Assembly (NCBI RefSeq): GCF_003918875.1 | Contig: NW_025764955.1 | Span: forward strand, 124,001 to 188,000 | Reading direction: 5' to 3' | Length of the DNA stretch: 64,000 nucleotides | Source: Haliotis rubra | Taxonomy: Eukaryota | In this document: one piece after another, positions 1 through 64,000 of the stretch | Layout of the letters: every line of letters begins with the position of its first letter | Position numbering within the stretch: position 1 is the stretch's first letter | The notes under the pieces: model-generated | Database searches by the model: none | Seen by the model: the letters and a program-made list of their open reading frames with translations, nothing else | What the model was told of the DNA's origin: nothing | Translations under genes and position numbers: made by a program

Positions 1-3000
1 CTGGCTGAACTCTACTTCAATATCAGCCCGAAGTTGGGATTCACCTTCGAGCTGTAGGGCAAGAATTATATATTTGAATGTGTATCGAACATCCATATTT
101 ATCGAGTAGCGTCTGTTATTTCGGTGAGAATATATCAGCTGTGTCAATATTTTATTTAAGTATGACATTGCAGAGAAAGGTTTGGTAATAACTGCTAAGC
201 TAAATAATGCAACAATCTTAAGTGAGTGAGTGAGTTAAAATTTAAAGTCACTTTGGCAATATTTCAGCCATATCGTGACTAAAACAAGTTAACAAGATTA
301 ACAACAAGTAATGATAGATTATAAAACCATGTCAACAAAGGACAGTAAAACAACTAGAACATCACAGATATAAATGTAAAACTAGCAATTAAATCTAAAA
401 CATTTTGACTATAGAGGACAACACAATATAAAAATAGGCTATAGATCGCCAACAACTGAGGGTAGATCACCATACCAGGGACCATGGGGACTTACAGTAC
501 CTTTGCTGACTGCATGGACCCTAGTTGGATTTACACCATCCCCTCAGCCGTTGGCGATTATAAGAAATGTTAGCCAAAATGAAAATAACAAGAATACTAC
601 GTTTAAAAATCCGGGTAAGTTTAAATTGACTTCCAAAGTTTTGGGACTTACGTACCCTCTCAGGGGGCAACAATCTTAAGAAATAATGTATTGAAACATA
701 TTGTGGATCCACAATGATTCATGTAACATCTAATTGTGTAAGTTAATGTATATTTTGTTTACTCTGGATGTGGGCCTGAGGCGTAAAATACAATGAACTT
801 CTTCTTCGAAGAAATGGTAACATACTGATACTTCTCACCTGTGATATGTATTTCACCAGTTTCGGCTTGTTGTTTACCTTCTTTATGAGTAGTTCACTGT
901 AATGATAAAGTATAAGATCTTCTTGACAAATTCAAGATACTCTAGATATGCAATATCACGGACTGGTAGGGTGATTCTTGATAGCGAGTTGAGTCCACCA
1001 GCTTCAACGATGCACCGATCGTACATTACAATGTCTATTTCGCCATGATTGGGATCCTTAGTATATCAGATGAACAAAAAGTGCTAATTGTATTCACCAA
1101 TAATGAACCATTCACAGCATGCTTCTACCAACTGCTGCCAACTGCTCGCCGACTGCCACCAACCTGCTGCTGATATAATCACAAGTGATTTGTAACAATA
1201 AATACCTTTGTCGTTTAGCCAACAAGGACCAAAATATCGTGAGCAGCCTCCTATGAATTGGGACCATAATGATACAATTCTTATGGGCGTTGTCAGTGTA
1301 TATGGCAAAACAAATGGTCGGAAAGTAAAGAAGAAGCAGTGGAATATCTTTCATCTACCTGAATGGGTGGGTCAATCAAACGCTTGGTAAAAAGAAATCC
1401 AGAAACAGAATACCATCCTCCCCCACCCCCATCATTGAGTCTGCTGGCTGCCCTGCTTAAAAAGTTGGCAACTCTTCCTATTGGTAGGACCTCAGCCTTA
1501 ACCTCAAACTATGTAAAACTTAAGGTGAGACGTTTAATCAATAAGTCTCTGCTATTTGACCATCCGTGATCGGTGTTGACTTGACATTTTGTTTAGGTTA
1601 GAATGTCAAATTACCGATATTTTAATGATTCTGTAGGTCCGCAGACCCCCAAAATGGGTAACGGGTCAGGGTCAATGACGTGGTTAATTACCTGTCATCA
1701 TACCGCCAAGGCGTGGATGAGTACCCACACTATCAATCACGTGATCGTCAGGTCAACATTCAGGTCAATTACTAGTCATGTAGTACAACTCTTGTTGCAG
1801 TCCAGCTTGTTTGAACACATTGATGATATGCAATATATCAACATGGATATACAATATATCAACATATCATATATCAACACTGATATGCAATATATCAACA
1901 TACTCACAACACATATGACATGTCTGTTCCTCCATGACAATCCATGCACCTCACAGTGAAGTCATCCTTCAGCATGAGAAGGTCTTCTTGCGACGGAGAA
2001 AATGTCACATTTAACTGTCTCGCACCTGAGGTCTTGTGGACTGCAAAGTATTTGTCTGGGGCACTGCTTTGATTATGATGTGTATTGAACGGAATTCTGG
2101 TTGAGAAATTGGCGTGCCAGTCGAGATTCCCGAGTATTTTGGTGAGGATATTCGACAGGTAACGGCGATGACGTCGCTTGGTTTCAACGGGCAGATCCGA
2201 TCGTCCAGGGCTGTAGCGGAAGTGAATGTTGGCTTCCTGTATCATGTCATAAGGCCTTGAAATGAAAGAACAGTCATTAAGTTTAGTTATGGTTAGTTAT
2301 GCTACCCTTTCGTATTTCCGTGAATTAACAGAGAAGTTGGCAGCGTCTTACAAGAGAACAAAATCGAACTTCTTTTTATGCCTCTCTTTTTGGGGGGGAA
2401 GGGGTTGGGTGTTTTTAGAGTGGGAGGGGTGGAGGGGAGTTTTTCAGCACTCAATTAATTAAACAGTGCTATAGTAAAATAATTAGTACATACATTTACA
2501 GCATCGTATTGTACGTTAGTAAAACAAGACATATCGGCATATAACTTCCCTGTTTCCGAATTCCTCGACAATTGATGTCGACGGTAATTGAAGTTCTTTC
2601 AGGAAACAATAAAAATGCTACATAAAATTTTAAACGTATTGTATTGTGGCTTTAACCATTAATCATTCAGTCGTGTTCACTCTCGATCTATGCCCTATTG
2701 CACTACCTGTAGTTAAGGCATCTGTCAGAATCAGGCACTATAATAAGGACAAACACATTGTGTAAAAGAAATGAAAGGTTCAATACAAACGACGGTGGGT
2801 GGCATGGTCATTTAAAAGTGACCAAATCAATGCTTGATGATGGTTCAATATTTTGCTTGACATGGACATATTGCTGGTGCTGAGGAATATATGGTACGGT
2901 TACACGTTACACTACTGACGGATCTCTTTACACGTCAACCAGCGTGTAATTTGAGTTGCCTACGTGAGACAATTGTTATCATAGTCTTGAACACATTCAA

Positions 3001-6000
3001 CTTATCTGCTACTTGTGAAAGTCGATAAGAAATTCGACAGCTTAAAATCATATCTCCCACTTTAGACAGTTGAAGGGTTTTCCATTTGTTGTAGAGACTT
3101 TGTATGAACGTTTCACACCGTGCAAACATGACCTAACTAAACAGTTATGAATATACATTAACACGTGTATACTTCGCTCAGTATGGGTAGTATTTGTGAT
3201 GGTGGGTCCGAACCTTTTGTAGGTTTCTCAATATCATACCCCTGCCTATATTGGGGAAACAACAAAACTGCAAAGTAACGTTTAATCCAACTCGGACATC
3301 CGCTTACACACGCTCGCACGTATTCATGATGTCGGCAATCCTATAACATTCCCTCTGGCTATAAAACATATAACGTATTCCACTTTCTCCTATTGGTATT
3401 GATGTAAATCAAGAAGCTGCTGGACATATTAAAGATTTAATCAGACAAAAGCGGACGTTACTTGTGCTTCAAATGTTCCGGATTGTCTCAAAGGGTATGT
3501 ACATTGAATTTTGTTAATTTGCTACTTTAGACTTGGCGTATCAAACACCAAAAACACTGTCATAGTCCGAAGTCAAACACTGCTCCAATGTGCACTTAAA
3601 TAATTTTTGATGGATAGTCCTATATGGTGCTGATGTAGGCGATACTGTTTCTACTTGTACAATACGAAACATCAATACGATTCCAGTGTAGGGCAATGGG
3701 CAGGTACCCTTTTCGTGAACACCTCTTTACAGTGTTATCACAGATTTTCAAACATCCATCCACATCATTTTCACCGTTCATATTTTGCCGTCTTTTACGA
3801 TAAATTGTTTCTGTTTGGCAGATAAACGAAACTGGTTAATTTTTTGACTGCCACCATATGCAAATTTAGTTAATTCAAGATAATATAGTAACCATGATTG
3901 TCTCTGGTCGTATTCCTCTACATTTTACGAAAGCGGTTCAGTCACAAAAGAGCCGAGCCTCCACTGCAGGCATTATCAAGGCTCAAAAGCTAGGAGTAGC
4001 TGCGCTGTCACCACTTCAATGTTATCAGGGAGACCCTCCTAAATTGTTGTCATCCGTTTTACTATCTCCAAGTATTCCCCGGTAGGCGTCATGATTATAT
4101 TAATTTATCATTTTGTCTGTTGTGTCATTTCCTTCAAAAAGGTGATATCTGACGCGAAGGAGTTTTATATCTCCAAAAATGCTTATTTTAGTACGAAACA
4201 TCTGTAATCGTATCGGATATTCTCTTTCTTAGAGCTCCTGAGAGGGTACGTAAGTCCCAAAACGTCAAAGTCAATTTAGCTCTACCAAACTTTTAATCGT
4301 AGAATATTTGTTATTTTTAATAATGGCTAAAACTCAGCACAATCGCCAGCGGCAGAAGGGATGGTGTAAATCCAGATAGGGTCCATGCAGGTAGCAAAAG
4401 TACTGAAAGTCCCCATGGATCTTCAGTTGTTGGTAATCTGTAGCCCGTTTTTATTTTGTACTGTCTATAGTGATTTAATTTTACAATAACGTACCAGTTT
4501 TAAATTTACATTTGTGATACTTTAATATTTTTACTGTCCTTCGATGACAGGTTTTTACGTTCTAAATTTATTGATTTTAATATTGATATAAATTGAATTG
4601 TTCTCGTCACGATATGGCTGTAGTATTGCCGATGTAACGCTAAATATTAACTCACTCACTCACACAATCTTTCTTAGAGGGGCGAAAAAGGTCCAATACA
4701 TACACTTCACGGTTAATTACTGGGAGTTTTAATCGAATCCTTTTCAGACTATTTGACATTAATTGTCAGTGTTGCTGCTTTGTAACATTTGGTGCGACTA
4801 ATGCCACAACCCATTATCGCGCACATGTGCATGTAGCCCTGTGTTCATTTTGTTTTACAAACTGTTAAAGGAATGAGAAATGGTTCAATAGACACACTGA
4901 CATTTACACCTGTTCTTTAAATTGTCAGTAACATGAAAAAACCTCGGTTTTCTTTCGTTTTTGTCATTTACTCAAATGATTACGCTTTCATGATGGAAAA
5001 AAAATCACTCCATTGGATAATGACTAAAATATCCCAGTACAAAATGATTGGGGTGAGTGAGTGAGTTTAGTTTTACGCCGCACTCAGCAATATTCCAGCT
5101 ATATGGCGGCGGTCTGTAAATAATCGAGTCTGGACCAGACAATCCAGTGATCAACAGCATGAGCATCGATCTGCGCAATTGGGAACCGATGACATGTGTC
5201 AACCACGTCAGCGAAACTGACCACCCGATCCCGTTAGTCGCCTCTTACGACAAGATAGTCGCCTTTTTTATGGCAAGCACATGGGTTGCTGAAGACCTAT
5301 TCTACCCCGGATCTTCACGGGTCACAAAATGATTGGGTGTCACTACGGTTTCATTGTTTGATGATGAACAGACAGAGACGTGCAGTCATGGGCACGATGT
5401 GTCTGGGGTGTTTGACAACCTGTGCTTGGATATTTCCTGATAGAATCGTTGCACACAGTTCTCCTGTTTTCAGCAAAACGTCACCACGTCTTCACAGTCA
5501 CTGCACACAGAAATGATTTAGTTCCTTGAGAGCCATTATAGAAGTTGAAATATGAAGGAAAACCAAGTTCTATGGATAGTCAACTTCTTAATTGCATTGA
5601 GTGCCATGTTTCGGCGTAGGTACTACCACTTGATTGATAACGGTGTTGGTACCTACGCCGAAACGTCGCACTCACTGCAATAAAGAAGGGCTTCACACGT
5701 CGTACCCATGAGGGGAACTTGACTATCCATAGAACTTGGTAATCCGTCACACGGAAATGACTTTAACGTGAAATTTACTCAAACAGTACGTCATCGTCGA
5801 CGTGAGACCGGTCTCCCGTCACGGATCCATGTATTCACATCTCATCCACCCGATATCACAACCAGACACTATCTGGGCTGAAAATCTGGTTTACGGTATA
5901 GGCAAGGATTGGCCTCCATTGCTATTCACTGATCGAGAAATTGTTTAGACCTCACAGATCGTCGTGCCCGAATGAGGAGGACGATTTCAGGAATACAATG

Positions 6001-6326
6001 TTGTCGAATATGACCGTTTTATAGGGAGCGAATCTTATGGCGTGGGATCAGTTGAGCTGGAAGAACCGATTGCTATGTTCCTTTAGGACACGATGTGAGC
6101 TGCAGTGATGACAAACGGATGTGTATGAATGCTGGTGCCGGACTGGACTTTATCGACATAGACGATATCCATCGTGTTGCGGCTGCTAGCAGGAGACCAT
6201 AACCACCAGACCTTACCATTATAAACCACATGTGAAACGAGCGGCAATTATACAGAAACTAAGCAATGATGGTAGCATGTATCCTTGGCAACCATCTAGA
6301 CACGTAAAAATAGCAGGAGACTACCC

Positions 6327-6358
<32 letters not shown>

Positions 6359-8395
6359 TGTGTTTGCATGTTGATCACAAACGCGCTACTGAGAGCTGAT
6401 TTATAGGGTAAACAGGACCTTTGGGCGGTTAGTTTAGATATTCTAATTTTAATTGCCGATCTGACTAATCATTGGTCACATTTATGGTGGCATTGCGTGG
6501 CACAATTTGTCTCACAGATAAAGGAACATCCGGCCAGCGTCAGCCTCTAGATTCATCACAGATTTGGCGGGTATGGTGAAATCACTTTGAACGAACACCA
6601 CTACATATTGTGAAAGGAGTGACTGACTGGGTATGGTTTTAAGCCGCTTTTAGCAATATTCTAGCAACATCAGAGCGGGGGACACCAGAAATGGGCTTCA
6701 CACGTCGTACCCATGAGGGGAATCGGCCTTGAGCGTCAGGCTACCTCACAGCCCCTTTTGTGAAAGGAAGTGTTACTGGACAGTCGTACCGGACAACACA
6801 CACTGATACCCTCAAATCACCACGGAAGAGTGTATTTACGACTTCGTCATTCGAAGTACTGGTATCCCTACCACGTTTGTGGTAGAGTATGTGTTGTTTT
6901 AATATAATTTTCTTAACAATCGCAAACAGCTGAAGGGACGGTGCAAGTACTCCTGGGTACTATGCAGGGAAAGGTGTTATATAATGGGAGATCATAACAT
7001 GGTAATTGTCGAAATTATATGATCAAGTCAAATGTTGCATTCCTGATTTGAGGGGGAAGTATTCATTATACCACAGGTATGCGAGATCCCGACAGTTTGG
7101 CCTAATTTAGGGTGTACGTGATATTTCAGTTTTCCTTCTAAAGATTTAGATTAAGAGAAACAGAGATGTAATGAACCTGTACCACTGAACCAGAAGCCAA
7201 TCTGGATCTTTAAGAAATCTTCATTTGCTGAACATTTAACTTCATCAAATTTAATTTCTGAACATCATGTATAAAACTCATCAAATCACTCACCCAGCAG
7301 GGACAACATGTATGGAAATACGATATTCAGTAGGAAAGTAGATGCTGGAGATCTTAGCATAGATCCCATCTCCACCAGATCCCTGTGACGCATTGCACCT
7401 CCATGTTGTGCTCCCCAGGATGAGCTGACCCACTCTCCAGTCCCTGCCCACATCCTTCTGAGTGGTCACCAACAGGATCCTGTCATCCACACACACGAGG
7501 CGCTGGAAAACATGCGTCCTCTCGTGATCGTTCTTGTTACTAATTATTGAAAATGAATATGAGTAGATGTCGAGTTTCTACTAATATTTTCAAAATCAAA
7601 TCAAAATCCACAAAATGAATCATAAATATGAAAGCCTTGTAGGGTGGCTATTAAAATTAGTTTCCAACTAACAGCATATTGTCGGGGATATACACTAATA
7701 AGCAGAAAAAAGAAATTGTACCAATATCAGGCCTGAAAGAAAGATATTCCTAACGTATAAGTAAATCACTATGCAATATGGAATTGAAATGTCAGTATCG
7801 CCTGTGTACCCACTGGCCCCAAGACACGCCAGCCCACGCCAGATTTGGCCACTTGGTACTCGGTACATATGTACATATGATCATATTTTTAATCTACTTT
7901 ATCAGAAATTAGAACCAGAACGTCTCCACAAAAATCAATTTGTGCTAAAGAATCCATAATGCTATCTGTCATCTGTGAAATGTTACAGACGAGTATATGA
8001 ATATGTTCTGAATTTTATCGCTTTGAATAGCATTTTATCAATTTCGACCATCGGATCCTGGCACGAATGCGGGACGCAACTTTAAATGTGCAACGGACTG
8101 TGGCGTCTTAGTTTTGGCAGGACCACCGGTATCTCTGCATGGAGTATCAGATCGGTTCAATGAAACTATATATGTACACACAAATTCATTGCAACCGTTC
8201 ATACCCACATACCTTTAGTCCATCAACACCATCAAGATCAACAACATCACTGAGGACACCAGAACTGTGAAGCTTGAACCGTTCTCCGTTGTCGTCAGTT
8301 GTGAAGTCCACGTTGTGGTGGAAGGAGTTGTCGGTAGAATGACTGTCGTGTGGGAACAGCCCCGATACAACAAAGAAGAAAACCAGACGCAACAT
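1..8395 (-). CDS. Uncharacterised secreted protein, multi-exon, 3' part beyond left edge of window
   Basis: Phase-compatible GT-AG exons on -: 8395-8213 (MLRLVFFFVVSGLFPH..., signal-peptide-like), 7502-7294 (RLVCVDDRILLV...), 2255-1908 (PYDMIQEANIHF...TKRRHRR...CMDCHG), 896-839 (FELLIKK...), 51-<1 (LEGESQLRAD...). 849 nt / 283 aa with no stop. Confidence 0.8.
223..666 (-). mobile_element. SINE-like retroelement family B with (ACTC)n tail
   Basis: 14-bp TSD gcaacaatcttaag (209-222 / 667-680); homologous to 4235-4667 and 45131-45386. Confidence 0.75.
1815..1900. repeat. Short minisatellite (atatgcaatatatcaaca-like units)
   Basis: About 4 degenerate ~20-bp units next to the exon donor at 1907. 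Confidence 0.6.
4235..4667 (+). mobile_element. SINE-like family B copy
   Basis: TSD tctttcttagag (4223-4234 / 4668-4679); ends aactcactcactcac; inverted homolog of 223-666. Confidence 0.75.
5053..5323 (-). mobile_element. SINE-like family A copy
   Basis: 14-bp TSD acaaaatgattggg (5039-5052 / 5324-5337); (ACTC)n tail; homologs at about 9385, 10378, 18035 and 52990. Confidence 0.8.
5562..5740. repeat. Imperfect palindrome, probably a Penelope-like pseudo-LTR remnant
   Basis: Arms of about 60 bp, accaagttctatggatagtcaa...ggcgtaggtac and its reverse complement; contains gccgaaacgtcg...aataaa, typical of PLE pLTRs. Confidence 0.55.
6328..6362. repeat. (GT)n microsatellite
   Basis: Visible directly. 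Confidence 0.95.
6619..6757 (-). mobile_element. tRNA-related SINE family C, internally deleted
   Basis: TSD ttgtgaaagga; homologous to 20704-20860 and 27866-28020. Confidence 0.65.
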
Positions 8396-8661
8396 GACAA
8401 GCCTGCGGTGTGTTCAGCTGTACGCCATGATCTGTTATATACGCTTGATAAGACAGAATGTATTCTTTCGACAACAGTCCCCGCACTGGTTTTGAGTTAA
8501 ATAAAACCCAGCCAAACTGAATACGTTATCTTTCTGTCACTCACATTGCTTGTAACGCCTGCTAAACTGCTGTAAGTGCATTGGATAATAAAAATAACTT
8601 GTCAGTATATACAGTAGGCTGTTAGCTAAGGTTCCTCCAGAGCTGCGCGTACACCGCTATC
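8396..8661. promoter_or_regulatory. Putative bidirectional promoter / 5' UTR region
   Basis: 266 bp between two divergent ATGs that each begin a signal-peptide exon. No core motif confidently identified. Confidence 0.5.
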
Positions 8662-11600
8662 ATGAAGAGCGCTGGCTGGGTAGGAGCCACCCTCCTGCTA
8701 CTGTGCTCATACAGTCAGGGGTATTTCTTCCAAGACGACTACGACCATCAGTATACCTACTCTTCTATGTCGGAACTGTTCGGCCATAAAAATATCACCA
8801 CTGTTCTGAAGGTAAGTTGTAATTATTAACCTGTAATGTGAACATGCATTTTCAAAGTTTCAATATTTATTGGAAACCTTCAGCTCCTGACATGCAAACT
8901 TAGTGGGCGACACGCTTTTCCCACAGCCTTGTACACCACTTAACTATATATAGGACTCAAGCTTGAACAGTTCAGTAATTTCATATATTGTAAAATATAC
9001 CAATTTCATCACAGATATGCCGTTTACTTCTATTGAAATCTGTTTCGGAGATAATCGAAACTTATTCTATGGCGCTGACTTGTAAATTATCCCAAAAAAA
9101 TTGTAAGCCAAACTAGAATACTTTGACGGAATAAATAAACGCATGGGTGTTTTTGAATACCTTCAGTTCAAGATCAGAGCCCTCAATACGACAGGGGATG
9201 GCGGGAGACTGCATTCGTTACGTGTGATCAGTATTGTGCAGTTTGCAGATGGCAGATGTGAGTATTTTTTCACGTTTATTGTTGTCCAACAACATCTTGA
9301 TACATATATACAAAACAAAAAACGAAACTTCACATGTGTCACTTTATGTCCCAAACATACCCTTATAGTTTTAGTTTTAGTGAGGGAGTGAGTTTAGTTT
9401 TACGCCGCACTCAGCAATATTCCGGCTATAAGGCGGAACCCCTATAGTGTGTTGCTAGTGGATAAATCCGGGTTATCGATGATTAGGCATTAAGCTGCGT
9501 CAGGTGCACCCTTTAAAGTCAACGGTAGGATGATAGGTTCACCTTTTTATTTCATCTGTATTGATGTTTGTTCTGTACCGCGTATGCCCCCTCTCGTGTT
9601 CACAACAGCAAGACAACGTTGTCTCATTGAACACCCATGAACACAGCATTAGGCAGCCTGTGCCATTGCTGTACCAACATGGCGCCCAGCACTTCAACAT
9701 TCTGGGGTTGATGTCTCAAGGCACGAAAACTTTTCACAGAGCATCCCATGCTTGTCCGATTGGATTGTGGTCAGTTGGTCTTGATGACCACTCCATGACG
9801 TCAATACCCGCATTTTGCAGGATATGTGTCAAAACAGCTGTGTGTGGTGTGGCATTGTCATGTTGGAATTGAGGTCAGGACCATGACCAGCCGAGAAACA
9901 GGTCCAGGTCAAGGAAATGGTCACGATATCCCGCTGCATTGACGTTCCCACCAATTACGAGAAGACGTGAGGGCACGATCCCGCAGAAAGCTCCCCAAAC
10001 TATTACGCTGTCGCTACGAAATTGACCAGCTTCATGTAGCTGCACTGGAGTTGACGTTCAGCGTTCCGACGCCACGCTCCGTCGGCAAATCGCGGCGTAA
10101 ACCGTATAAACAACCCGATTTCATTCTCCTGGTCCCAGTGCATGTGCAATTGTGCCCAGCGTAGACATTCTTTACGGTTTACCTCGGTCAGAATCGGCCA
10201 AACAGTTTCGAGTCCCCTAAATGGTGCGATACTGGTTCACCTTGCGGTCATCAACTGACGTAGCCGGCATGTGGCGTTACACGCCCCCGTCCTGATCATG
10301 ACCTGGGGCGATCTGTCTTCTGCATCTCAGGGCACGCGTAACAGCCACAGTACTCTAGCCAGTACACTGGCAGTTAGGAGTGAGTGAGTCTAGTTTTACG
10401 CCGCTCTCAGCAATTTTCCAGCTGTATGGCGGCGGTCTGTAAATTATCGAGTCTGGACCAGACAATATAGTGAGCAGTCAGCAGCGTGAGCATTGATCGA
10501 CGCAATTGGGATACGATGACATGTGTCGGCCAAGTCAGCTTGTCTGACCACCCGATCCCGTTAGTCACCTCTTACGACAGGCATGGGTAACTGAAGATCA
10601 ACTCTAACCTGGATCTTCACTGGTTGGTAGCAAGGAACATGAAACTGTGGTCACGTGAACCCGCACACGTGCAGGGTCGCGATTTCACAAAAGAGCGTGC
10701 TGCATGCACCCCGCGTGGTTTACCACAGTTGAAATGGATGGATGCGTCAGGTCAGACCTAGCTTTATGGTATTTGCCCACATTAACTACCTTGTAGACCC
10801 CTGAAGATCCAGGTCAGACCTAGCTTTATGGTATTTGCCCACATTAACTACCATGTAGACCCCTGAAGATCCAGGTCAGACCTAGCTTTGTGGTATTTGC
10901 CCACATTAACTACCATGTAGACCCCTGAAGATCCAGGTCAGACCTAGCTTTATGGTATTTGCCCACATTAACTACCATGTAGACCCCTGAAGATCCAGGT
11001 CAGACCTAGCTTTATGGTGTTTGTCCACATTAGCTACCTTGTAGACCCCTGAAGATCCAGGTCAGACCTAGCTTCATGGTATTTGCCCACATTAACTATC
11101 TTGTAGACCCATAAAGATGCAGGTCAGACCTAGCTTTATGGTATTTGCCCACATTAACTACCATGTAGACCCCTAAAGATCCAGGTCAGACCTAGCTTTG
11201 TGGTATTTGCCAACATTAACTACCTTGTAAACCCCGGAAGATCAAGGTCAGACCTAGCTTTATGGTATTTGCCAACATTAACTACCATGTAGACCCCTGA
11301 AGATCAAGGTCAGACCTAGGTTTGAGGTATTTGCCCACATTAACTACCATGTAGACCCCTGAAGATCCAGGTCAGACCTAGCTTCATGGTATTTGCCCAC
11401 ATTAACTACCTTGTAGACCCCTGAAGATCGAGGTCAGACCTAGCTTTGTTGTATTTGCCCACATTCACTACCTTGTAGACACCTGAAGATCCAGGTCAGA
11501 CCTAGCTTTATGGTATTTGACCACATTAACTACCTTGTAGACACCTGAGGATCCAGGTCAGACCTAGCTTTATGGTATTTGCCCACATTAACTACCTTGT

Positions 11601-14600
11601 ACACCCCTGAAGATCCAGGTCAGACCTAGCTTTGTTGTATTTGACCACATTAACTACCTTGTAGACCCCTGAAGATCCAGGTCAGACGTAGCTTCATGGT
11701 ATTTGCCCATATTAACTACCTTGTAGACCCTTGAAGATCCAGGTCAGACCTAGCTTTGTTGTATTTGACCACATTAACTACCTGTAGACCCCTGAAGATC
11801 CAGGTCAGACCTAGCTTTGAGGTATTTGACCTCATTAACTACCTTGTAGACCCCTGAAGATCCAGGTAAGACCTAGCTTTATGGTATTTGCCCACATTAA
11901 CTACCTTGTAGACCCCTGAAGATCGAGGTCAGGCCTAGCTTTATGGTATTTGCCCACATTAACTACCTTGTAACCCCTGAAGATCGAGGTCATACCTAGC
12001 TTCGTGGTATTTGCCCACATTAACTACCTTTTAGACCCCTGAAGATCCAGGTCAGACCTTGCTTTATGGCATTTGAACACATTAACTACCTTGTAGACCC
12101 CTGAAGATCCAGGTCAGACGTAGCTTTGTGGTTTTTCTCTCACATTAACTACCTTGTAGACACCTGAAGATCCAGGTCAGACCTAGCTTTGTGGTATTTG
12201 ACCACATTAACTACCTTGTAGACCCCTGAAGATGCAGGTCAGACCTAGCTTTGTGGTATTTGCCCACATTAACTACCTTGTAGACCTCTGAAGATTGAGG
12301 TCAGACCTAGCTTCATGGTATTTGCCAACATTAATTACCTTGTAGATCCCTGAAGATCAAGGTCAGACCTAGTTTCATGGTATTTGACCACATTAACTAC
12401 CTTGTGGACACCTGAAGATCAAGGTCAGACCTAGCTTCATGGTATTTGCCCACATTAACTACCTTGTAGACCCCTGAAGATCAAGGTGAGACCTAGCTTT
12501 GTTGTATTTGCCCACATTAACTACCTTGTAAACCCCTGAAGATCAAGGTCAGACCTAGCTTTATGGTATTTGCCAACATTAACTACCATGTAGACCCCTG
12601 AAGATCAAGGTCAGACCTAGGTTTGAGGTATTTGCCCACATTAACTACCATGTAGACCCCTGAAGATCCAGGTCAGACCTAGCTTCATGGTATTTGCCCA
12701 CATTAACTACCTTGTAGACCCCTGAAGATCGAGGTCAGACCTAGCTTTGTTGTATTTGCCCACATTCACTACCTTATAGACACCTGAAGATCCAGGTCAG
12801 ACCTAGCTTTATGGTATTTGACCACATTAACTACCTTGTAGACACCTGAGGATCCAGGTCAGACCTAGCTTTATGGTATTTGCCCACATTAACTACCTTG
12901 TACACCCCTGAAGATCCAGGTCAGACCTAGCTTTGTTGTATTTGACCACATTAACTACCTTGTAGACCCCTGAAGATCCAGGTCAGACGTAGCTTCATGG
13001 TATTTGCCCACATTAACTACCTTGTAGACCCTTGAAGATCCAGGTCAGACCTAGCTTTGTTGTATTTGACCACATTAACTACCTTGTAGACCCCTGAAGA
13101 TCCAGGTCAGACCTAGCTTTGAGGTATTTGACCACATTAAACCTACAGACCTGTAGATCAAGGTCCCTGAAGATCCAGGTCAGACCCCTAGCTTTTATGG
13201 TATTTGCCCACATTAACTACCTTGTAGACCCCTGAAGATCGAGGTCAGACCCTAGCTTTTATGGTATTTGCCCACATTAACTACCTTGTAGACCCCTGAA
13301 GATCGAGGTCAGACCTAGCTTTGTGGTATTTGCCCACATTAACTACCTTGTAGACCCTGAAGATCCTGAAGATCCAGGTCAGACCTAGCTTTATGGTATT
13401 TGCCCACATTAACTACCTTGTAGACCCCTGAAGATCCAGGTCAGACCTAGCTTTGGTATGGTATTTGCCCACATTAACTACCTTGCAGAGACCCTGAAGA
13501 TCCAGGTCAGACCTAGCTTTGTTGTATTTGCCCACATTAACTACCTTGTAGACCCTGAAGATCCAGGTCAGACCTAGCTTCATGGTATTTGCACCACATT
13601 AACTACCTTGCTTGTAGCCCACATTAACCCTGAAGATCCAGGTCAGACCTAGCTTTGTGAAGATCGAGGTCATAGACCTAGCTTCCATGTGGTATTTGAC
13701 CACATTAACTACCTTGTAGACTTGAAGATCCAGGTCAGACCCCTTCATGGTAGCCCACATTCCAGGTCAGAGGTCAGACCTAGCTTTGTGGTATTTGCCC
13801 ACATTAACTACCTTGTAGACCCCTGAAGATCCAGGTCAGACCTAGCTTTGAGGGTATTTGCCCACATTAACTACCTTGTAGACCCCTGAAGATCCAGGTC
13901 AGACCTAGCTTTTGAGGTATTTGCCCACATTAACTACCTTGTAGACCCCTGAAGATCCAGGTCAGACCTAGCTTTGTGGTATTTGATCCAGGTCATTAAC
14001 TACCTTGTAGACCCCTGAAGATCAAGGTCAGACCTAGCTTTATGGTATTTGACCACATTAACTACCTTGTAGACCCTGAAGATCCAGGTCAGACCTAGCT
14101 TCACGGTATTTGCCCACATTAACTACCTTGTAGACCCCTGAAGATCCAGGTCAGACCTAGCTTTATGGTATTTGCCCACATTAACTACCTTGTAGACCCC
14201 TGAAGATCCAGGTCAGACCTAGCTTTATGGTATTTGCCCACATTAACTACCTTGTAGACCCCTGAAGATCGAGGTCAGACCTAGCTTCGTGGTATTTGCC
14301 CACATTAACTACCTTGTAGACCCCTGAAGATCCAGGTCAGACCTAGCTTTATGGCATTTGCCCATATTAACTACCTTGTAGACCCCTGAAGATCCAGGTC
14401 AGACCTAGCTTTATGGTATTTGCCCACATTAACTACCTTGCAGACCCCTGAAGATCAAGGTCAGACCTAGCTTTGTTGTATTTGACCACATTAACTACAT
14501 TGTAGACCCTCAAGATCCAGGTCAGACCTAGCTTCATGGTATTTGCCCACATTAACTACCTTGCAGAGCCCTGAAGATTGAGGTCAGACCTAGCTTTGTT

Positions 14601-17600
14601 GTATTTGACCACATAAATTAACTTGTATACCCCTGAAGAGCCAGGTCAGGCCTAGCTTCATGGTATTTGCCCACATAAACTACCTTGTAGACCCTTGAAG
14701 ATCCAGGTCAGACCTAGCTTTGTTGTATTTGACCACATTAACTACCATGTAGACCCCTGAAGATCCAGGTCAGACCTAGCTTTGAGGTATTTGCCCACAT
14801 TAACTACCTTGTAGACCCCTGAAGATCCAGGTCAGACCTAGCTTTATGGTATTTGCCCACATTAACTACCTTGTAGACCCTTGAAGATCGAGGTCAGTTC
14901 TAGCTTTATGGTGTTTGCCCACATTAACTACCTTGTAACCCCTAAAGATCGAGGTCAGACCTAGCTTCGTGGTATTTGCCCACATTAACTACCTTGTAGA
15001 CCCCGGAAGATCAAGGTCAGACCTAGCTTTGAGGTATTTGCCCACATTAACTACCTTGTAGACCTCTGAAGATCGAGATCAGACCTAGCTTTATGGTATT
15101 TGCCAACATTAACTACCTTGTAGACCCCTGAAAATCCAGGTCAAGCCTAGTTTCATGGTATTTGACCTCATTAATTACCTTGTAGACCCCTGAAGATTGA
15201 CGTCAGACCTAGCTTTATGGTATTTGCCCACATTAACTACCTTGTAGACCCCTGAAGATCCAGGTCAGACCTAGCTTTGTGGTATTTGCCCACATTAACT
15301 ACCTTGTAGACCCCTGAAGATCCAGGTCAGGCCTAGTTTCGTGGTATTTGACCACATAAACTACCTTGCAGACCCCTGAGGATCCAGGTCAGACCTAGCT
15401 TTGTTGTATTTGACCACATTAACTACATTGTAGACCGTGAAGATCCAGGTCAGACCTAGCTTTATGGTATTTGCCCACATTAACTACCTTGTACACCCCT
15501 GAAGATCCAGGTCAGACCTAGCATCATGGTATTTGCCCACATTAACTACCTTGTAGACCCCTGAAGATCCAGGTCAGACCTTGCTTTGTTGTATTTGCCC
15601 ACATTAACTACCATGTAGACCCCTGAAGGTCCAGGTCAGACCTAGCTTCATGGTATTTGACCACATTAAGTACCTTGTAGACTCCTGAAGATCCAGGTCA
15701 GACCTAGCTTCATGGTATTTGCCCACATTAACTACCTTGTAGACCCCTGAAGATCAAGGTCAGACCTAGCTTTGAGGTATTTGCCCACATTACCTACCCT
15801 GTAGACCCCTGAAGATCCAGGTCAGACCTAGCTTTGAGGTATTTGCCCACATTAACTACCATGTAGACCCCTGAAGATCCAGGTCAGACCTAGCTTTGTG
15901 GTATTTGCCCACATTAACTACCTTGTAGACCCCTGAAGATCAAGGTCAGACCTAGCTTTGTGGTATTTGACCACATTAAGTACCTTGTAGACCCCTGAAG
16001 ATCCAGGTCAGACCTAGCTTCACGGTATTTGCCCACATTAACTACCTTGTAGACCCCTGAAGATCCAGGTCAGACCTAGCTTTATGGTATTTCCCACATT
16101 AACTATCTTGTAGACCCCTGAAGATCCAGGTCAGACCTACCTTCGTGGTATTTGACCACATTAACTACCTTGTAGACCCCTGAAGATCCAGGTCAGACCT
16201 TGCTTTGTTGTATTTGCCCACATTAACTACCTTGTAGACCCCTGAAGATCCAGGTCAGACCTAGCTTTGAGGTATTTGCCCACATTAACTACCTTGTAGA
16301 CCCCTGAAGATCCAGGTCAGACATAGCTTTGTGGTATTTGCCAACATTAACTACCTTGTAGACCCCTGAAGATCAAGGTCAGACCTAGCTTTATGGTATT
16401 TGACCACATTAAGTACCTTGTAGACCCCTGAAGATCCAGGTCAGACCTAGCTTCATGGTATTTGCCCACATTAACTACCTTGTAGACCCCTGAAGATCCA
16501 GGTCAGACCTAGCTTTATGGTATTTGCCCACATTAACTACCTTGTAGACCCCTGAAGATCCAGGTCAGACCTAGCTTTATGGTATTTGACCACATTAACT
16601 ACCTTGTAGACCCCTGAAGATCCAGGTCAGACCTAGCTTTGTGGTATTTGACCACATTAACTACCTTGTAGACTCCTGAAGATCCAGGTCAGACCTAGCT
16701 TCATGGTATTTGCCCACATTAACTACCTTGTAGACCCCTGAAGATCCAGGTCAGACCTAGCTTTGAGGTATTTGCCCACATTACCTACCCTGTAGACCCC
16801 TGAAGATCGAGGTCAGACCTAGCTTTGTGGTATTGGACCACATTAACTACCTTGTAGACCCCTGAAGATCGACGTCAGACCTAGTTTTGAGGTATTTGCC
16901 CACATTAACTACCTTGTAGACCCCTGAAGATCCAGGTCAGACCTAGCTTTGAGGTATTTGCCCACATTAACTACCATGTAGACCCCTGAAGATCCAGGTC
17001 AGACCTAGCTTTGTGGTATTTGCCCATATTAACTACCTTGTAGACCCCTGAAGATCAAGGTCAGACCTAGCTTTGTGGTATTTGACCACATTAAGTACCT
17101 TGTAGACCCCTGAAGATCCAGGTCAGACCTAGCTTCATGGTATTTGCCCACATTAACTACCTTGTAGACCCCTGAAGATCCAGGTCAGACCTAGCTTTAT
17201 GGTATTTCCCACATTAACTATCTTGTAGACCCCTGAAGATCCAGGTCAGACCTACCTTCGTGGTATTTGACCACATTAACTACCTTGTAGACCCCTGAAG
17301 ATCCAGGTCAGACCTTGCTTTGTTGTATTTGCCCACATTAACTACCTTGTAGACCCCTGAAGATCCAGGTCAGACCTAGCTTTGAGGTATTTGCCCACAT
17401 TAACTACCTTGTAGACCCCTGAAGATCCAGGTCAGACCTAGCTTTGTGGTATTTGCCAACATTAACTACCTTGTAGACCCCTGAAGATCAAGGTCAGACC
17501 TAGCTTTATGGTATTTGACCACATTAAGTACCTTGTAGACCCCTGAAGATCCAGGTCAGACCTAGCTTCATGGTATTTGCCCACATTAACTACCTTGTAG

Positions 17601-20600
17601 ACCCCTGAAGATCCAGGTCAGACCTAGCTTTATGGTATTTGCCCACATTAACTATCTTGTAGACCCCTGAAGATCCAGGTCAGACCTTGCTTTGTTGTAT
17701 TTGCCCACATTAACTACCTTGTAGACCCTTGAAGGTCCAGGTCAGACATAGCTTTGTTGTATTTGACTACATTAACTACCTTGTACAACCCCTGAAGATC
17801 CAGGTCAGACTTAGCTTCATGGTATTTGACCACATTAACTACCTTGTAGACCCCTGAAGATCCAGGTCAGACCTTGCTTTGTTGTATTTGCCCACATTAA
17901 CTACCTTGTAGACCCTTGAAGATCCAGGTCAGACATAGCTTTGTTGTATTTGACTACATTAACTACCTTGTAGACCCCTGAAGATCCAGGTCAGACTTAG
18001 CTTCATGGTATTTGACCACATTAACTACCTTGTAGACCCCTGGAGATCCAGGTCAGAAGTGGTCTCCAGCAACTCATGTTTGTCGTAAGAGGCGACTGAC
18101 GGTATCGGATGGACAGGCTTGCTGTCTTGTTTGACACATGTCATCGTATCCAAATTTTGTAAATTGATGCTCATGATGTAAATCACTGGATTGTCTAGTC
18201 CAGACTCCATTACTTACAGACCACCGTGATATAGTCGTGATATTGCTGAGAGCGGCGTTAAACAACAAAACAATAACTACCTTGTACTAACCATTTTCAA
18301 TTTAATTCATTTCTCCAAATGTGAAGTTTCTCTCTTTGTTCAGTATACAATCCTCAGATAAACCCTTTCATAATAAATGTTCAGATAATAATGATCGTAA
18401 AAGCCGAGTGAAATGAGACTCATTTGGTCGCAATGTGTCACCTACCTGATAGTGAATACACATTTTCGAAAACACACTTTCAAAACAAATATGTTTTCCT
18501 ATTTTGCAGACTTCAGTAACCCCAAAGGTTGGAATTTGAAAACAATGTGAGTATCTTTACAACCTGTTACGGACATGTAGTTATGGTTTTGTGTTCCACT
18601 GGCGGTGGTCAACGTAGCAATCACGTGATACCATCACAGAGTTCTTCCTGGTGCTTTTGTCATGAAATGGTTATGTTTACATAAAAAAAACTATAGAAGT
18701 GAATGACCCTAAGCACTGAACTGAGTGAGTTGATGATAAATAGCAGGTAATATAAGCGGGCACTATTTTCATATCACCGAACGGATCGTTTAGATTAACG
18801 TAAATCCTTCTGAATGGCACTAATCGATATACGATCGATATAATGTTTCTTTACATCAGTTTGGAATAGACAAATGTTTGTTTTGACTGAAATGGTGATG
18901 GGGGTGGAGGAGTGTGTGAGGTGGGCATATGTGTCAGTGCGGATGTCCGTTCTCCCAACTCCCAAACCGTTGATTATCTCTAAATGATACACGTCATATA
19001 GGTACGCTTAGTAATAAACAGGCGCCTTTGGATGATTTGAGATTTGTTGAACGTGAACATGCATTTGGCATGCTCCAGGCTGGCCAGTCTACTGTGGCTG
19101 TTGTACGTTCCATGAGATGTAGTAGACGGACAATTCAAAACCTGAGGACACGTGTGCATCGAACGAGTACGACATCTGATCGCCCCAGGTCAGAACGGCC
19201 ACGTGTGACATCACATGCATGTAGATGACAATCAAATTCTGTTTCGTTATTTGCGTGATCGTTTCATGACCGCCAGGAATTGGCTGTTTAGGGGTCGTTT
19301 AACTGCCCAGACCACACGAAACCGCATGCGCGCTGTTTATATACGTGTCCGACGTCCTTATATTTGGCTGATGACATAAGTAACATCTACGCTGGGCACA
19401 ACTGCACCTGCGGTGGCACCAAAGAGAACAGAATAGGGTTGCGTTTAGAGGCGAATCTCGTTTTACACTGCGATTTGCCGACGGAAGTGTGCTAGTGAGG
19501 CGTCGGTGCGGTGAACGTCACGTCACGCCCAGTGCTGCGAACAGGAAGTTGACCGATTACGTGGTGGTATCGTAATGGTATGGAGAGCTTTCTGCGGGAA
19601 CGTGCCCTCACGTCTTCTCGTAATTGGTGGGAACGTCAATGCAGCGGGATATCGTGACCATTTCCTTGACCTGGAGCTGGTTCGTGGCTGCTCATGGTCC
19701 AGACCTCCAATTCCAACATGACAAGGCCACACCACACACAGCTGTTTTGACACATATCCTGCGCGGGTATTGACGTCATGGAATGGCCATCGAGATCACC
19801 TGACCGCAACCCCATCCAACACGTAAGGGGTGTTCTTGAAGGAAACATCTTCATGCCTTGAGACGTCAGCCCAAGAATGCTGTTGAGCATGAGTCTGTTC
19901 ATTTGTTTTATTTTTTTTCTTGTGTTGATGTTTTAGGATCTTGTATGTGTTATGGGTCATCAAACAATTGTATTTCGTCCACTTGTGTATAGCACCTGTC
20001 TCTTTATACACCCGCATCATGGTGATCGTACCATCGTGTTTGATCCTGCTCCTTGTCACTGGGTGACATTTGCTGGAGACTTCTTCTGATTCTTTAGACG
20101 TCTTTACAGGTTTTTATTACTCTCCTTGCAGATTCCTGTTTCGGACTAGTACTAAAGGATCTATTGACCTGGTCCGTGTCCATCCTGAAGACGAGGACGA
20201 GCTGGTGGTCATCAAGAAAGCTGTCACCAGTCTTTTCTCTGTTACTGTCAGGGTATACATTGTGATACTATATGTAAAACTTCAATGTCAGAGAAAAAGC
20301 ATCCACGATTTTCTGCCCAAACTGATGCCATTTGGTGTGAAAGGCCAAATTGACATGAAAATCACATAAATGCTATGAAAACATATATAATATTATAAAC
20401 TCTTGCCTGAGCTTAGCTACAAAATTGTACATTGTACAAAATCAAATTCTTAGATTTAACATGTTGACACACTGGCTACTTTGCTGGGCATACTTTATGC
20501 TCCATGTTTTTTCTCAATAATAAAAGTATGAGTTTGTTCTGATATACGTTTGCGGTGATTAATGTTAACTTAATCCCATCGTGAAGCGGCGTAGTTCTAC

Positions 20601-23600
20601 ATACATTATATACATTTTGTGTCATTGTTGTCAAGGAATCAGGAGAAAGGACGGACTCCTATGAGACAACAGATCTAGATCACCTAGGTGAGTTATCCCT
20701 TGTAGTGAGTGGGTCAGTATGGTTTTACGCTGCTTTTAGCATTATTCCAGCAACACCACGGCGGGGGACACCAGAAATGGGCTTCACATATGTGTGTAAT
20801 TGAACTCTCGTCATCGACGTGACGAGCGAACGCTTTAACCACTAGGCTACCCCACCGCCGCTACTCCATGTAGAAAACAGCCGCGTGATGAACTGCATCG
20901 CTAGTTGAGGACGGTATCATAGAGCAGGAGTCAAACGGTACAAGTATGACGTGCATACGTTCAGTACAGATACAGGGACGCTTGGGCGTAATAGCTAAAG
21001 CTGAAGAACCTGGTAGTTAAAGCTGAAGACCATAATGGTCCATAAGGGTGCAGTGTGTCAAACCTTTTCCCGGTATCCCTCGCTGTGTAAAATCGGCGTA
21101 AAATCATGCTCTCTGGCACAGCTGACATGCATTTTACATGGCTTAATTGAAAACTAAAAGGTAGTTCAATTATAACACATGCTTTGGTTTACTATTCCAG
21201 GAAATCTAACGCACAAGTACAACGTGGTTACGACGCCGTCCGGAAGAACACTGACTCGTTCCCACTTCAGTCATGAGAGGGCAGAGAGAACTCACCACAA
21301 GGTAAGACCACTCTGTGATTCACACTATTGTCAACAAGAAAACAACCTTGTCACTTTCCCCGCCCGCGGGGCACATTAGAATTGTGACTGTCCATATAGT
21401 AATGAATAATATGAAAGTATACATATATGTAAACTATTAACACACATATAAAGCTTTAAGAACAGATAGACACTACGATCCCTTTATGCCATCAGATGAA
21501 ACAAGTACATAGGAAATAGATACAGGCAAAAGGCCTTGAGGAAATATTAATTTATAGCGCCGACTTTTCAAGGCAGTCTTGAATAACGTTCTTGAATATG
21601 TGTCCTCTTTAAAAACTATGCACTCAGACAAAAAGACAAATAAATGGGCCATAAGACTAATTTCAGAAAAGACAGGTAGCAAGGGAAGTAACTCCGGGCA
21701 ATATTAAGAGCTGATAATTACCTGTTTCATATGCATGCAACTTCATGTAACTTCAAAGGCTTCATGCGGTTTGCATCATCATGAAAAACATGCAGCAAGG
21801 GCCATTTAATTCTGTATAAACTAATTTAAGACACCATTTTTTCAAACGCGTTTGCAGTGGGCTAAAAAGCATAGAGCAAGGGGCATGACTCTGTAAAACA
21901 TCAATTTAAGACACATACTTTCAAACTCATATTAGAGCATGACCAGTTACATCAAAGTCTCCAACTTAAATAGCTTTTGAGAAATTTGTTTGGAATTATG
22001 ACCCCTTTGAGAAGCAACGAAGGACGGAAGAATACGTTCCAATATCCCCCGGCACCCTTTGTTGGTGATGTTTGTTGGGTGGTGGCGGTTTGGTTGAAAA
22101 ATATATCGTCAATTCACTTCAGACTGAATCTGTATTTTGTGCCATACGAAACGACCTGGAAACTGGTATGTGAAGAAAAATATAGTCACGCGATTGGCCC
22201 TTTGCCTTAGTCAAATAACAATTTTTTAACTAGCCTTACTTAATGGTGATGTGCATATTACCTTGTCATCCGATACAAAGATATGAAACGTAATTGATAA
22301 GTATCCTATCATGAAACCAATGACTCGATCTCGTTCGGCGAGAGGAAGCACGCCCCCAATACAATCATGTGACAACGAGAACACGTCACTTTATCACCTA
22401 CACTTTGGACGTGAATCGTGGGAAACTAACTAATTTTGCTTATTTTACTGTATCTTTGGTTTTTGCTATGGTATGGTTTTCCTATTGTGTCATCCAACTA
22501 TTATCTAACAATTCTACAAACAGTTGGCTGTTTTCTCTTGCTGTACAGTTTTGGTTGGTTGTTTTTCTCGCCTCGTGTCATTATTCACTTTCGGTACTGC
22601 CTTGGTTAGTCTGGACTTTGTGTTTGTGTCTGACCATTTCTGGTGCCCTTTTCTCTCCTTTCTCCACCATTGCATGACGCTCGGTGCTGCACTCCCAGAC
22701 GCTCGCCTCAACACTGCAATAGGCATACAGCACCAATATACAATTCTGAATGTGAAGGTGTTACTATAGACACTGATTTACACAGGACTTTGAAGCCTCG
22801 GCCTCTCAGTTCTCGCCTCGGCCACGGAGGCCATGTCACAGGATCTAACTGTGGACAATACTTCACTCTTGGATCACCTAGCCACCATGTTCCTCTGGCA
22901 TGTGCCAATTCCGACGTGGTAGGTCACATCCGTTTAGTGCTTGCCACCACCACTGTGATTCGGAGGACTGGGCTGCTTACTCCTTACTGGCAGGAGGAAT
23001 TGATGAAGAGACTTTGTTTGTAGACAAGATCGGAGCATAACGCAAACGTGCTCAGGTCTTTTCATCACTTCGCCAACCTGTCATCAACGACTTCCAGAAC
23101 CTTCAACCTCTACCAGTCAAGGAGGAATGTGGTCCGTGGAGCCCCGAAACCCTGCGACAGATAACGTTTCAATGACTTTTAACGTCGTCCCGTTTGGAAG
23201 CCTAAATACAAATGACGCTGATATGCAGGACATTCCCGCCCCAGTCGTCCATATCCACGATATATCCGTAGGCGGGAGACACAGGGTCTTCTGGTCCATC
23301 TGGACATTCCTGGAAGACCCTTTTGTAACCAATATCCTCAAGACGGGCTACCAGTTGCCAATAGCCAAGTCACCGCCTCTGACCAACCTGCCCTGGTCAC
23401 AAGAGTGCTATAGAGAAACTGTTAGAGCCCAGACACTCCCCAGGGTTCTGCTCTCCATCTTCTTTGTCCCCAAGAAGAACTCAGACAAGATGCGGATGAT
23501 ACAGAACTAGGCGGTTTTCAACAAGCTGTATCTTTGGGTGACGCCACATTTCCACAATTCCAAGCTGTCCCCACAGGATTGGCTGGTCACTTACCCATCG

Positions 23601-26600
23601 ACGAACCTCACCGGAGGTTCATCTGGTTCACTTTCGACGACCAACATTACCAATAGAAAGTCCTTACATTTCTACGGCCCCGTGGCTTTTCACTCGGATC
23701 ACAGCACCAATCAGTTGGGTTTTTGTAAAGTATTTTTATTCACTTTACTTGGTTACATTTGAACAAGATATGTGGGTAGAGTAGAATGGTACAGGTTGCA
23801 TAATAAAAAGCAGACAGTGTATAACATATGGTACTGGGAATATAGATTAACAATTGAGATGCTAGCTAATATTACAGAGAATTAAAAGACTAAAACATAA
23901 ACCATAGGACTGCATCTAGGACATTTTCTGTAAAAATGTTTCATATTATCGTTTTTCTTCTCGATAAATTTCTCTATCTCGTAGACATCTTTTAATAATG
24001 TTCTGTAGATGGTGAAGCTAGGTTTGTGTCCTTTTATATTCATTACGAAAATATGGCGCTTTGCCAATAGTATCATGTGGTTGAGTAAGTGGTTACTACT
24101 GCAACAAAATAGAATATCATGGTTTGACATTTCATACGTTTTACCAAGGACTTGAGTTATAAAATTTTTAAATTCTGACCAGAACATTTTGATGGTTGGA
24201 CAATCAAGGTATACATGGTAAATATCCTCACTTACTGAACCACATAATGTACATAGGTCATTATCTATCAATTTCATTTTTAGTAATTCTCGTTTAGTGT
24301 AAATGACTCTATGCAAAAACTTATATTGAAAATCTAAGAGTTTCGTGTCTTTAGTGCATTGTCTATATTGTGAAAATATGGTTTTCCAATTTAACAACTC
24401 ATTTAGTTCCCCGTTCCATTTGAGACACACATTCGGAATGTTATAATCAGATATAAAATTATCATAGAATATCCTTGAACCTTTACTAGGTTTAATCAAA
24501 TCGTTCCAAGGAGAACACATAGATAACGACGGTATATTCAAATTGTTATTTGTTCGTATAACGTCTTTCCACTGTTTGGGTATACTAAGGAGAACACGAT
24601 TAAAGTCAAGTACAGTACCTTTAATACCAACTTTTGCCTTAAGTTCTGCGAATGTTAGAAATGCGTGGTCGTTACAAATATCTTTAACATAAACTATTCC
24701 ACATTTAATCCAGTTATGAATGATCAAACTTGGCTGGTTACACTGGTGATTTAACCATAGTGGCTGCATGAGTATTTCATTAATGTCGTTATTGTTACAT
24801 ACCGATCTTTTAACATATCTATGCCAAGCATCAAGGGAATCTTTCCAAAATGGATTTTTAATATTATAATGTTTAGGGATGTTGGCTCCTAAGAAAAGAA
24901 GGTTTTGTAGAGGGAAACCGGCGAGAGCATAGTTCTTAGGTTTTGAAATATATCTCTTCAAACATGAACGTTTTAAAGAGTCGATAAAGGTTTTCACGTC
25001 GACCATTCTTAGACCACCTTCTTCGTACCTTCGTACTAAATTAATTCGTTTTATTTTATCAATTTTATCATTCCATATAAATTTGAAGAATAATCTGTTC
25101 AAATCAGTAATAAATGTTTTTGGGGGATTAGGGAGAGAAGAGAAGATGTGGACAATCGTGGATAAAGCTAAACTTTTAACGACGGTTATTTTCCCTATCA
25201 ACGTTAAATTGCGTCTTTTCCAATTCAGTAGAATTCTTTTTATATTTTCGAGTCTCTTCTTTGTATTAATTACCGATAAGTTTTCTAAATGAGCATTTAA
25301 TCTGATTCCCAATACTTCGAAATTCGAAAGTCCTGGGATAGGACTATTTTACTACCTGCCATTGAGCCTAGCCATACTACTTTTGTTTTATCAATATTTA
25401 TTTTCAAACCTGACATCTTGTAAAAGGAAAGCAAAGCTTTCATAGCTTCATTAAGAGAGGATTCGGAACCGTCCAAAAATAATTCAGTGTCATCTGCATA
25501 TTGACCAATAACATGTTCGATGTCGTTGAAAACAATTCCTTTTATTCTGTGGTTGTCTCTGATCATTATTCCTAGTATTTCTGCTACCAATAAGAATAAA
25601 TATGGAGATATGGGATCACCCTGTCTGCATCCCCTTTCATTATCGAAAAACGTGGACAAGTGACCATTCTGTATCATACACGAGGATGCATTAGAAATCA
25701 ATATGTTAACCCATCTTTGAATGTTACTTCCAAAACCAAACTTGTCTAGGACCATCTTAATGAATAATTTTGACATGGTGTCGAAAGCTTTTTCAAAGTC
25801 AATTAAGATTAGTAAACCTTTTATGTTTTGCCTTTTAGTTTCAAACATAATGTCATAAAGAAGTCTAATGTTTTCCGTAATGTATCTTCCTGGAATGAAT
25901 CCTGTTTGATTTTCGTTTATAAGAAAATTCAAATTTTTTTTAATCCTGTTTGTTATACAAGTACTTATAACTTTATACAATGCGTTTAGGAGAGAGATAG
26001 GTCGCCAATTCTTTAGGTATCTTCTATCCTTACATGGCTTAGGGATACATGTAATTACTCCTCTATTCATTGTCGTAGTCATAGGATTCTGGTTGAAACT
26101 TACTTTAATATATCGGTGAATCCAAATTTTCAGATATTTCCTGAACATTTTTAAGAATTCGATAGGGAAGCCATCTAAACCTGGACTTTTGTTATTTTTC
26201 ATTGATTTAACAGCATGCGAAAGTTCTTCAACACTAATATCGCGCTCTTGTTCATTTGACTGTTCCTTATTTAAAGAAGGAGTAGCAATATGTTCGAATA
26301 CAGCTTTAATGTCTTCATCTATGTCGCAATTTGATTTATACAGGTTTTCATAGAATCGCTTTTGTTCCACTATTATTTCTCGTCCATCTGCTATTTCTTC
26401 ACCATTATCACGAATAAGGGAGTTAATAAGTTTGTTTGTATAGTTTCTATTTTCTAAATGGCAAAAATAATTTGTAGGTTTATCCCCTTCTTCATACCAC
26501 TGGATTCTATTTCTAACTTGGATTCCTTTTATTTCTTCTTCTTTTATTTTTTCCAATTCATTTTTACTTTTAGATAAATCAACAAGAAGTGTTTCATTGA

Positions 26601-29600
26601 CGTTTTGGAAGTTACTTCTTATTTCATCTTCTATATGACATATATTCTCCTCTAGTTCTTTATATTTTGCAGTTCTCCTTTTCTTAAGATATGAAGAGTA
26701 TGAGATGGATTTTCCTCTAAGTTTCATTAAAAATGTCTCTAAAAATAGAGTGTCACTGATAGTCAAACGTAAGTGTTCATCATTAATCTCGTTTAATTCT
26801 TCATCTGAATATGTAGGGTCTGCGTATTCTCGTTTTGTTTCATTAGGTAAGTCAATTACTAGTGTTATATATTCCTCTCGTCTCAATAATGATGTGTTAA
26901 ACTTCCAATAGCCGCTTCCCATTTCCTTATTTTTTTGTGTCGATAAAGATAACGTTTCAGCAGAATGGTCACTTTTATAACCAGGTATGATGGATATATT
27001 ACTATTTATGTTAAAGAGGTCTTCAGTTACCAAGAAGAAATCTAATCTGGCTTGTTGGCGAGGATTCTTTTTCCACCATGTATACTTTTTTGTTTTAGGG
27101 CTTAACTCTCTCCATGCGTCTATTAAGTTTAAATTGTCTTTTTGGTCCAAGACAGTCTTATGAGCCTGTGGGTTATTAATGTGTTTATAGTTTTCAAGGT
27201 CTATGGAGGGGTCTAAGACAAGATTCCAATCTCCACATACTGCAATTGAATCGTTACCCATATTTACAATCTTATCAAATAAAGATATATAAAAGGAAGG
27301 ACTATCAGCGTTCAGTCCATATACATTTGTAAGGGTTAATCTTATGTCATCAACAGTTATATCTAAAATTATGTAATTTCCATTTTCGTCTTTAGAAACA
27401 TTGTGTATTTCATATTCAAACTTATTATTTAGAAGAATGGCAACACCTCTTGAGTTTGGCTTATATGGAGCAATGACACATTCTAAACCCCATTCATTTC
27501 TCATTGTGTTCTCATACTCTGCAGAAATATGTATGTCTTGTAAACATATGATTGAGAATTTCTTCTTTCTATATAAATTCATGACTTCTTTACGTTTACC
27601 TTTTTCGGCTAGGCCTCTACAATTACCTGAAACTATGCTAATTTTGTTATTTGTATCCATAGTTAGAGAATCTTAGAGTAATCGTAACTTGCCTGGTCGT
27701 AAATGGTGTTTCTGTATCCAAGTGAAAGTGTTTTTTTGTTTTATTATAACATAAGGTAATAAAGAAAATAAGAACAAAGAAAACTCCGTGGTTGCCACGA
27801 GCAATTTCTCTGAGAGCAGAAGGCTCTGCCTGCCCCATGGTTAAGACAAGAACTAAGAAGTGAGTAGGTGAGTGATTGAGTGAGTTTTAGCTCTACGCAA
27901 CACGAGCGGGGAGACACCAGAAATAGGCCCCACACGCCGTACCCACGCGGGGAGCCGAACTCAGGCCCTCGGTGCGAGGAACGATCAAACGCCAAGACCA
28001 CTTGGCCATCGCCCGCCCCCCGGAACTAAGGAGATCAAATCGTGAAACAAACCTAATTCAAGTTAATTTTTGGGAAATAAAAGTTCAAGTACATAGTATG
28101 ATATCTATTGTATAAAATTCGAAGTATAGAAATTGCATCAACCAATCAGTTGTTACCTTAATCTTTTGGGGATTGAGTTTGACCAGTACATCGCCGATTG
28201 TCTGATGTAGTGTCAGCTGCTACGCAGACCAAGGGATTTTGCACTCAAGCTTCTCCACCAACTCGGCTGGATTATCAACCGCAAAATGTCCCACCAAGAA
28301 CTGTATTAACAACTGACATTCACCAGGGATTTGTTCCTGATGGGCTAAGACCTCATGAGGGTTCCACCGTACAGAAGATTCTAGGCCTCGCTCTACGGGG
28401 ACTGTCACAACCGCTCACACTAAGGGAATGGCAGTCCCTCCAAGATCTTACTGACCGCCTCCGTGGTGTAGTGGTTAGAGCGTCCGGCCGGAGTGCGGAA
28501 GGTCGCGGGTTCGATCCCCGACCGCGTCATACCAAAAGACGTTAAAATATGGTACTTGTTGGTCCCTGCCTGGCGCTCGGCATTAATGGGTACAACAAGG
28601 ACTGGTCGGCTCGGAGTCAGTATAATGTGTTTGAGTGGGGTATTCATGCTTCACTGCGGCATGGTATCTCAGTGGGCTAGCACTATAAAACCAGCTTCAG
28701 TCTGGTCTAGTACAAGCAGCCGCACATACACATACACACGCATGCACGTCGTCATATGAGCGAAATATTCTCAAGCACGAATTTAAACCCAATTCCACCA
28801 CCACCAACAAGATCTTACTCTCAGAGGGAGACTGATGCAACGTTTCCTCTCACCATTCATCCAGTTAGACGACCACTGCCCCTATTACATTCAGCGATGG
28901 ATGATGTAGTGAAATGTCTGAGGCAGAGTCTTCTAAACAGAAGAGTTTCCACTCAAAACCTGTATGATGACAAATGGTCTTCGTTTTGAGAAGTTCTGTG
29001 CAGAGCGTTTGAAGAACCCAGTCAAAGATTCTCTTCATTTTATTGCGGAATTCCTCCTTTACCTGTGCAATACTCGTCATCTGAAGGGTGGTACAATCTC
29101 CCCCTACTTGGCAGTCCTCAAATCTGTGTTGGCCGCCAAGTCTAATAGGAACGTCTCCAAGATCGCTGAACTTCTGGTCACAGTGAAAGCTTTTGAGTTG
29201 GAGGACCTGAAGTTCAACTTCCGACCTCCAGCTTGGAATCTCAACATGGTTCTGCAACACCTTCGTGGATCTCTTTACGAGAGCAGCTTTTTGAGGACTT
29301 GTACAGGAAAACAGCCTTCCTCCTGGCTCTCGCTACGGCAGCCAGAGTCAGTGAGATTCATCACATAGAAGTAACGAGAATTCGCTTCTAACAGACACAT
29401 CATGGTTCCGACCATTTGGGTTTCCTCTGGGACTTTGCCAAGAACCAGTTGGTCCACAAACGGACCGAATGTTCGTTGTTCCTTCTTTGTCCTCCACAGT
29501 GGGAAGAGCTGATGCAGAGGAACTCGTCCTGTGTCCTGTCACAGCCCTCAAAGAGGACACAGATAAATCATTAGCCAAGAGACGCTCAAGGAGACATTTT

Positions 29601-32600
29601 TTAATCCCATTCTCCTCTGTGGCCAAGGGTGAGGTAAACATGAACATCATCGCTTTGTGGCTTCGCTGGACCATCCTTGCAGCCTACGACTCAGCTGGTT
29701 CACATCACCCCCATCGCCATCAACCCACATGAGATTCGGGCCTTGGCGTCTACCATGCCATTATGGAGTCCCAACCATTATGGAGGGTTGTTTCTGGAGA
29801 TCTAATACAGTCTTCACCAGCCAGGGATATGGCTGTCTAAGGTGTTCAGGGACTTCAGTACTTTGGTCCGCTAGCGGTAGCTCAGCAACGAACGCAGCCT
29901 TCCTATCTCTCTCGGTGATGATAATTTGTCCCTCACATCACCCACTCACTCACTACTGTCAGATCAACACGCACATTACATTCCTCACTGACCGGACCTC
30001 AGGATTTAGGATAAAACTACATGTTCTCACTGTCACTTGACGGGATTGAAGGCGTGCTTCCGTTTCATGGTAGAATTCAACAAGGATACTTATCGATCAC
30101 GTTCCCAATCTTTGAGCAAGGTAACATGCACATTACCACGAGGTAAGGTAAGTATTTAAATATCTAAAATATTTAGATTATTCGGACATATGGTCATAGA
30201 TTTGGGCATTGTTTCATCGTGTGGTGGAATGAACCAAACATCAAACAAAAACATTAACATTTAAGGCACTATTATTCTATATGCCTTATAAATATAACAC
30301 ATGTTTTATTTGCACAGACTCTACACTATCATGACGACGGGACGTTACACAGAGGTCATGCCTATGACAAGATCCTCCTGAAGGAAAAACACGTCAAAAA
30401 GGAAAAAGCAAGGTCAGAAAAACACGGCTACTATCTCTCTAAGTGATCTTGATGTTCTTCAATGGCATGTGTCTTAAAATATTTTCTTACGTCTTTGGTA
30501 AAAATAAGATATGATATATTTTTTTTAAAAACTTATGTGCATGAAAAGAAGCGTGTCATTTTTCTCAGTACAGAATATAAAGTGAGTGAGTGAGTGAGTT
30601 AACAGACAATGAAGTATCCACAGAATCATTTAAAAAGAATACTGGAGCAGCTGATGGGTTTATCTTGTTTTCAAGAGCTTTACAACCGGGCGAGAAGGTC
30701 CACGAGATATCAACCTCCGGAGGTAGGTGCTAAAGCTGACATAATTCATTTCATTATGCATTATACATGTATTACATTATGAGAATGATCATGAAAACAT
30801 ATGTAATATAGTATGACCAGAAATTATTGAGAATTTTAGGAATATGTTTAATTGGATTTCTAGTATAAACAACCTTGACCAGCTATCAAGTGCTTGGTTT
30901 CATTCAAGAGAAACAACTCCGTTAATCCTTTTTCATTAGTTTGTGAAGAGTTATCCCCTTTGTTTACTTGCTAGCAGACGACATTTTCAGTGATCCTCAG
31001 TATGGATGATTTAGAGAAGAGGTAGGTGATTTTAGAGTATTATAACAAGGACATCAGATCAGCTAAAGTGATTTCAAGTAGAACAGGCATCCCTTTGTCC
31101 ACTGTTTATCGTATTTTGAAAAATATTGCAAATGGATATGGCATTGAGCACCAGGGAGGCGCAGGTAGGCCCAGAAAATTGACTGTCGGTGACAGGAGGC
31201 GGCTTGGTATTCTTGTTTCTGAAAACAAGCGAAGGAGTTTAGAAAACTTAAGGCTGGACATGATTGATAGAGGAACTGTGACTTTCTGTAAGGAGACAAT
31301 TTGAACTGAGCTGCATGCAATGGGTTGGCAGAAAAGTCGAGGAATTCCATCACCGATCATGAAACCTGAACAAAAGGAGCGAAGGTTGAACTGGTGCTTA
31401 CAGCATAGAAATTTTAACTGGGACAATGTGATTTTCTCAGATGAAAGTTCTGTGTGGCTGTTTTCTAATACACTGAAATTCTAGACCAAACAAACTGAAA
31501 AACCTTTGTATCAGCGCCCAAAGTACAGTCCGAAATTTAACGTGTGGGGTGGCATATCTGTGTTAGGGGCAACGCCCCTCTGTGTATTTGAAGGGAATAT
31601 GAACAGTGAGCGGTACACAGATATTCTCGAGGGACATTTACTTCCATCTGCTCACGTGTTCTATGGAAATTTTTGGATTTTCCAGCAGGACAACGATCCA
31701 AAACATCGTTCAAAGCATTGACAGGCCTGGTTTCGAACCCAAAATGTGACATTATTAGATTGGCCAAGCTATAGCCCTGACCTAAATCCATAGAAAATGT
31801 TTGGGGACTTATGAAGGAAAGTGTCAATAAGACAAATCTGACAAATATTGCTGAAAAGAAAGAAGAGGTAGTCCGATATTGGGACAGCATGGACCACGAC
31901 TTTCTAACTTCTTTGATCAGTAGTATGCCCCGCCGCATTGAAGCCTGCATTGCTGCCCATGGTGACTTGACAAAATACTAACTGTTCACCTGTCTTTGAA
32001 TCTGGAGTTATGTTCTGCTAATATTCACATTTAATATGTGAGTAATGAGTGAAAAAAATAATAAATTTACAATCTTTAAATTCTCAATAATTTCTGGTTG
32101 TACTGTATTTATCTTCATGGAAGTTAAGTAATTATGATAGACATGTGTACGCTAATAATTTACATTTACCATTTTTCAATTCAACAGATTTCCCTGATAT
32201 ATGGACTGCTTCGACAACCAACATACACCTGGACGGAAAGAGGTTTGTTATGGAAATGTTGTCACAAAATGTGTCTGAAACTAAAGGACGACTTGAACGT
32301 TTATTAATAAGTATCGTCTCATACATACAACCTTCTGTTTTGTGGACGGTAATAAATGATGATGTTTACTCTTAGGAAACAGGGTATATGTCTTATGGTG
32401 TATTTCATTCCAGCCGTGTCAACAGTCCACTGATAGATAAAGATGTGCAGGGTCTGGCACAGGACACACTTGAAATCAAAATGGTATGTGGAAAGTGCAC
32501 AGGTTTGAAATTTGTGTTGGATGATGGGTGCACTCGAAAGTGTCCTTGGTATTCTGGGACAGAACAGGTCCCTGGTAACTTATATTAGTCTTGTGGTGAT

Positions 32601-35600
32601 TGTGCTATTTGAGGTTAAAAGTGTTTCAGTCTCAAATGATATGCCTTTGGATATAGTCCCAAGTATCGTTTGCTTCGCTGATGAGGTGAATATCCCTCAG
32701 TGCTGTTAAACAATATTTGCTTTCTCTACTGACAGCAATGTGATGATTTTTGTCACTGCAGAGAAAGGTGCATAAACGAATCCACGACGTGCAACAGAAC
32801 ATATCTCACTACCTGCAGTGTGTGCATATGTATCCCGCGAAAGGTAAAACTTGCCAGTAAAGAGGATCCTGCTCTCACAATGAAAAGAATGTGAGAGTGG
32901 TAAATTCTATTGAACGAAACGAAAAATATTTCATGCAATAATTGCAAATTTATTAAACAGGAGGTGCTTGCTAAACATTAAAAACAGTGTTTTTATGGGC
33001 GTAACACCGTGACCATTTTTCTTGTATTTACACGTACAATAAAATATCTCATATTCCACTATATTGACCTGTTGTATAGGTGACGCTAACCGAACCCAGT
33101 GTGTACAGGAACTCCGGGAGATTCTACAGGCACTTCACCCAGAGGACTACAAGGAGTTCGTCAACTCGGTTCTTAACGTGTCTTGTGGAGCAGCGGAGTC
33201 CAACTGTTCGGTGGAAAGACTCGTCTTCATAGATATTGTCGCCAGAATTGCTGATGAAATATCTCAAGAACTTATCGTCAAACATGTTCTCAACAGGACA
33301 GACCCCAACGAAGAGGAACTACGACATGTGTTTATACACTGCATTGCAATAGCGAAGCCGATCATGGTTGGTACATGTGCATATAACCGTGAATGGTTAT
33401 ATAGAACATATGGAGTATAGAAGAAACTTGACCTCAAAAAGTAGTGTTGATCAAGCAATGATACTAATGTTAACAACTGAATTTATCATAGGTCATGTAA
33501 TCTGTGTATTGCTTATAGATGTGTGTAATTACTATTTCTAGCCAATAAATGATATATTTCCACATTTTAGCAAGTCGTCCGTGCTGTAGAGGGTTACTGC
33601 TTTGGTGTTGGAGATCAGCATCATGGTATGTCATTGAAACATTGACAGTAAGCAGCTGTATATTACTTATTATAAGAAAAAGCAATTCGTTCATATATTA
33701 CACTGTAAGTTCTTTCTTTCTTGGGGTATGTATCAATCTTTTTATTAACAATGTTTCTTATGTATGTTTGACAGGTTCAATAAATCTGACAGTGGTACAA
33801 ACTCGGGCGTGTTTGGCTGTGGGATCTCTTGCTAGGAACCTTCATCTCTACTCGAATTCTTCAGATGCTGTCAGACTGGTTGAGAAGATCGAGTCATGGA
33901 TCACTAAACACGAAATGCGTAAAGATACCATCTCTCATTGTTGTACTCTGAATTATACACTGGCATCAATATTTTACAAAATACTGATAGTTTAAGATAT
34001 ATAAGATGCGTCTGTTATTTTTGTGTTTTGATGCTAGTACACAGGACATCTTGATAATAATGTTTATTGTTCGATCAGCCATAACATGTCAAAGAGTTTA
34101 AAGGAGAAAAATCTTTCGCTGCAGTTTTAAACCATAATGTACACACGTCAGGGTAATTTATGCCATGAAGCCATGTGTCTATGTCTTGCAGTATTTCCGG
34201 CTTTCTATCAAAAGGCTAACAGACCGTCTTATAACAGGAATACAGTTTAAACCACCTCAAATAAACTGGGACCTATGATACACAGCAATATTTAAAAGTG
34301 TGTGTTTTTCGTTCATAGATCCTCACTACAGGCACAAAAGGTCAGTCCGTATTGAAAAGGATAGTCACTACATTATCTCCAAGAAGATACTGCTTCACAG
34401 CCTTGGAAATGCTGGTCATCCACAATCACTCAACAGAATTATCTCCCTTACTTCACCTGGACACGGTCACCACGACTGGAGACGTGCGGCAGTTGAGGCA
34501 CTAAGGCACTATCGGTGTAACCAGGTACAAAGACAACAAAGAAATATATCTTAAAGTTCATGTTTTGTAAAGACAGAGAGCAGGTTTTACAAATATAACA
34601 ATGTCCATAATACTCTGAAAAGTATTTTAGTCATTAATTATGAGCATATAAACCGTATAATATTAAATGTTTCGATACAGATTCTTGTACCGTTGTCAAG
34701 CAGGAGAATCTGTATCGAAAGGGCGCACTCAAGAAATAAGTTATAACCCGTAGGTTACATATATACATTGCTATGTATATACCTTGTCACTTTGTCATTA
34801 CTGAATTTATCAAACAAATTAAAATAACTATAATTTATGTTAGGATCCACTAGATAACCTCAAAGCCTTAAGAAGTATAGAATAAATTAAATTATTCCTG
34901 ATTTTTGATTGATCCTTGTCAGTCAGTTGCTCAGTTGTAATCATTTATACACAACACGGCACGACTTGTGAATTTTGATAACATTTTAACAGAGTGCGGG
35001 AGCATTGCTTGAGAGTGCTCTTCGAGATGCCAAGCAGAGTGTTAGACGAGCAGCCAGATACCTGTACCTCAAGCATCCAAGGGCAAACAACTTAACACAT
35101 GAACAACAGAACATTATTCTGAGGTACTGGATACTGCAAAGAACGTACAACGAAATATATTATTATAGACTAATAACGTGATTTCATGTGCAAAGCATTT
35201 CGACAACCACATTTTCATTCAATCGAAAAGACTGATACAACAATTACTTCAAAACAGTTTCTGTGAATCATTTTCTTTGCCACAATTATATTGAACACGT
35301 TCATCTTGACGACCTAAGGGTAATTCCGGAAATGCGCATTTTGCTTTTTGTTTCAGCCACTCTTACGCATGGCCAGTAATTGCCAGAATGAGGAGAAGCG
35401 TGTTAGATGCTGTTCTCTTCCAGTTTAGATTAGCTTTGCCTCACGTGGACTGGAAAAAAGAGATAGGGAACAGTGCCATTGGGGCCAGTTTTGGTGTCCT
35501 CTTTGAAAACGAAATGTCAGCAGTTTTCCGTAAGTTCTGTAAACAGCAAGCAGCTGATAATAAGTTAAATCCTGGTTCCAGTTATCAAACAGCACTTGAG

Positions 35601-38600
35601 AAAGGCCATCAAGAAAATAAGTTGACTGGCGTTATCTACACTCTCTATCGTAAATGACTTTTAATCAGCAAAGGAATTGCACTTTTGGCATTTTGGGGTA
35701 AGCCCAGGTAATTCACTTGCGCTATGTATTACGTTTTTCTTGTCTAGTAGTTCGACCAATAACCATTTTGCCTTGTTTGAAACAACTTCTCTGTCACTGA
35801 AATCAATGCTTAAAAAACTATATTTACAATAAATAAACTTTGTGTAATGTGTTTTGTTTTTCACTATAGTTTGTAATCTACTTTTAGGACCTCTAAGCGG
35901 CTTTGTGGATATCGATATCCATGACAAATTATGGGCTGAGGCACACATTAGTATCGTTGGCATTCACATCGACATCCTCCTCATTGAACTATGTTACAAG
36001 GGCAGACTGGAGTACAATGCAAACAAATTTAAGGTAAGTACCAAGTCTCTTCTTCTCTTCCATGTAGTACTTAGACCTCGCAATGTAACAAGCATATGAT
36101 AATACCTCATATAACTATTTTCCACTTCAGGACATCAGCGTTGGGTTAGTCCAGAACATTGCAGGAGCCTTCGATGACATGGCCAAAGAGATCATGAAGC
36201 CCATGACTGATGAAACCACCAGGATGACCTCTCAGTTTTTGGAACCAGATGGCAAAACAACGAAGAGCAACTTTGAGCCTCTTGCAAAAGCAGTAAAAGA
36301 TCTCCCAGTGAAAACCGATGCGGCCCTCTCCTCGGTTTTGGAACTAAATACGCTGACTCAGCAGTTTCAGAGTATGCCCTGGGTGACTCGTCTTCAGCAA
36401 GCCGTGGACCATGCGCAAGCATTGGTAGAAGGAATAAACACTGATGCCCTCAATTTCTACAAGGTAACCAGGTATCTCTATGTCGCAGTAATATATTAAT
36501 ACAACTTGTTTGTTACCTGCATTTGTTAGGCTAACAGAAATAGAATAATTTCATACTTTGTTTCACAGACAGCAGTCATATAGATCGATTATTGTGCAAA
36601 TAAAGTGCGAAACAAACAAAACGTCAATTTTCTAGGTCAACAGGCACCTGATAAAGTTAAAATGGTTCATGCTACATGTTTCCTATGTGGAAGATTTTGG
36701 GCCTGAGAGTGAAGACAGGGAAGAAGATGCTCGTGTTTTGAAATGTAGCCAAAACACTTCTCATGTATTAGTTTCGAAATTACAGAAAATATCTGATGGA
36801 AGTATCGTGGCCTTGCCGGTGGGAGAAAAGGAAATAATGGACAGTGTCAACACAGCAAGCAGCCTGATGGGCAAAATAGCCAAATTTCCAAAGCAAGCGT
36901 TCTCACACTTAGAAAAAGCCAAACTTGGGTAAATATGAATAATTTCAAGGACATTATTTATCATAATGAAATCTGAATGTGTTAATAGGATATCAATTCA
37001 GACACCAGGTGTCAACAAACCCGAACATCTACAAATCGTCTTGTTTGACATATCCAATGTTTTTTTAAAGAATATATATTCTGGCAAATTTATTTCTGAA
37101 GTTTCGTTTGTTTTTCCGCGAATCTGTGACCTACGTTTAAAGACATTACTAATTGACAAATATACATTTCAGATTCCAGCTTGGAATGGGTCGAATATTC
37201 TCAGCAAATTCTGTCATCAGGAAAGCAACTTCTTTGCTGAAAGGTAACTTCATTCTTTAAAATGTGTAATCATAAATTAAAAGTCATGGTGGTTCTAGAG
37301 TTGGGAATTTCGAATAATGAACCTATGTTTATATTTACAGTTAATATATTATTCATCGTATAAGTGTTTTTGTCAGTGAAAATCGTCACAGAAAATGCAT
37401 GGAATAAAGTTCCCAAAAAGAAAAGGACAAGCAGGGAATCACCATTATAAAATACTCTTAAAAAGTAGGGAAACATTTTTTATAATTTACGATTGAAATA
37501 TATCGGAGTCACTCAATGTTGATATGCAAATAATGAATGTTTAGGGTGCATTGCTATTTGCACTTCCTTATGGCCTTAATTGTTTGCACAGTAATCGCTC
37601 TAAAAAAAATATTGGTATATGTCGTGGAATTTGTATGTGTACGATTTTCATTTTCAAACATGTGTGATGCAAGAGAGAGAGAGAGAGAGTCTTTATTTCC
37701 TCCAGTAGTTACCGAAGATTACAAACAAAAACATCATATTATATTAGAACACGTACATGAATATTAATAATTGGATGTTTAGAGATATATGTACAGAAAT
37801 TTATGACATGAAGAGAATCATTCTGTATAACAGTTCACAAGGTGTGGTTTCAGGTCATATACATACAAAGAAAAGCGTAACAGTATCGTTTCCCATAGTG
37901 TTGAATCTATAGAGTTATAAAAGTCGTTTTCTGCTCCGAAGAGAAATGACAACATATCTTGTTCACCTTGCATTTCAAATATTACGTAAGTTTCAACATC
38001 AAGTTTATCAATTAAGTATGCAAAGAAATCATTTCGTTGTTGTATTAGGTTTTCACAGTGGAGAAGTATGTGGAAATCATAGTCAAATGTTTGTTTATTA
38101 CAAAGAGCACACTCTTTCGAGATTTTACCTCTTGATAATATTTTGACACAAAATTGCAAGGAATATTTATAATTAGGGTGTTTATATGCCAGTTGCCAGA
38201 AAGTATGGTAAGAGAGTGTAGTATGAGTTGTTGCATAAAATGACATGCTTGAACGATAGAGAGTTTGTGATCGCCATAATTGTTCTTCATAACTATGTAC
38301 AGTAGCATTTACAATTCTTCTCCATACCCGTTTTGGAGGAACTATGCCTTGAGCAATATAATTGTCAACAAATGTATTTAGATTATACTTTTCAGATATT
38401 GATAAAAGATCATCACAGATGTTGTTCGATTTTACTGAAGTTGCAATAGCAGCACAAAAGATATGTTTTGCAAAGTTGTTACACTCAGTGTTACATAGTC
38501 GCCCAAGAAATAGTAGTTTACATTTATCGATATACCCAGTTAGTGACCATAATCCAAAAATTTGCAATGGTAGATATTGATGATGACCTCTTATCAAGAC

Positions 38601-41600
38601 CTTGCACAAGACGAGCAAAGTATCTTTGTGTTTGTTCAAAGGTGTCAGCCTGTTGGACTTTGATGTTTGGTAATACTTCACAGCCATAGAGACTAGTTTT
38701 AAGAATCATTCTGAGCCATATTTTAACACAAGTGATTGGATGTAGGTCAGAATCATTCAGTCCAATAGATCTAAGTGAGTTTACATTCTGTCTTGCTTTC
38801 TGACAATACTTTTCACTTCTAGTTTTTGTTGAGAGGTTACTTGTAAAGAGTACACCCCCATATACGGTAGATTCTGATAAGGGGATTGGGATGTTACCAA
38901 TGCTACAGTGGACGTTTACATCATAGCCTTTTCTTTTGCTAAAAACGATGATGGTACTTTGTGATGGGTTATATGTTAGACGCCATTTAGAAGCGTATGA
39001 AGAGACAATATCCAGTGATACCTGTACGCCATTAGGGGATGTGCTTATGAGTGTAGTATCGTCAGCAAGCAAGACAGCTGGAACGTCCATACCAAAGACA
39101 CGGATACCAAAGCCAGCTTCTCTTAAAGATGTAATTAGGTCATTAATAAAAATGAGAAAAAACCAAGAGGATATAACCCTCCCTTGTCCAACACCTTGTT
39201 TGACCAAGTACATATCTGACCGCTCGCCGAGGTATGCAACAAATGATTGGCTATTGGTGTAACAGTGATGTAACAGTTTCCATGTATTACCTCTAATACC
39301 AAGTTCATGAAGCTTATAGAATAAACCATCATGCCAAATTCTGTCGAATGCTTTTGCATTGTCGAGAAAGGCTGTAAAGACAGGGGAATCTCTATGGTTA
39401 TAGTATTGTATACTCTCCATGAGAGTAAACACAGACATTATGGCTCCATGCTCTTTTCGAAATTATTGGTATATGTCGTGGAATTTGTATGTGTACGATT
39501 TTCATTTTCAAACATGTGTGATGCAAGATGATTCCAAAATTAATGAACTACAGTGATTTATCGACCTTCCTCAAAACTGTCAAAATTAACAATGTCACTC
39601 CATGTAGTGCACGTGCATCCCTTGCGCTGTGTTTTAGGGTTATGACAATGAAAAGTGATGGTGCGTTCATACGATGTCTGTCGTTGAAAAGATTATACTT
39701 CCTATCTACATTGAAAGTTCAGGCTCACCTACTTTTTCAAGAGCATAAATCAGGATGATGATACATTGTTGAAGGGCAAAGCTCATCCTGGATGTCAACA
39801 GGAAGCGAGATTACACACGTCATATCTTCAGTAAAAAGCATTTTGTCATCTGGGTTCAAAAGACACAGGAGAAGGAAGAGAACACCGTCACCGTTTGATC
39901 AGGTTAATGATCTCCTCGACAAAGTGGTACGTACAAACTCACTGTATCTTTAACTGAATCATTCAACAGTGGTAAAACGGTCAACTGACAAGTGTATATA
40001 TTCGTATGAGGATGTTTGGAAACTGAAATGCAGAAACTAACCCAGAAATCGGCTAGTACAGATTTAAAAGTTTAAATACAATTTAATAAATGACATAGAT
40101 GGTCAATAATTATCAATGAACAGACCATATCAAAACACAGTTTTAGGTTTACAATTGCAACAGACAGTATGATGGTTCAAATAACGGGCAGCAGTAACAG
40201 GCCCCTATTTACTATCGAATGTTGGTATAATTTGATTAAAGAATTCTGCGAATAACATCAGCAGTAATATCACTCTAAATTGAAGTCATATATACAGGGT
40301 GATTCATCAGATGAAATATACCGGAAAGTTGAGACACAGACCAATCAAGTCATTTCACATCTGGAATCCCTGAGGGACAAAGAACCGCAAGCGTTCCAAG
40401 AAGGACTTGGCCATCAAAAACTCACCACTGAAACAATACAAAAGAACTTCCAATTGTTTCAAGAGGCGTAAGTAGCACCTCACTGGTTTACACAAACCTA
40501 TATAATTTTTTTAAACGATATTTGATCCTCGAGATACTTAAAACCTGGGTTATTTCGTCTCTGCCAGATGTCCTCGTTTTCATTTGGTCAACTTTATGAG
40601 CAGCTTGAAGGGCATGGTTTCATTCCATAACACCAAGAACATGAAGGCGATCACATTAGGAGATGCCTTCTTTTGCCAAGATATCTTATCTCTAGATTTC
40701 GGAAAGTAGCACGTTCGCTGGATATTAATGAAAACCAAAACTTCATTCTTATGGATATATGATTAAATTTGTTGGAAAACATATTTTATTGCTTATCAGC
40801 TGCCCAGTTTCCATTCCTTATGGCCAATACACTTCAACCAGCCTGAACATCGCCTGAAGAAGGTTTGTGATCTGTAGTAGTCTCTCTATATTGACGTAAT
40901 TCTTATAGTATTGCTTTGAATGTGTACCAGAAAAGCGAAGTACATAGGCAGTACATATAACTTTCTACTTACAATCCTCAGTATAGAAAAGATAAAGTCG
41001 ACCATACAGTCACTATTTGGATCGAAGTTTCATCCCTCATTTCCTGGTCAAAGACGTCCTTCAGATTCTAGTTGCGGTAAAGGGACATATCCATCTGACA
41101 CCAGGAGCAAATATGGAACTGCAGGGATCGACCTCGTGTTGAATAAAGGATGGAAGGTATGGAGTTTTGTTACAAGGTTTAATTATTTTTACAACACATT
41201 TCTGTTCTTCAGTTTTGAAAATAAGTGTGTGTCTAGTATTTGAAGAGGGTTTAACTGAACACTGTTATAACCTATTCAATGTCTGTGTGAAATACATGCA
41301 AATACTTCGTCTTTACTGTTTTGTTGACCAACACACTCCTCCCAGCCTATGGACATTGGCCGATGGCATACATACGTCATCATTAACCAATATACAAATA
41401 TATATATGTAATTTTGACAGTATGGTAAAAAGTATTTTGTAAATGTATTGTTTTTTCGCTCGTAGAGTAACTGATGGTTACGTTCTGACTAATGAGTGGA
41501 AAAAGAAGTCGGTGAAAGGCAACCAAGCTGCATCTAGTGCCCTTGTACTGTTTTCCTGAGAGCACAGAAAATGGAACTTTAAAGCCATTCCATTTCTAAT

Positions 41601-44600
41601 CGTGTGAATTTCCATGCTGGAAACCAACACAAATATTATACTTCCAGGTATTCAAACAGTCGTAGCGGTCAAATGGTATCAACCAATTGTGTAAAGATAA
41701 GTTTCTATTTACACATTTGTGAGTATATATGGAAAGCTATTATTATATGCACTATTCCTTCACCAGGTCATAAACCCGGTAGCTGGTATAGTTCGCAAGA
41801 CTGGCGCGTCTGAGGTCACCATCAAACCGACTGATTCAGACTTCAAACAGTATGAGATTATCATAGCCAACATTAATCCCTCAGTTGGCGATGAGGATAA
41901 ACATTTTGAACAGGCACAGGTAATAGGAACATCGGGAGGCAACAACGGGTGTGACTGGCCTCACATCCATCTTGCTGTTAAGAAGAAATCCCAAGGCCCG
42001 GGTGATGACTTGTGCTTCTACATGGACCCTTCACCCTTTGTCGATACTTTGAAACTAAAACCTGTCTGGCATCAAGAATGCAAAGACTTCACATTTAAAC
42101 ACATCGGACAGGTTGCAGATCTGATATCGATGCCAAATGTCTTGTCAGAGGTCATCGGAAAGCTGAAGCGAGAAGCACTAGACTGGCTGAAAGGGTATTC
42201 TGTTAAACTGCTCAACAAAATCATTCCCCCAGATTCGGAACTAGGGAAGGCCATGAGCTTCATAAGCAGTAAGCTCGGATCTCTGTCTGACGTAACACAA
42301 CTGTTCACAGGATTAGGGTAATTACCATAATTATTCTGTGTGCGATTGCGATGAACTTTGCATAATTGTGAAAACATAATTTGTTTTCTGTCATATTATA
42401 TTCAAAAGCATTTTTCAACTTACAAACCTTTACATGTTTTCAAGTGTGAGCAATAAATCTTTGATGAATATATTTCAGGGGCCATATGAATAATTTCCTC
42501 TCAACAATAAAAGCCAATGTCAAGGGGAAGGCTTTTGGAGCATTTTCTGGAATGTTAATGGCAAATGACCGCTTGAAGAGCCGTTTTCCAAAACTGTCTC
42601 GTTTGATTGGAAACGCAACGTCATTACTGAAGAAAGTACCAATCGGGAATCTGAAAACATTTGCTACTGGTGGTCTTGGTAAACATCTTGGACGATTTGG
42701 AATTCTACCCAAAGGAGGGAGATTAGCCAGCACGTCTCTCCTGAAGACTTCCATGTTTAAAAGTAAGAACCCCCACAACGATGTCAATAAAACTCTAAAG
42801 TTTCATAATCCATAGAAATTAATATAGCAACCCTGCATATGTATGTTAGAGACCGTTTAACTCCTTGATTAAGGTAAACATTATTCATGTGTTATATGAA
42901 ATAGCATGGCTTAGTGAATACACAATATTAATGTCATTTAGAAAGTGGTAAAATGTGGACTCAACCCAACAAAAGTACTAAAATATGTACTTTCCTAAGA
43001 AAGTATAATTCCAAATATAATATATGTTGCTAGTTTCGTAGTTATTACGACTTGACTCTTCACGAATACACTTTTCATGTCATTAATATGACTTGCGTTA
43101 TCTGTGGTTGAATGGTGGAACAAGGCGGTGTACTTCGGAGGGCAAAGATACGTCGTAATTATGCACCTTGATTTGCCAGTACCACATCCTTGCTCATGAG
43201 TTTCTACCAAGGCTGTACACGCTAAGGGCTTTAATGACTTAAGGAGGTTGGATACAAAATAACAAAATGTCAAGAAATTGCTAAATTTGGTTCATTTTGT
43301 AGAAAAATGTGTCCCGAATCTAATTATGTAATAAACATAGCAAGTCACCACGGCATTTGTTTGACAAGTGGCGCCCCCTTGTGGCACCGTCTGTAAAAAA
43401 GTAATATGTCATAAAGGTTCTCTTAAAAGTAAATTGTTAACTTTTGTTATTCAATATGTGTTTTTTTATATAGATATTTCAGTATTGAAATGAAATAAAG
43501 CAGGAAAATCAATTTCCAAGGCAGTATGCAGGATTTGACACATTAACTTCTTAAAAAACAGGAATTACAAAAGAAATAGTGATTCATCAATGAAAAAAAG
43601 ATTAATATAACAAGATCTTTGTATAAAATGAATTTATATATAGTAAATTCATACTACATTAATATTCAAAAATGAAAAAAAATTATATTACCAGAGAGAA
43701 TCAACATTATCTCCAATGAAAACAGCATACCCATATTCAATTTGATAAGGGGAGATAACTCTCGCCCAGGTTTACCTCAGGATAAATGTTTGTGTGGCCA
43801 AAATATCATGAAGTATGATTAGAAGTAAGATAAAGGGAAATTACTGCGTAACATAAATACGCTCTCCTACTGTCACATCCCGTCGCATACGGTATGCGTA
43901 CAAACCACGGTACCCAACCTCTTAAACTCTTTCATCCAAAGTCAAGATGACATGAGTACATCATGTTACTAAGTATTATTCAAAACACGTTAAACTCCAA
44001 CTGGTACAACTGAGCCGCTGTCCGATGTGCCTCCTCACACTTGAGCAAATATACCCTTTTCCAAATTTCATAGTAGTTAGTCTTTAGTATGAAGTTTAAA
44101 TATCGATGTAACTTAGTTGGATTCATGTTGTCACATTTTGGTTTCAGTGTGTGAAAATTTCAAGACTGGCTTCCTGTTTGGACATGACCAGATGTGTACA
44201 GCTAATGAAGATTGTCTTGGATTCTCTTGTCACATTGATATACCGCTGAGCCGTATCAAGGGTGGGATCTCATTGAAAGTCAGGGTTCATCCTCTTGAGG
44301 CTAAGGTTGATGTTGAACTGAACGGTGAAGGAAAGATTGCTCCTAAAGGTAACGCTATGGATTTTAAATTCGCAAGTAATGGTAGACATGTTATAAATTA
44401 TGGTGACAATTGACCTGGCTTTCCTTGTGTTTGTAATTGATGGCAGAGGGACAGGATATGCCCACGTTTTCGCGAATACCAGATGTGGCCACTTTTTTAC
44501 ACTTATTGATATATCAATGCAGTTGGCCACTTTTTTACACTTATTGATATATCAATGCAGTTGATTTAGTCAGCATCTGCCTAACAAATATTTCTTATGA

Positions 44601-47600
44601 TTAGATTAATATGTTTTTCTTTCTCAAGATGTTGCCTTTATCGATTGTATTCATGCACTTATCTTATCATTGCATATATAAACTAGCATATAGATTATTT
44701 TCCCCACATAACAAAACCAAAACTAAAAAATATGCTATAGGAATTATAGAAACGAATGAAAGTTTGGCATAATGATTGATAACGTCCTTTCCACATTGTT
44801 GTATAACATATGGTAATAGTGTCTCTGTAATAGGTAACAGTGTCTCCAGGACTGGGGTTCGACTTGGACCAGTCTCATTCAGTCTCCAGAGTTCTGTTGA
44901 AATACAGAGAGGCGGACTGGTAGTCTCTCTATCTGTCAAGCCATGCTACAGATCGATGTGTCTTCATGACATCAAAATCATCAAGCACCTAGCTTTTCAT
45001 CACAGGCACAAGCGGGATATTTCTGGTACGTCGTTTTACAATGCATTTATGTTGATGGCTGTTTAGGGTAGACTAACGATACCGTTGTTATTCTTTGTTT
45101 AACGTTGTCACCGCCTGTTTTCAAATGACCGGATGCTGATCAACCTTCAGTTTTCTGGTGATCTATAGCCCGTTCTAATATTGTACTGTTGTCTCTCCTG
45201 ATATATTTGTATGATAGCGTACTAGTTTTAAATTAAGAGCTGTAATATTCTAGTAGTTTTGCTGTCCTTCGATGACAGGTTTTTACGTTATACATTTGTT
45301 GATTTGAATATGGATATCAACTGTTCTCGTCACGATATGGCTGCAATATTGCCGATGTGACGTTAAATTTTAACTCACTCACTCACTCAAATGACCAGTA
45401 CAAAACTGCCTCCAAACTGGCTTGACAAAACATATCCTGGGGACCGATTTCCTTAAAAGTCTTTGAGAATTATACATATCGACTGAATCTTAATGTACAG
45501 ATGTAGGCAATGGACAGATGTTGACACATTGTATAACGTGATATATATCTATCGGGTAATAGATGACATATGAAGTTAAATTTTGTTAAACATTCTTATT
45601 CATATTTTGATATCACACTCTTAAATGTTTAAAATGTCCCTGAGAGTTATGGCTAATTTCATCAATATCCTGAACCACCGTATTTCCAATAATATTATGG
45701 ATATATTTCAAATTCAGTTTTCTACTCACTGCCTTACAGAACACCCAAAACCTGAAACTGATCATTTTTTAGAAGCCGATCATTTCATAATGGGGCGATT
45801 AGATATTTCTGAAATAGATAATTTGGGTTGAAACTGTACTGGATAAAAAAAATGGTTCATTGGTCATGTCCTGAATGATATAAAATGCGCGTTTTAAAGA
45901 AGTGACAGAAAGTAGTCTATTTATGTGTTCCTTTAATCAATCTTAAGCCCTCCTGTCTTTATCCATACGTGTGTATTTGTAAACAGCTACTATACAGAAC
46001 GGCATTACCAGCCTGGAAAACATGGACCTATCCTCAATCACGGATCAGCTGACTAACCTCAATATCCCTGGCAAAGAGTTCGTAGGACAGATGAATGAAA
46101 TGTTGGATGGAATACGAACAAAGGTGCGACACGTGGTTTCATGAAAATTATAAGTAATGGGCGTTATGTGGAAGATATCTTAGCTTTTCAGAATGTATTT
46201 TATTGAGGAGTGAGAAATAAAGCAAATTTATATTTGGCGTATCTTTCTTAGCTTTGTGCGTCATTTTACGATAAATACATTGGATAGGACGTCACTGAAT
46301 ATAACGAAACGATGTCTTGTTGGTCACAATTTGACCCTTGGCAACCATTTATGTTGTATTTTGTTTGACGCTTCAAAGTCCTGTTCATTCATTTTGGTAC
46401 TTGTCCTGGTGTTAAGTGTATTAAACATATATTTTTACCCAGTGGAATCATGCAGTGAGAACTGCCTGATGAATGCCACGTGTTTGGCAAATTTCAAAAG
46501 CTTATATGAAAGCTGTATCTTACAGAATAGTGTGAATACCCATACAAAATGGTATTCTAATAAAAAAATTTCTTTCCAGATAACAGAAGCAAAAGCTGAC
46601 CCAGTTGGGGCTTTAACGGAGGAGATGAAAGCTGAAGATGATTATGAAGACAAGCAGGATTATCCAAATGGAAAACCCCTCTATTTTCCCTTCTTCCCAC
46701 CAGGCGCCATGACGTTCCCTTATCCAGCAGGGCCAGTTGTATTTGTCATATGTAAGTAACCCCTGAAAGAAGATTGATGATGACTGAGAAAGATTGAGAT
46801 GAGACTAGTGAAGTGAATCCTTGAAACAGCATATTTCAGATTTTGAAAAAATCAGCGATAGTGCGCGTTAATTATCAAACTTCATGGATATTAAAACATC
46901 ACAAAGTGTCATAATCAGCCTGCATCAAATATTGAATACGACTCAATAAATATTGTAGTTCGATATGTCCGCCTCAATGCTTCAACCAGCCGTCAGTCAT
47001 GAGACTTGGCTTCGGAAATGGGAAAATCTGCTATTGCATGTATTCCTCAAATATATATATGTTAATATCATTTCCAAAATAACATAAAACCAACAACAAC
47101 AACAGGATTTAATAGTGGTATATCAACACATCACTGTTTGCTCATGTGTAAGTTCAGCCGCCTCTTCGAGAATCAGTTTCCTCAACCGAACATCTAACAT
47201 TTATTTCCATTACCTTTACTCAAATAGCGATTAAACCAAGTGGTTGCAAACAAAAACAAATAATGATTGCACCCCGCATAAACACATACATAGGCATGTT
47301 AAGTGTTCACCTTATCAATCACGGAAATACATGAGTGTTTTTATCGTTTTCATGACATGAGTATTTATCAATGAAAATATGCATACTCAGACAGACATCA
47401 ACAGAGCTCCCATTGTTTTTATATTTACACAAGTCAGTAAGTTTTGAGGAACCGTATCTTTGTGCTTAACAACCCTGCAAGTATGGGTGGATTCCACCGG
47501 TGTGTGATTTTAGCGATGACGCTAAGTATATTTGTGCGCTGCGTGTCATCGTCTTGGAGGCCGTTAGATGACTCCGTAACGTTGAACAAAGATGGACGTC

Positions 47601-50600
47601 ATTGGCACCAGTATGGACGCGAAGAGCTGCTGGCGCTGAAGGAAACCGCGTTGGAGTTGAAAGGACTTAGAGACTGCTCCCGGAATGTGCATCAGACAAG
47701 GGGAATAATTCAAATTCAGGATCAAAAGTTACTAGGAAACGAGGTTAGCGGGGAGGAGTCCGCCGATGGTTCGGGCAAGCAAATCAAGACCACCTCTTCC
47801 AATTGTTCTATTATCAAACATTAGGTCTCTTGAGAATAAACTTGACGAACTTACGGCAAGCACAAAATATTTGTACGAATTCAGAGACAGTTGCATTCTC
47901 GGTTTCACGGAGACATGGCTATCACCCTCCGTGGACAGTAACACCCTCTATTTGGAAGGATTTGGTACTCCAGTTCGATTAGACAGAGATTCAGATGCTA
48001 CAGGTAAATCTGTTGGAGGAGGTGTAGGTATGTATATACTAGTAAATGAAAAGTGGTATCGTAACTATCTTGTGAGAGAAAGGATATGTTTACCAAACAT
48101 GGAACTTCTATCAGTGTCTATGCGGCCTACTTATCTACCACGTGAATTCGGCCAGATCTTTGCTGTGAGTGTCTACATACCACCCAGTGCCGATAACAAA
48201 CAAACAGCTGATGTAGTTCATAATCATGTTCAATCCCTAGAGCTGATTTGTCCTGATGCGCCGAAATTCACACTTGGAAATTTTAATGGATGTACCCTGA
48301 AGTCTGTGCTCCACACCTACGATCAGTATGTAACATGTTGAACACGGAAAGACAAGATCCTTGACTTGTGTTATGGTAACATCAAGAACGCCTACAAATC
48401 ATATAGTTAACCACCCCTAGGAGTTTCGGACCATAATTCTGTGTATTTGCTGCCCAGATATCGTCAAAAGTTAAAAACAGAGAAGGCTATTGTAATCATG
48501 GAACAGAGAATCTATTGAAACCCTACAAGGATGTTTTGCGTGTACAGATTGAGACATGCTCTATGATGCAGAACAAACATTAGAAGATATGTGTGACGTC
48601 ATTACGGATTATATAATTTTTCGTGTCAACAACATAATACCAGATAAAAAAATCCCAAAATTTTCCCAAACAACAAGCCCTGGATCACAAAAGAAATGAA
48701 ATCTTTAATAAACGAAAAGAAACGAGCATACATGAAGAAAGATAGAATAAAACTCAAATGCATACAGAAGGACATCTTAAAGCTCGTGACTGTAAACTAG
48801 CATACAAAGAGAAAGTTGAGAGACAGTTTCAGCAAAGCTATCGGCAACAAGCCTGGCAAGGCGTGAACACGATGATTGGCAAGAGCAGGCGACCGCAGAC
48901 AACCAACGCTGGGGATAATATAACCTTTGCTGAGGACCTCAACAATTTCTACAGCCGCTTTGATTGTCACGACTTTACCAATGAGAGAGCTCAAGCTAGT
49001 GAAGCCGTACAGGATAGTGAAAGTCATATCCATATATCAGAAGCTGACTTCATTCAAAGCTTCTCCAGAATTAACATCAGAAAAGCCAAAGGACCTGAAA
49101 ACCTTGACGGCATTGTGTTGAAGGAGTGCAGACTTCAACTGTGTACAGTTTTCACTAGATTGTTTCAATTCTCAGTGAATACACACATTATTCCTTTGGT
49201 CTGGAAAACATCAGAAATTGTACCAGTTCCTAAAAGGACACATCCTAAAGAGCTCAACGACTACAGGCCAGTTGCTCTCACATCTATAGCAATGAAGTCG
49301 CTGGAACGCATCTTGTTGAGACATCTCCGTCAGGAAGTTGCCGACATACTGGACAGTTCGCCTACAGGTCAAGGAGAGGAGTTGTTGATGCCACACTGTC
49401 ACTCCTTAATAATGTCTATAAACATCTAGAGACACCTAAGTCATACATCAGGATCCTCTTCGTTGACTTTTCATCTGCGTTCAACACTATCCAGCCATAT
49501 ATCATGATACAGAAACTGTTAGACATGGACGTTAACTCATACCTCATCAAGTGGATCGAAAACTTTCTTGTGGACAGACAGTAGTACGTGAAAATTAACG
49601 GGGCTGTATCGAATAAACGGACCACCAACACTGGTGCACCACAAGGCTGTGTAAGATCTCCTGTTCTTTTCACCCTCTACACTAATGATTGTGCAAGCTC
49701 GAATTTAACCTGTTCACCTGTAAAGTTCGCAGATGATGCAGCAATTGTCAGCAAACTGAACGACACTGATTCTGAAGAACTGTATAAAGAGGACATTACT
49801 CATTTTACGACTTGGTGTGCAGAAAACCACTTACTCGTAAATGTCACTAAAACAAAAGAACTGATAATTTACTTTCGGAGTAAACCCACAGAAATGCTTC
49901 CAGTGATAATCAACGGTGAATGTGTTGAGACAGTGTCGGAGTATAAGTATCTGGGAACCTTCATTGACTCTAAGCTGAACTTGAACTCTAACACTGAAGC
50001 CCTATACAAAACGTGTTAAGATCTCTTAATGTTAACCCATCTGTGATGTCATCTTTTTATGTAGCATTTATTCAGAGTATTTTAACATTTTCCTTCCATT
50101 GTTGGTACGGGTCTCTCTCAGTTCATTTCAAATAAAAAATAGACAAAATTGTTAACACTGTAAGTAAAATCGTTGGAGTCAGATTTGAATGTTTATCATC
50201 AATATATGAGCGGCAAATCGTGAATCAAGCTGTCAAAATGATATATCTGACCGTACTCACTCCTTAAATTCGGAAAACAACCTCCTCCCTTCAGGCCGCC
50301 GCTACAAATTAAAGTTCCAATTGTGAAAACTAAGAGAGCCCGTACATCCTTTATTCCAAGTACCATATCTCTCTTAAGCAAATGTGAAGATACCTAAATC
50401 AAAGAATTTATGTAAATATGTTTGGTATCTCTCTAATGTGTCAGTAGCACTGCTGATGTAACACAAATTCCTGAAAAGGCATTAAAGTATTATTCTATTC
50501 TATTCTTTTCTACTCTATTCTATTCTAAATCATCTCACGGGTATCAGATCAACCATTAATTGAACACCAAATTAGGTGAAGGTCACAAAAGATCGGATTG

Positions 50601-53600
50601 TCAAATTGGCTCACACTTTCCTAATGTGTTTAACTCAAACACCGATCACCTTTGACAAGTGTCCATTTTTATCCCCCAGGCATATAATGCGGGGAACGAT
50701 AGTCAACGCCTCGTTCTTATCTGTCAATATTTCCGTTCAATATTTTCAACGAAATTCGGTAATATGTTTCAAACAGAACCTAAAGTGGTGCTTTTTGGTA
50801 CTCACGGATTTTTTGCAATTTTATTTATTTTGATTTCCATTAAAACAATTTGGACTTGGTTTCCAAAGGAGGGGTGGATTTCCTTCCGGGGCACAACTTG
50901 AAAAGCATGAAAGATTTTTCATCCCAACCTGGTACATGTATTAACCATGGTCGGAAGTAGTGCATTTTGCTATTTCGCTATTTTCCCTGTTTCCATTGAA
51001 ACAAGTTAAATTTTCGGAGCACAACTCGAAAACCGTTCAATATCTTTTATCAAAACTTGCCACATATATCAAACAGATCCTTAGCAGTGCCTTCTGCTAT
51101 TTGCAGAATTTAAACATTTATATTTTTCTTTCTATTCCAGCATGCTACATGCTGTAACCAATGACGCCTTTTCTTATTTAGGAATTTTAAGAAAATATAT
51201 TTGTTTCCTGTTTCCATGGCACCAAATTTACTTTGATTCTGTTCACAGTGATGTGTTTGGCTGAACCATATCTCTAAAACTAATAGGTATTCTTTCATCA
51301 ACCTGTGTGCACACAAAGGTCTGGTTGTGAAATGGTGCCTTTGTGCTACTTTGTTCTTAAGAATTTATGTTGTGTTTGTTTCTATATGTTAGCATGTTTG
51401 ATTTTTGTTTTTGTCAGGACCATATCGCGAAAGAGTATTAAGCATTCTTTCATGACACTACACACACACAAAAGCCAGGATGTCTAATGCTGCCTTTTGG
51501 TATTAGGAATTAATCAAATTTGCATTTTCCCTGTGTACAAAGCTGCAAATCCAAATGAGACAGAAAAATCTCTCATCAAGTAGGACTTTAAGGAACTGTC
51601 AGATGATTTGTACTTTACAATTTGTTTTGATGACTCTTTTAATATGCGGAATTCTAATCCTAATAGAAATTTCGTATTACTTCCAAAGAAAAAAACACAC
51701 TTTTGTCATGTTCATATCGAGATCATTCACACACTAACATATTTGCAGATTTTAAATTCTGGCTGTATACTAGAATACACAGAATACTAGAAACATATTG
51801 TAGCAACACATATGGTTCAATGTTTTCATAGATCATGAGTTGGGTCAAGGTTATTCGACCGAAAGTGCTTTTCAACTGGCAGTTTCTTTCAGACTGTACG
51901 GAAGCGGTGGTATTACACCACCGGAAATGATTATAACATTCTTCTATTATCTGAATTAGTATGCACTTCCTTTAAGTGTCTGACATGATGATATTATGTC
52001 TAAAATGGTCATAACCGTTTTCCTTGCAGCTTTGGATGCTGGAGCAGAACTTGGGCAAGAGATTTCCGTGGATGTACAGACTGTCAAATCAACAATGTCA
52101 GTAAGTGAAATACAAAATCGTATGTAAAGATACTTAAGAGTAATGTAATGAAAAAGAGAAAAGTTCTGATTCTTTAAACTTTCAGTGAATGGGATTTAGA
52201 CAACTGGAAGCAAACTGGGTAGACATACTTCACAGTGAATGGAAATGGATATGAACTCAGGCGGTTGTTCCACTGCCTCACTTGGTTAAGTGTAACTAAA
52301 AAAATAGTTGTTCTCTGACATTATGTTACTACAAACATGGACATGAGTTCCTTGAAATAAGAATTATTTAATGTTTTGTCGTTCTGTTTTGCATTAGACA
52401 AGTATAGGTCCATTTGTTGCCGGAAAAGTCAAAGCATCGTTTGGCATATCGATCATAATTGCATCTGCTGGAATATCTCTCACTGGATGGCTGATGAAAA
52501 CAAGTTTTCCTTTCGTACTGGAGATGAACTACGCAAAAGTACCAACAGTTGCCACGTGAGTACATTTTTTAATCACTGCATTATAGCAAACGCAGATAAG
52601 GTATGGGGCATGTTCTATGCATAGTTTCTGTGGTATCAAATCGTTGACGTTTTGGTGATTATTATATTTTTCAGTGTCGGAACTTTCGAATGATGCAAGA
52701 AATAAATTTGCATTTGTAAACTGTCCAAAAGCACTCAAATACAATTTCCTTTGAAAACATCCGAAATACGGTTTATTCCTGACATACCGTGGAAGTCATT
52801 CCATTCAGCAGCCTTAGCTACCGCCTTTTTGGTCTATCAGGAGACCATATGAGTATATATATGTATGACTGGAACAGCTTAGAAAATTGGGTTACTATGC
52901 AACTAAATTATAAGATAATTCTAAACTTCATCAACGGCAGGCACGTGTCTGAAGGAATGATTTGCTAGCAGTATCACTTCACACTATTTGTTTGTGTGGT
53001 TGTTGTTTACCGTCGCACTCAGCAACAATATTCCACCTATATGGCCGCGATCTATAAATAATCTGTCTGGACCAATCCAGTGATCAGCAGCATGGACATC
53101 GATCTACGAAATTGGGATACGATGAAATGCGTCAAACAAGTCAGTGAGCCTGACCATCCGATCCCCTTGATCGCCTCTTACAACAAGTCGGCTGCTGAAA
53201 ACCACCGGATCTTTACGGGTGCACATCACAGTCTGATTTGTAGGGTAGAATCTCCATATTATTGACAGGATGTTGTGATTGGCTTATGCTTTAGGGATAA
53301 GATATAATCACTCTTGTTATGGTTCCACTTATTGGTCATAATTGTTGTGGATGATAGCATAATGGAAACAAGTCGGACAAATGTTAACAGTCCTACTGAA
53401 CATGGCCAGGACCTCCCATGGGAAGCATTTTAGTTGGAGTTAACATACATGTACTTGTTTAGCAGATCTTGAGGTAAAAAGTGGAACAACGTTCTTCCTC
53501 ACCAATTCTTGTGTGAACCATCGTGTTTTTGCAGGGTGTTGTGAAATTAGCGTCTGCTGTATGATATTTTCAAAGGTACCTGTGTTTGGACAATCCGCAT

Positions 53601-56600
53601 GCGTTTCTTGTACCCCTAATTGTTCTTCCACTATGCTGTATGTCATTGATCAGTAAGTTGCCTTTTGTTTTACTTGCGCCTATATACTATCATATAACCC
53701 ATATCATTGTGAAACGATAATAGATTCAATCTATAATTTCAGAAAAAAACTTAATGTCGAGCTTACACCACTTGAACTACGACTAAGAGCATGGGTAAAA
53801 ATACTTTTCATTATCAACATGCATTTTGACATTTGGCACTGGCGAAGCCCCACATACACTGGCACCATGTGGGAACACCAATATGATATAAACGATAACA
53901 CTCCACCAAGATTCCCCAACTGTGACCACAGGAAGAGGTCATTGTCAGGAAGCTGTTCTGTCCGGCAACTTGATGGAAGGCATCCCAGTGACACAGCATT
54001 CATCCTGGAAGTTGACAGTGGGGATGAAAACAGCCCTCTCACTCTACACTATAGTATTGGTACTTCTCGAGGTGGAAGAGATGTGAAGTCACTGGTGGAG
54101 ATGAGAGGACCCTCCTTAACATTGCCCACAGTTTCACTGCCTCATGGAGTACCTTTGTATTGGACAATAAGGGCTAGGAACACTCAAGGTATTGAGGCAA
54201 CGGCTATGTGCATGCTCCACACCTATGACAATACAGTTCCAGATGGGAGGGTAGATGCTGCCTATCAGTTTACAAGTCATAGAACGGTGATCCAAGCCAA
54301 CGTTGTCGTATTCGAAGATTCTCCACTAACACCTAATCACTCAGTTGCCGTTGGATACAGTCCTGGGGAGTTCGGAAAAGAAATTTTGGATTGGCAAATT
54401 CTGTACCTGGAAAACACAAATGAGAGAAAAGGTGTTATGTCCGAATTGAAAATGTTTGCCCCATCTAAGCCTGGAAAGTTGTCTTCTGCTCCATTTTCTA
54501 CAGCTCATGCAGATAATGATATTGAATGTGCAAGACTGTGTTTGCAGACAGGTTCAAAGTGCATTTCCTTTGACTATGAAATGCATACTCAGTCTTGTGA
54601 TCTCCAGGAAACAGTTGTCGGAGCTAAGGCGAAACTTCGTGCTGCTGCTTCCTATTTTCACTATGAAAGACTTGGAGTTGGTTACAGTGCTTTTCGGGAG
54701 TTCTCTCACTCAAACCTCGAACATGGCGCCCAGTATTTTATAAATGCAAAGATCACCAACACTCTAGGATATGTTGCCTACCTGCCATCAACTGGGACTC
54801 TAGCTGACTTTACTCCACCTGAACCTGGTCCTGTAGGAGAAGCTGCTTCAGATGTGTTGACAGCTGATGGATGTAAGGCAGCTGTGACTCAAAGATGCAT
54901 CGATGTCACCAAGGAGCTCAATCACAGGTAAAACTGCCACCTTTGCCTTCTGCACTATGACAACATAAACATGTTAAAACATCCGAACAGAATATTATTC
55001 TATTGACGTGATGTCTTTTACAGAAAAATCATTGATGGGAGTGCTGGAAGAACGGTTTTTGGAGGCAACAAACCTCTTGACGATACGAAATACACACTCG
55101 CAAACAACTATATCTCAGGTAATCTACTTAAACACACATGCCAAGTGTCGCTATGAAAATCTGACATACAATGCCTGCGGAAGACCCATTGGGTAATGAT
55201 TACATTTCCTTATGTAACTGTGGATAATTTGTTCTGTGTGGTTTGTTGTTATTTGTATTACTGTGTTTACTTTTTACAGGAAACTGCGATGGCTTCCACG
55301 ACGACGAAAGTGGTATTTGGGGCTACACGTGGGCAGCTGGGACGTCTGTGTGTGGGTCTGATGTTGTGAAGTTCACTGATCCTCACGCTCAACTACAAAC
55401 CAGGCAAGACTGGACCTACACCGGACTGGGCAAGAATCTCCATCTGGCTGATGGTCAGTACTATATCACCTTCCAAGCTATCAACAATGTTGTACACGGA
55501 GGAGCTTTGGTTACAACAGTGTGTCACTCTACACCTGTGACAGTTGACACGACACAGCCCGTAGTACATGAGGTAGGGGATTTGCTGTTTGATGAGGATT
55601 TTGATATCTTGGGCGTCTACTTCAATGTATCGGACTCTGGATCGGGTATTGCCAGGGTGGACTTTGGTCTGGGCAAAACAAAGTATGATGTATTTGTTAG
55701 ATCTTACAGCCGTCATCCCTTCCTGAACCGAGCTGACCCATACCTTGTGATAGAAGATCTTGGCTTGACACCTGGTGTCCAGGCTTGGGTGCGAATCAGA
55801 GCCGTTAATTCAGGTAAGGAGAAACTATTGACATAATAGACAGACACATTTAAAATTATTAAAATTAAACTGTAACTGTCCGTGAGACAAATATTTATAA
55901 CATGTTATTGTTTGTTATTAATAGTGGATCTCTCCACTGCAAGCCATGGTGATGTCCCGATACTCATTGACTTTACACCGCCAGTCGTTGGTAAAGTACT
56001 TGATGGGGACAAACTGCTCGAAGATGTTGAATACCAGCATAACACACAGATGATCTGTGCACAGTGGGTCGACTTCTATGATCCAGAATCTGGTATTGAC
56101 AGGTATGTGAAGTCAATTCTCAAATTCTACTTTGTCTGTGATGACACAATGTACCTGTATGCATCTCGCACCAATGTGTGAATGAAACACTTTAAACATA
56201 TGCGCATGTTTATACCATTCGCATTGACGATCTACACGAGCCCCAACACTAGCATGGTATTTCATCTGTCATAGTGATTGTTTAGGTGCTTAAGAACAAT
56301 GTAGCAATATACCTGTACTTTCAGTTATCTCTGGGGTGTTGGAACGACTGCTGGAGCTGATGACATTCTTCCATTTACAAATTTTACGCATCAAGTTAAA
56401 TCTTGGTGCAACGTCACAACTCTGCACCACAATACAACATACTATTCAACAGTTGTCGCTTTCAATGGGGCAATCAATCAGAAGGAAATTCAGGCAACAT
56501 CTAATGGAGGTATGTTTGCTAATCGTACATATTGTTTTATGATGTCATAAGCCATATTTAAGGGTCCGTAAGAGGGTCTGAAAGTGCAGAAAGCTAATCA

Positions 56601-59600
56601 GGAAATAAACCCATCTGCAGAACAATTTAGGACCGGATAAAAAGTTAGAATACACAAACGTACTGAGAGTTAGTTCCCCTATATGTGATATATAAACATC
56701 TTGACAATGACGTGTGACATTTATTCTAGAAAAGGAAAATATGGCTGGTATTTTGAAAATGTTCTAACAAAATTGTGACAATTCTTAAAGACAGACAGAC
56801 AAAAGTCATGGCATACTGTTGTATAGTAGATAGTGTACATATGGATGTCGTATTGTGATTTCATTCTGAAAGAATGGCGGGTATACCTATTGTCTTCTAT
56901 TTCAGTGCTGGTAGACATAACACCTCCACTGCTGGGGTTTGTCCAGGATGGTCCTGATATTGTGAATGATGTGGAGTTCAGCTCTCAGACAGCTACTATT
57001 GAAAGTGCCTGGGCCAACTTCACTGACCCAGAAAGCCATGTACAAGAGTACACAATGATGGTATATGTAAACGATGAACTGAAAAAGAAGTTCCATATTG
57101 GATCCATGACCAGTTACACTGACCATACAATTGACACTAAACACAAGGACCATGTCCGAGTTCAAGTCACAGCAACAAATGGAGCAGGACTTGAAACACA
57201 AGCAGACAGTAATGGGTATATGGTTGACGAAACACCGCCAAACATGATGTATATACAAGATTCTCAGACAGGGAAATACCAAAGTGATTCCTCACACCTT
57301 GGCGTTAAGTGGTATTTTACAGATGAAGAGTCAGGCATCTTGGAATACAGATACACTATATTTGAGAAGATTGGTGGTCAGAAGAAAAAGTTTTGGCCAA
57401 AGGATGAGACATTTGCTGTCATTGAAGTTGAAAAAGCAGACATACAGTTGGATTCCCTTCCTCTTACAAATGGGGCCCAATATACAACATCAGTCACTGC
57501 ACTCAACAACGCCCTTCTTGCAACGTCAGTAGAATCAAGTGGAGTTGTTATTGACACAACACCGCCCACAGTAAAGAAAGTGAGTATCCATCATCGTATA
57601 AACTTTATTTTGCAAGGAAGTTTGAATCACCAATGATTAATTTTATTCTGTTTTCAAGACAGCAATCAGGAACAATCATGCATATCCAGTGTATGGAAGG
57701 GTTTTCAAAACCTTTTGCAAGTTTATAAGCACACAAACTGTTCCTGTTGAGAATTTTCTGCAATATAAAACGTATTCATTTGTGCAATATAATAACGCAT
57801 GCCTGAAGCCAATACACCTGTAATTAGGTATTTGAACAGTTGCTTCACGTGTTGTAGGTACTAATCGGTCTCCCTGGGCAAGAGGAGGAGCTTGATGACT
57901 TCGGAAATGTAATCCATATGGAGGATCAACCGATGCATGTGTCTTGGACAGCTCGTGATCCTGAGAGTGGTATCTCTCAAAATCTGCTTTGTGTGAAGAA
58001 CAATGTCATACAGTGCACTCGAAGTGAGCAGTTTACCAACTATGGAAGCACATCATCTGTAACATTAGAAGCTCTCAATCTTATATCAGATGACAAGACT
58101 CAGTACGTTGTCGTTATCAGAGTAACAAATGGAGCAGGCTTGACAGCAGAAGCTTCATCAAAGCCAATACATGTAGAGAAGGGAAACTCCCCTGGAACAG
58201 TCTATGATGGTCGAAGTATCAGTGAAGATACAGATTTCCAGCAAGATCTTTCAAGTCTATCCATGTCGTTCGATGGCTTTGGTAGTGATGCGTGTGGAAT
58301 AACCGGCTATGACTGGGCGATTGGAACACAGCCATACCTGAGTGACATAATGCATTACACAAACTATGGACTTACGATGGTCAGCGACAGTTCAGGATAT
58401 GCGGAAATAACAAATACAAACTTCAACAATGTGAAGTACTATGTTACAGTCCGGGCTATAACTGGTGTGGAATGTCCAGACTCGTACATCGTATCATCAT
58501 CAAATGGTGTAACGGTTGACCATGAAGTTCCTGTTATAAATCAACAGTACAGAGGTCAAATGATGTCTTCCTCACTTTTGTTTTTAAACCAAACAACAAC
58601 TCTACCAATATCATGGTCTGTTGAGGATGCAAATATCATGCCTGTGATTTCCTGGTCAATAGGGAGCCTCCCAGTCTCTGGTGAAAAACACACTGTTAAT
58701 ATTTCAAAGTCGGGTCTTGATCCATGGGACATAAGTCTTTCAGCAAACAACACATATTTCGTGACAACATATGGCTCTGATATGGCAGGCAACAAGGCTT
58801 TAATGAGTTCACCGCCAATCACAGTTGATGAAACCCCCGTCTCTATTATTGACTATGAGTGTACACCTTTTGTATCAATGATGTCAACAATTGTCACTTG
58901 TTCTTGGAGGTTTTTCGAAGAAGCAGAAAGTACCATCACTAACGTAACAATCACAGCACGTACAGGACAAGGCAGCTCGCATATATTAGTGGTTAGCAGG
59001 CTGTCGGCAATTGAGAGACGCTGGAGCTTTGACACAGAGGGAGTTTTGCAAGATGGAGTTTCATTCCTGTATATAACTCTGGAAATTGAAAATGGTGCAC
59101 ATCTACGCAGCAAATTCTTTAAAGAAATTGTCTTTGATCAGACACCGCCAGCCGACGGGGAACTCTCAGTAGTTACATCATCTAATCCATCATCCAAAGA
59201 GGAAGTAGTCTGCCAGCAACAAACAACGTACATGTCTGTCTTTGTGAATAGATTCAACGATCCCGAATCACAGATAGACAGGTGAATTACAACTTTGCTA
59301 CATGAATAAAAACTCACAGTTAAGATTTATGCAGAAACATCCCTTACAGCCACGACATTTCCTCATATGTTATCGATTATATAATCATAATGCTAAAACT
59401 GTAATATGTTTCAGGTATGAAGCAGGACTGGGAAGTGAGCGAGGACTGACAGATGTTCTTCCTTTCACAAAAGTCACTTTGTCCAATGGACTGTTTGTAG
59501 TTCCAAACCTACACTTGGAATCTGGAGCCCTCATCTTTGTCACTGTCCGCATTTTCAACAAAGCCGGTCTGTTCGCAGTGAAAGAAAGTAACCCGTTGGC

Positions 59601-62600
59601 TATCAGCCCAAAACCCTACCTACTTGTTTGGGATGGACCAGGATCTGATGATGTTGATAGTCAACATGATCTGACGACCATTCAGGGAAGGTGGGGTTAC
59701 TCTGATCCCTGTCCAGTGATATCAGCAGAGTGGGCAGTAGAAGACATCACAGGGGAGATTATCAAAGGCTTTGAACAAACCCCTGGGAATGGTCATAACT
59801 TCTACAATGATGAATTGACATTGGAGAATATGAAGACATATAGAGTCATTGTGAGAACCACTGATGCCCTCAACCGCACCATGATTGGGCGATCTGATGG
59901 GGTAATGGTCAAGATTCAGCCTCCAGTTCCTGGGAATGTTCGAGATGGCATTGCTTCTGACATCAACTACCAGCTACCTACAAATTACCTTGCAGCAAAC
60001 TGGGATCCGTTTGGAGAAATGAATGATTTGGACCCATCACAGAAAATTGAATACTATGAAGTGGCTGTAGGGAATGACAGAAGATATAAAGACAGGAGAT
60101 CCAATGTTCATTTCTTTGAGAACGTTGGTCTCAACAGAAGTTATGTCTTTAAGCATTTAAATCTAACCGCAAAAACAGTTACATATTACATCACAGTGAG
60201 GGCATACAGTTCTGCTGGAAGTTATGAAGAATCTTTTTCAAATGGAATCCGAGCTGGATTTGGAACAGACATCGTGTTGGGAGATATCGAAGTTGCTGAG
60301 TACCAATCCAGCTCCAGTGAAATACAAGTATCATGGTCTGACTTTATATCTGACTTTAACATTCGGAAATATGAGGTTGCTGTTGACACTGAAGAATATA
60401 CAGAGTCAAATACAAGCTTGGAATGTCACGCTATTGTCTTTCAGCCACTTGTGGCATTTGAGTCTGTCAACAAAGACACAATCAAAACCATAAAAGGTCT
60501 TCAATTAAATCATTCTGAGGTTTACTTTGTCCTTGTCAAAGCTGAAGATGAGGCAGGGATGTGTCTGATTGCATCCAGTAAAGCAATTACAATTGATACA
60601 ACACCACCGCAACCAGGACAAGTGATCATTGATGGTGGACGGTCATCTGGTATTCTATATGCCACTCAACTGCACTCTGTACATATAAACATGACAGGAT
60701 TTACAGATGAAGAAAGTTCCATAGATTACTACACGGTGGCATTATTAGGGGGACTTTTCTGCACTGATTCAATGTCATTATCCCCCAAAGACAAAGACGT
60801 TTTACGTTCTGTTACTGTTTCAACTTCCGATGCCCACTTCAACGATCTCATGTTAGACACAACCAGGCCATACTATATACAGGTTACAGCAGCTAATAAG
60901 GCAGGTTTGAAGACGACTGTGACAAGTGAACCTATTTTAGCAGATTACAACCCTCCAGTTGCTGGAAACATAAAAATTGGGTCAGATTGGAGGTACAGTT
61001 CAAGGTCTTGGGGCGATACGAACCTGTTACAAGGCACAATTCTCATCAATACCAACATACACGATTCAACATGTAAAACTGAAAGAGAACTACTGAATAA
61101 TAACTATAAAAAGGAAATAGTGATTTTGGATGATGTCTTCCAATCGCACGCTGTTGATATTGTAGATAATAACCGTGTCAAGATATATGCACGACTTGAC
61201 CCGTCGCTGCAACTGTTTGAAAAAGGAGGAGTCAAAACAAACCCAACGCTACTGACAGAAGGCAACTATTCATTTTCTCTTCAGGCTACAGCACGACACA
61301 ACGTTTCATCTATGATAGGTCTGATTCAAGAAAGTCTTCCAAATCCTGATGATATCTTAAAGGCTTATGCAAAGATATTTATAGATAATTGCAATGGCAG
61401 TGCATGTTCTAACGGCGACAGGACTGTAGTAACTGATGACGAGAGTTGGAACCTTGGCGTTCTCTTGACTATGAATAACATCTCAGAACCCCTAATTCTG
61501 TTCTGGGCCAAGGATAAATCCAGAATCAAAGTTCATAATGTCCATGTAGACTTTGATCCAAGTTTCTCACTGAACGACTTTTCTCTTCAAGCAATAAATG
61601 ATTCAACACCATCAACAGCTTCGTGGGATATAAATCTATTCATCAACGGTCAGTTGAAAGGTCAACATGCTGGACTGAACATTCAAGGATACGTTGTCGC
61701 CTCTGTGTTCTCCTGGAACAATGATGGATATATTCCACAAGTGGATGATCCGTTTGACCCATTCACAACTAACCTACTCCTGTCATCACTGAGACTACCG
61801 CTCCCGCAAATACACCCATGTAGGTACGGACGGGCATTTTATGATTCACAGAGCGGGATCAAAGATATTTCCATTGGTCTGTCAGATTCTCAGAACACAA
61901 CTGCAAACGTAGTACCTTATACGAAACAAATGTCATTTTGTGTTCCTTGCAAAGATCTTTGCAAAGAAAGTTGTGGCTTTGAAGGTTCCTGTTCCAAGAG
62001 TACAGACCAACAGGGATTATCAGTAAGGCATTTCCAACTCAGCAACTTGACACTGATTCCCTCTCGGATGACTGATCGAATTAACTACACTGATTCCCAA
62101 GCCAGTGCCTACTATTTTGATGTGAAAGTAACTGATCATGCTGGTTATGAAAAACAAATCAAGTCTAACGCAATCATCATTGACACAACACCCCCAGTGG
62201 TGACTGATGTCACTTGCTTTGATCCGGAGTACTCGCTGTATGAACCTGCACTCTACATTGGAAATGATCATGCTGTCAGTGCTAAGTGGGAGATATCAGA
62301 GGATTTCAGTGACATCAACGCTGTCTTTGTTGGAATTGGAACAAAATGTGGACTAGATGATATTGTTCAAATACCCCTTCAAAACAGACTGAAGAATGTA
62401 ACACTGAATTCAACAAAAGAAAGTCTTCAACAGGATCAAAAGTATTTTGTCGGTGTTACCGTAATAAATTCTGCTGGTCTCAACCACACTGCGTGCTGTC
62501 CATTTGTCATTGATATTAAATCTCCCACAGTTTCCTCTACTGAACCAGTGCCACTGTTTGTCTCAGCAGAAGATGTAGCCGGACTTAACGTTTCACTTAC

Positions 62601-64000
62601 CGAGTACAATGATCGAGTTGGAATCCAGTGGGATGATCCTCATAGTGATGTGGACTATTTTGGTGAGACAAACCCTGACTTATTGTTTCTTCTTTGTACC
62701 TAAATGCATATGTTATATTAGATGATACAGTGTCAAAGTTGGAACAGCTGAAATGCTCGATCACTTTGGTGTTTTTCCCTTTGAACATTTTGTTATTGGG
62801 TCGACTGGACAGGTGTTCTGAAATGCCGTACTTCTATCTATTTCGTACCTACGCTGGGATCCACCAGTCCCCAGTTTGAACCCAATACGTCTCCTGATTA
62901 TGATCCTTGATTTGTCAACCTCAAACATTGTGCATGGTTCAAGGTTACCATCTGTTTCTAATTTTAAAAACGTTTCATTTTCCCACAGCTATGCTTATGT
63001 CATTTAAATGATGTTTAAGACTGGCAGCTGGCGAGTGAGGATTCAGCAGACGAAATATATCCAACAATGCGAGTCGGTTCCAACACAACTCGACGTGTCG
63101 AGGTCCTGAAGGGAGATATAAGTCTTTCGCATGGCGCTGTCAACGCTTCAGTGTCTGAATTCCTTAACAGAAACTTCTCTGATGGTCTTAAGAGTGCCGA
63201 CTTCAAGAATAGTCCACTCATGCTGGAACCAGGCAAATGTGTCATCCAAACCGTGACTTCTGTCAGTAGAGCTCACAAGAGAAAGGATTTGACGTCACAG
63301 AAGACCTGCATTAAACGTAATGTCTTTCTTTAGGTATATGTTGATATTTGTAACATATTTCAACACATTATTCAGCCTCTGCTGATTCCGGGTAATCAAC
63401 ACGGATGGCTTATGGATTTATATCCTTCACTGGTTTGCCTAGTCCAGATTCAGTTATAAACAGCTTTTGCGAAAATATTCCCGAGAGGCATTACAAACAA
63501 CATTTTATCGTTCATATTAAATGTGCAATCAGTTACTTATTTACTTATTATGATGTGGCTTTTGTATTGTCCAGGCAAGAAAGACATGATTGTGAAACAG
63601 GGTACCAACAAAACACTTGTGATTGACGGCGTTGTCATCTCCGAGTCATTGGCAAAGAACAATCACTCTGTTTGCACAATATCAGTGGAAGGTAAGGTGA
63701 TCAGATGATTAGATAGTAGCGTCAGTTCCGTCAAGCACAAACTCTGCAGTTAATACTAATGTATTTACATGGTTTGATCCGACCTAAATTTCGAGACAAT
63801 TACGGTATTTGTTTTTCTGTATGTTCTGCAATATGTGCAATGTACCCATACTGTTGTGTAGTTTCCAGTGGCGCCCTAGCGGTCGGTGTACTGAGCAAGA
63901 CAGATCAACACATGGCCTACGGTGCTCCAGCCGCCGTGGATTATTCCCCTTACATCGTCAGCCCCGACATCACCTCGACACAGCTGTCCCGGTTTCTCAC
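8662..64000 (+). CDS. Giant secreted multidomain protein (LLTP/vitellogenin-N-like + LECT2/M23-like + PAN + FN3-like repeats), over 4,300 aa, incomplete at 3' end
   Basis: 43 hand-chained GT-AG exons with consistent phases and no stops: 8662-8811, 9167-9257, 18510-18546, 20132-20252, 20636-20687, 21201-21301, 30318-30412, 30676-30722, 32188-32242, 32414-32483, 32762-32843, 33080-33366, 33571-33625, 33775-33918, 34319-34524, 34993-35123, 35357-35529, 35888-36033, 36131-36463, 36786-36928, 37173-37243, 39775-39926, 40298-40467, 40982-41156, 41767-42317, 42479-42762, 44148-44348, 44834-45025, 45987-46123, 46580-46751, 52030-52100, 52398-52555, 53743-54927, 55024-55118, 55280-55813, 55925-56102, 56325-56509, 56906-57579, 57858-59281, 59415-62662, 63020-63316, 63575-63691, 63862->64000. 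N-terminus MKSAGWVGATLLLLCSYSQG is signal-peptide-like. Confidence 0.85.
9550..10330 (-). mobile_element. Degenerate Tc1/mariner transposase remnant
   Basis: Reverse-complement homolog of 19020-19880 (shares cgtgccctcacgtcttctcgtaattggtgggaacgtcaatgcagcgggatatcgtgaccatttcc). Confidence 0.7.
10378..10624 (-). mobile_element. SINE-like family A copy
   Basis: Homology to 5053-5323. Confidence 0.8.
10748..18057. repeat. 62-bp tandem satellite array, about 118 copies, intronic
   Basis: Consensus caggtcagacctagctttatggtatttgcccacattaactaccttgtagacccctgaagatc repeated head-to-tail over 7.3 kb with no spacers. Confidence 0.97.
18035..18273 (+). mobile_element. SINE-like family A copy whose 5' end is part of the satellite monomer
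   Basis: 13-bp TSD taactaccttgta (18022-18034 / 18274-18286); (CAA)n-like tail. Confidence 0.85.
19020..19880 (+). mobile_element. Degenerate Tc1/mariner transposase remnant
   Basis: HTH-like start (AFGMLQAGQS...DRPRSERPRVTS) and remnants of the WPSRSPDxNPI motif; many stops and frameshifts. Confidence 0.75.
20132..35123 (+). CDS. Exons encoding a vitellogenin-N/MTP-like (large lipid transfer protein) beta-sheet and alpha-helical module of the giant gene
   Basis: Motifs GSIDLVRVHPEDEDELVVIKKAVTSLF, ACLAVGSLARNL, ILLHSLGNAGHP and WRRAAVEALRHY resemble LLTP N-terminal and HEAT-like helical-domain motifs (LxxLGNxG; RxAAxxALR). Confidence 0.65.
20704..20860 (-). mobile_element. tRNA-related SINE family C
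   Basis: Homology to 6619-6757; on - it begins cggtggggtagcctagtggttaaagcgttcgct (A-box-like). Confidence 0.7.
23718..28140 (-). mobile_element. L1/Tx1-clade LINE, 5'-truncated, near-complete ORF2
   Basis: ORFs 27660-25297 (APE endonuclease NCRGL, GDWN, RLDFF, SDH; RT RQGDP, YADD) and 25312-23882 (CxxC-H-C zinc knuckle) joined by one frameshift; A-rich 3' end; 12-bp TSD accaatcagttg (23706-23717 / 28141-28152). Confidence 0.92.
27866..28020 (-). mobile_element. SINE family C copy inside the LINE 5' region
   Basis: Homology to the copies at 6619 and 20704 (ggggagacaccagaaat...gtaccca). Confidence 0.6.
28453..28807 (+). mobile_element. tRNA-derived SINE
   Basis: A box tggtgtagtgg and B box ggttcgatccc; (CCA)n tail; 12-bp TSD caagatcttact (28441-28452 / 28808-28819). 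Confidence 0.88.
30809..32105 (+). mobile_element. Full-length Tc1-type DNA transposon with inactivated transposase
   Basis: TIRs of about 28 bp ((c/t)agta..accagaaattattgagaattt) flanked by TA; transposase remnants GAGRPRK, FSDES, VWGGI, FQQDNDPKH, SPDLN/IENVW with stops and frameshifts (31002-31981). Confidence 0.92.
37675..39463 (-). mobile_element. 5'-truncated LINE (RTE/RTE-X-like RT) with (TC)n tail
   Basis: ORFs 39438-38524 (KAFD, GVGQG, LLADD) and 38687-37818 (CALC...H...C); aataaa followed by (tc)n on -; 65-bp direct repeat flanks. Confidence 0.88.
40982..42060 (+). CDS. LECT2-like / peptidase M23-fold domain (two exons) of the giant gene
   Basis: RRPSDSSCGKGTYPSDTRSKYGTAGIDLVLNKGWK|VINPVAGIV...QAQVIGTSGGNNGCDWPHIHLAV...YMDPSPF matches the LECT2/M23 pattern RxxDxxGxGxY...HxGxD...VxAPxxG...GQxIG...HxH...DP. 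Confidence 0.65.
45131..45386 (+). mobile_element. 5'-truncated SINE-like family B copy
   Basis: TSD tcaaatgacc (45121-45130 / 45387-45396); homology to 4420-4663. Confidence 0.75.
47440..50527 (+). mobile_element. Degenerate Rex1/Babar-like (CR1/L2 group) LINE
   Basis: Endonuclease (LSNIRSLENK, GFTETWL, VYIPP) and RT (YRPVALTSIAMKSLER, GAPQG, KFADD) fragments with stops; (ATTCT)n tail at 50490-50527. 5' boundary approximate. Confidence 0.85.
50666..51950 (+). mobile_element. Probable non-autonomous Helentron/HINE-like element
   Basis: Starts tttttatccccc...gggg (short hairpin); degenerate internal repeats; 3' subterminal hairpin cggtggt-attac-accaccg (51905-51923); no ORF. Confidence 0.5.
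52990..53220 (-). mobile_element. SINE-like family A copy, diverged
   Basis: Homology to 5053-5323. Confidence 0.75.
53743..54927 (+). CDS. Exon with FN3-like repeats and a PAN/apple domain
   Basis: ORF 53819-54931; ECARLCLQTGSKCISFDYEMHTQSCDL has the PAN cysteine spacing (CxxxC-C-SF-Y-C). Confidence 0.75.
55280..62662 (+). CDS. Exons encoding a tandem FN3/Ig-like repeat array, including a 3,248-nt exon (59415-62662)
   Basis: Recurrent F-x-D-x-ESGI-xx-Y-x-W/V-xx-G and Y-x-x-x-V-x-A-x-NxAGL...S-x-G-x-x-x-D-x-T-P-P motifs across ORFs 55243, 55882, 56833, 57918 and 59302. Confidence 0.85.

Follow-up and report, generated by a model that had tools for sequence, protein, structure and literature searches.

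Introduction

COL4A1 and COL4A2 form a conserved bidirectional gene pair whose secreted products assemble with each other. To our knowledge, few head-to-head pairs in animals have been conserved over hundreds of millions of years, and their products are usually ones that need to be produced jointly. Hedgehog N-domains bind the fn3 domains of Ihog/CDO/BOC and also lipophorin particles. In Hedgling, a protein of sponges and cnidarians, VWA, cadherin and EGF repeats come after a Hedge domain at the N-terminus (Buerglin 2008, PMC2362128).

Here, we describe two divergent genes of Haliotis rubra, A and B, both of which encode large, uncharacterised secreted proteins, B being a probable giant relative of lipid-transfer proteins. 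The A family combines a Hedge domain with the lack of a Hog domain; a limited literature search yielded no description of it, only general papers on hedgehog evolution, and no paper was found for six LOC/locus identifiers of A homologues. Judging from sequence comparison, A and B likely form a conserved gene pair that is probably co-regulated. The conserved pairing provides a first functional hypothesis for both proteins, namely that they act together in one secretion, and the A family bears on the use of the Hedge domain outside hedgehog signalling.

Layout of the locus and its spacer

The window, i.e., the whole 64,000-nt stretch of DNA analysed here, contains the start codons of A at position 8395 (minus strand) and of B at position 8662 (plus strand). 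The two genes lie on opposite strands and diverge, with 266 bp between the ATGs, so that by ATG positions they are head-to-head (opposite strands, starts less than ~1 kb apart). The start exon of A reads MLRLVFFFVVSGLF... and that of B reads MKSAGWVGATLLLLC...; judged by eye, both have the usual signal-peptide layout. The divergent, signal-peptide-bearing first exons and the 266-bp spacer proposed in the first-pass annotation are thus borne out by the sequence.

The spacer (8396..8661), presumed to be a bidirectional promoter region, is low-copy and free of repeats, and it could be aligned among five copies of the locus and H. rufescens. Sequencing depth in DNA runs was at a low-copy level over the spacer and both first exons; it was 100 to 10,000 times higher at 4100-4700, 4900-5700 and 6500-6900, which are therefore repeats. 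This agrees with the earlier remark that the spacer has no recognisable transposable element.

Two stretches of the spacer, read directly from the nucleotides, are candidate promoter elements. On the A side (8434..8452, minus strand), a TATA-like element, TATATAA, lies 39-45 bp upstream of the A ATG and adjoins a GATA-type motif, TGATAAG (8446-8452). All five copies and H. rufescens retain most of the TATA-like part; the GATAAG core is changed in copy C431 and retained in the other four and in H. rufescens. On the B side, a conserved block (8585..8612, plus strand) ends in the TATA-like TATATAC (8606-8612), 50-56 bp upstream of the B ATG. Its TATA-like core and near flank (GTCAGTATATACA) show no variation across the copies and H. 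rufescens, and the remainder of the block shows a few substitutions among them. GATA-type motifs are situated between the two TATA-like elements. Promoter function of these TATA-like and GATA-type elements is putative. When the spacers of four genera were compared, no common 7-mers or 8-mers were found, and common 6-mers occurred at chance level.

Structure of gene A

Gene A comprises ~20 exons encoding ~1,390 aa and extends ~11.4 kb past the left edge of the window. Its exons were searched singly, and the database models P0021, P0058 and P0068 served as proxies for the full protein. The coding part of exon 1 (8213..8395, minus strand) contains the start codon and the signal peptide in 61 codons and ends at a phase-0 GT donor (8212-8211). 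Its structure is the same as that of exon 1 in the RefSeq model P0021, which represents a paralogous copy, and it is intact in 5/5 copies. Exon 2 (7294..7502, minus strand; 69 codons plus 2 nt) is flanked by the acceptor ...ttttccag and the donor GTGAGT and has homologues in Batillaria, Sinanodonta, Saccostrea and Octopus. Among the sequencing runs recorded as RNA, none contained the locus. A contig from run X1, a tiny and mostly repetitive run that is possibly RNA, stops matching the genome exactly at the exon 2 donor, a hint that A is transcribed and spliced.

Exon 3 (1908..2255, minus strand) has a phase-2 acceptor and a phase-2 GTGAGT donor, both at the same positions as in the paralogue on contig C1491. 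It encodes a multibasic convertase-type site, K-R-R-H-R-R (2162..2179, minus strand), followed by Y-L-S-N, and a CxxC motif, C-M-D-C (1937..1948, minus strand), in the order that had been described for the minus-strand protein. The CxxC motif is present in most mollusc homologues and absent in Batillaria. Exon 4 (839..896, minus strand) comprises 1 nt plus 19 codons. The start of exon 5 occupies positions 1..51 (minus strand); this exon and ~15 more run left of the window to coordinate ~-11,359. The exon structure agrees with the RefSeq models P0021 and P0068.

Two other gene structures were rejected. Direct splicing of exon 1 to the KRRHRR exon fails because the phase-2 acceptor of the latter does not fit the phase-0 donor of the former, and because the exon at 7502-7294 bridges the gap. 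Contig C1491, where an A-like ORF lies on the same strand as a B-like exon 1 and 57 kb downstream of it, suggested that A might be the last exon of a B-like gene. This single-gene reading is dismissed because P0058 has a signal peptide of its own and homology to B stops 14 kb upstream.

The first-pass annotation had confined the pair to positions 1-8811 and treated the minus-strand product as a short protein. The head-to-head pair is real, but, as the exons of A run far to the left, this interval holds only the first fifth of A and exon 1 of B; A itself is a multidomain protein that includes Hedge-type domains. A small secreted A lying wholly within 1-8395, cut at TKRRHRR, carrying CMDC and partnering the plus-strand protein, might be read from the ORF at 1907-2296, which terminates at a stop codon and appears self-contained. 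The conserved GTGAGT donor that precedes this stop, together with at least 15 further exons collinear with homologues of 1,390-1,404 aa, argues against a small A; the gene structure refutes it, and we regard it as barely credible.

Domains and convertase site of gene A

From the N-terminus, A comprises a small beta N-domain, then the conserved furin-type site and an extensive all-beta region of unknown fold, and next a Hedge domain. These are followed by a degenerate second Hedge-like segment, a third domain of LAS/M15 type that lacks zinc ligands and a Cys-rich tail; another conserved multibasic site lies close to the C-terminus. Besides molluscs, the family has members in a brachiopod, a starfish and amphioxus.

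The Hedge domain begins near residue 540. The Pfam family HH_signal (PF01085) matched an exon of A (L027:6731-6880, minus strand) with an E-value of 8e-5 and the protein of the paralogous copy, P0021, with an E-value of 2.9e-17. In a search of PDB sequences with the distant Haliotis paralogue P0058 (C1491 locus) as the query, solved hedgehog N-domains were matched at an E-value of about 1e-6. At the position of the Asp zinc ligand, Hedge domain 1 has Q in P0058 and, as read from the sequence, V in the gene type described here. HH_signal was the sole Pfam family detected in P0021, P0058, P0006, P0003, P0026 and P0044, with no Hint/Hog domain; A is thus not a hedgehog gene. Pfam gave no matches to VWA or cadherin in A either.

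The model of the third domain (pLDDT 85.6) had as its best structural match the zinc DD-peptidase 1LBU (Z 9.9, rmsd 2.4 A over 118 aa); further matches were ShhN (Z 6.8) and phage M15 endolysins (Z 5.5-5.8). Foldseek alone gave no significant match for this domain. In the 27-sequence family alignment (A3), no His was invariant or nearly so, and F and E occupied the H-x(6)-D positions. Since the zinc ligands are missing, the third domain is probably a non-catalytic binding module. For the N-terminal half of A (model pLDDT 70.8), Foldseek gave no significant match, the MTP hit reaching a probability of only 0.57; the best VIA hit (Z 6.5) was within noise, and the Atlas features search stayed below 0.9.

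Haliotis paralogues, Batillaria, Sinanodonta and Pecten have R-x-(K/R)-R followed by x-S-N at the corresponding place in the alignment; cephalopods have no such site there. In the structural model, KRRHRR falls within a low-confidence (low-pLDDT) loop, residues 149-183. A thus carries a predicted furin-type convertase site that is conserved in gastropods and bivalves.

Gene B

Gene B encodes a giant secreted protein with a predicted vitellogenin-like head and many fn3-type repeats, and it occupies the rest of the window. Its exon 1 (8662..8811, plus strand) comprises the start codon and the signal peptide in 50 codons and ends at a phase-0 GTAAGT donor. Homologues of this exon that end alike (...K|GT) were found in Sinanodonta and Pecten (E-values of about 1e-9 to 1e-10) and, by pattern, in Saccostrea. 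Exon 2 (9167..9257, plus strand), whose boundaries rest on splice consensus and reading frame, lies in a block conserved in copy C2693 and H. rufescens. The remaining exons, encoding the vitellogenin-like head, PAN and the fn3-type repeats, were delimited at 20067..64000 (plus strand) by collinear tblastn matches to the paralogous locus, and the 3' extent of the gene is at window coordinate about 66,570.

Pfam matches in B were PAN_1 (1.2e-5) and fn3 (4e-8). Vitellogenin_N matched the exon at 34279-34551 weakly, with an E-value of 0.0011 that lies below the Pfam cut-off; PF01347 is recorded for the Sinanodonta orthologue of B, and Vitellogenin_N also matches the H. asinina paralogue weakly. 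Residues 46-560 of the exon at 59278-62700 comprise five fn3-type repeats.

Linkage in other species and within the H. rubra genome

The first-pass annotation had looked to conserved order and orientation in other molluscs for support, and the head-to-head arrangement was found in four species. In H. rufescens, the spacer measures about 260 bp and is about 80% identical. The spacer is 320 bp in Saccostrea (B and A ATGs at 7225, minus strand, and 7546, plus strand), 524 bp in Pecten (ATGs at 8308, minus strand, and 8833, plus strand) and 1,202 bp in Sinanodonta (B ATG at 11860, minus strand; A ATG at 13063, plus strand). Adjacency and head-to-head orientation are thus conserved from abalone to three orders of bivalves, and the fact that oysters, scallops and mussels keep the arrangement indicates that the pairing is probably functional. 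The orientation does not hold throughout: in Batillaria and H. asinina, B is followed by A in tandem, and the genes are likewise tandem yet adjacent at the paralogous Haliotis locus.

Within the H. rubra genome, the pair is present in five copies, all of them head-to-head (5/5), with 88-97% amino acid identity in these exons; dN/dS in the A exons examined was 0.23-0.48. Contig C1491 carries two old paralogous pairs in which A adjoins B in tandem. The phylogenetic tree of A contains two old mollusc clades with moderate support (94/98 and 91/92), each of which includes gastropods, bivalves and members in head-to-head pairs, so the A-B pair seems to predate the gastropod-bivalve split.

Overlapping promoters or enhancers could hold the two genes together, since a break would damage one of them, while their products act independently. 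The very short spacers in three genera (266-524 bp) and the core promoter blocks conserved within Haliotis, kept in all five recent copies, would fit such regulatory entanglement. The linkage has, however, outlasted inversion to tandem: gaps of 6-14 kb separate the genes at the second Haliotis locus, in H. asinina and in Batillaria, and at these loci a shared-promoter constraint is void. The tandem order in Batillaria and at the second Haliotis locus also means that a shared promoter is not obligatory. We consider it unlikely that entanglement explains the linkage.

Adjacency could also be an unselected relic of ancestral gene order that has not yet been broken. Several lineages do lack it, the neighbour being lost or absent within 10 kb, and orientation has changed at least twice. 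No B-like neighbour of the A homologue was found in Ylistrum, Octopus or Lingula, and the upstream neighbour of a second A copy in Saccostrea has no similarity to B. In amphioxus, the A-like gene is followed by a fn3-type giant of 3,392 aa in which homology to B was not detected. Passive retention is nevertheless very unlikely in our view, given that the genes adjoin in two old paralogous lineages as well as in four mollusc orders, which have been separate since the early Palaeozoic, and given head-to-head intergenic distances under 1.3 kb. All seven loci in the H. rubra genome that match exon 3 of A adjoin a locus matching exon 1 of B (7/7), which also speaks against it.

A model for the gene pair

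We regard as reasonably probable a model in which A and B are an anciently linked, divergently transcribed pair with a shared promoter, co-expression, convertase cutting and joint extracellular work. The compact spacer would serve as a shared bidirectional promoter, so that A and B would be made by the same secretory cells, with their expression levels linked. Furin-type convertases would cut both precursors in the secretory pathway, and selection would have kept the linkage because the products cooperate outside the cell. Our most likely guess is that the non-catalytic Hedge/M15 modules of A bind B or a ligand carried by B.

A physical A-B complex is possible. In its strongest form, the complex would be obligate, with the Hedge/M15 modules of A docked on the fn3-type arrays of B and the pair duplicated as a unit since before the gastropod-bivalve divergence. 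Such docking would echo the binding of hedgehog N-domains to the fn3 domains of Ihog/CDO/BOC and to lipophorin; we hold this stronger version to be distinctly unlikely.

Comparison with known systems

The A-B pair resembles COL4A1/COL4A2 in its head-to-head layout, a spacer of a few hundred bases, secreted products and very long conservation. Unlike the collagen genes, A and B belong to unrelated families and are not paralogues; the A-B orientation has also been lost in some lineages, with adjacency persisting.

A domain of A matches Pfam HH_signal and the solved N-domains of hedgehog proteins and keeps the core SLHYEGRA-type motif, and A, like Drosophila Hh, has another residue in place of the Asp zinc ligand of Shh. 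In contrast to hedgehog proteins, A has no Hint/Hog domain, its Hedge domain lies mid-protein rather than N-terminally behind the signal peptide, and a degenerate Hedge-like segment and an M15-like third domain are added. With Hedgling and Hedge-only proteins, A shares a Hedge domain without Hog in a large secreted protein; it differs from Hedgling in that the Hedge domain is not N-terminal and that VWA, cadherin and EGF repeats were not found. The third domain of A has the fold of the LAS/M15 zinc D-Ala-D-Ala peptidases, such as the Streptomyces albus DD-peptidase (1LBU), but not their His/Asp/His zinc ligands.

B, for its part, resembles furin-cleaved large lipid transfer proteins (apolipophorin II/I, vitellogenin) in its putative vitellogenin-type N-terminal region and its multibasic sites, and differs from them in being far larger, with PAN and many fn3-type repeats.

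Start Exons and Spacer

Judged from sequence, genes A and B form a conserved divergent gene pair whose products fall into two uncharacterised secreted-protein families, an arrangement that is more interesting than a chance juxtaposition. Both start exons proposed by the first-pass annotation were confirmed: exon 1 of gene A runs on the minus strand from its ATG at 8395 to 8213 and ends in a phase-0 GT donor, exon 1 of gene B runs on the plus strand from its ATG at 8662 to 8811 and is directly followed by GTAAGT, both encode a hydrophobic leader, and 266 bp lie between the two ATGs. This spacer, which had been described as free of transposable elements, was of low-copy depth in three DNA runs, unlike stretches inside gene A intron 2 (window 4100–4700, 4900–5700, and 6500–6900), whose depth in DNA runs was 100 to 10,000 times that of the spacer and which are therefore repeats. 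The intron 2 repeats were very high-copy and SINE-like, with many further matches on the same contig; in the copy of the pair on contig C2693, intron 2 measured only ~0.3 kb. The window, contig C65:124001–188000 of the 1.38-Gb H. rubra assembly searched, contained no N runs.

Exon Structure of Gene A

The KRRHRR multibasic site (2162–2179) and the CMDC motif (1937–1948) were located on the minus strand, as claimed. The proposed gene model and its extent required correction, gene A being far larger. The phase-2 acceptor of the KRRHRR exon, at 2255, is incompatible with the phase-0 donor of exon 1, and in a distant paralogue an acceptor and a GTGAGT donor sit at the same positions as in this exon. 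P0021, the RefSeq model of a recent copy of A (91–97% identical), includes an additional exon between exon 1 and the KRRHRR exon, through which exon 2 of gene A was located at 7502–7294 (minus strand) with good splice signals. Further minus-strand exons lie at 896–839 and 51–1, and ~15 more were found left of the window by tblastn with P0021 and P0068, the H. rufescens orthologue (1,391 aa), reaching window coordinate ~ −11,359. The matched exons cover 1,357 of the 1,391 residues of P0068. Exons were searched one by one, and database models stood in for whole-protein analyses. No run recorded as RNA contained the locus. In a possible RNA run, one contig of 231 nt tracks exon 2 (minus strand) and departs from the genome exactly at the exon 2 donor; this fits a spliced A transcript and proves little.

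Just past the 3′ end of gene A lies an 84-aa ORF (window ~ −12719 to −12468; L035:7281–7532, minus strand) that matched no Pfam family. Saccostrea has a match to it immediately past its A homologue (L039:22619–22711), and Ylistrum has one ~10 kb downstream of its own (L041:26630–26821).

Gene B

From its exon 1 as far as window coordinate ~66,570, gene B matched a paralogous locus collinearly. Its Pfam matches were PAN, fn3, and, below threshold, Vitellogenin_N; its orthologues, of 4,900–5,900 aa, have PF01347 on record. B-type repeats were present in other H. rubra genes too. The intron between exon 2 and the next conserved exon (window 9167–20067) is ~10.8 kb long, and the same intron in H. 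rufescens (L047:6207–7938) ~1.8 kb. Near-identical copies of a B exon occurred at C2693:418951–419556, on contigs C68, C417, and C2210, and at C1668:3838931, either far from B first exons or on contigs without them; counts of B copies in this fragmented assembly, and their completeness, are therefore provisional. Relative to the other copies, B exon 1 at C110:178558–178709 (L017/L009) carries three homopolymer-length indels (net +2 nt) that break the frame, pointing to either a pseudogene or an error of long-read assembly.

Copies of the Pair in H. rubra

The A–B pair was present five times in the H. rubra genome (88–97% aa identity), head-to-head in all five. The spacers of these copies measured 199–266 bp; their TATA-like blocks are kept, as are most of the blocks that flank them. 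Exons 1 and 3 of gene A were intact in every copy, with dN/dS of 0.23–0.48 and dS of 0.04–0.14. Contig C1491 carries two much older paralogous pairs (26–57% aa identity) in which the B-like gene precedes the A-like gene on the same strand, ~14 kb apart; the A-like gene (P0058) has a signal peptide of its own. All seven loci matching A exon 3 adjoin a match to B exon 1. An isolated copy of a C-terminal gene A exon (C670:9829–10104, 67% identical, with stop codons) is probably a pseudogene fragment.

The promoter-like blocks conserved within Haliotis comprise two TATA-like elements, 39–45 bp upstream of the A ATG and 50–56 bp upstream of the B ATG, and GATA-type motifs in the spacer at 8446–8452 and 8525–8531. 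No spacer motif was common to genera beyond chance. From the geometry and these blocks, we infer that A and B are probably co-regulated, as first proposed; their products might also form a complex.

Linkage in Other Species and Age of the Pair

In keeping with the claimed pairing, microsynteny and orientation were conserved in several other molluscs, the genes being head-to-head in H. rufescens, Sinanodonta, Pecten, and Saccostrea. In H. rufescens, A, the spacer (~258 bp, ~80% identical), and B exons 1–4 were collinear with the window. Spacers measured 1,202 bp in Sinanodonta woodiana (B ATG at L038:11860, minus strand; A exon 1 with leader at 13063, plus strand), 524 bp in Pecten maximus (ATGs at 8308, minus, and 8833, plus), and 320 bp in Saccostrea echinata (ATGs at 7225, minus, and 7546, plus), where the neighbour was called B from a vitellogenin-region exon (E 7e-8) and the exon 1 pattern. 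The deposited Sinanodonta A model begins in an exon beyond B's first exon (L038:10001–10063); since an in-frame ATG with a leader lies immediately before the conserved exon 1, at 13063, that deposited first exon is probably either spurious or an alternative one.

B-like genes followed by A in tandem were found in H. asinina and Batillaria. No B-like neighbour was found within reach of the A homologue in Ylistrum, Octopus, Lingula, or the second Saccostrea copy. The divergent upstream neighbour of the A-family gene in Ylistrum balloti (L041:119–3872) is a peptidoglycan-recognition gene (PGRP, Amidase_2), not a B-like giant. In amphioxus, a 3,392-aa fn3-type giant lies downstream of the A homologue, with no homology to B detected.

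A maximum-likelihood tree of 16 A-family proteins (A only) resolved two non-cephalopod mollusc clades, one with the window type, Batillaria, Sinanodonta, and Saccostrea-901 (support 94/98) and the other with the C1491 type, H. asinina, Pecten, Ylistrum, Saccostrea-1490, and Pinctada (support 91/92). Both include gastropods, bivalves, and head-to-head members. The simplest reading, with moderate support, would be that the gastropod–bivalve split was preceded both by the head-to-head pair and by its duplication as a unit, inversions coming later in some lineages.

Domains and Relatives of Protein A

One gene A exon (L027:6731–6880, minus strand) matched Pfam HH_signal (E 8e-5), the only family matched by P0021 (E 2.9e-17). 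In a solved-structure search, hedgehog N-domains aligned to the Hedge region of the distant paralogue P0058, which retains the SLHY–GRA core and has the Asp zinc ligand of Shh substituted. Downstream of the first Hedge domain, protein A has a second, degenerate Hedge-like segment, followed by a 283-aa exon that was modelled from 27 homologues (pLDDT 85.6). Among structural matches to this model, 1LBU, a zinc D-Ala-D-Ala peptidase, ranked first (Z 9.9, rmsd 2.4 Å, 118 residues), ahead of ShhN, Hh, and phage M15 endolysins. This M15-like domain is most likely non-catalytic, since the alignment of the 27 homologues has no invariant histidine.

In the model of the N-terminal 560 residues (pLDDT 70.8), the multibasic site falls in a disordered loop between a small beta domain and a large sheet, built from 20–25-residue strands, with no convincing known fold. 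The multibasic site, with x-S-N after it, is kept across gastropods and bivalves, and a second one (RRKR/RRRR) near the C-terminus is common to the Haliotis paralogues.

Relatives of A (0.9–1.5 kaa) occurred in gastropods, bivalves, cephalopods, a brachiopod, a starfish, and amphioxus. The brachiopod Lingula anatina has two tail-to-tail copies (L045:10001–15070 and 18008–22131), the first of which is divided into two genes in the annotation. The Hedge plus M15-like core was also found in one sponge and one choanoflagellate protein, with otherwise different architectures. Because it has no Hint domain, A does not count as a hedgehog gene, and hedgling (PMC2362128) differs by its VWA and cadherin parts, which A lacks.

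What the first reader, a model, noticed from the sequence alone, without database searches (positions are those of the whole stretch)
8662..64000. Giant secreted polyprotein-like gene with an unusual domain string: LLTP-like, LECT2/M23-like, PAN and FN3 array
Seen: 43 exons chain in frame from a signal peptide to over 4,300 aa. Established: LLTP N-termini (vitellogenin, MTP, apoB) bind lipid; M23 folds (LytM, LECT2) engage peptidoglycan or act as cytokines; PAN and FN3 domains mediate binding. Inference: no vWD domain is visible within the window, so this is not a canonical vitellogenin. It may be an uncharacterised haemolymph or mucus scaffold coupling lipid binding to microbe recognition.
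Basis: partly seen in the sequence, partly recalled or inferred. Interest (0 to 1): 0.85.

Follow-up and report, generated by a model that had tools for sequence, protein, structure and literature searches.

The report
Giant LLTP–M23–PAN–FN3-like surface protein gene
This is one real 43-exon gene for a roughly 5,000-residue invertebrate protein that joins a vitellogenin/apoB-type head, an inactive bacterial-wall-hydrolase-like domain, a PAN domain and about 18 FN3-like modules; it belongs to a conserved family that nobody has studied, and its relatives are mostly anchored in the membrane.

Summary
A spliced profile alignment rebuilds 43 GT–AG exons (8662–64000, + strand) encoding 4,292 stop-free residues. 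These align in one BLASTP match (aa 11–4292 to 10–4323, 33%) with 5,123–5,135-aa "uncharacterized" Haliotis proteins.

Both results that would have refuted the finding came out in its favour.
- **M23 domain:** its model hits only M23/LytM chains, LECT2 included. The site is degenerate: TAGID replaces HxxxD, and the LytM His260 equivalent is Ile.
- **Other domains:** PAN passes Pfam's threshold on the window's own exon. No vWD, DUF1943 or DUF1081 is found.

The interpretation needs three corrections.
- Only the β-barrel plus helical half of the LLT module is recovered, so lipid binding is not shown.
- Eleven of 16 full-length relatives, including all five bivalve ones closest to this gene, end in a transmembrane helix and tail. 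A membrane-anchored surface protein is therefore more likely than a soluble scaffold.
- Two convertase sites are conserved across the family; two others occur only in this window.

No RNA evidence was obtained, because the runs found were DNA. I found no paper on the family. I read it as a new architectural variant of the LLTP superfamily with unknown function. The scan had already noted the M23 domain and the furin sites on this same stretch.

The parts
8662..8811 (+). Exon 1: start codon, signal peptide (8662-8721), first beta-barrel strands
   Evidence: ORF-level family HMM hit E 8e-8; tblastn to P0005 aa 10-49
9167..9257 (+). Exon 2 (provisional)
   Evidence: Collinear weak HMM hit E 3.4; chosen by the aligner
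18510..18546 (+). Exon 3 (provisional)
   Evidence: Aligner only
20132..20252 (+). Exon 4, beta-barrel
   Evidence: HMM E 2.6e-6
20636..20687 (+). Exon 5 (provisional)
   Evidence: Aligner only
21201..21301 (+). Exon 6, beta-barrel
   Evidence: HMM E 3.3e-5
30318..30412 (+). Exon 7, beta-barrel
   Evidence: HMM E 1.6e-3
30676..30722 (+). Exon 8 (provisional)
   Evidence: Aligner only
32188..32242 (+). Exon 9 (provisional)
   Evidence: Collinear weak HMM hit E 13; aligner
32426..32483 (+). Exon 10 (provisional)
   Evidence: Aligner only
32762..32843 (+). Exon 11 (provisional)
   Evidence: Collinear weak HMM hit E 1.3
33080..33366 (+). Exon 12, start of LLTP alpha-helical domain
   Evidence: HMM E 1.3e-24; tblastn 37% to P0005 299-391
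33571..33625 (+). Exon 13 (provisional)
   Evidence: Collinear weak HMM hit E 5.4
33775..33918 (+). Exon 14, helical domain
   Evidence: HMM E 5.7e-8
34319..34524 (+). Exon 15, helical domain; convertase site A, RHKR|S, at 34330-34344
   Evidence: HMM E 5.5e-22; site is R-x-K/R-R in most homologues
34993..35123 (+). Exon 16, helical domain
   Evidence: HMM E 5.4e-9
35357..35529 (+). Exon 17; convertase site B, RMRR|S, at 35385-35399, at the end of the LLTP-alignable region
   Evidence: HMM E 2.5e-14; R-x-K/R-R in 11 of 12 homologues; VIA alignments end at P0005 residue 589
35888..36033 (+). Exon 18, four-strand sheet after site B
   Evidence: HMM E 2.5e-12; strands 600-680 in the model of P0005
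36131..36463 (+). Exon 19, long-helix region
   Evidence: HMM E 2.3e-12
36786..36928 (+). Exon 20, long-helix region
   Evidence: HMM E 5e-4
37173..37243 (+). Exon 21 (provisional)
   Evidence: Aligner only
39775..39926 (+). Exon 22; window-specific RHRRRKR at 39861-39881
   Evidence: HMM E 0.23, collinear; the site is absent from homologues
40298..40467 (+). Exon 23
   Evidence: Aligner; raised depth of organism-B DNA at >=90% likeness
40982..41156 (+). Exon 24, first part of the M23-like domain; TAGID in place of HxxxD at 41118-41132
   Evidence: HMM E 8.5e-19; organism-B contig 40998-41160; motif alignment
41767..42317 (+). Exon 25, M23-like core (to about 42096); HIH motif at 41962-41970
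   Evidence: HMM E 2e-34; LytM/lysostaphin are the best PDB sequence hits, E 0.04; Pfam Peptidase_M23 is the only hit, E 0.088
42479..42762 (+). Exon 26, no known domain
   Evidence: Aligner; organism-B conservation
44148..44348 (+). Exon 27, Cys-rich segment
   Evidence: HMM E 3.9e-8
44873..45025 (+). Exon 28; window-specific RHKR|D at 45004-45018
   Evidence: HMM E 0.016; organism-B contig 44856-44995; the site is not conserved
45987..46123 (+). Exon 29
   Evidence: Weak HMM hit E 1.8; organism-B contig 45951-46110
46580..46751 (+). Exon 30
   Evidence: Aligner, score 25.8
52030..52100 (+). Exon 31 (provisional)
   Evidence: Aligner only
52398..52555 (+). Exon 32
   Evidence: HMM E 3.5e-9
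53743..54927 (+). Exon 33; PAN/Apple domain at 54476-54664
   Evidence: tblastn 42% identity, E 3e-105; Pfam PAN_1 25.4 bits, above the cut-off of 21.4
55024..55118 (+). Exon 34, start of the beta-sandwich module array
   Evidence: Aligner score 77.8
55280..55813 (+). Exon 35, modules
   Evidence: tblastn 47-52% identity, E 1e-72 to 1e-79
55925..56102 (+). Exon 36, module
   Evidence: Aligner score 159
56325..56509 (+). Exon 37, module
   Evidence: tblastn 52-56% identity
56906..57579 (+). Exon 38, two modules
   Evidence: tblastn E 1.5e-38 (P0005) and 2.5e-57 (P0010)
57858..59281 (+). Exon 39, four or five modules
   Evidence: tblastn E 1e-59 to 1e-67
59415..62662 (+). Exon 40, 1,083 codons: modules plus a roughly 360-aa insert (60925-62007)
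   Evidence: phmmer finds 1,074 relatives, best E 7e-226; Pfam fn3 33.8 bits; weak GH16/ConA-like leads for the insert
63020..63316 (+). Exon 41, last module in the window
   Evidence: tblastn E 5e-8 to 5e-9
63575..63691 (+). Exon 42 (provisional)
   Evidence: Aligner only, score 6
63862..64000 (+). Exon 43, runs off the window; about 800 residues of the protein, including any TM helix, lie beyond
   Evidence: tblastn to P0005 4280-4323; homologues are 4,640-5,363 aa

Best explanation
The stretch 8662-64000 (+) carries the first 43 exons (4,292 aa) of one intact gene. The gene is an orthologue of a roughly 5,000-aa protein family found in molluscs, brachiopods, hemichordates and amphioxus, annotated only as 'uncharacterized'.

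Shown here, in order along the protein:
- a signal peptide;
- the beta-barrel plus alpha-helical half of an LLTP (vitellogenin/apoB/MTP) module;
- two family-conserved R-x-K/R-R convertase sites, one in a loop of the helical domain and one exactly where the LLTP-like fold ends;
- a long-helix region;
- an M23/LytM-fold domain lacking the first zinc-binding His and the His260-type catalytic His;
- about 450 residues with no known domain;
- a PAN domain;
- about 18 tandem ~110-aa FN3/Ig-like modules, interrupted by a ~360-aa insert.

Inferred: like its bivalve orthologues, the protein probably continues into one transmembrane helix and a short, unconserved tail. On this reading it is a type I cell-surface protein. 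The module array would form a long stalk holding a composite binding head (LLTP half-module, pseudo-M23, PAN) far from the membrane. Furin-type cleavage during secretion would separate or loosen that head. The M23-like domain would act as a non-catalytic binding module, as in LECT2, EnvC and NlpD. The most likely role is surface adhesion or recognition of extracellular ligands, rather than bulk lipid transport. I give about 0.9 to the gene and its architecture, about 0.75 to membrane anchoring, and about 0.3 to the adhesion/recognition role.
For: Gene model: 43 GT-AG exons and no stops. One end-to-end HSP to Haliotis, Saccostrea and other proteins. Controls for the weak N-terminal exons score 20-25 against 132.9 for the real strand. 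DNA of a related species stays >=90% alike mainly on the predicted exons.

M23 domain: the Foldseek top 50 are all M23/LytM, with LytM TMt 0.67 and LECT2 included. The family profile hits PDB Peptidase M23 at E 6.5e-5 and LECT2 at 0.013. Pfam Peptidase_M23 appears in 10 of 14 members and as a precomputed hit together with PF01347 in Saccoglossus P0172.

Other features: PAN; modules; convertase sites; TM helices; placement among bivalve orthologues. Degenerate M23 folds are described as interaction modules in PMC9662197.
Against: No transcript evidence exists for this species, because the runs found were genomic DNA. The LLTP and M23 folds were modelled on the Haliotis orthologue, not on the window's own spliced protein, which could not be handed to the tools. 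Nine small exons are provisional. The C-terminus lies outside the window, and the four Haliotis models and some amphioxus models lack a TM helix. The model is of low confidence after residue 590 (pLDDT 45-70), so a missing lipid cavity is not proven. There is no expression, localisation or binding data for any family member, so the proposed function is inference only.
Confidence: 0.6

Rival explanations
1. One reading: a soluble, secreted haemolymph or mucus scaffold (polyprotein) that couples LLTP-type lipid binding to M23/PAN-based microbe recognition.
For: The signal peptide and convertase sites are present. Haliotis and some amphioxus family members have no TM helix. A membrane-anchored form could also be shed. 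A precedent exists in decapods: the 4,831-aa dLp/HDL-BGBP precursor is a furin-cut LLTP that yields a beta-glucan-binding lipoprotein (PMC8416765).
Against: All five full-length bivalve orthologues, which are the window protein's closest relatives, carry a TM helix and a tail. Only the barrel and helical half of the LLT module is recovered, and no DUF1943 or DUF1081 is found. The M23 site is degenerate. No binding data exist.
Confidence: 0.2
2. A conventional lipid-carrying LLTP (an apolipophorin/apoB-like or yolk-type precursor) that happens to have a long C-terminal extension.
For: The LPD_N fold is present. A conserved dibasic site sits after the helical domain. This resembles the furin site of apoLp-II/I and apolipocrustacein, which lies between motifs N19 and N20 (PMC1783640).
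Against: The markers of the APO and VTG classes (DUF1081, DUF1943, vWD) are absent from the window and from full-length homologues. After residue 590 the model shows four strands and then long helices, not C/A sheets. Most members have a TM anchor.
Confidence: 0.07
3. A chaining artefact: two or more neighbouring genes (an LLTP/M23 gene and a PAN/FN3-like gene) joined by the reader and by my aligner.
For: There is no RNA evidence here. The 5.3-kb intron 46752-52029 holds a LINE, and the exons on either side of it are weakly conserved. The homologues are themselves computed gene models.
Against: The same collinear architecture appears in more than 15 models from four phyla, with single end-to-end HSPs. 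No stop, start or second signal peptide is needed anywhere. Phases are consistent across all 42 introns.
Confidence: 0.04

Closest known systems
Large lipid transfer protein superfamily (vitellogenin/lipovitellin, apoB-100, apolipophorin II/I, MTP)
   Same: It has an N-terminal beta-barrel plus a two-layer alpha-helical domain (LPD_N / Vitellogenin_N), a signal peptide, and a dibasic convertase site just after the helical domain, as in apoLp-II/I and apolipocrustacein.
   Different: No C/A lipid-cavity sheets are detectable, and DUF1943, DUF1081 and vWD are absent. The LLTP part is less than 15% of the protein. It is followed by M23-like, PAN and FN3-like modules and, in most members, by a TM anchor. 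It fits none of the three recognised classes (APO, VTG, MTP).
LECT2 and degenerate LytM domains (EnvC, NlpD, Csd2)
   Same: It has the M23 beta-sheet fold with incomplete catalytic motifs. The N-terminal part of the domain resembles LECT2 in sequence: amphioxus members even keep HQGVD.
   Different: It is embedded in a giant multidomain protein rather than being a 16-kDa cytokine or a bacterial divisome factor. The window copy has Thr in place of the first zinc-binding His but keeps HxH, whereas most relatives keep only the second His.
Decapod dLp/HDL-BGBP precursor (4,831 aa)
   Same: It is a giant LLTP-headed precursor with a signal peptide, cut at furin sites, and one product is linked to microbial-pattern (beta-glucan) binding.
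   Different: That protein has LPD_N plus DUF1943, is a soluble haemolymph lipoprotein, and has no M23, PAN or FN3-like modules and no TM helix. Homology beyond LPD_N was not tested here.
Bacterial giant Ig-like repeat adhesins (for example MAG proteins P0013 and P0016)
   Same: They share the ~110-aa beta-sandwich module with a D-x-T-P-P linker, about 35% identity over many repeats, E 1e-163 to 1e-169.
   Different: The bacterial proteins lack the LLTP, M23-like and PAN head. The relationship (common module or transfer) is unresolved.

Membership tests
LLTP superfamily | LPD_N / Vitellogenin_N sequence signature | tested here: met
   Pfam PF01347 matches 13 of 15 family N-termini, best E 8e-16. 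P0005 scores 31.8-34.2 bits against a cut-off of 24. The window's own exons match the family HMM over the same region (E 1e-24, 6e-22, 3e-14 and others). The spliced window protein itself could not be scanned.
LLTP superfamily | N-sheet beta-barrel followed by an alpha-helical horseshoe (fold) | tested here: met
LLTP superfamily | C and A beta-sheets forming the lipid cavity (full LLT module; DUF1943) | tested here: inconclusive
   No PF09172 hit in 15 members. The model shows only four strands (600-680) and then long helices, with pLDDT 45-70. No structural alignment extends past residue 594.
Vitellogenin / APO classes | vWD domain (VTG) or DUF1081 (APO) | tested here: not met
   Neither was found in the window's large exons or in the full-length homologues P0005 and P0010. 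Class definitions are from PMC10799875.
Peptidase M23 / LytM / LECT2 | M23 fold | tested here: met
   For the model of P0005:940-1150 (core pLDDT 81-93), the Foldseek top 50 are all M23/LytM, with LytM TMt 0.67 and LECT2 at rank 26. The family profile hits 5kqb at E 6.5e-5.
Peptidase M23 / LytM / LECT2 | Catalytic motifs H(x)nD and HxH plus the His260-type histidine (PMC9662197) | tested here: not met
   The window has T-A-G-I-D (His replaced by Thr), keeps H-I-H, and has Ile at the LytM His260 position. It is therefore a degenerate M23 and is predicted to be inactive.
PAN/Apple | Pfam PAN_1 above the gathering score, with the four-Cys core | tested here: met
   Window exon 33 scores 25.4 bits against a cut-off of 21.4, E 1.2e-5. 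The core reads CARLC...C...C, at 54527-54604.
Fibronectin type III | Pfam fn3 match for each module | tested here: inconclusive
   The whole-exon sum is 33.8 bits (cut-off 25), but no single stretch passes, and a sub-piece scores 24.6 bits. Most of the ~18 modules are seen only by a self-built HMM. Bacterial relatives are called Ig_J_second, Ig_Rha78A_N or Big_13. The modules are FN3/Ig-like beta-sandwiches, not canonical fn3.
Type I membrane protein | Single C-terminal TM helix with a basic cytoplasmic flank | not testable with these tools
   The window ends about 800 aa before the C-terminus. The feature is present in 11 of 16 full-length homologues, including all 5 full-length bivalve ones.

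The most novel reading that the evidence does not exclude
This family would be a fourth branch of the LLTP superfamily, and a membrane-tethered one. A furin-processed vitellogenin/apoB-type half-module, fused to a pseudo-peptidoglycan-hydrolase and a PAN domain, would sit on a roughly 18-module stalk and act as a cell-surface sensor or capture device for lipidic or bacterial-wall ligands in marine invertebrates. The family would have been lost in vertebrates and ecdysozoans.
Probability: 0.2. Interest if true: 0.8.

Novelty: new variant of a known kind. Interest (0 to 1): 0.6.

Why it matters
LLTPs are thought of as soluble lipid carriers of three classes: apoB-like, vitellogenin-like and MTP. 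A conserved, probably membrane-anchored giant that keeps only the barrel-and-helix half of the module, and fuses it to a degenerate M23 domain, would widen that picture. LECT2 is so far described as the sole mammalian M23 member. The family also gives a second animal context for the LECT2-type fold, and it offers a testable candidate for surface recognition in molluscs, hemichordates and amphioxus. Practically, it gives a curated gene model and domain map for a family that every database lists as 'uncharacterized'.

Tried and rejected
- **RNA support:** the only runs holding the locus (X1-X3) are genomic DNA, since their contigs cover introns and show no splice joints. X4 is DNA of a related species. 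No junction was confirmed by transcripts.
- **Pfam on single window exons:** this finds nothing for the LLTP part, and Peptidase_M23 only at E 0.088. The spliced protein has no reference and was not typed in.
- **PDB sequence-profile search with the N-terminal alignment:** this gave only designed HEAT/alphaRep proteins, not LLTPs. The fold search was needed.
- **First aligner run:** it produced 47 exons, including 3-, 12- and 22-nt micro-exons, one of them inside the satellite. A deeper profile removed them.
- **Window-specific dibasic sites:** RHRRRKR at aa 889 and RHKR at aa 1415 are not conserved, so they are not counted as family processing sites.
- **The 360-aa insert:** there is no Pfam hit, and the only PDB hits are two GH16 glucanases at non-significant E-values. 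I kept this as a lead only.
- **Cytoplasmic tails of homologues:** no conserved sorting or signalling motif was found.
- **Literature:** eight searches, including twelve locus names, found no paper on the family.
- **Pseudogene reading:** rejected, because there are no stops in 12.9 kb of coding sequence.
Full report
**What is in the window**

The window is animal DNA with transposon-filled introns. These hold:
- a 62-bp satellite of about 118 copies at 10748-18057;
- LINE elements on the minus strand at 23882-27660 and 37818-39438, and on the plus strand at about 47.4-50.0 kb;
- Tc1-like remnants at 31026-31978.

On the plus strand there are very long open frames near the 3' end: 424, 475 and 1,141 codons. 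The ATG at 8662 opens a typical signal peptide.

**Finding relatives**

I ran an exhaustive phmmer search with the 1,141-codon frame. It found 1,074 relatives, with a best E-value of 7e-226, and many of them are 4,600-6,000 aa long. Translated BLAST of four long relatives against the window gave collinear matches along the whole stretch. For Haliotis P0005 (5,123 aa), residues 10-49 match at 8692-8811 and residues 4280-4323 match at 63867-63998.

All named relatives are annotated "uncharacterized protein". They come from Haliotis, Saccostrea, Mytilus, Ylistrum, Argopecten, Argonauta, Lingula, Saccoglossus, Ptychodera, Glandiceps and Branchiostoma.

**Gene model**

I wrote a spliced profile-to-genome aligner. 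It uses GT-AG introns only, scores split codons, and allows no stops or frameshifts.
- With a six-sequence profile it gave 47 exons and 4,308 aa, including some micro-exons that looked spurious.
- With a 13-sequence profile of the N-terminal 1,700 columns it gave 33 exons up to 54927, and the micro-exons disappeared.
- Adding the ten downstream exons gives 43 exons, 12,876 coding nt and 4,292 aa with no stop.

The model aligns to P0005 in one HSP, aa 11-4292 to 10-4323, at 33% identity. It aligns in the same way to Saccostrea, Mytilus, Argopecten, amphioxus and Ptychodera proteins.

ORF-level searches with the family HMM do not depend on my aligner. They support most exons, for example 33082-33369 at E 1e-24 and 41761-42144 at E 2e-34.

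The weakest part is the set of beta-barrel exons scattered over 8.8-33 kb. There the real strand scores 132.9, against 20.3-25.3 for six controls.

Transcript evidence failed. The runs that hold the locus are genomic DNA. However, DNA of a related species stays at least 90% alike mainly on the predicted exons between 40.2 and 46.2 kb. Nine small exons remain provisional.

**LLTP head**
- Pfam Vitellogenin_N matches 13 of 15 family N-termini, with a best E-value of 8e-16. P0005 passes the gathering score.
- An AlphaFold model of P0005:1-960, built with 15 sequences, shows a beta-barrel with an internal helix (residues 26-262) and 17 helices (276-590) at pLDDT 75-93.
- The eleven best Foldseek hits in the PDB are all LLTPs: MTP at E 4e-16, then honeybee vitellogenin, lipovitellin and apoB-100.

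Nothing aligns beyond that point. The model then shows four strands followed by long helices, at low confidence. DUF1943, DUF1081 and vWD are absent.

So the fold claim holds, but only for the barrel-plus-helix half. The sheets that line the lipid cavity in lipovitellin are not shown to exist here. By the class definitions quoted in PMC10799875, this protein is neither VTG nor APO, and it is much more than MTP.

**Convertase sites**

The model has four R-x-K/R-R sites.
- RHKR|S (aa 463-466, at 34330) is R-x-K/R-R in most of the 12 homologues aligned.
- RMRR|S (aa 581-584, at 35385) is R-x-K/R-R in 11 of 12 homologues, from molluscs to amphioxus and hemichordates.
- The other two sites are found only in this window.

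The second conserved site falls in a disordered loop exactly where the LLTP-like fold ends. This recalls the furin site of apolipophorin II/I and apolipocrustacein, which lies between motifs N19 and N20 (PMC1783640). That the positions are equivalent is my inference.

**M23-like domain (exons 24-25)**
- The window exon alone gives LytM, a "Peptidase M23" entry and lysostaphin as its best PDB sequence hits, at E 0.04-0.9.
- The family profile gives Peptidase M23 at E 6.5e-5 and LECT2 at 0.013.
- Pfam Peptidase_M23 appears in 10 of 14 members. It is also precomputed, together with Vitellogenin_N and fn3, in a Saccoglossus member.
- The model's core (pLDDT 81-93) matches only M23/LytM chains in the top 50, with LytM at TMt 0.67 and LECT2 at rank 26.

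The review PMC9662197 defines the family by the motifs H(x)nD and HxH plus a His about 30 residues upstream of HxH. The window has TAGID, with His replaced by Thr, as in other molluscs; amphioxus keeps HQGVD. The window keeps HIH, and it has Ile at the LytM His260 position. The domain is therefore a degenerate M23. Degenerate M23 folds elsewhere act as binding modules, as in EnvC, NlpD and LECT2.

**The rest of the protein**
- PAN passes Pfam's threshold on the window's own exon.
- An HMM seeded from three modules finds 12 copies, and 18-19 after iteration, of a ~110-aa module between aa 1839 and 4156. Copies are often linked by D-x-T-P-P.
- Pfam sees fn3 only weakly.
- The strongest non-animal relatives are bacterial giant Ig-like repeat proteins, at E about 1e-169.
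- A roughly 360-aa insert at 60925-62007 has no Pfam hit. It has only weak GH16/ConA-like leads.
- Residues of about 1150-1840 have no recognisable domain.

**Secreted or anchored?**

The window stops about 800 residues short of the C-terminus. Eleven of the 16 full-length homologues have a single strong hydrophobic helix followed by a basic cluster and a poorly conserved tail of 93-195 aa. The four Haliotis models and two amphioxus models have none.

A maximum-likelihood tree of aa 1601-2560 places the window protein inside the mollusc clade (support 100/100). Within it, the protein groups with the bivalve orthologues (90/92) and is sister to Mytilus (86/84). All five full-length bivalve orthologues carry the helix. 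A type I surface protein is therefore the more likely form, at about 0.75.

**How it probably works (inference)**

The module array would make a long stalk. It would carry, far from the membrane, a head made of the LLTP half-module, the pseudo-M23 domain and the PAN domain. Furin-type cleavage at the conserved sites would separate or loosen that head. In known LLTPs the barrel and helical domains are mainly protein-contact surfaces; for example, the apoB barrel binds the LDL receptor in 9bd8. I therefore favour adhesion or ligand recognition over bulk lipid carriage. No experiment on any family member was found.

**Novelty**

The family is in sequence databases, but I found it in no paper (eight searches). 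It fits none of the three recognised LLTP classes. I rate it a new architectural variant of a known superfamily. Its functional reading is only partly supported.

Noticed in passing
window 55024-63316 (module array); proteins P0013, P0016: The ~110-aa beta-sandwich module has very close bacterial relatives. An Acidimicrobiia MAG protein on a 2.6-Mb contig matches at E 2e-169, 35% identity, over 17 stretches. A Schekmanbacteria protein matches at E 2e-163. Pfam calls those repeats Ig_J_second, Ig_Rha78A_N or Big_13. Whether this reflects a shared ancient module or a transfer is open.
   Followed up: partly
window 60925-62007: A roughly 360-aa insert inside the module array has conserved Cys at its end and no Pfam hit. 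The only PDB profile hits are two GH16 beta-glucanases (E 0.17 and 0.63), and the Atlas leads are ConA-like families. Other notes of this scan describe GH16-like or lectin-like inserts in FN3-like giants elsewhere in this genome.
   Followed up: partly
window 10748-18057: A 62-bp satellite of about 118 copies (84-89% matches) fills most of the 9.3-kb intron 2.
   Followed up: no
window 23882-27660 (- strand): A LINE in intron 6 has two long intact frames: 787 aa with endonuclease and reverse transcriptase domains, and 476 aa with zf-RVT. It may be a young copy.
   Followed up: no
window 45225-45423 and 42837-43035: These are short repeats with extreme copy number in DNA contigs of both species, with summed word depth up to about 2.2 million. 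Many contigs break at 45322 and 45389.
   Followed up: no
window 47400-50020 (+ strand) and 31026-31978: A degraded LINE (RVT_1 fragment) lies in the 5.3-kb intron 30, and a Tc1-like transposase remnant with stops lies in intron 8.
   Followed up: no
whole gene; tree of aa 1601-2560: The window protein groups with bivalve orthologues (sister to Mytilus, 48-50% identity in this region), so the genome is probably that of a bivalve with no protein set in the searched collections.
   Followed up: partly

What the first reader, a model, noticed from the sequence alone, without database searches (positions are those of the whole stretch)
10748..18286. Birth of a satellite from a SINE insertion junction
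Seen: the 62-bp monomer equals 39 bp of left flank ending in the SINE's TSD (taactaccttgta, repeated at 18274-18286) plus the first 23 bp of the SINE (gacccctgaagatccaggtcaga). The array starts and ends on the 9-mer caggtcaga, and the last unit reads straight into the SINE body. Inference: microhomology between flank and SINE head seeded a duplication that amplified about 118-fold inside an intron. This is an unusually clear record of locus-specific satellite origin.
Basis: partly seen in the sequence, partly recalled or inferred. Interest (0 to 1): 0.75.

Follow-up and report, generated by a model that had tools for sequence, protein, structure and literature searches.

The report
Minisatellite born at a SINE junction
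A 7.3-kb tandem array in an abalone gene intron arose where a SINE landed inside an old DNA transposon: each 62-base unit joins the end of one to the start of the other. It is a very clear example of a known way that tandem repeats are born, not a new kind of element.

Summary
Window 10748-18057 is a 62-bp x 118 tandem array. It abuts a roughly 239-bp SINE (18035-18273) bounded by a perfect 13-bp target-site duplication.

New here: the "left flank" is the terminal region of a decayed Tc1/mariner-like DNA transposon (9307-18347, 32-bp inverted ends). At least 15 other genomic copies of that transposon are uninterrupted "empty sites". They show three things:
- The 48 bp (9+39) of each unit is ancestral transposon sequence.
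- The SINE inserted there.
- The 9-mer at the array start was already in the transposon (consensus CAGGTTAGA), while the SINE family head carries CGGGTTAGA.

So a 7-9 bp direct repeat 62 bp apart existed before amplification, as the Haber-Louis model of minisatellite birth requires.

The junction created by the duplication occurs 114 times in the 1.38-Gb assembly. All listed matches lie here or at one collinear second copy (contig C110, about 12-14 degenerate units, same boundaries).

The array later grew by block duplications of at least 9 and at least 12 units (99.5% identical).

Short-read contig depth hints at amplification in one organism label but not in a second.

This is a new member of a known kind, better called a single-locus minisatellite than a satellite.

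The parts
9307..18347 (-). Host element: decayed DNA transposon, probably Tc1/mariner-like. Two SINE copies, a roughly 60-bp piece carrying the SINE-tail module, and the array are inserted in it.
   Evidence: 32-bp terminal inverted repeats at 9307-9338 and 18316-18347: 26/32 matches, score 40 against shuffles 16.6+/-3.3. At least 170 first-look candidates for its end region and 240 for its interior in the genome. Only weak protein signals: HTH_29 25.6 bits on the neighbouring inverted copy and DDE_3 14.5 bits on a paralogue.
10378..10620 (-). Second, independent SINE copy of another subfamily, with an (ACTC)n-type tail, inside the same transposon. Not part of the array.
   Evidence: Alignment with the family: its tail-proximal sequence and tail type differ from the downstream copy. 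76% identity to the downstream copy.
10621..10747 (.). Transposon-derived sequence directly left of the array.
   Evidence: Aligns to about 20 paralogous transposon copies.
10748..10756 (+). Left 9-mer CAGGTCAGA, of transposon origin: the left partner of the microhomology.
   Evidence: The transposon family consensus reads CAGGTTAGA at this position.
10748..18057 (+). 62-bp tandem array of about 118 units. Each unit is 48 bp of transposon (9-mer + 39 bp ending in the TSD) plus 14 bp of SINE head. The shared 9-mer counts with either side.
   Evidence: TRF. Unit segmentation: 94 units of exactly 62 nt, mean pairwise identity 92.1%.
11244..11800 (+). 9-unit block duplicated at 12545-13101 (lag 21 units).
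   Evidence: 99.5% identity against 90.9% mean (92.8% maximum) for control blocks.
15818..16560 (+). 12-unit block duplicated at 16933-17675 (lag 18 units).
   Evidence: 99.5% identity.
13100..13900 (+). Degenerate zone of truncated or indel-bearing units. It may be real decay or long-read consensus error.
   Evidence: The assembly that matches this genome's size is Nanopore-based (PMC6774278).
18022..18034 (+). Left copy of the 13-bp target-site duplication TAACTACCTTGTA, as it sits in the last unit. The same 13 bp end the transposon part of most units.
18035..18273 (+). SINE-like retroposon. Its first 23 bp (18035-18057) are the SINE part of the last unit.
   Evidence: More than 4000 first-look candidates, top 40 at 82-87% identity. 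Precise end at 18034-18036 and variable (CCAA)n/(ACTC)n tail at the other end. Truncation pattern.
18049..18057 (+). Right 9-mer CAGGTCAGA inside the SINE head: the right partner of the microhomology and the end of the array.
   Evidence: The SINE family consensus reads CGGGTTAGA here. C110 reads CGGGTCAGA.
18274..18286 (+). Right copy of the target-site duplication.
   Evidence: In C110 only CCTTGTA remains.
18287..18347 (.). Remaining transposon end, including the right inverted repeat.
8662..8829 (+). ORF with a signal-peptide-like start, taken as exon 1 of the host gene. The array would then lie in its first intron (inferred).
   Evidence: ORF list. Earlier unchecked scan notes on this window.

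Best explanation
This is a single-locus minisatellite created at the junction of two nested mobile elements.

Step 1 (shown). A Tc1/mariner-like DNA transposon copy sat in what is probably the first intron of a large secreted-protein gene.

Step 2 (shown). A roughly 239-bp SINE inserted 61 bp from the transposon's end and duplicated 13 bp of target.

Step 3 (shown for the parent families, inferred for this copy at the time). The transposon carried CAGGT(T/C)AGA 39 bp upstream of the insertion point. The SINE carried C(G/A)GGT(T/C)AGA 14 bp inside its head. That gave a 7-9 bp direct repeat with 62-bp spacing.

Step 4 (inferred). Replication slippage or unequal exchange between these two short repeats duplicated the 62 bp between them. 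This created the new junction SINE-9-mer -> transposon.

Step 5 (shown as pattern). Once two or more units existed, unequal exchange expanded the array. This includes recent duplications of blocks of at least 9 and at least 12 units, up to about 118 units on this contig. A homologous copy of the locus kept or decayed to about 12-14 units.

No function is implied; the array is most simply a neutral by-product.
For: - Array and unit.
- SINE ends and TSD defined by 28 family copies, each with its own 10-15 bp TSD.
- Empty sites: left- and right-flank queries hit the same paralogous places, overlapping by 11-13 bp (for example on contigs C2073, C2656, C2383, C2306, C2688, C446). In the alignment of 20 fetched copies, about 15 read uninterrupted across the insertion point, with CAGGTTAGA at the array-start position and no SINE-like 14 bp.
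- Transposon inverted ends.
- The duplication junction is confined to this locus and its collinear copy: 114 matches against 0 control; two candidate places for a 3-unit query.
- C110 has the same left and right boundaries, and its resident SINE head still reads CGGGTCAGA.
- Block duplications at 99.5% identity against 91% background.
- Short-read contigs from two samples of one organism label pile up on monomers at tens to hundreds of times the flank depth, so the array is not merely an assembly artefact (with that tool's caveat on depth).
- The mechanism matches the published models summarised in PMC3389668.
Against: - No orthologous empty or single-unit allele was seen. The evidence for the ancestral state comes from paralogues, not orthologues.
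- Both 9-mers in this copy now read CAGGTCAGA, which differs from both family consensuses. Their exact state at the time of the first duplication is unknown, and conversion from the array may have altered the left one.
- The internal 9-mers do not show the simple 5'-SINE/3'-transposon hybrid pattern that one crossover would predict.
- SINE polarity and the SINE label rest on indirect evidence: no tRNA-like head in Rfam or ARAGORN.
- The copy number comes from a Nanopore-based assembly and may be imprecise.
Confidence: 0.8

Rival explanations
1. The junction origin is right, but the 9-bp repeat played no causal role. The first duplication arose by end-joining or another homology-independent event. 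The shared 9-mer is then coincidence or the result of later conversion of the boundary by the array.
For: Both boundary 9-mers are identical to each other but differ from both family consensuses. That is what conversion would produce. PMC3389668 reports that flanking direct repeats or an incomplete terminal unit account for only about 6% of human TE-derived tandem repeats.
Against: The transposon consensus already matches the SINE consensus at 8 of 9 positions exactly where the periodicity starts and stops. The chance of that at a fixed position is about 1e-4. C110 shows the unconverted SINE state CGGGTCAGA, still 8/9.
Confidence: 0.12
2. The repeat is the internal tandem-repeat module of a composite mobile element (MITE- or Helentron-like, as in bivalves). 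The two inverted SINE copies and the transposon ends would act as its termini, so the array was carried here rather than born here.
For: The array is flanked by two SINE copies in inverted orientation (10378-10620 and 18035-18273) and lies inside an element with inverted ends. Molluscs are known for such repeat-carrying elements (PMC9659126).
Against: The unit and its junction occur only at this locus and its collinear copy. More than 15 other copies of the host transposon have no repeat and no SINE at this place. The two SINE copies belong to different subfamilies, so they are independent insertions.
Confidence: 0.03
3. The array predates the SINE. The SINE inserted into, or next to, an existing repeat, and the 23-bp resemblance is secondary.
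For: None specific, beyond the fact that SINEs do insert into repeats.
Against: Every unit contains the 23 bp that match the family-wide SINE head, and the transposon paralogues lack them. The TSD sits exactly at the transposon/SINE join inside each unit.
Confidence: 0.02
4. The array is real, but its length and inner structure (118 units, near-identical blocks, degenerate zone) are partly artefacts of a long-read hybrid assembly.
For: The genome's size and contig count nearly match a Nanopore/Illumina meta-assembly: 1,378,265,264 bp in 2,854 scaffolds in PMC6774278, against 1,378,282,171 bp in 2,855 contigs here. Indel-rich zones occur in both arrays.
Against: Independent short-read contig sets of two samples show monomer depth tens to hundreds of times that of the flanks. 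This fits an array of the order of 100 units.
Confidence: 0.15

Closest known systems
[quoted passage not shown]
   Same: A unit tens of bases long lies between two 5-10 bp direct repeats. The array starts and ends on that repeat, so it holds a whole number of units plus the repeat (118.1 copies).
   Different: The two short repeats belong to two different mobile elements brought together by an insertion. Both parental states can be read from genomic paralogues. The array is large for this class (7.3 kb).
Alu-derived and other TE-derived mini/satellites in human (Jurka & Gentles 2006; Ahmed & Liang 2012, PMC3389668)
   Same: SINE sequence is recruited into a locally expanded tandem repeat, with short direct repeats at the array ends.
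   Different: Only 23 of the 62 bp come from the SINE. The rest is a DNA-transposon end, and the unit straddles the insertion junction, including the target-site duplication.
PcH-Sat of the limpet Patella caerulea, proposed to derive from a Nin-SINE (PMC11121367)
   Same: A gastropod tandem repeat containing SINE-derived sequence.
   Different: PcH-Sat has a 179-bp unit, makes up about 10% of the genome, and is pericentromeric on several chromosomes. The repeat here is a single intronic locus of about 0.0005% of the assembly.
Tandem repeats carried inside MITEs or Helentrons of bivalves, and tandem TE dimers from double insertion (reviewed in PMC9659126)
   Same: Satellite-like repeats that are physically tied to mobile elements and contain TSD-bearing junctions.
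   Different: Those repeats disperse with the element to many loci, or repeat whole elements. This unit is confined to one locus, repeats only a 62-bp junction piece, and is absent from other copies of both parent elements.

Membership tests
Minisatellite born between short direct repeats (Haber-Louis type) | The array is bounded by the same short (5-10 bp) sequence at both ends, i.e. a whole number of units plus that repeat. | tested here: met
   CAGGTCAGA at 10748-10756 and 18049-18057; 118.1 copies.
Minisatellite born between short direct repeats (Haber-Louis type) | Both short repeats existed before the duplication. | tested here: met
   Transposon paralogues read CAGGTTAGA. SINE family copies read CGGGTTAGA, and a few read ...GGTCAGA. 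This is paralogue evidence, not orthologue evidence.
Minisatellite born between short direct repeats (Haber-Louis type) | A single-unit ancestral allele exists at the same locus. | not testable with these tools
   No other abalone assemblies were reachable. The contig laying did not list any junction-spanning pieces.
Classical satellite DNA | Long arrays at many or large (often heterochromatic) loci that form a measurable share of the genome. | tested here: not met
   Only two places in 1.38 Gb, 7.3 kb and 0.76 kb.
SINE | Short non-autonomous element in many dispersed copies, each flanked by its own target-site duplication. | tested here: met
   About 235 bp; 4178 first-look candidates; 10-15 bp TSDs visible in many of the 28 aligned copies.
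SINE | Simple-repeat or A-rich 3' tail and 5'-truncated copies. | tested here: met
   Variable (CCAA)n/(ACTC)n at one end. In 230 kb not selected for the SINE, partial copies nearly all keep that end.
SINE | Pol III-type head derived from tRNA, 5S or 7SL. | tested here: inconclusive
   No Rfam match, even at E<=10 on this copy or at gathering score on 5 loci holding other copies. ARAGORN found nothing in 8 loci.
Tc1/mariner DNA transposon (host element) | Terminal inverted repeats flanked by TA. | tested here: met
   32-bp inverted ends, 26/32. TA next to both ends, read from the sequence.
Tc1/mariner DNA transposon (host element) | DDE/D transposase with an N-terminal helix-turn-helix. | tested here: inconclusive
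   Only sub-threshold hits on decayed ORFs: HTH_29 25.6 bits (cut-off 28.1) and DDE_3 14.5 bits (cut-off 28.6).
Repeat-carrying MITE/Helentron | The same tandem repeat is found inside many dispersed copies of the element. | tested here: not met

The most novel reading that the evidence does not exclude
The locus may catch a tandem repeat in the act of species- or haplotype-specific take-off. The same junction repeat stands at about 12-14 degenerate units in one homologous copy and about 118 units, with 99.5%-identical multi-unit blocks, in the other. It may be unamplified in a second abalone label. Both parent sequences are recoverable from the genome. That would make it a natural, datable series for measuring how a minisatellite passes from first duplication to kilobase array.
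Probability: 0.4. Interest if true: 0.5.

Novelty: new member of a known kind. Interest (0 to 1): 0.35.

Why it matters
The origin of longer-unit tandem repeats is rarely observable, because the parental single-copy state is usually lost. Here both parents survive as families: more than 170 first-look candidates for the transposon end and thousands of SINE copies. The ancestral sequence, the insertion, the pre-existing microhomology and the new junction can therefore all be read directly.

This gives a clean teaching and benchmark case for the short-direct-repeat model, and for the idea that nested transposon insertions create substrates for repeat birth. The locus is also a likely length-polymorphic marker in an abalone gene intron.

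It does not reveal a new mechanism or a function.

Tried and rejected
- I first read the SINE as lying on the minus strand, with its 3' end at the array, because the other end looked like a head. I rejected this after seeing the variable simple-repeat tail and the truncation pattern. Polarity is still indirect.
- I considered a large inverted duplication as the explanation for the two inverted SINE copies and the inverted homology 9695-10165 / 19386-19882. I rejected it. The SINEs belong to different subfamilies, and the homology is a second, separate copy of the same transposon family, which has 240 candidates genome-wide.
- Rfam and ARAGORN gave nothing for the SINE head.
- Pfam on decayed transposon ORFs gave only sub-threshold hits.
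- Laying Logan contigs of four runs on the C110 locus was swamped by SINE paralogues. Junction-spanning pieces were not listed, so the state in the second organism could not be read. One 187-nt contig of organism B reaches 25 nt into the SINE tail from the right flank, which is below the tool's 31-nt bridging rule.
- Whether C65 and C110 are alleles or paralogues could not be settled:
  - They are 87-95% identical over at least 30 kb, against 1.3-1.4% reported heterozygosity (PMC6774278).
  - In the sample S1 run the two types have unequal contig depth (about 310-375 against 120-180).
  - The second sample shows mosaic states.
- Two word searches of the earlier scan notes (satellite/SINE/tandem terms; haplotig terms) returned nothing on this repeat.
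- A self-megablast for long near-identical blocks returned no rows. The blocks were shown by global alignment instead.
Full report
**What is there.** TRF reports a single array at window 10748-18057, period 62, 118.1 copies, 84% matches; periods 124 and 186 score higher at 89%. Direct reading shows three things:
- The array starts on CAGGTCAGA, right after unique sequence.
- The unit is that 9-mer, plus 39 bp ending in TAACTACCTTGTA, plus GACCCCTGAAGATC.
- After the last CAGGTCAGA (18049-18057) the sequence continues into a dispersed repeat.

The 13-mer recurs once outside the array, at 18274.

**The SINE.** The 261 bp around 18030-18290 has 4178 first-look candidates in the window's own 1.38-Gb genome. 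The best 40 are 82-87% identical and cover the stretch 18034/36 to 18273.

I aligned 28 copies with their flanks:
- One end is precise, consensus ...GGATCTTCACGGGT(C) as aligned, that is, on the strand opposite to the window copy.
- The other end carries a variable (TTGG)n or (GAGT)n run.
- Many copies have their own 10-15 bp target-site duplications.

For the window copy the duplication is the perfect 13-mer, so the element is 18035-18273.

In 230 kb of sequence not selected for this element, partial copies almost all keep the simple-repeat end. I had first assumed the opposite.

No tRNA-like head is detectable. "SINE" is therefore a structural label.

**The flank is a transposon end, and its paralogues are empty sites.** I searched the genome with the left flank plus first unit (10621-10809) and with the right flank (18274-18480). 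Each search returned more than 160 candidates. In many places the two matches are contiguous and overlap by 11-13 bp, which is the target-site duplication.

I fetched 20 such places and aligned them to the window sequence with the array and SINE removed. About 15 of the 20 copies read straight through. The family consensus runs ...TGCGTCAGGTTAGACCTGGCCATTATGGTATTCGCCCATATTAACTACCTTGTACTACCCATTTTCAATA... and ends at ...TTCAGTATA.

Three conclusions follow:
- The 9-mer plus 39 bp of each unit is ancestral transposon sequence.
- The 14 bp GACCCCTGAAGATC is foreign to the transposon and matches the SINE head.
- The SINE insertion came first and the repeat second.

The host element has 32-bp inverted ends at 9307-9338 and 18316-18347: 26/32 matches, score 40 against 16.6+/-3.3 for shuffles. 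TA lies next to both ends. There are weak helix-turn-helix and DDE_3 remnants. I call it a decayed, probably Tc1/mariner-like DNA transposon.

A second SINE copy of another subfamily (10378-10620) and a short piece carrying the SINE-tail module (9377-9436) are also inserted in it.

**Microhomology.** The 9-mer reads as follows in each source:

| Source | Left boundary (transposon side) | Right boundary (SINE side) |
|---|---|---|
| Family consensus | CAGGTTAGA (transposon) | CGGGTTAGA (SINE) |
| This window | CAGGTCAGA | CAGGTCAGA |
| Second copy, C110 | CAGGTCAGA | CGGGTCAGA |

A few SINE copies carry the C variant. A 7-9 bp direct repeat spaced 62 bp apart therefore existed as soon as the SINE had landed.

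Under a homology-independent duplication, the 9 bp left of the duplicated segment would match its last 9 bp at 8 or more positions with probability 28/4^9, about 1e-4.

This is the configuration required by the Haber-Louis model, and close to the Taylor-Breden model, as summarised in PMC3389668. The first duplication itself, by slippage or unequal exchange, is inferred.

**Locus specificity.** A three-unit query found two candidate places only: this array and contig C110 at 175856-176611.

The junction that only the duplication can create (SINE 9-mer followed by transposon sequence; a 28-mer with up to 3 mismatches) occurs 114 times, against 0 for the reversed control. There are 109 forward and 5 reverse matches. 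All 100 listed matches are in C65 or C110, and the 5 reverse ones are all in C110.

**The second copy.** C110:156000-185500 is collinear, in inverted orientation, with window 1-45368 at 87-95% identity.
- It has the same transposon, both SINE copies and the same two array boundaries.
- It has only about 12-14 units. Clean units sit at both edges and indel-ridden units in the middle.
- Its right target-site copy is shortened to CCTTGTA.

The array therefore predates the split of the two copies.

Whether they are alleles or paralogues is unresolved:
- The genome's size and contig count nearly match the haplotig-purged Nanopore/Illumina assembly of Haliotis rubra: 1,378,265,264 bp in 2,854 scaffolds, heterozygosity 1.27-1.44% (PMC6774278).
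- The divergence is high for alleles.
- Contigs of a second sample show mosaic states at diagnostic sites, and the depths of the two types are unequal.

**Growth of the array.** Ninety-four units are exactly 62 nt, with mean pairwise identity 92.1% and no decay with distance.

Two multi-unit blocks are duplicated at 99.5% identity, against 90.9% for control blocks:
- 11244-11800 and 12545-13101, 21 units apart.
- 15818-16560 and 16933-17675, 18 units apart.

This is the signature of recent unequal exchange in register.

A degenerate zone at about 13100-13900 may be old units or consensus error.

**Reads.** Six runs hold part of 17934-20400: three from organism A (two samples) and three from organism B. 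Only Logan contigs were available.

I laid four runs on the C110 locus. The two clean-unit bins next to the SINE gave these depths relative to the single-copy flank:

| Run | Organism | Depth relative to flank |
|---|---|---|
| X1 | A | about 90-200 times |
| X3 | A | about 35-130 times |
| X4 | B | about 1.4-4 times |
| X5 | B | about 0.5-7 times |

The tool warns that summed contig depth is not a copy number. Transposon paralogues may also account for the low signal in B. I take this only as support that the array is real and large in A, and as a hint that it is not amplified in B.

**Context.** An ORF with a signal-peptide-like start lies at 8662-8829 on the plus strand. Earlier notes of this scan place a giant secreted-protein gene from there to beyond 53938 (unchecked). 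The array would then be in its first intron. I did not test the exon structure.

**Comparison and verdict.** TE-derived mini/satellites, SINE-derived satellites in gastropods (PMC11121367) and TSD-bearing tandem junctions (PMC9659126) are all known. What is unusual here is only the clarity. The unit straddles the junction of two nested elements, and both parents, the target-site duplication and the pre-existing microhomology are all documented by paralogues.

It is a single-locus minisatellite, not a classical satellite, and a new member of a known kind.

Noticed in passing
L052:4399-4739 (C110:180398-180738) versus window about 5748-5825: An 81-bp unit is tandemly repeated 4.2 times (95% matches) in the C110 copy but is single-copy in the window. 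This is a second, younger tandem-repeat difference between the two homologous copies.
   Followed up: partly
window 23717-28141: A roughly 4.4-kb LINE (minus-strand ORFs of 476 and 787 aa, at 23882-25312 and 25297-27660) is present in this contig but absent from the collinear C110 copy, whose alignment jumps from window 23717 to 28141.
   Followed up: partly
window 19028-19882: A second, separate copy of the same Tc1/mariner-like family lies in inverted orientation to the host copy (79% identity to 9695-10165). It carries the HTH-like ORF at 19028-19228.
   Followed up: partly
window 9377-9436, 20700-20764, 5053-5112, 6618-6702: Pieces of about 45-85 bp match only the tail module of the SINE (...GCGGCGTAAAACTAAA + ACTC repeats). 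They may be extreme 5' truncations, or the 3' end of a partner LINE or another SINE family sharing that tail.
   Followed up: no
L022:1501-1530 (C110) versus window 18274-18286: In C110 the right target-site copy lacks TAACTA, and the SINE head lacks about 10 bp (AGTGGTCTCC) relative to the window copy. These are small deletions right at the element's edges.
   Followed up: no
window 10378-10620 and 18035-18273: The array is bracketed by two SINE copies in opposite orientation, heads facing each other across the array. They come from different subfamilies, so this looks coincidental. An inverted pair could still favour breakage or stalling at the site.
   Followed up: partly
L022:988 (C110): All X1 contig depth reads T where the assembly has C. 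This may be a residual consensus error in the long-read assembly.
   Followed up: no

Follow-up and report, generated by a model that had tools for sequence, protein, structure and literature searches.

The window, a stretch of 64,000 nucleotides of Haliotis rubra DNA, holds most of one very large gene whose precursor protein carries multibasic motifs at five positions. Three of these (sites 1, 2 and 5) are, judging from aligned sequences, very probably ancient and real convertase sites, since the same positions are occupied in snail, bivalve and amphioxus relatives, and the other two (sites 3 and 4) are putative and unproven recent, lineage-specific additions in this abalone paralogue. We consider it probable that the protein is processed by convertases at exposed multibasic loops, with three cuts ancestral to the family and sites 3 and 4 newer.

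Using phmmer with the exon at 59278-62700, we retrieved giant homologues of approximately 5,000 amino acids, all annotated 'uncharacterized protein', the best match in the protein collection being 38% identical. The family occurs in molluscs, amphioxus and one hemichordate, and between 8.7 kb and 64 kb of the window the homologues align in colinear order. An HMM built from eight of these homologous giant proteins was used to place the exons of the window, and the five motif-bearing exons thereby placed belong to one multi-exon gene on the + strand that extends beyond base 64000. The features relevant to the following analysis are listed below (arrows mark putative cuts).

8662..8811, + strand: exon 1, which includes the start codon and encodes the signal peptide and the first beta-strand of the N-terminal barrel (HMM positions 9-52, E 1.7e-8)
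34319..34524, + strand: site 1 exon (RHKR↓SV, 34330-34341), within the LLTP helical domain (HMM E 1e-19)
35357..35529, + strand: site 2 exon (RMRR↓SV, 35385-35396), at the helical-domain end before the beta region (HMM E 4e-12)
39782..39926, + strand: site 3 exon (RHRRRKR↓TP, 39861-39881), weak colinear HMM match (positions 868-899, E 0.05)
40941-41156 and 41767-42268, + strand: M23/LECT2-like domain, two exons between sites 3 and 4 (HMM E 8e-18 and 1e-29)
44834..45025, + strand: site 4 exon (RHKR↓DIS, 45004-45015), weak colinear HMM match (positions 1387-1434, E 0.095)
45992..46141, + strand: probable next exon after site 4 (DIS-ATI), weak colinear HMM match (positions 1449-1487)
~51999-52124 and 52398-52555, + strand: beta-rich region before site 5, two exons (52407-52544: HMM E 9e-9, tblastn E 3e-6)
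53743..54928, + strand: site 5 exon (HRKR↓SL, 53927-53938), then Ig-like and PAN (HMM E 3e-64; PAN_1 E 1.2e-5)
55276..62700, + strand: downstream FN3/Ig-like repeat exons (tblastn E 1e-48 to 1e-158; fn3 match), with zero Rx[KR]R

Splice signals were found at the acceptor AG 34317-18 and donor GT 34525, at the acceptors 35355-56 and 53741-42, and at the donors GTACGT 39927 and 45026, and the junction 33918/34319 is read through in frame. The acceptor of the site 3 exon is uncertain (39775 or 39782), as is that of the site 4 exon (44834 or 44873), in which the motif lies three codons before the donor; the former retains the family's invariant Gly and S/P-x-W motif, and the latter the family's Cys pattern. 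The translation of 45992-46141 resembles the helix that homologues have in that region, and the conserved 'VGPIP...GFGAGG' block, missed by both HMM and tblastn, has a divergent candidate at ~51999-52124 that was picked by eye only. The long ORFs at 46.2-50.0 kb were rejected as parts of the protein, being intronic LINE with no counterpart in the homologues (49249-50016 is a reverse transcriptase; RVT_1, E 1e-13), and an RSRR at 49366 is not a site of the giant protein because it lies within this reverse-transcriptase ORF. An RARR at 30687, in a stretch without homology support, was also discarded. Sequencing runs were guessed to be RNA by word sharing (0.16-0.21 share of words); over 39500-45499, X1 and X2 yielded repeats only and X8 and X9 genomic contigs of a related species. 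Splice joints were not seen in the reads, so the model of the gene depends on homology together with splice signals.

The gene product is secreted and probably membrane-anchored. Exon 1 encodes a typical signal peptide for entry into the secretory pathway, aligned with those of the homologues and composed of a hydrophobic core and then SQG, with the donor GTAAGT; a transmembrane helix is present in some family members, none being obvious in the alignment for the Haliotis paralogues. From N- to C-terminus, the signal peptide is followed by an LLTP-type head (a beta-barrel and a helical domain, as in vitellogenin, apoB and MTP), long helices, an M23/LECT2-like domain, a beta-rich region, PAN and dozens of FN3/Ig-like domains. 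Pfam searches with about 35 single exons mostly gave no match, and the domains came out only with a family-level profile and structural models. In the homologue P0005, Vitellogenin_N matched residues 265-534 with 31.7 bits (gathering score 24), and DSSP on its model gave strands at 26-247 and then helices at 280-591; in the window, 34279-34551 scored a sub-threshold 18 bits against Vitellogenin_N, the match to model positions 478-527 following directly after site 1. Foldseek matched the P0005 model to MTP (6i7s, 8e-12), lipovitellin (1lsh), apoB100 (9bd1) and honeybee Vg (9enr, 9ens), all with probability 1.0. Honeybee Vg and its cleavage product are both among these fold matches. With regard to the lipid-binding C and A beta-sheets of LLTPs, the region after the M23-like domain also matched MTP (3e-7) and lipovitellin (1e-3), but with very low TM-scores, and the family profile matched the Peptidase M23 chain 5kqb (E 5.5e-4), its LECT2 match being weak. 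DUF1081 and vWD domains were not found.

The original prediction had described five furin-type sites, and all five were recovered in frame with the expected sequences, each within a stretch without stop codons whose alignment to the homologue HMM is colinear (weak but in order for sites 3 and 4). The consensus R-x-K/R-R proposed for them holds at sites 1 to 4 (RHKR, RMRR, RHRRRKR and RHKR); furin normally requires Arg at P4, and the HRKR of site 5, with His at this position, is dibasic only. The predicted neo-termini SVRIEK, SVLDAV, TPSPFD and SLSGSC follow sites 1, 2, 3 and 5, respectively. As for DISATI, only DIS directly follows site 4, ATI requiring a splice to the exon near 45992, where homology is weak. 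In approximately 1,320 amino acids of N-terminal coding sequence, Rx[KR]R occurs as five overlapping matches at four loci compared to 0.36 expected, a number of matches reached in 0 of 2,000 shuffles, and it is lacking from ~2,700 amino acids of downstream exons. Similarly, five of the eight homologues examined contain three to four matches versus ~0.5 expected, almost all at the columns of sites 1, 2 and 5. The enrichment of the motif in the N-terminal coding sequence is not due to chance.

Conservation of the sites, named with the prediction as a check, was observed at the same alignment columns across gastropods and bivalves for sites 1, 2 and 5, but not for sites 3 and 4. The giant proteins of Haliotis, Ylistrum and Mytilus carry Rx[K/R]R at the aligned positions of all three. 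At the site 1 column, RKKR/RQKR↓SI is found in three Haliotis paralogues, RKKR↓SV in Ylistrum and RERR↓SL in Mytilus, in a loop whose sequence and length vary around the motif. RVRR, RLKR or RLRR occupies the site 2 column in all seven mollusc and amphioxus homologues, the motif being found in addition in five distant relatives from metagenome assemblies. The site 5 column (RNRR, RSKR, RRKR, RQRR or KRKR, four to six residues before an invariant Cys) is multibasic in Haliotis, Ylistrum, Mytilus, Potamilus and several Branchiostoma proteins. The aligned Branchiostoma homologue has site 2, a motif close to site 1 (RAKR↓AA) and, at site 5, no more than ARR. In Argopecten site 2 is kept but sites 1 and 5 are missing, and none of the sites is present in Saccoglossus; cleavage would therefore be dispensable in some lineages.

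In AF2 models of P0005 (mean pLDDT 62 and 54), all five positions fall in loops or linkers with pLDDT<50, although these models were built from 8 sequences only, and low confidence is not proof of exposure. Site 1 corresponds to residues 466-469 in the loop 459-473, and site 2 to residues 586-589 in a low-confidence stretch at the helical-domain end. The equivalents of the remaining sites are a helix end and loop at 899-912 (site 3) and, in model 2, the loop after the strand 286-295 (site 4) and the linker 541-555 (site 5). The M23-containing interval between sites 3 and 4, put at about 536 amino acids, spans ~535 HMM positions, in good agreement. The proposed partition into modules was borne out less well at the N-terminus: sites 1 and 2 are ~120 amino acids apart, within and at the end of the LLTP helical domain rather than between modules, and cuts there would therefore not separate an LLTP from a helical module.

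Three other explanations of these motifs were weighed. LINE fragments with long ORFs abound at the locus, one of these ORFs containing the RSRR mentioned above, and the protein collection lacks the product of this gene, as would fit artefacts of a wrong gene model (introns, transposon ORFs or a pseudogene). On the other hand, all five motifs lie in stretches colinear with eight homologues, canonical splice sites preserve the frame with exons open for up to 1,141 codons, and exon-sized blocks are conserved in a related species, leaving such an artefact very improbable. Conserved basic clusters could also be binding motifs for LDL-receptor-family receptors or glycosaminoglycans on a protein that stays one chain. 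LLTPs, e.g. apoB and vitellogenins, are known to bind LDLR-family receptors via basic clusters, and the head is LLTP-like by Pfam and fold. Moreover, the sequence around site 2 is fairly conserved, unlike that of a free loop, so the basic residues of this site could be structural, and the KK of Saccoglossus at this position keeps the charge but not the convertase motif. We nevertheless judge binding an unlikely explanation. It is the exact spacing R-x-[K/R]-R with a following small or acidic residue that is conserved, not charge alone; a fixed core amid variable flanks, as at site 1, is what marks short linear motifs for processing; all sites are placed in low-confidence loops by the models; and in related LLTPs furin has been proven to cleave this very motif.

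A reading that we regard as a real possibility, if short of probable, is that cleavage is confined to the three ancestral sites and that sites 3 and 4 arose by chance in a Lys/Arg-rich N-terminal region (4.8% Arg, 7.7% Lys), which would give at most four chains and not five or six. No aligned homologue has a motif at the position of either site, both being variable loops, the exons of both sites are weakly supported by homology, and two extra loci versus ~0.36 expected are marginal only (Poisson P ~0.05). Chance is less easily reconciled with the site 3 tract, which is basic at six of seven residues and stays polybasic as RHRRKKR within an exon-sized block (39785-39935) conserved in DNA of a related species, despite three in-tract substitutions (two synonymous, one Arg to Lys) that leave R-K-K-R before Thr while flanking residues change. 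Furthermore, sites 3 and 4 lie exactly in variable linkers adjoining exon ends; Branchiostoma has gained extra linker sites of its own, and site gain thus recurs in the family; and His occupies P3 in three of the four Rx[KR]R loci (P ~1e-4), which suggests a common selective cause. Taken together, site 3 is probably used, and the use of site 4 is uncertain.

Convertase processing, as the best explanation of the motifs, their exonic position, enrichment, conservation and loop context, leads us to infer cleavage, the type of enzyme and the fate of the fragments as follows. Furin-type proprotein convertases would cut the precursor at exposed multibasic loops in the secretory pathway, sites 1, 2 and 5 being the cuts ancestral to the family. 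Cut 1 would open a disordered loop inside the helical domain and cut 2 the end of this domain. Chains of known LLTPs that are cut in this manner stay assembled, and by analogy with apolipophorin-II/I and vitellogenins the pieces from cuts 1 and 2 would most likely do the same. Cut 5, in the linker between a head of ~1,650 amino acids and the PAN/FN3 stalk, may either uncouple the two or give a non-covalent two-chain form. In this abalone paralogue, variable loops would more recently have acquired the cuts at sites 3 and 4.

Lipoproteins such as lipophorin and the yolk precursors of crustaceans owe a defining step of their maturation to convertase cleavage. The RX(R/K)R motif of apoLp-II/I is cleaved by furin, the aligned site of decapod apolipocrustacein is cut as well, and insect vitellogenins have their cut at another place (PMC1783640), in accordance with the precedent on which the original prediction drew. 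ApoLp-II/I and apolipocrustacein, apoB-type LLTPs that a furin-type convertase cuts in the secretory pathway, share with the abalone family secretion, an N-terminal LLT module and an RX(R/K)R site conserved across distant taxa, cutting being predicted in the abalone case (PMC1783640). They have one site, at residue ~720-728 and flanked by the LLT motifs N19 and N20, and their chains stay in one lipoprotein particle, whereas the abalone family has its three conserved sites elsewhere, near residues 468, 588 and 1680, and continues for ~3,400 amino acids as PAN/FN3/Ig domains without DUF1081 and vWD. The offset between site 2 (~588) and the N19-N20 site (~720) argues against their equivalence, by residue number only. 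In insect vitellogenins, as predicted for abalone, the convertase consensus lies in a disordered LLT-module loop and the fragments remain associated (PMC1783640); however, their RXXR precedes the helical domain, between motifs N6 and N7, and site 1 of abalone is two-thirds through this domain.

We thus describe a probable case of a known process, in which an uncharacterised family of lipid-transfer-type proteins would be cleaved by convertases at new positions, and nothing known is overturned. The putative sites extend such processing to an unnamed family in which a vitellogenin-like head is joined to a very long adhesion-type stalk, with three putative cut positions retained since before the mollusc-chordate split. 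A literature search for a described family joining LLTP with M23, PAN and FN3 domains found none; a sponge aggregation-factor paper met in this search was unrelated. The positions offer testable fragment boundaries for first biochemistry in abalone, scallops, mussels and amphioxus, and the gained and lost sites a natural series for asking what cleavage is for. More tentatively, these proteins may constitute an undescribed bilaterian class of giant LLTP-headed cell-surface or matrix proteins, their LLTP module split by an insertion of ~700 amino acids (coiled helices and an inactive M23/LECT2-like domain). Such a class would have at least three ancient convertase positions, with a fourth near the membrane in some members, and a multi-chain head uncoupled from the FN3/Ig stalk; lineages would add linker sites, the abalone paralogue using a His-containing, possibly pH-tuned RH[K/R]R.

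Giant type-I surface proteins matured by furin, such as LRP1, Notch (S1 cut) and Fat cadherins, turn from a huge precursor into a non-covalent two-chain receptor through a single convertase cut in a linker of the ectodomain. By analogy, site 5 and the near-membrane site would act likewise, the two groups of proteins having no sequence relationship. This fourth conserved site is found in bivalve and amphioxus members of the family.

The motifs analyzed here belong to one very large intron-bearing gene on the + strand of the window, which consists of animal DNA. Using its longest open exon (59278-62700, 1,141 codons) as a phmmer query, we retrieved more than 1,000 relatives, among them giants of 4,600-5,400 aa from Haliotis asinina and H. 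rubra (P0005), Ylistrum balloti (P0010), Argopecten irradians (P0047, P0152), Branchiostoma (P0050, P0157) and Saccoglossus (P0039). A word search yielded further giants, the Haliotis paralogues P0159 and P0160, and a further homologue from Mytilus trossulus (P0161); all these homologues are recorded as 'uncharacterized protein'. As determined by tblastn and by a profile (HMM) built from the N-terminal regions of eight giant homologues, they are colinear with the window, starting at 8689-8820 (profile positions 9-52), crossing some 19 anchored exons and reaching 53741-54316 (1617-1815), followed by large FN3/Ig exons up to the window end, and the gene extends past base 64000. The protein begins with a signal peptide, specified by exon 1 (8662-8811). 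The largest exon (59278-62700) shares no more than 38% identity with its best match among 1.8 billion representative proteins. The gene is accordingly a divergent paralogue, with its product missing from the protein collection, and seems to have escaped annotation or representation next to the three annotated Haliotis giants.

The five multibasic motifs for which furin-type cleavage into separate chains had originally been predicted were correctly located, in open frames, and each of them is exonic.

Multibasic motifs and the exons that carry them (window numbering)
Site 1, 34330-34341, + strand: RHKR then SV, in exon 34319-34524 (HMM E 1e-19)
Site 2, 35385-35396, + strand: RMRR then SV, in exon 35357-35529 (HMM E 4e-12)
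Site 3, 39861-39881, + strand: RHRRRKR then TP, in exon about 39782-39926 (HMM E 0.05)
Site 4, 45004-45015, + strand: RHKR then DIS, in exon about 44834-45025 (HMM E 0.095)
Site 5, 53927-53938, + strand: HRKR then SL, in exon 53743 onward (HMM E 3e-64)

The weak-scoring site 3 and site 4 exons stand in the correct order along the gene, and retain residues invariant in the family, namely the Gly and the S/P-x-W motif ahead of site 3 and the Cys pattern ahead of site 4. Splice signals and phases are consistent for the motif-bearing exons (the junction of 33918 with 34319 translates ...KHEM-H-PHY-RHKR-SV), and DNA contigs of a related species (90-95% identical) match exon-sized blocks, including 39785-39935. 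The exon model is approximate at two acceptors, those of the exons with sites 3 and 4, and for some small exons at 42.3-44.1 kb and 46.1-52.0 kb.

Within the approximate N-terminal coding sequence (1,320 aa), five overlapping Rx[KR]R matches were found at four loci versus 0.36 expected, a number reached in none of 2,000 shuffles, and the downstream exons contain none in ~2,700 aa. The abundance of the motif is not explained by chance. Five of the eight homologues examined carry only 3-4 such motifs per ~5,000 aa (~0.5 expected), nearly all of which fall at the site 1, 2 and 5 columns. HRKR at site 5, with His at P4, does not match Rx[KR]R. This site lies in the context C-D-H-R-K-R-S-L-S-G-S-C (53918-53956), flanked by a Cys three residues upstream of the motif and by a second Cys six residues past the predicted cut; the upstream Cys is present in the window gene only and not in its homologues. 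Should both cysteines pair, the two chains would, speculatively, stay covalently joined after cleavage. As a further observation, of the four Rx[KR]R loci, three have His at P3 (RHKR at 34330-34341, RHRR at 39861-39872, RHKR at 45004-45015), and site 5 has it at P4; the probability of at least three of four with His at P3 is ~1e-4, given that His makes up 3.2% of residues. This pattern, which was not found in any homologue, could reflect a convertase preference peculiar to this paralogue or sites that respond to pH.

Conservation divides the sites, as sites 1, 2 and 5 recur at aligned columns in relatives, whereas sites 3 and 4 are without counterpart in any homologue aligned. At site 1, three Haliotis paralogues have RKKR or RQKR then SI, Ylistrum has RKKR then SV, Mytilus RERR then SL and Branchiostoma, a few residues upstream, RAKR then AA; the motif is absent from Argopecten, and the surrounding loop varies between species in length and sequence around a constant core. 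Site 2 reads R-[VLM]-[KR]-R in all seven mollusc and amphioxus proteins and VKK in Saccoglossus, and Rx[KR]R also occupies this column in five distant relatives of 4,000-6,000 aa from ENA metagenome assemblies (P0093, P0052, P0138, P0049, P0097). The latter share with the family the site 2 motif and a head resembling vitellogenin/apoB/MTP-type lipid-transfer proteins (LLTPs), and their contigs, as short as 14-22 kb, indicate genes with few or no introns. At site 5, we found RNRR or RSKR in Haliotis, RRKR in Ylistrum, RQRR in Mytilus, KRKR in Potamilus and RR or KR in several Branchiostoma proteins, always 4-6 residues upstream of an invariant Cys; Argopecten and Saccoglossus are devoid of the motif. 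In the contigs of the related species, the site 3 tract differs by three bases, two synonymous and one changing Arg to Lys, giving RHRRKKR with an intact R-K-K-R before Thr and altered flanking residues. Past the window end, bivalve and amphioxus members have a fourth aligned polybasic site (P0010 ~4194, P0161 ~4234, P0157 ~4574; RRKR, RKKR and RRRRR), absent from the Haliotis paralogues in the alignment, which is membrane-proximal in the ectodomain and followed by a cadherin-like domain, an EGF-like domain and a transmembrane helix.

AlphaFold models of P0005, each from an 8-sequence alignment, reached a mean pLDDT of 61.6 (residues 1-1160) and 53.6 (residues 1130-2060; model m5e95e37bc5e5). 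They comprise a beta-barrel (26-247), a helical domain (280-591), a poorly modelled beta region, long helices (692-980) and an M23-like domain (1014-1121), then helices, a beta-sandwich, a large beta-rich domain and Ig-like and PAN domains. For the model of residues 1-1160, Foldseek returned MTP (8e-12), lipovitellin, apoB100 and honeybee vitellogenin; Pfam Vitellogenin_N scores above gathering on P0005, and the family profile gives a match to Peptidase M23 and a weak one to LECT2. Within the helical domain, site 1 maps to a loop with pLDDT<50 (459-473) and site 2 to the low-confidence end; site 3 maps to the end of helix 869-898 adjoining loop 899-912, site 4 to the loop after the last beta-sandwich strand, and site 5 to a linker with pLDDT<50 between the beta-rich and the next domain. 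In these weak models, the sites are thus found in loops, linkers and domain ends rather than buried, and because the models are weak such exposure counts as supporting evidence only. Downstream of the M23-like domain, the beta-rich region (~44.1-53.9 kb) itself matched MTP (3e-7) and lipovitellin (1e-3) with very low TM-scores; an insertion of ~700 aa, made up of long helices and an M23/LECT2-like domain, may interrupt the lipid-transfer module, an idea that the low TM-scores make a lead only.

Taken together, putative convertase processing of the giant protein is the best reading: a secreted protein carries the furin consensus, the motif is kept at three positions, and the sites appear to lie in flexible loops. 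Lineages keeping these three positions share only 25-40% identity overall. The same basic clusters might instead be receptor-binding or glycosaminoglycan-binding patches, which we regard as unlikely. That the motifs are an artefact of the gene model is very improbable in view of the consistent splice signals and the matching contigs. With sites 3 and 4 lacking a counterpart in any homologue, the three ancestral sites alone may be functional, a real but lesser possibility that is compatible with convertase processing.

Precedent for such convertase processing comes from related LLTPs, where cleavage by furin at this motif is established; the motif is located between LLT motifs N19 and N20 in apoLp-II/I and apolipocrustacein and between N6 and N7 in insect vitellogenins (PMC1783640). 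Convertase cleavage of LLTPs is hence already known; new are the positions and number of the putative cut sites and their carrier, an unnamed giant LLTP-M23-PAN-FN3 family of which no description was found in the literature searched. In homologue numbering, cuts are predicted near residues 470, 590, 900, 1435 and 1680, which would yield the following chains.

Predicted chains, from the N-terminus (homologue numbering)
about 450 aa
about 120 aa
about 310 aa
about 535 aa
about 240 aa
>2,650 aa within the window

The fourth agrees with the 536-aa M23-containing interval proposed originally. The proposed partition into modules does not hold at sites 1 and 2, which are ~120 aa apart, the one within the LLTP helical domain and the other at its end, so that by analogy the pieces from these two predicted cuts should remain assembled. 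Site 5 is the boundary between the head and the PAN/FN3/Ig stalk.

Several introns harbor transposon copies or remnants.

Transposon-derived stretches in introns
23882-27660, - strand: nearly intact non-LTR retrotransposon (LINE), in an intron early in the gene
31026-31301, + strand: probable DNA-transposon remnant
37818-39438, - strand: degraded LINE copy with reverse-transcriptase remnants
46214-50016, + strand: degraded LINE remnant, in intron ~46141-51999

The + strand LINE copy resembles coding exons of the host gene; its open stretches (46.2-50.0 kb) were rejected as host protein, having a reverse transcriptase inside and no homologue counterpart, as was RSRR at 49366, which belongs to this LINE, as a site of the giant protein. 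The element at 23882-27660, where GC falls to 0.33, has two ORFs side by side (787 and 476 aa) with Exo_endo_phos endonuclease, RVT_1 (E 2e-31) and zf-RVT matches, and the stretch at 31026-31301 is open over 92 codons with weak matches to HTH_23/HTH_32 (transposase-type helix-turn-helix).
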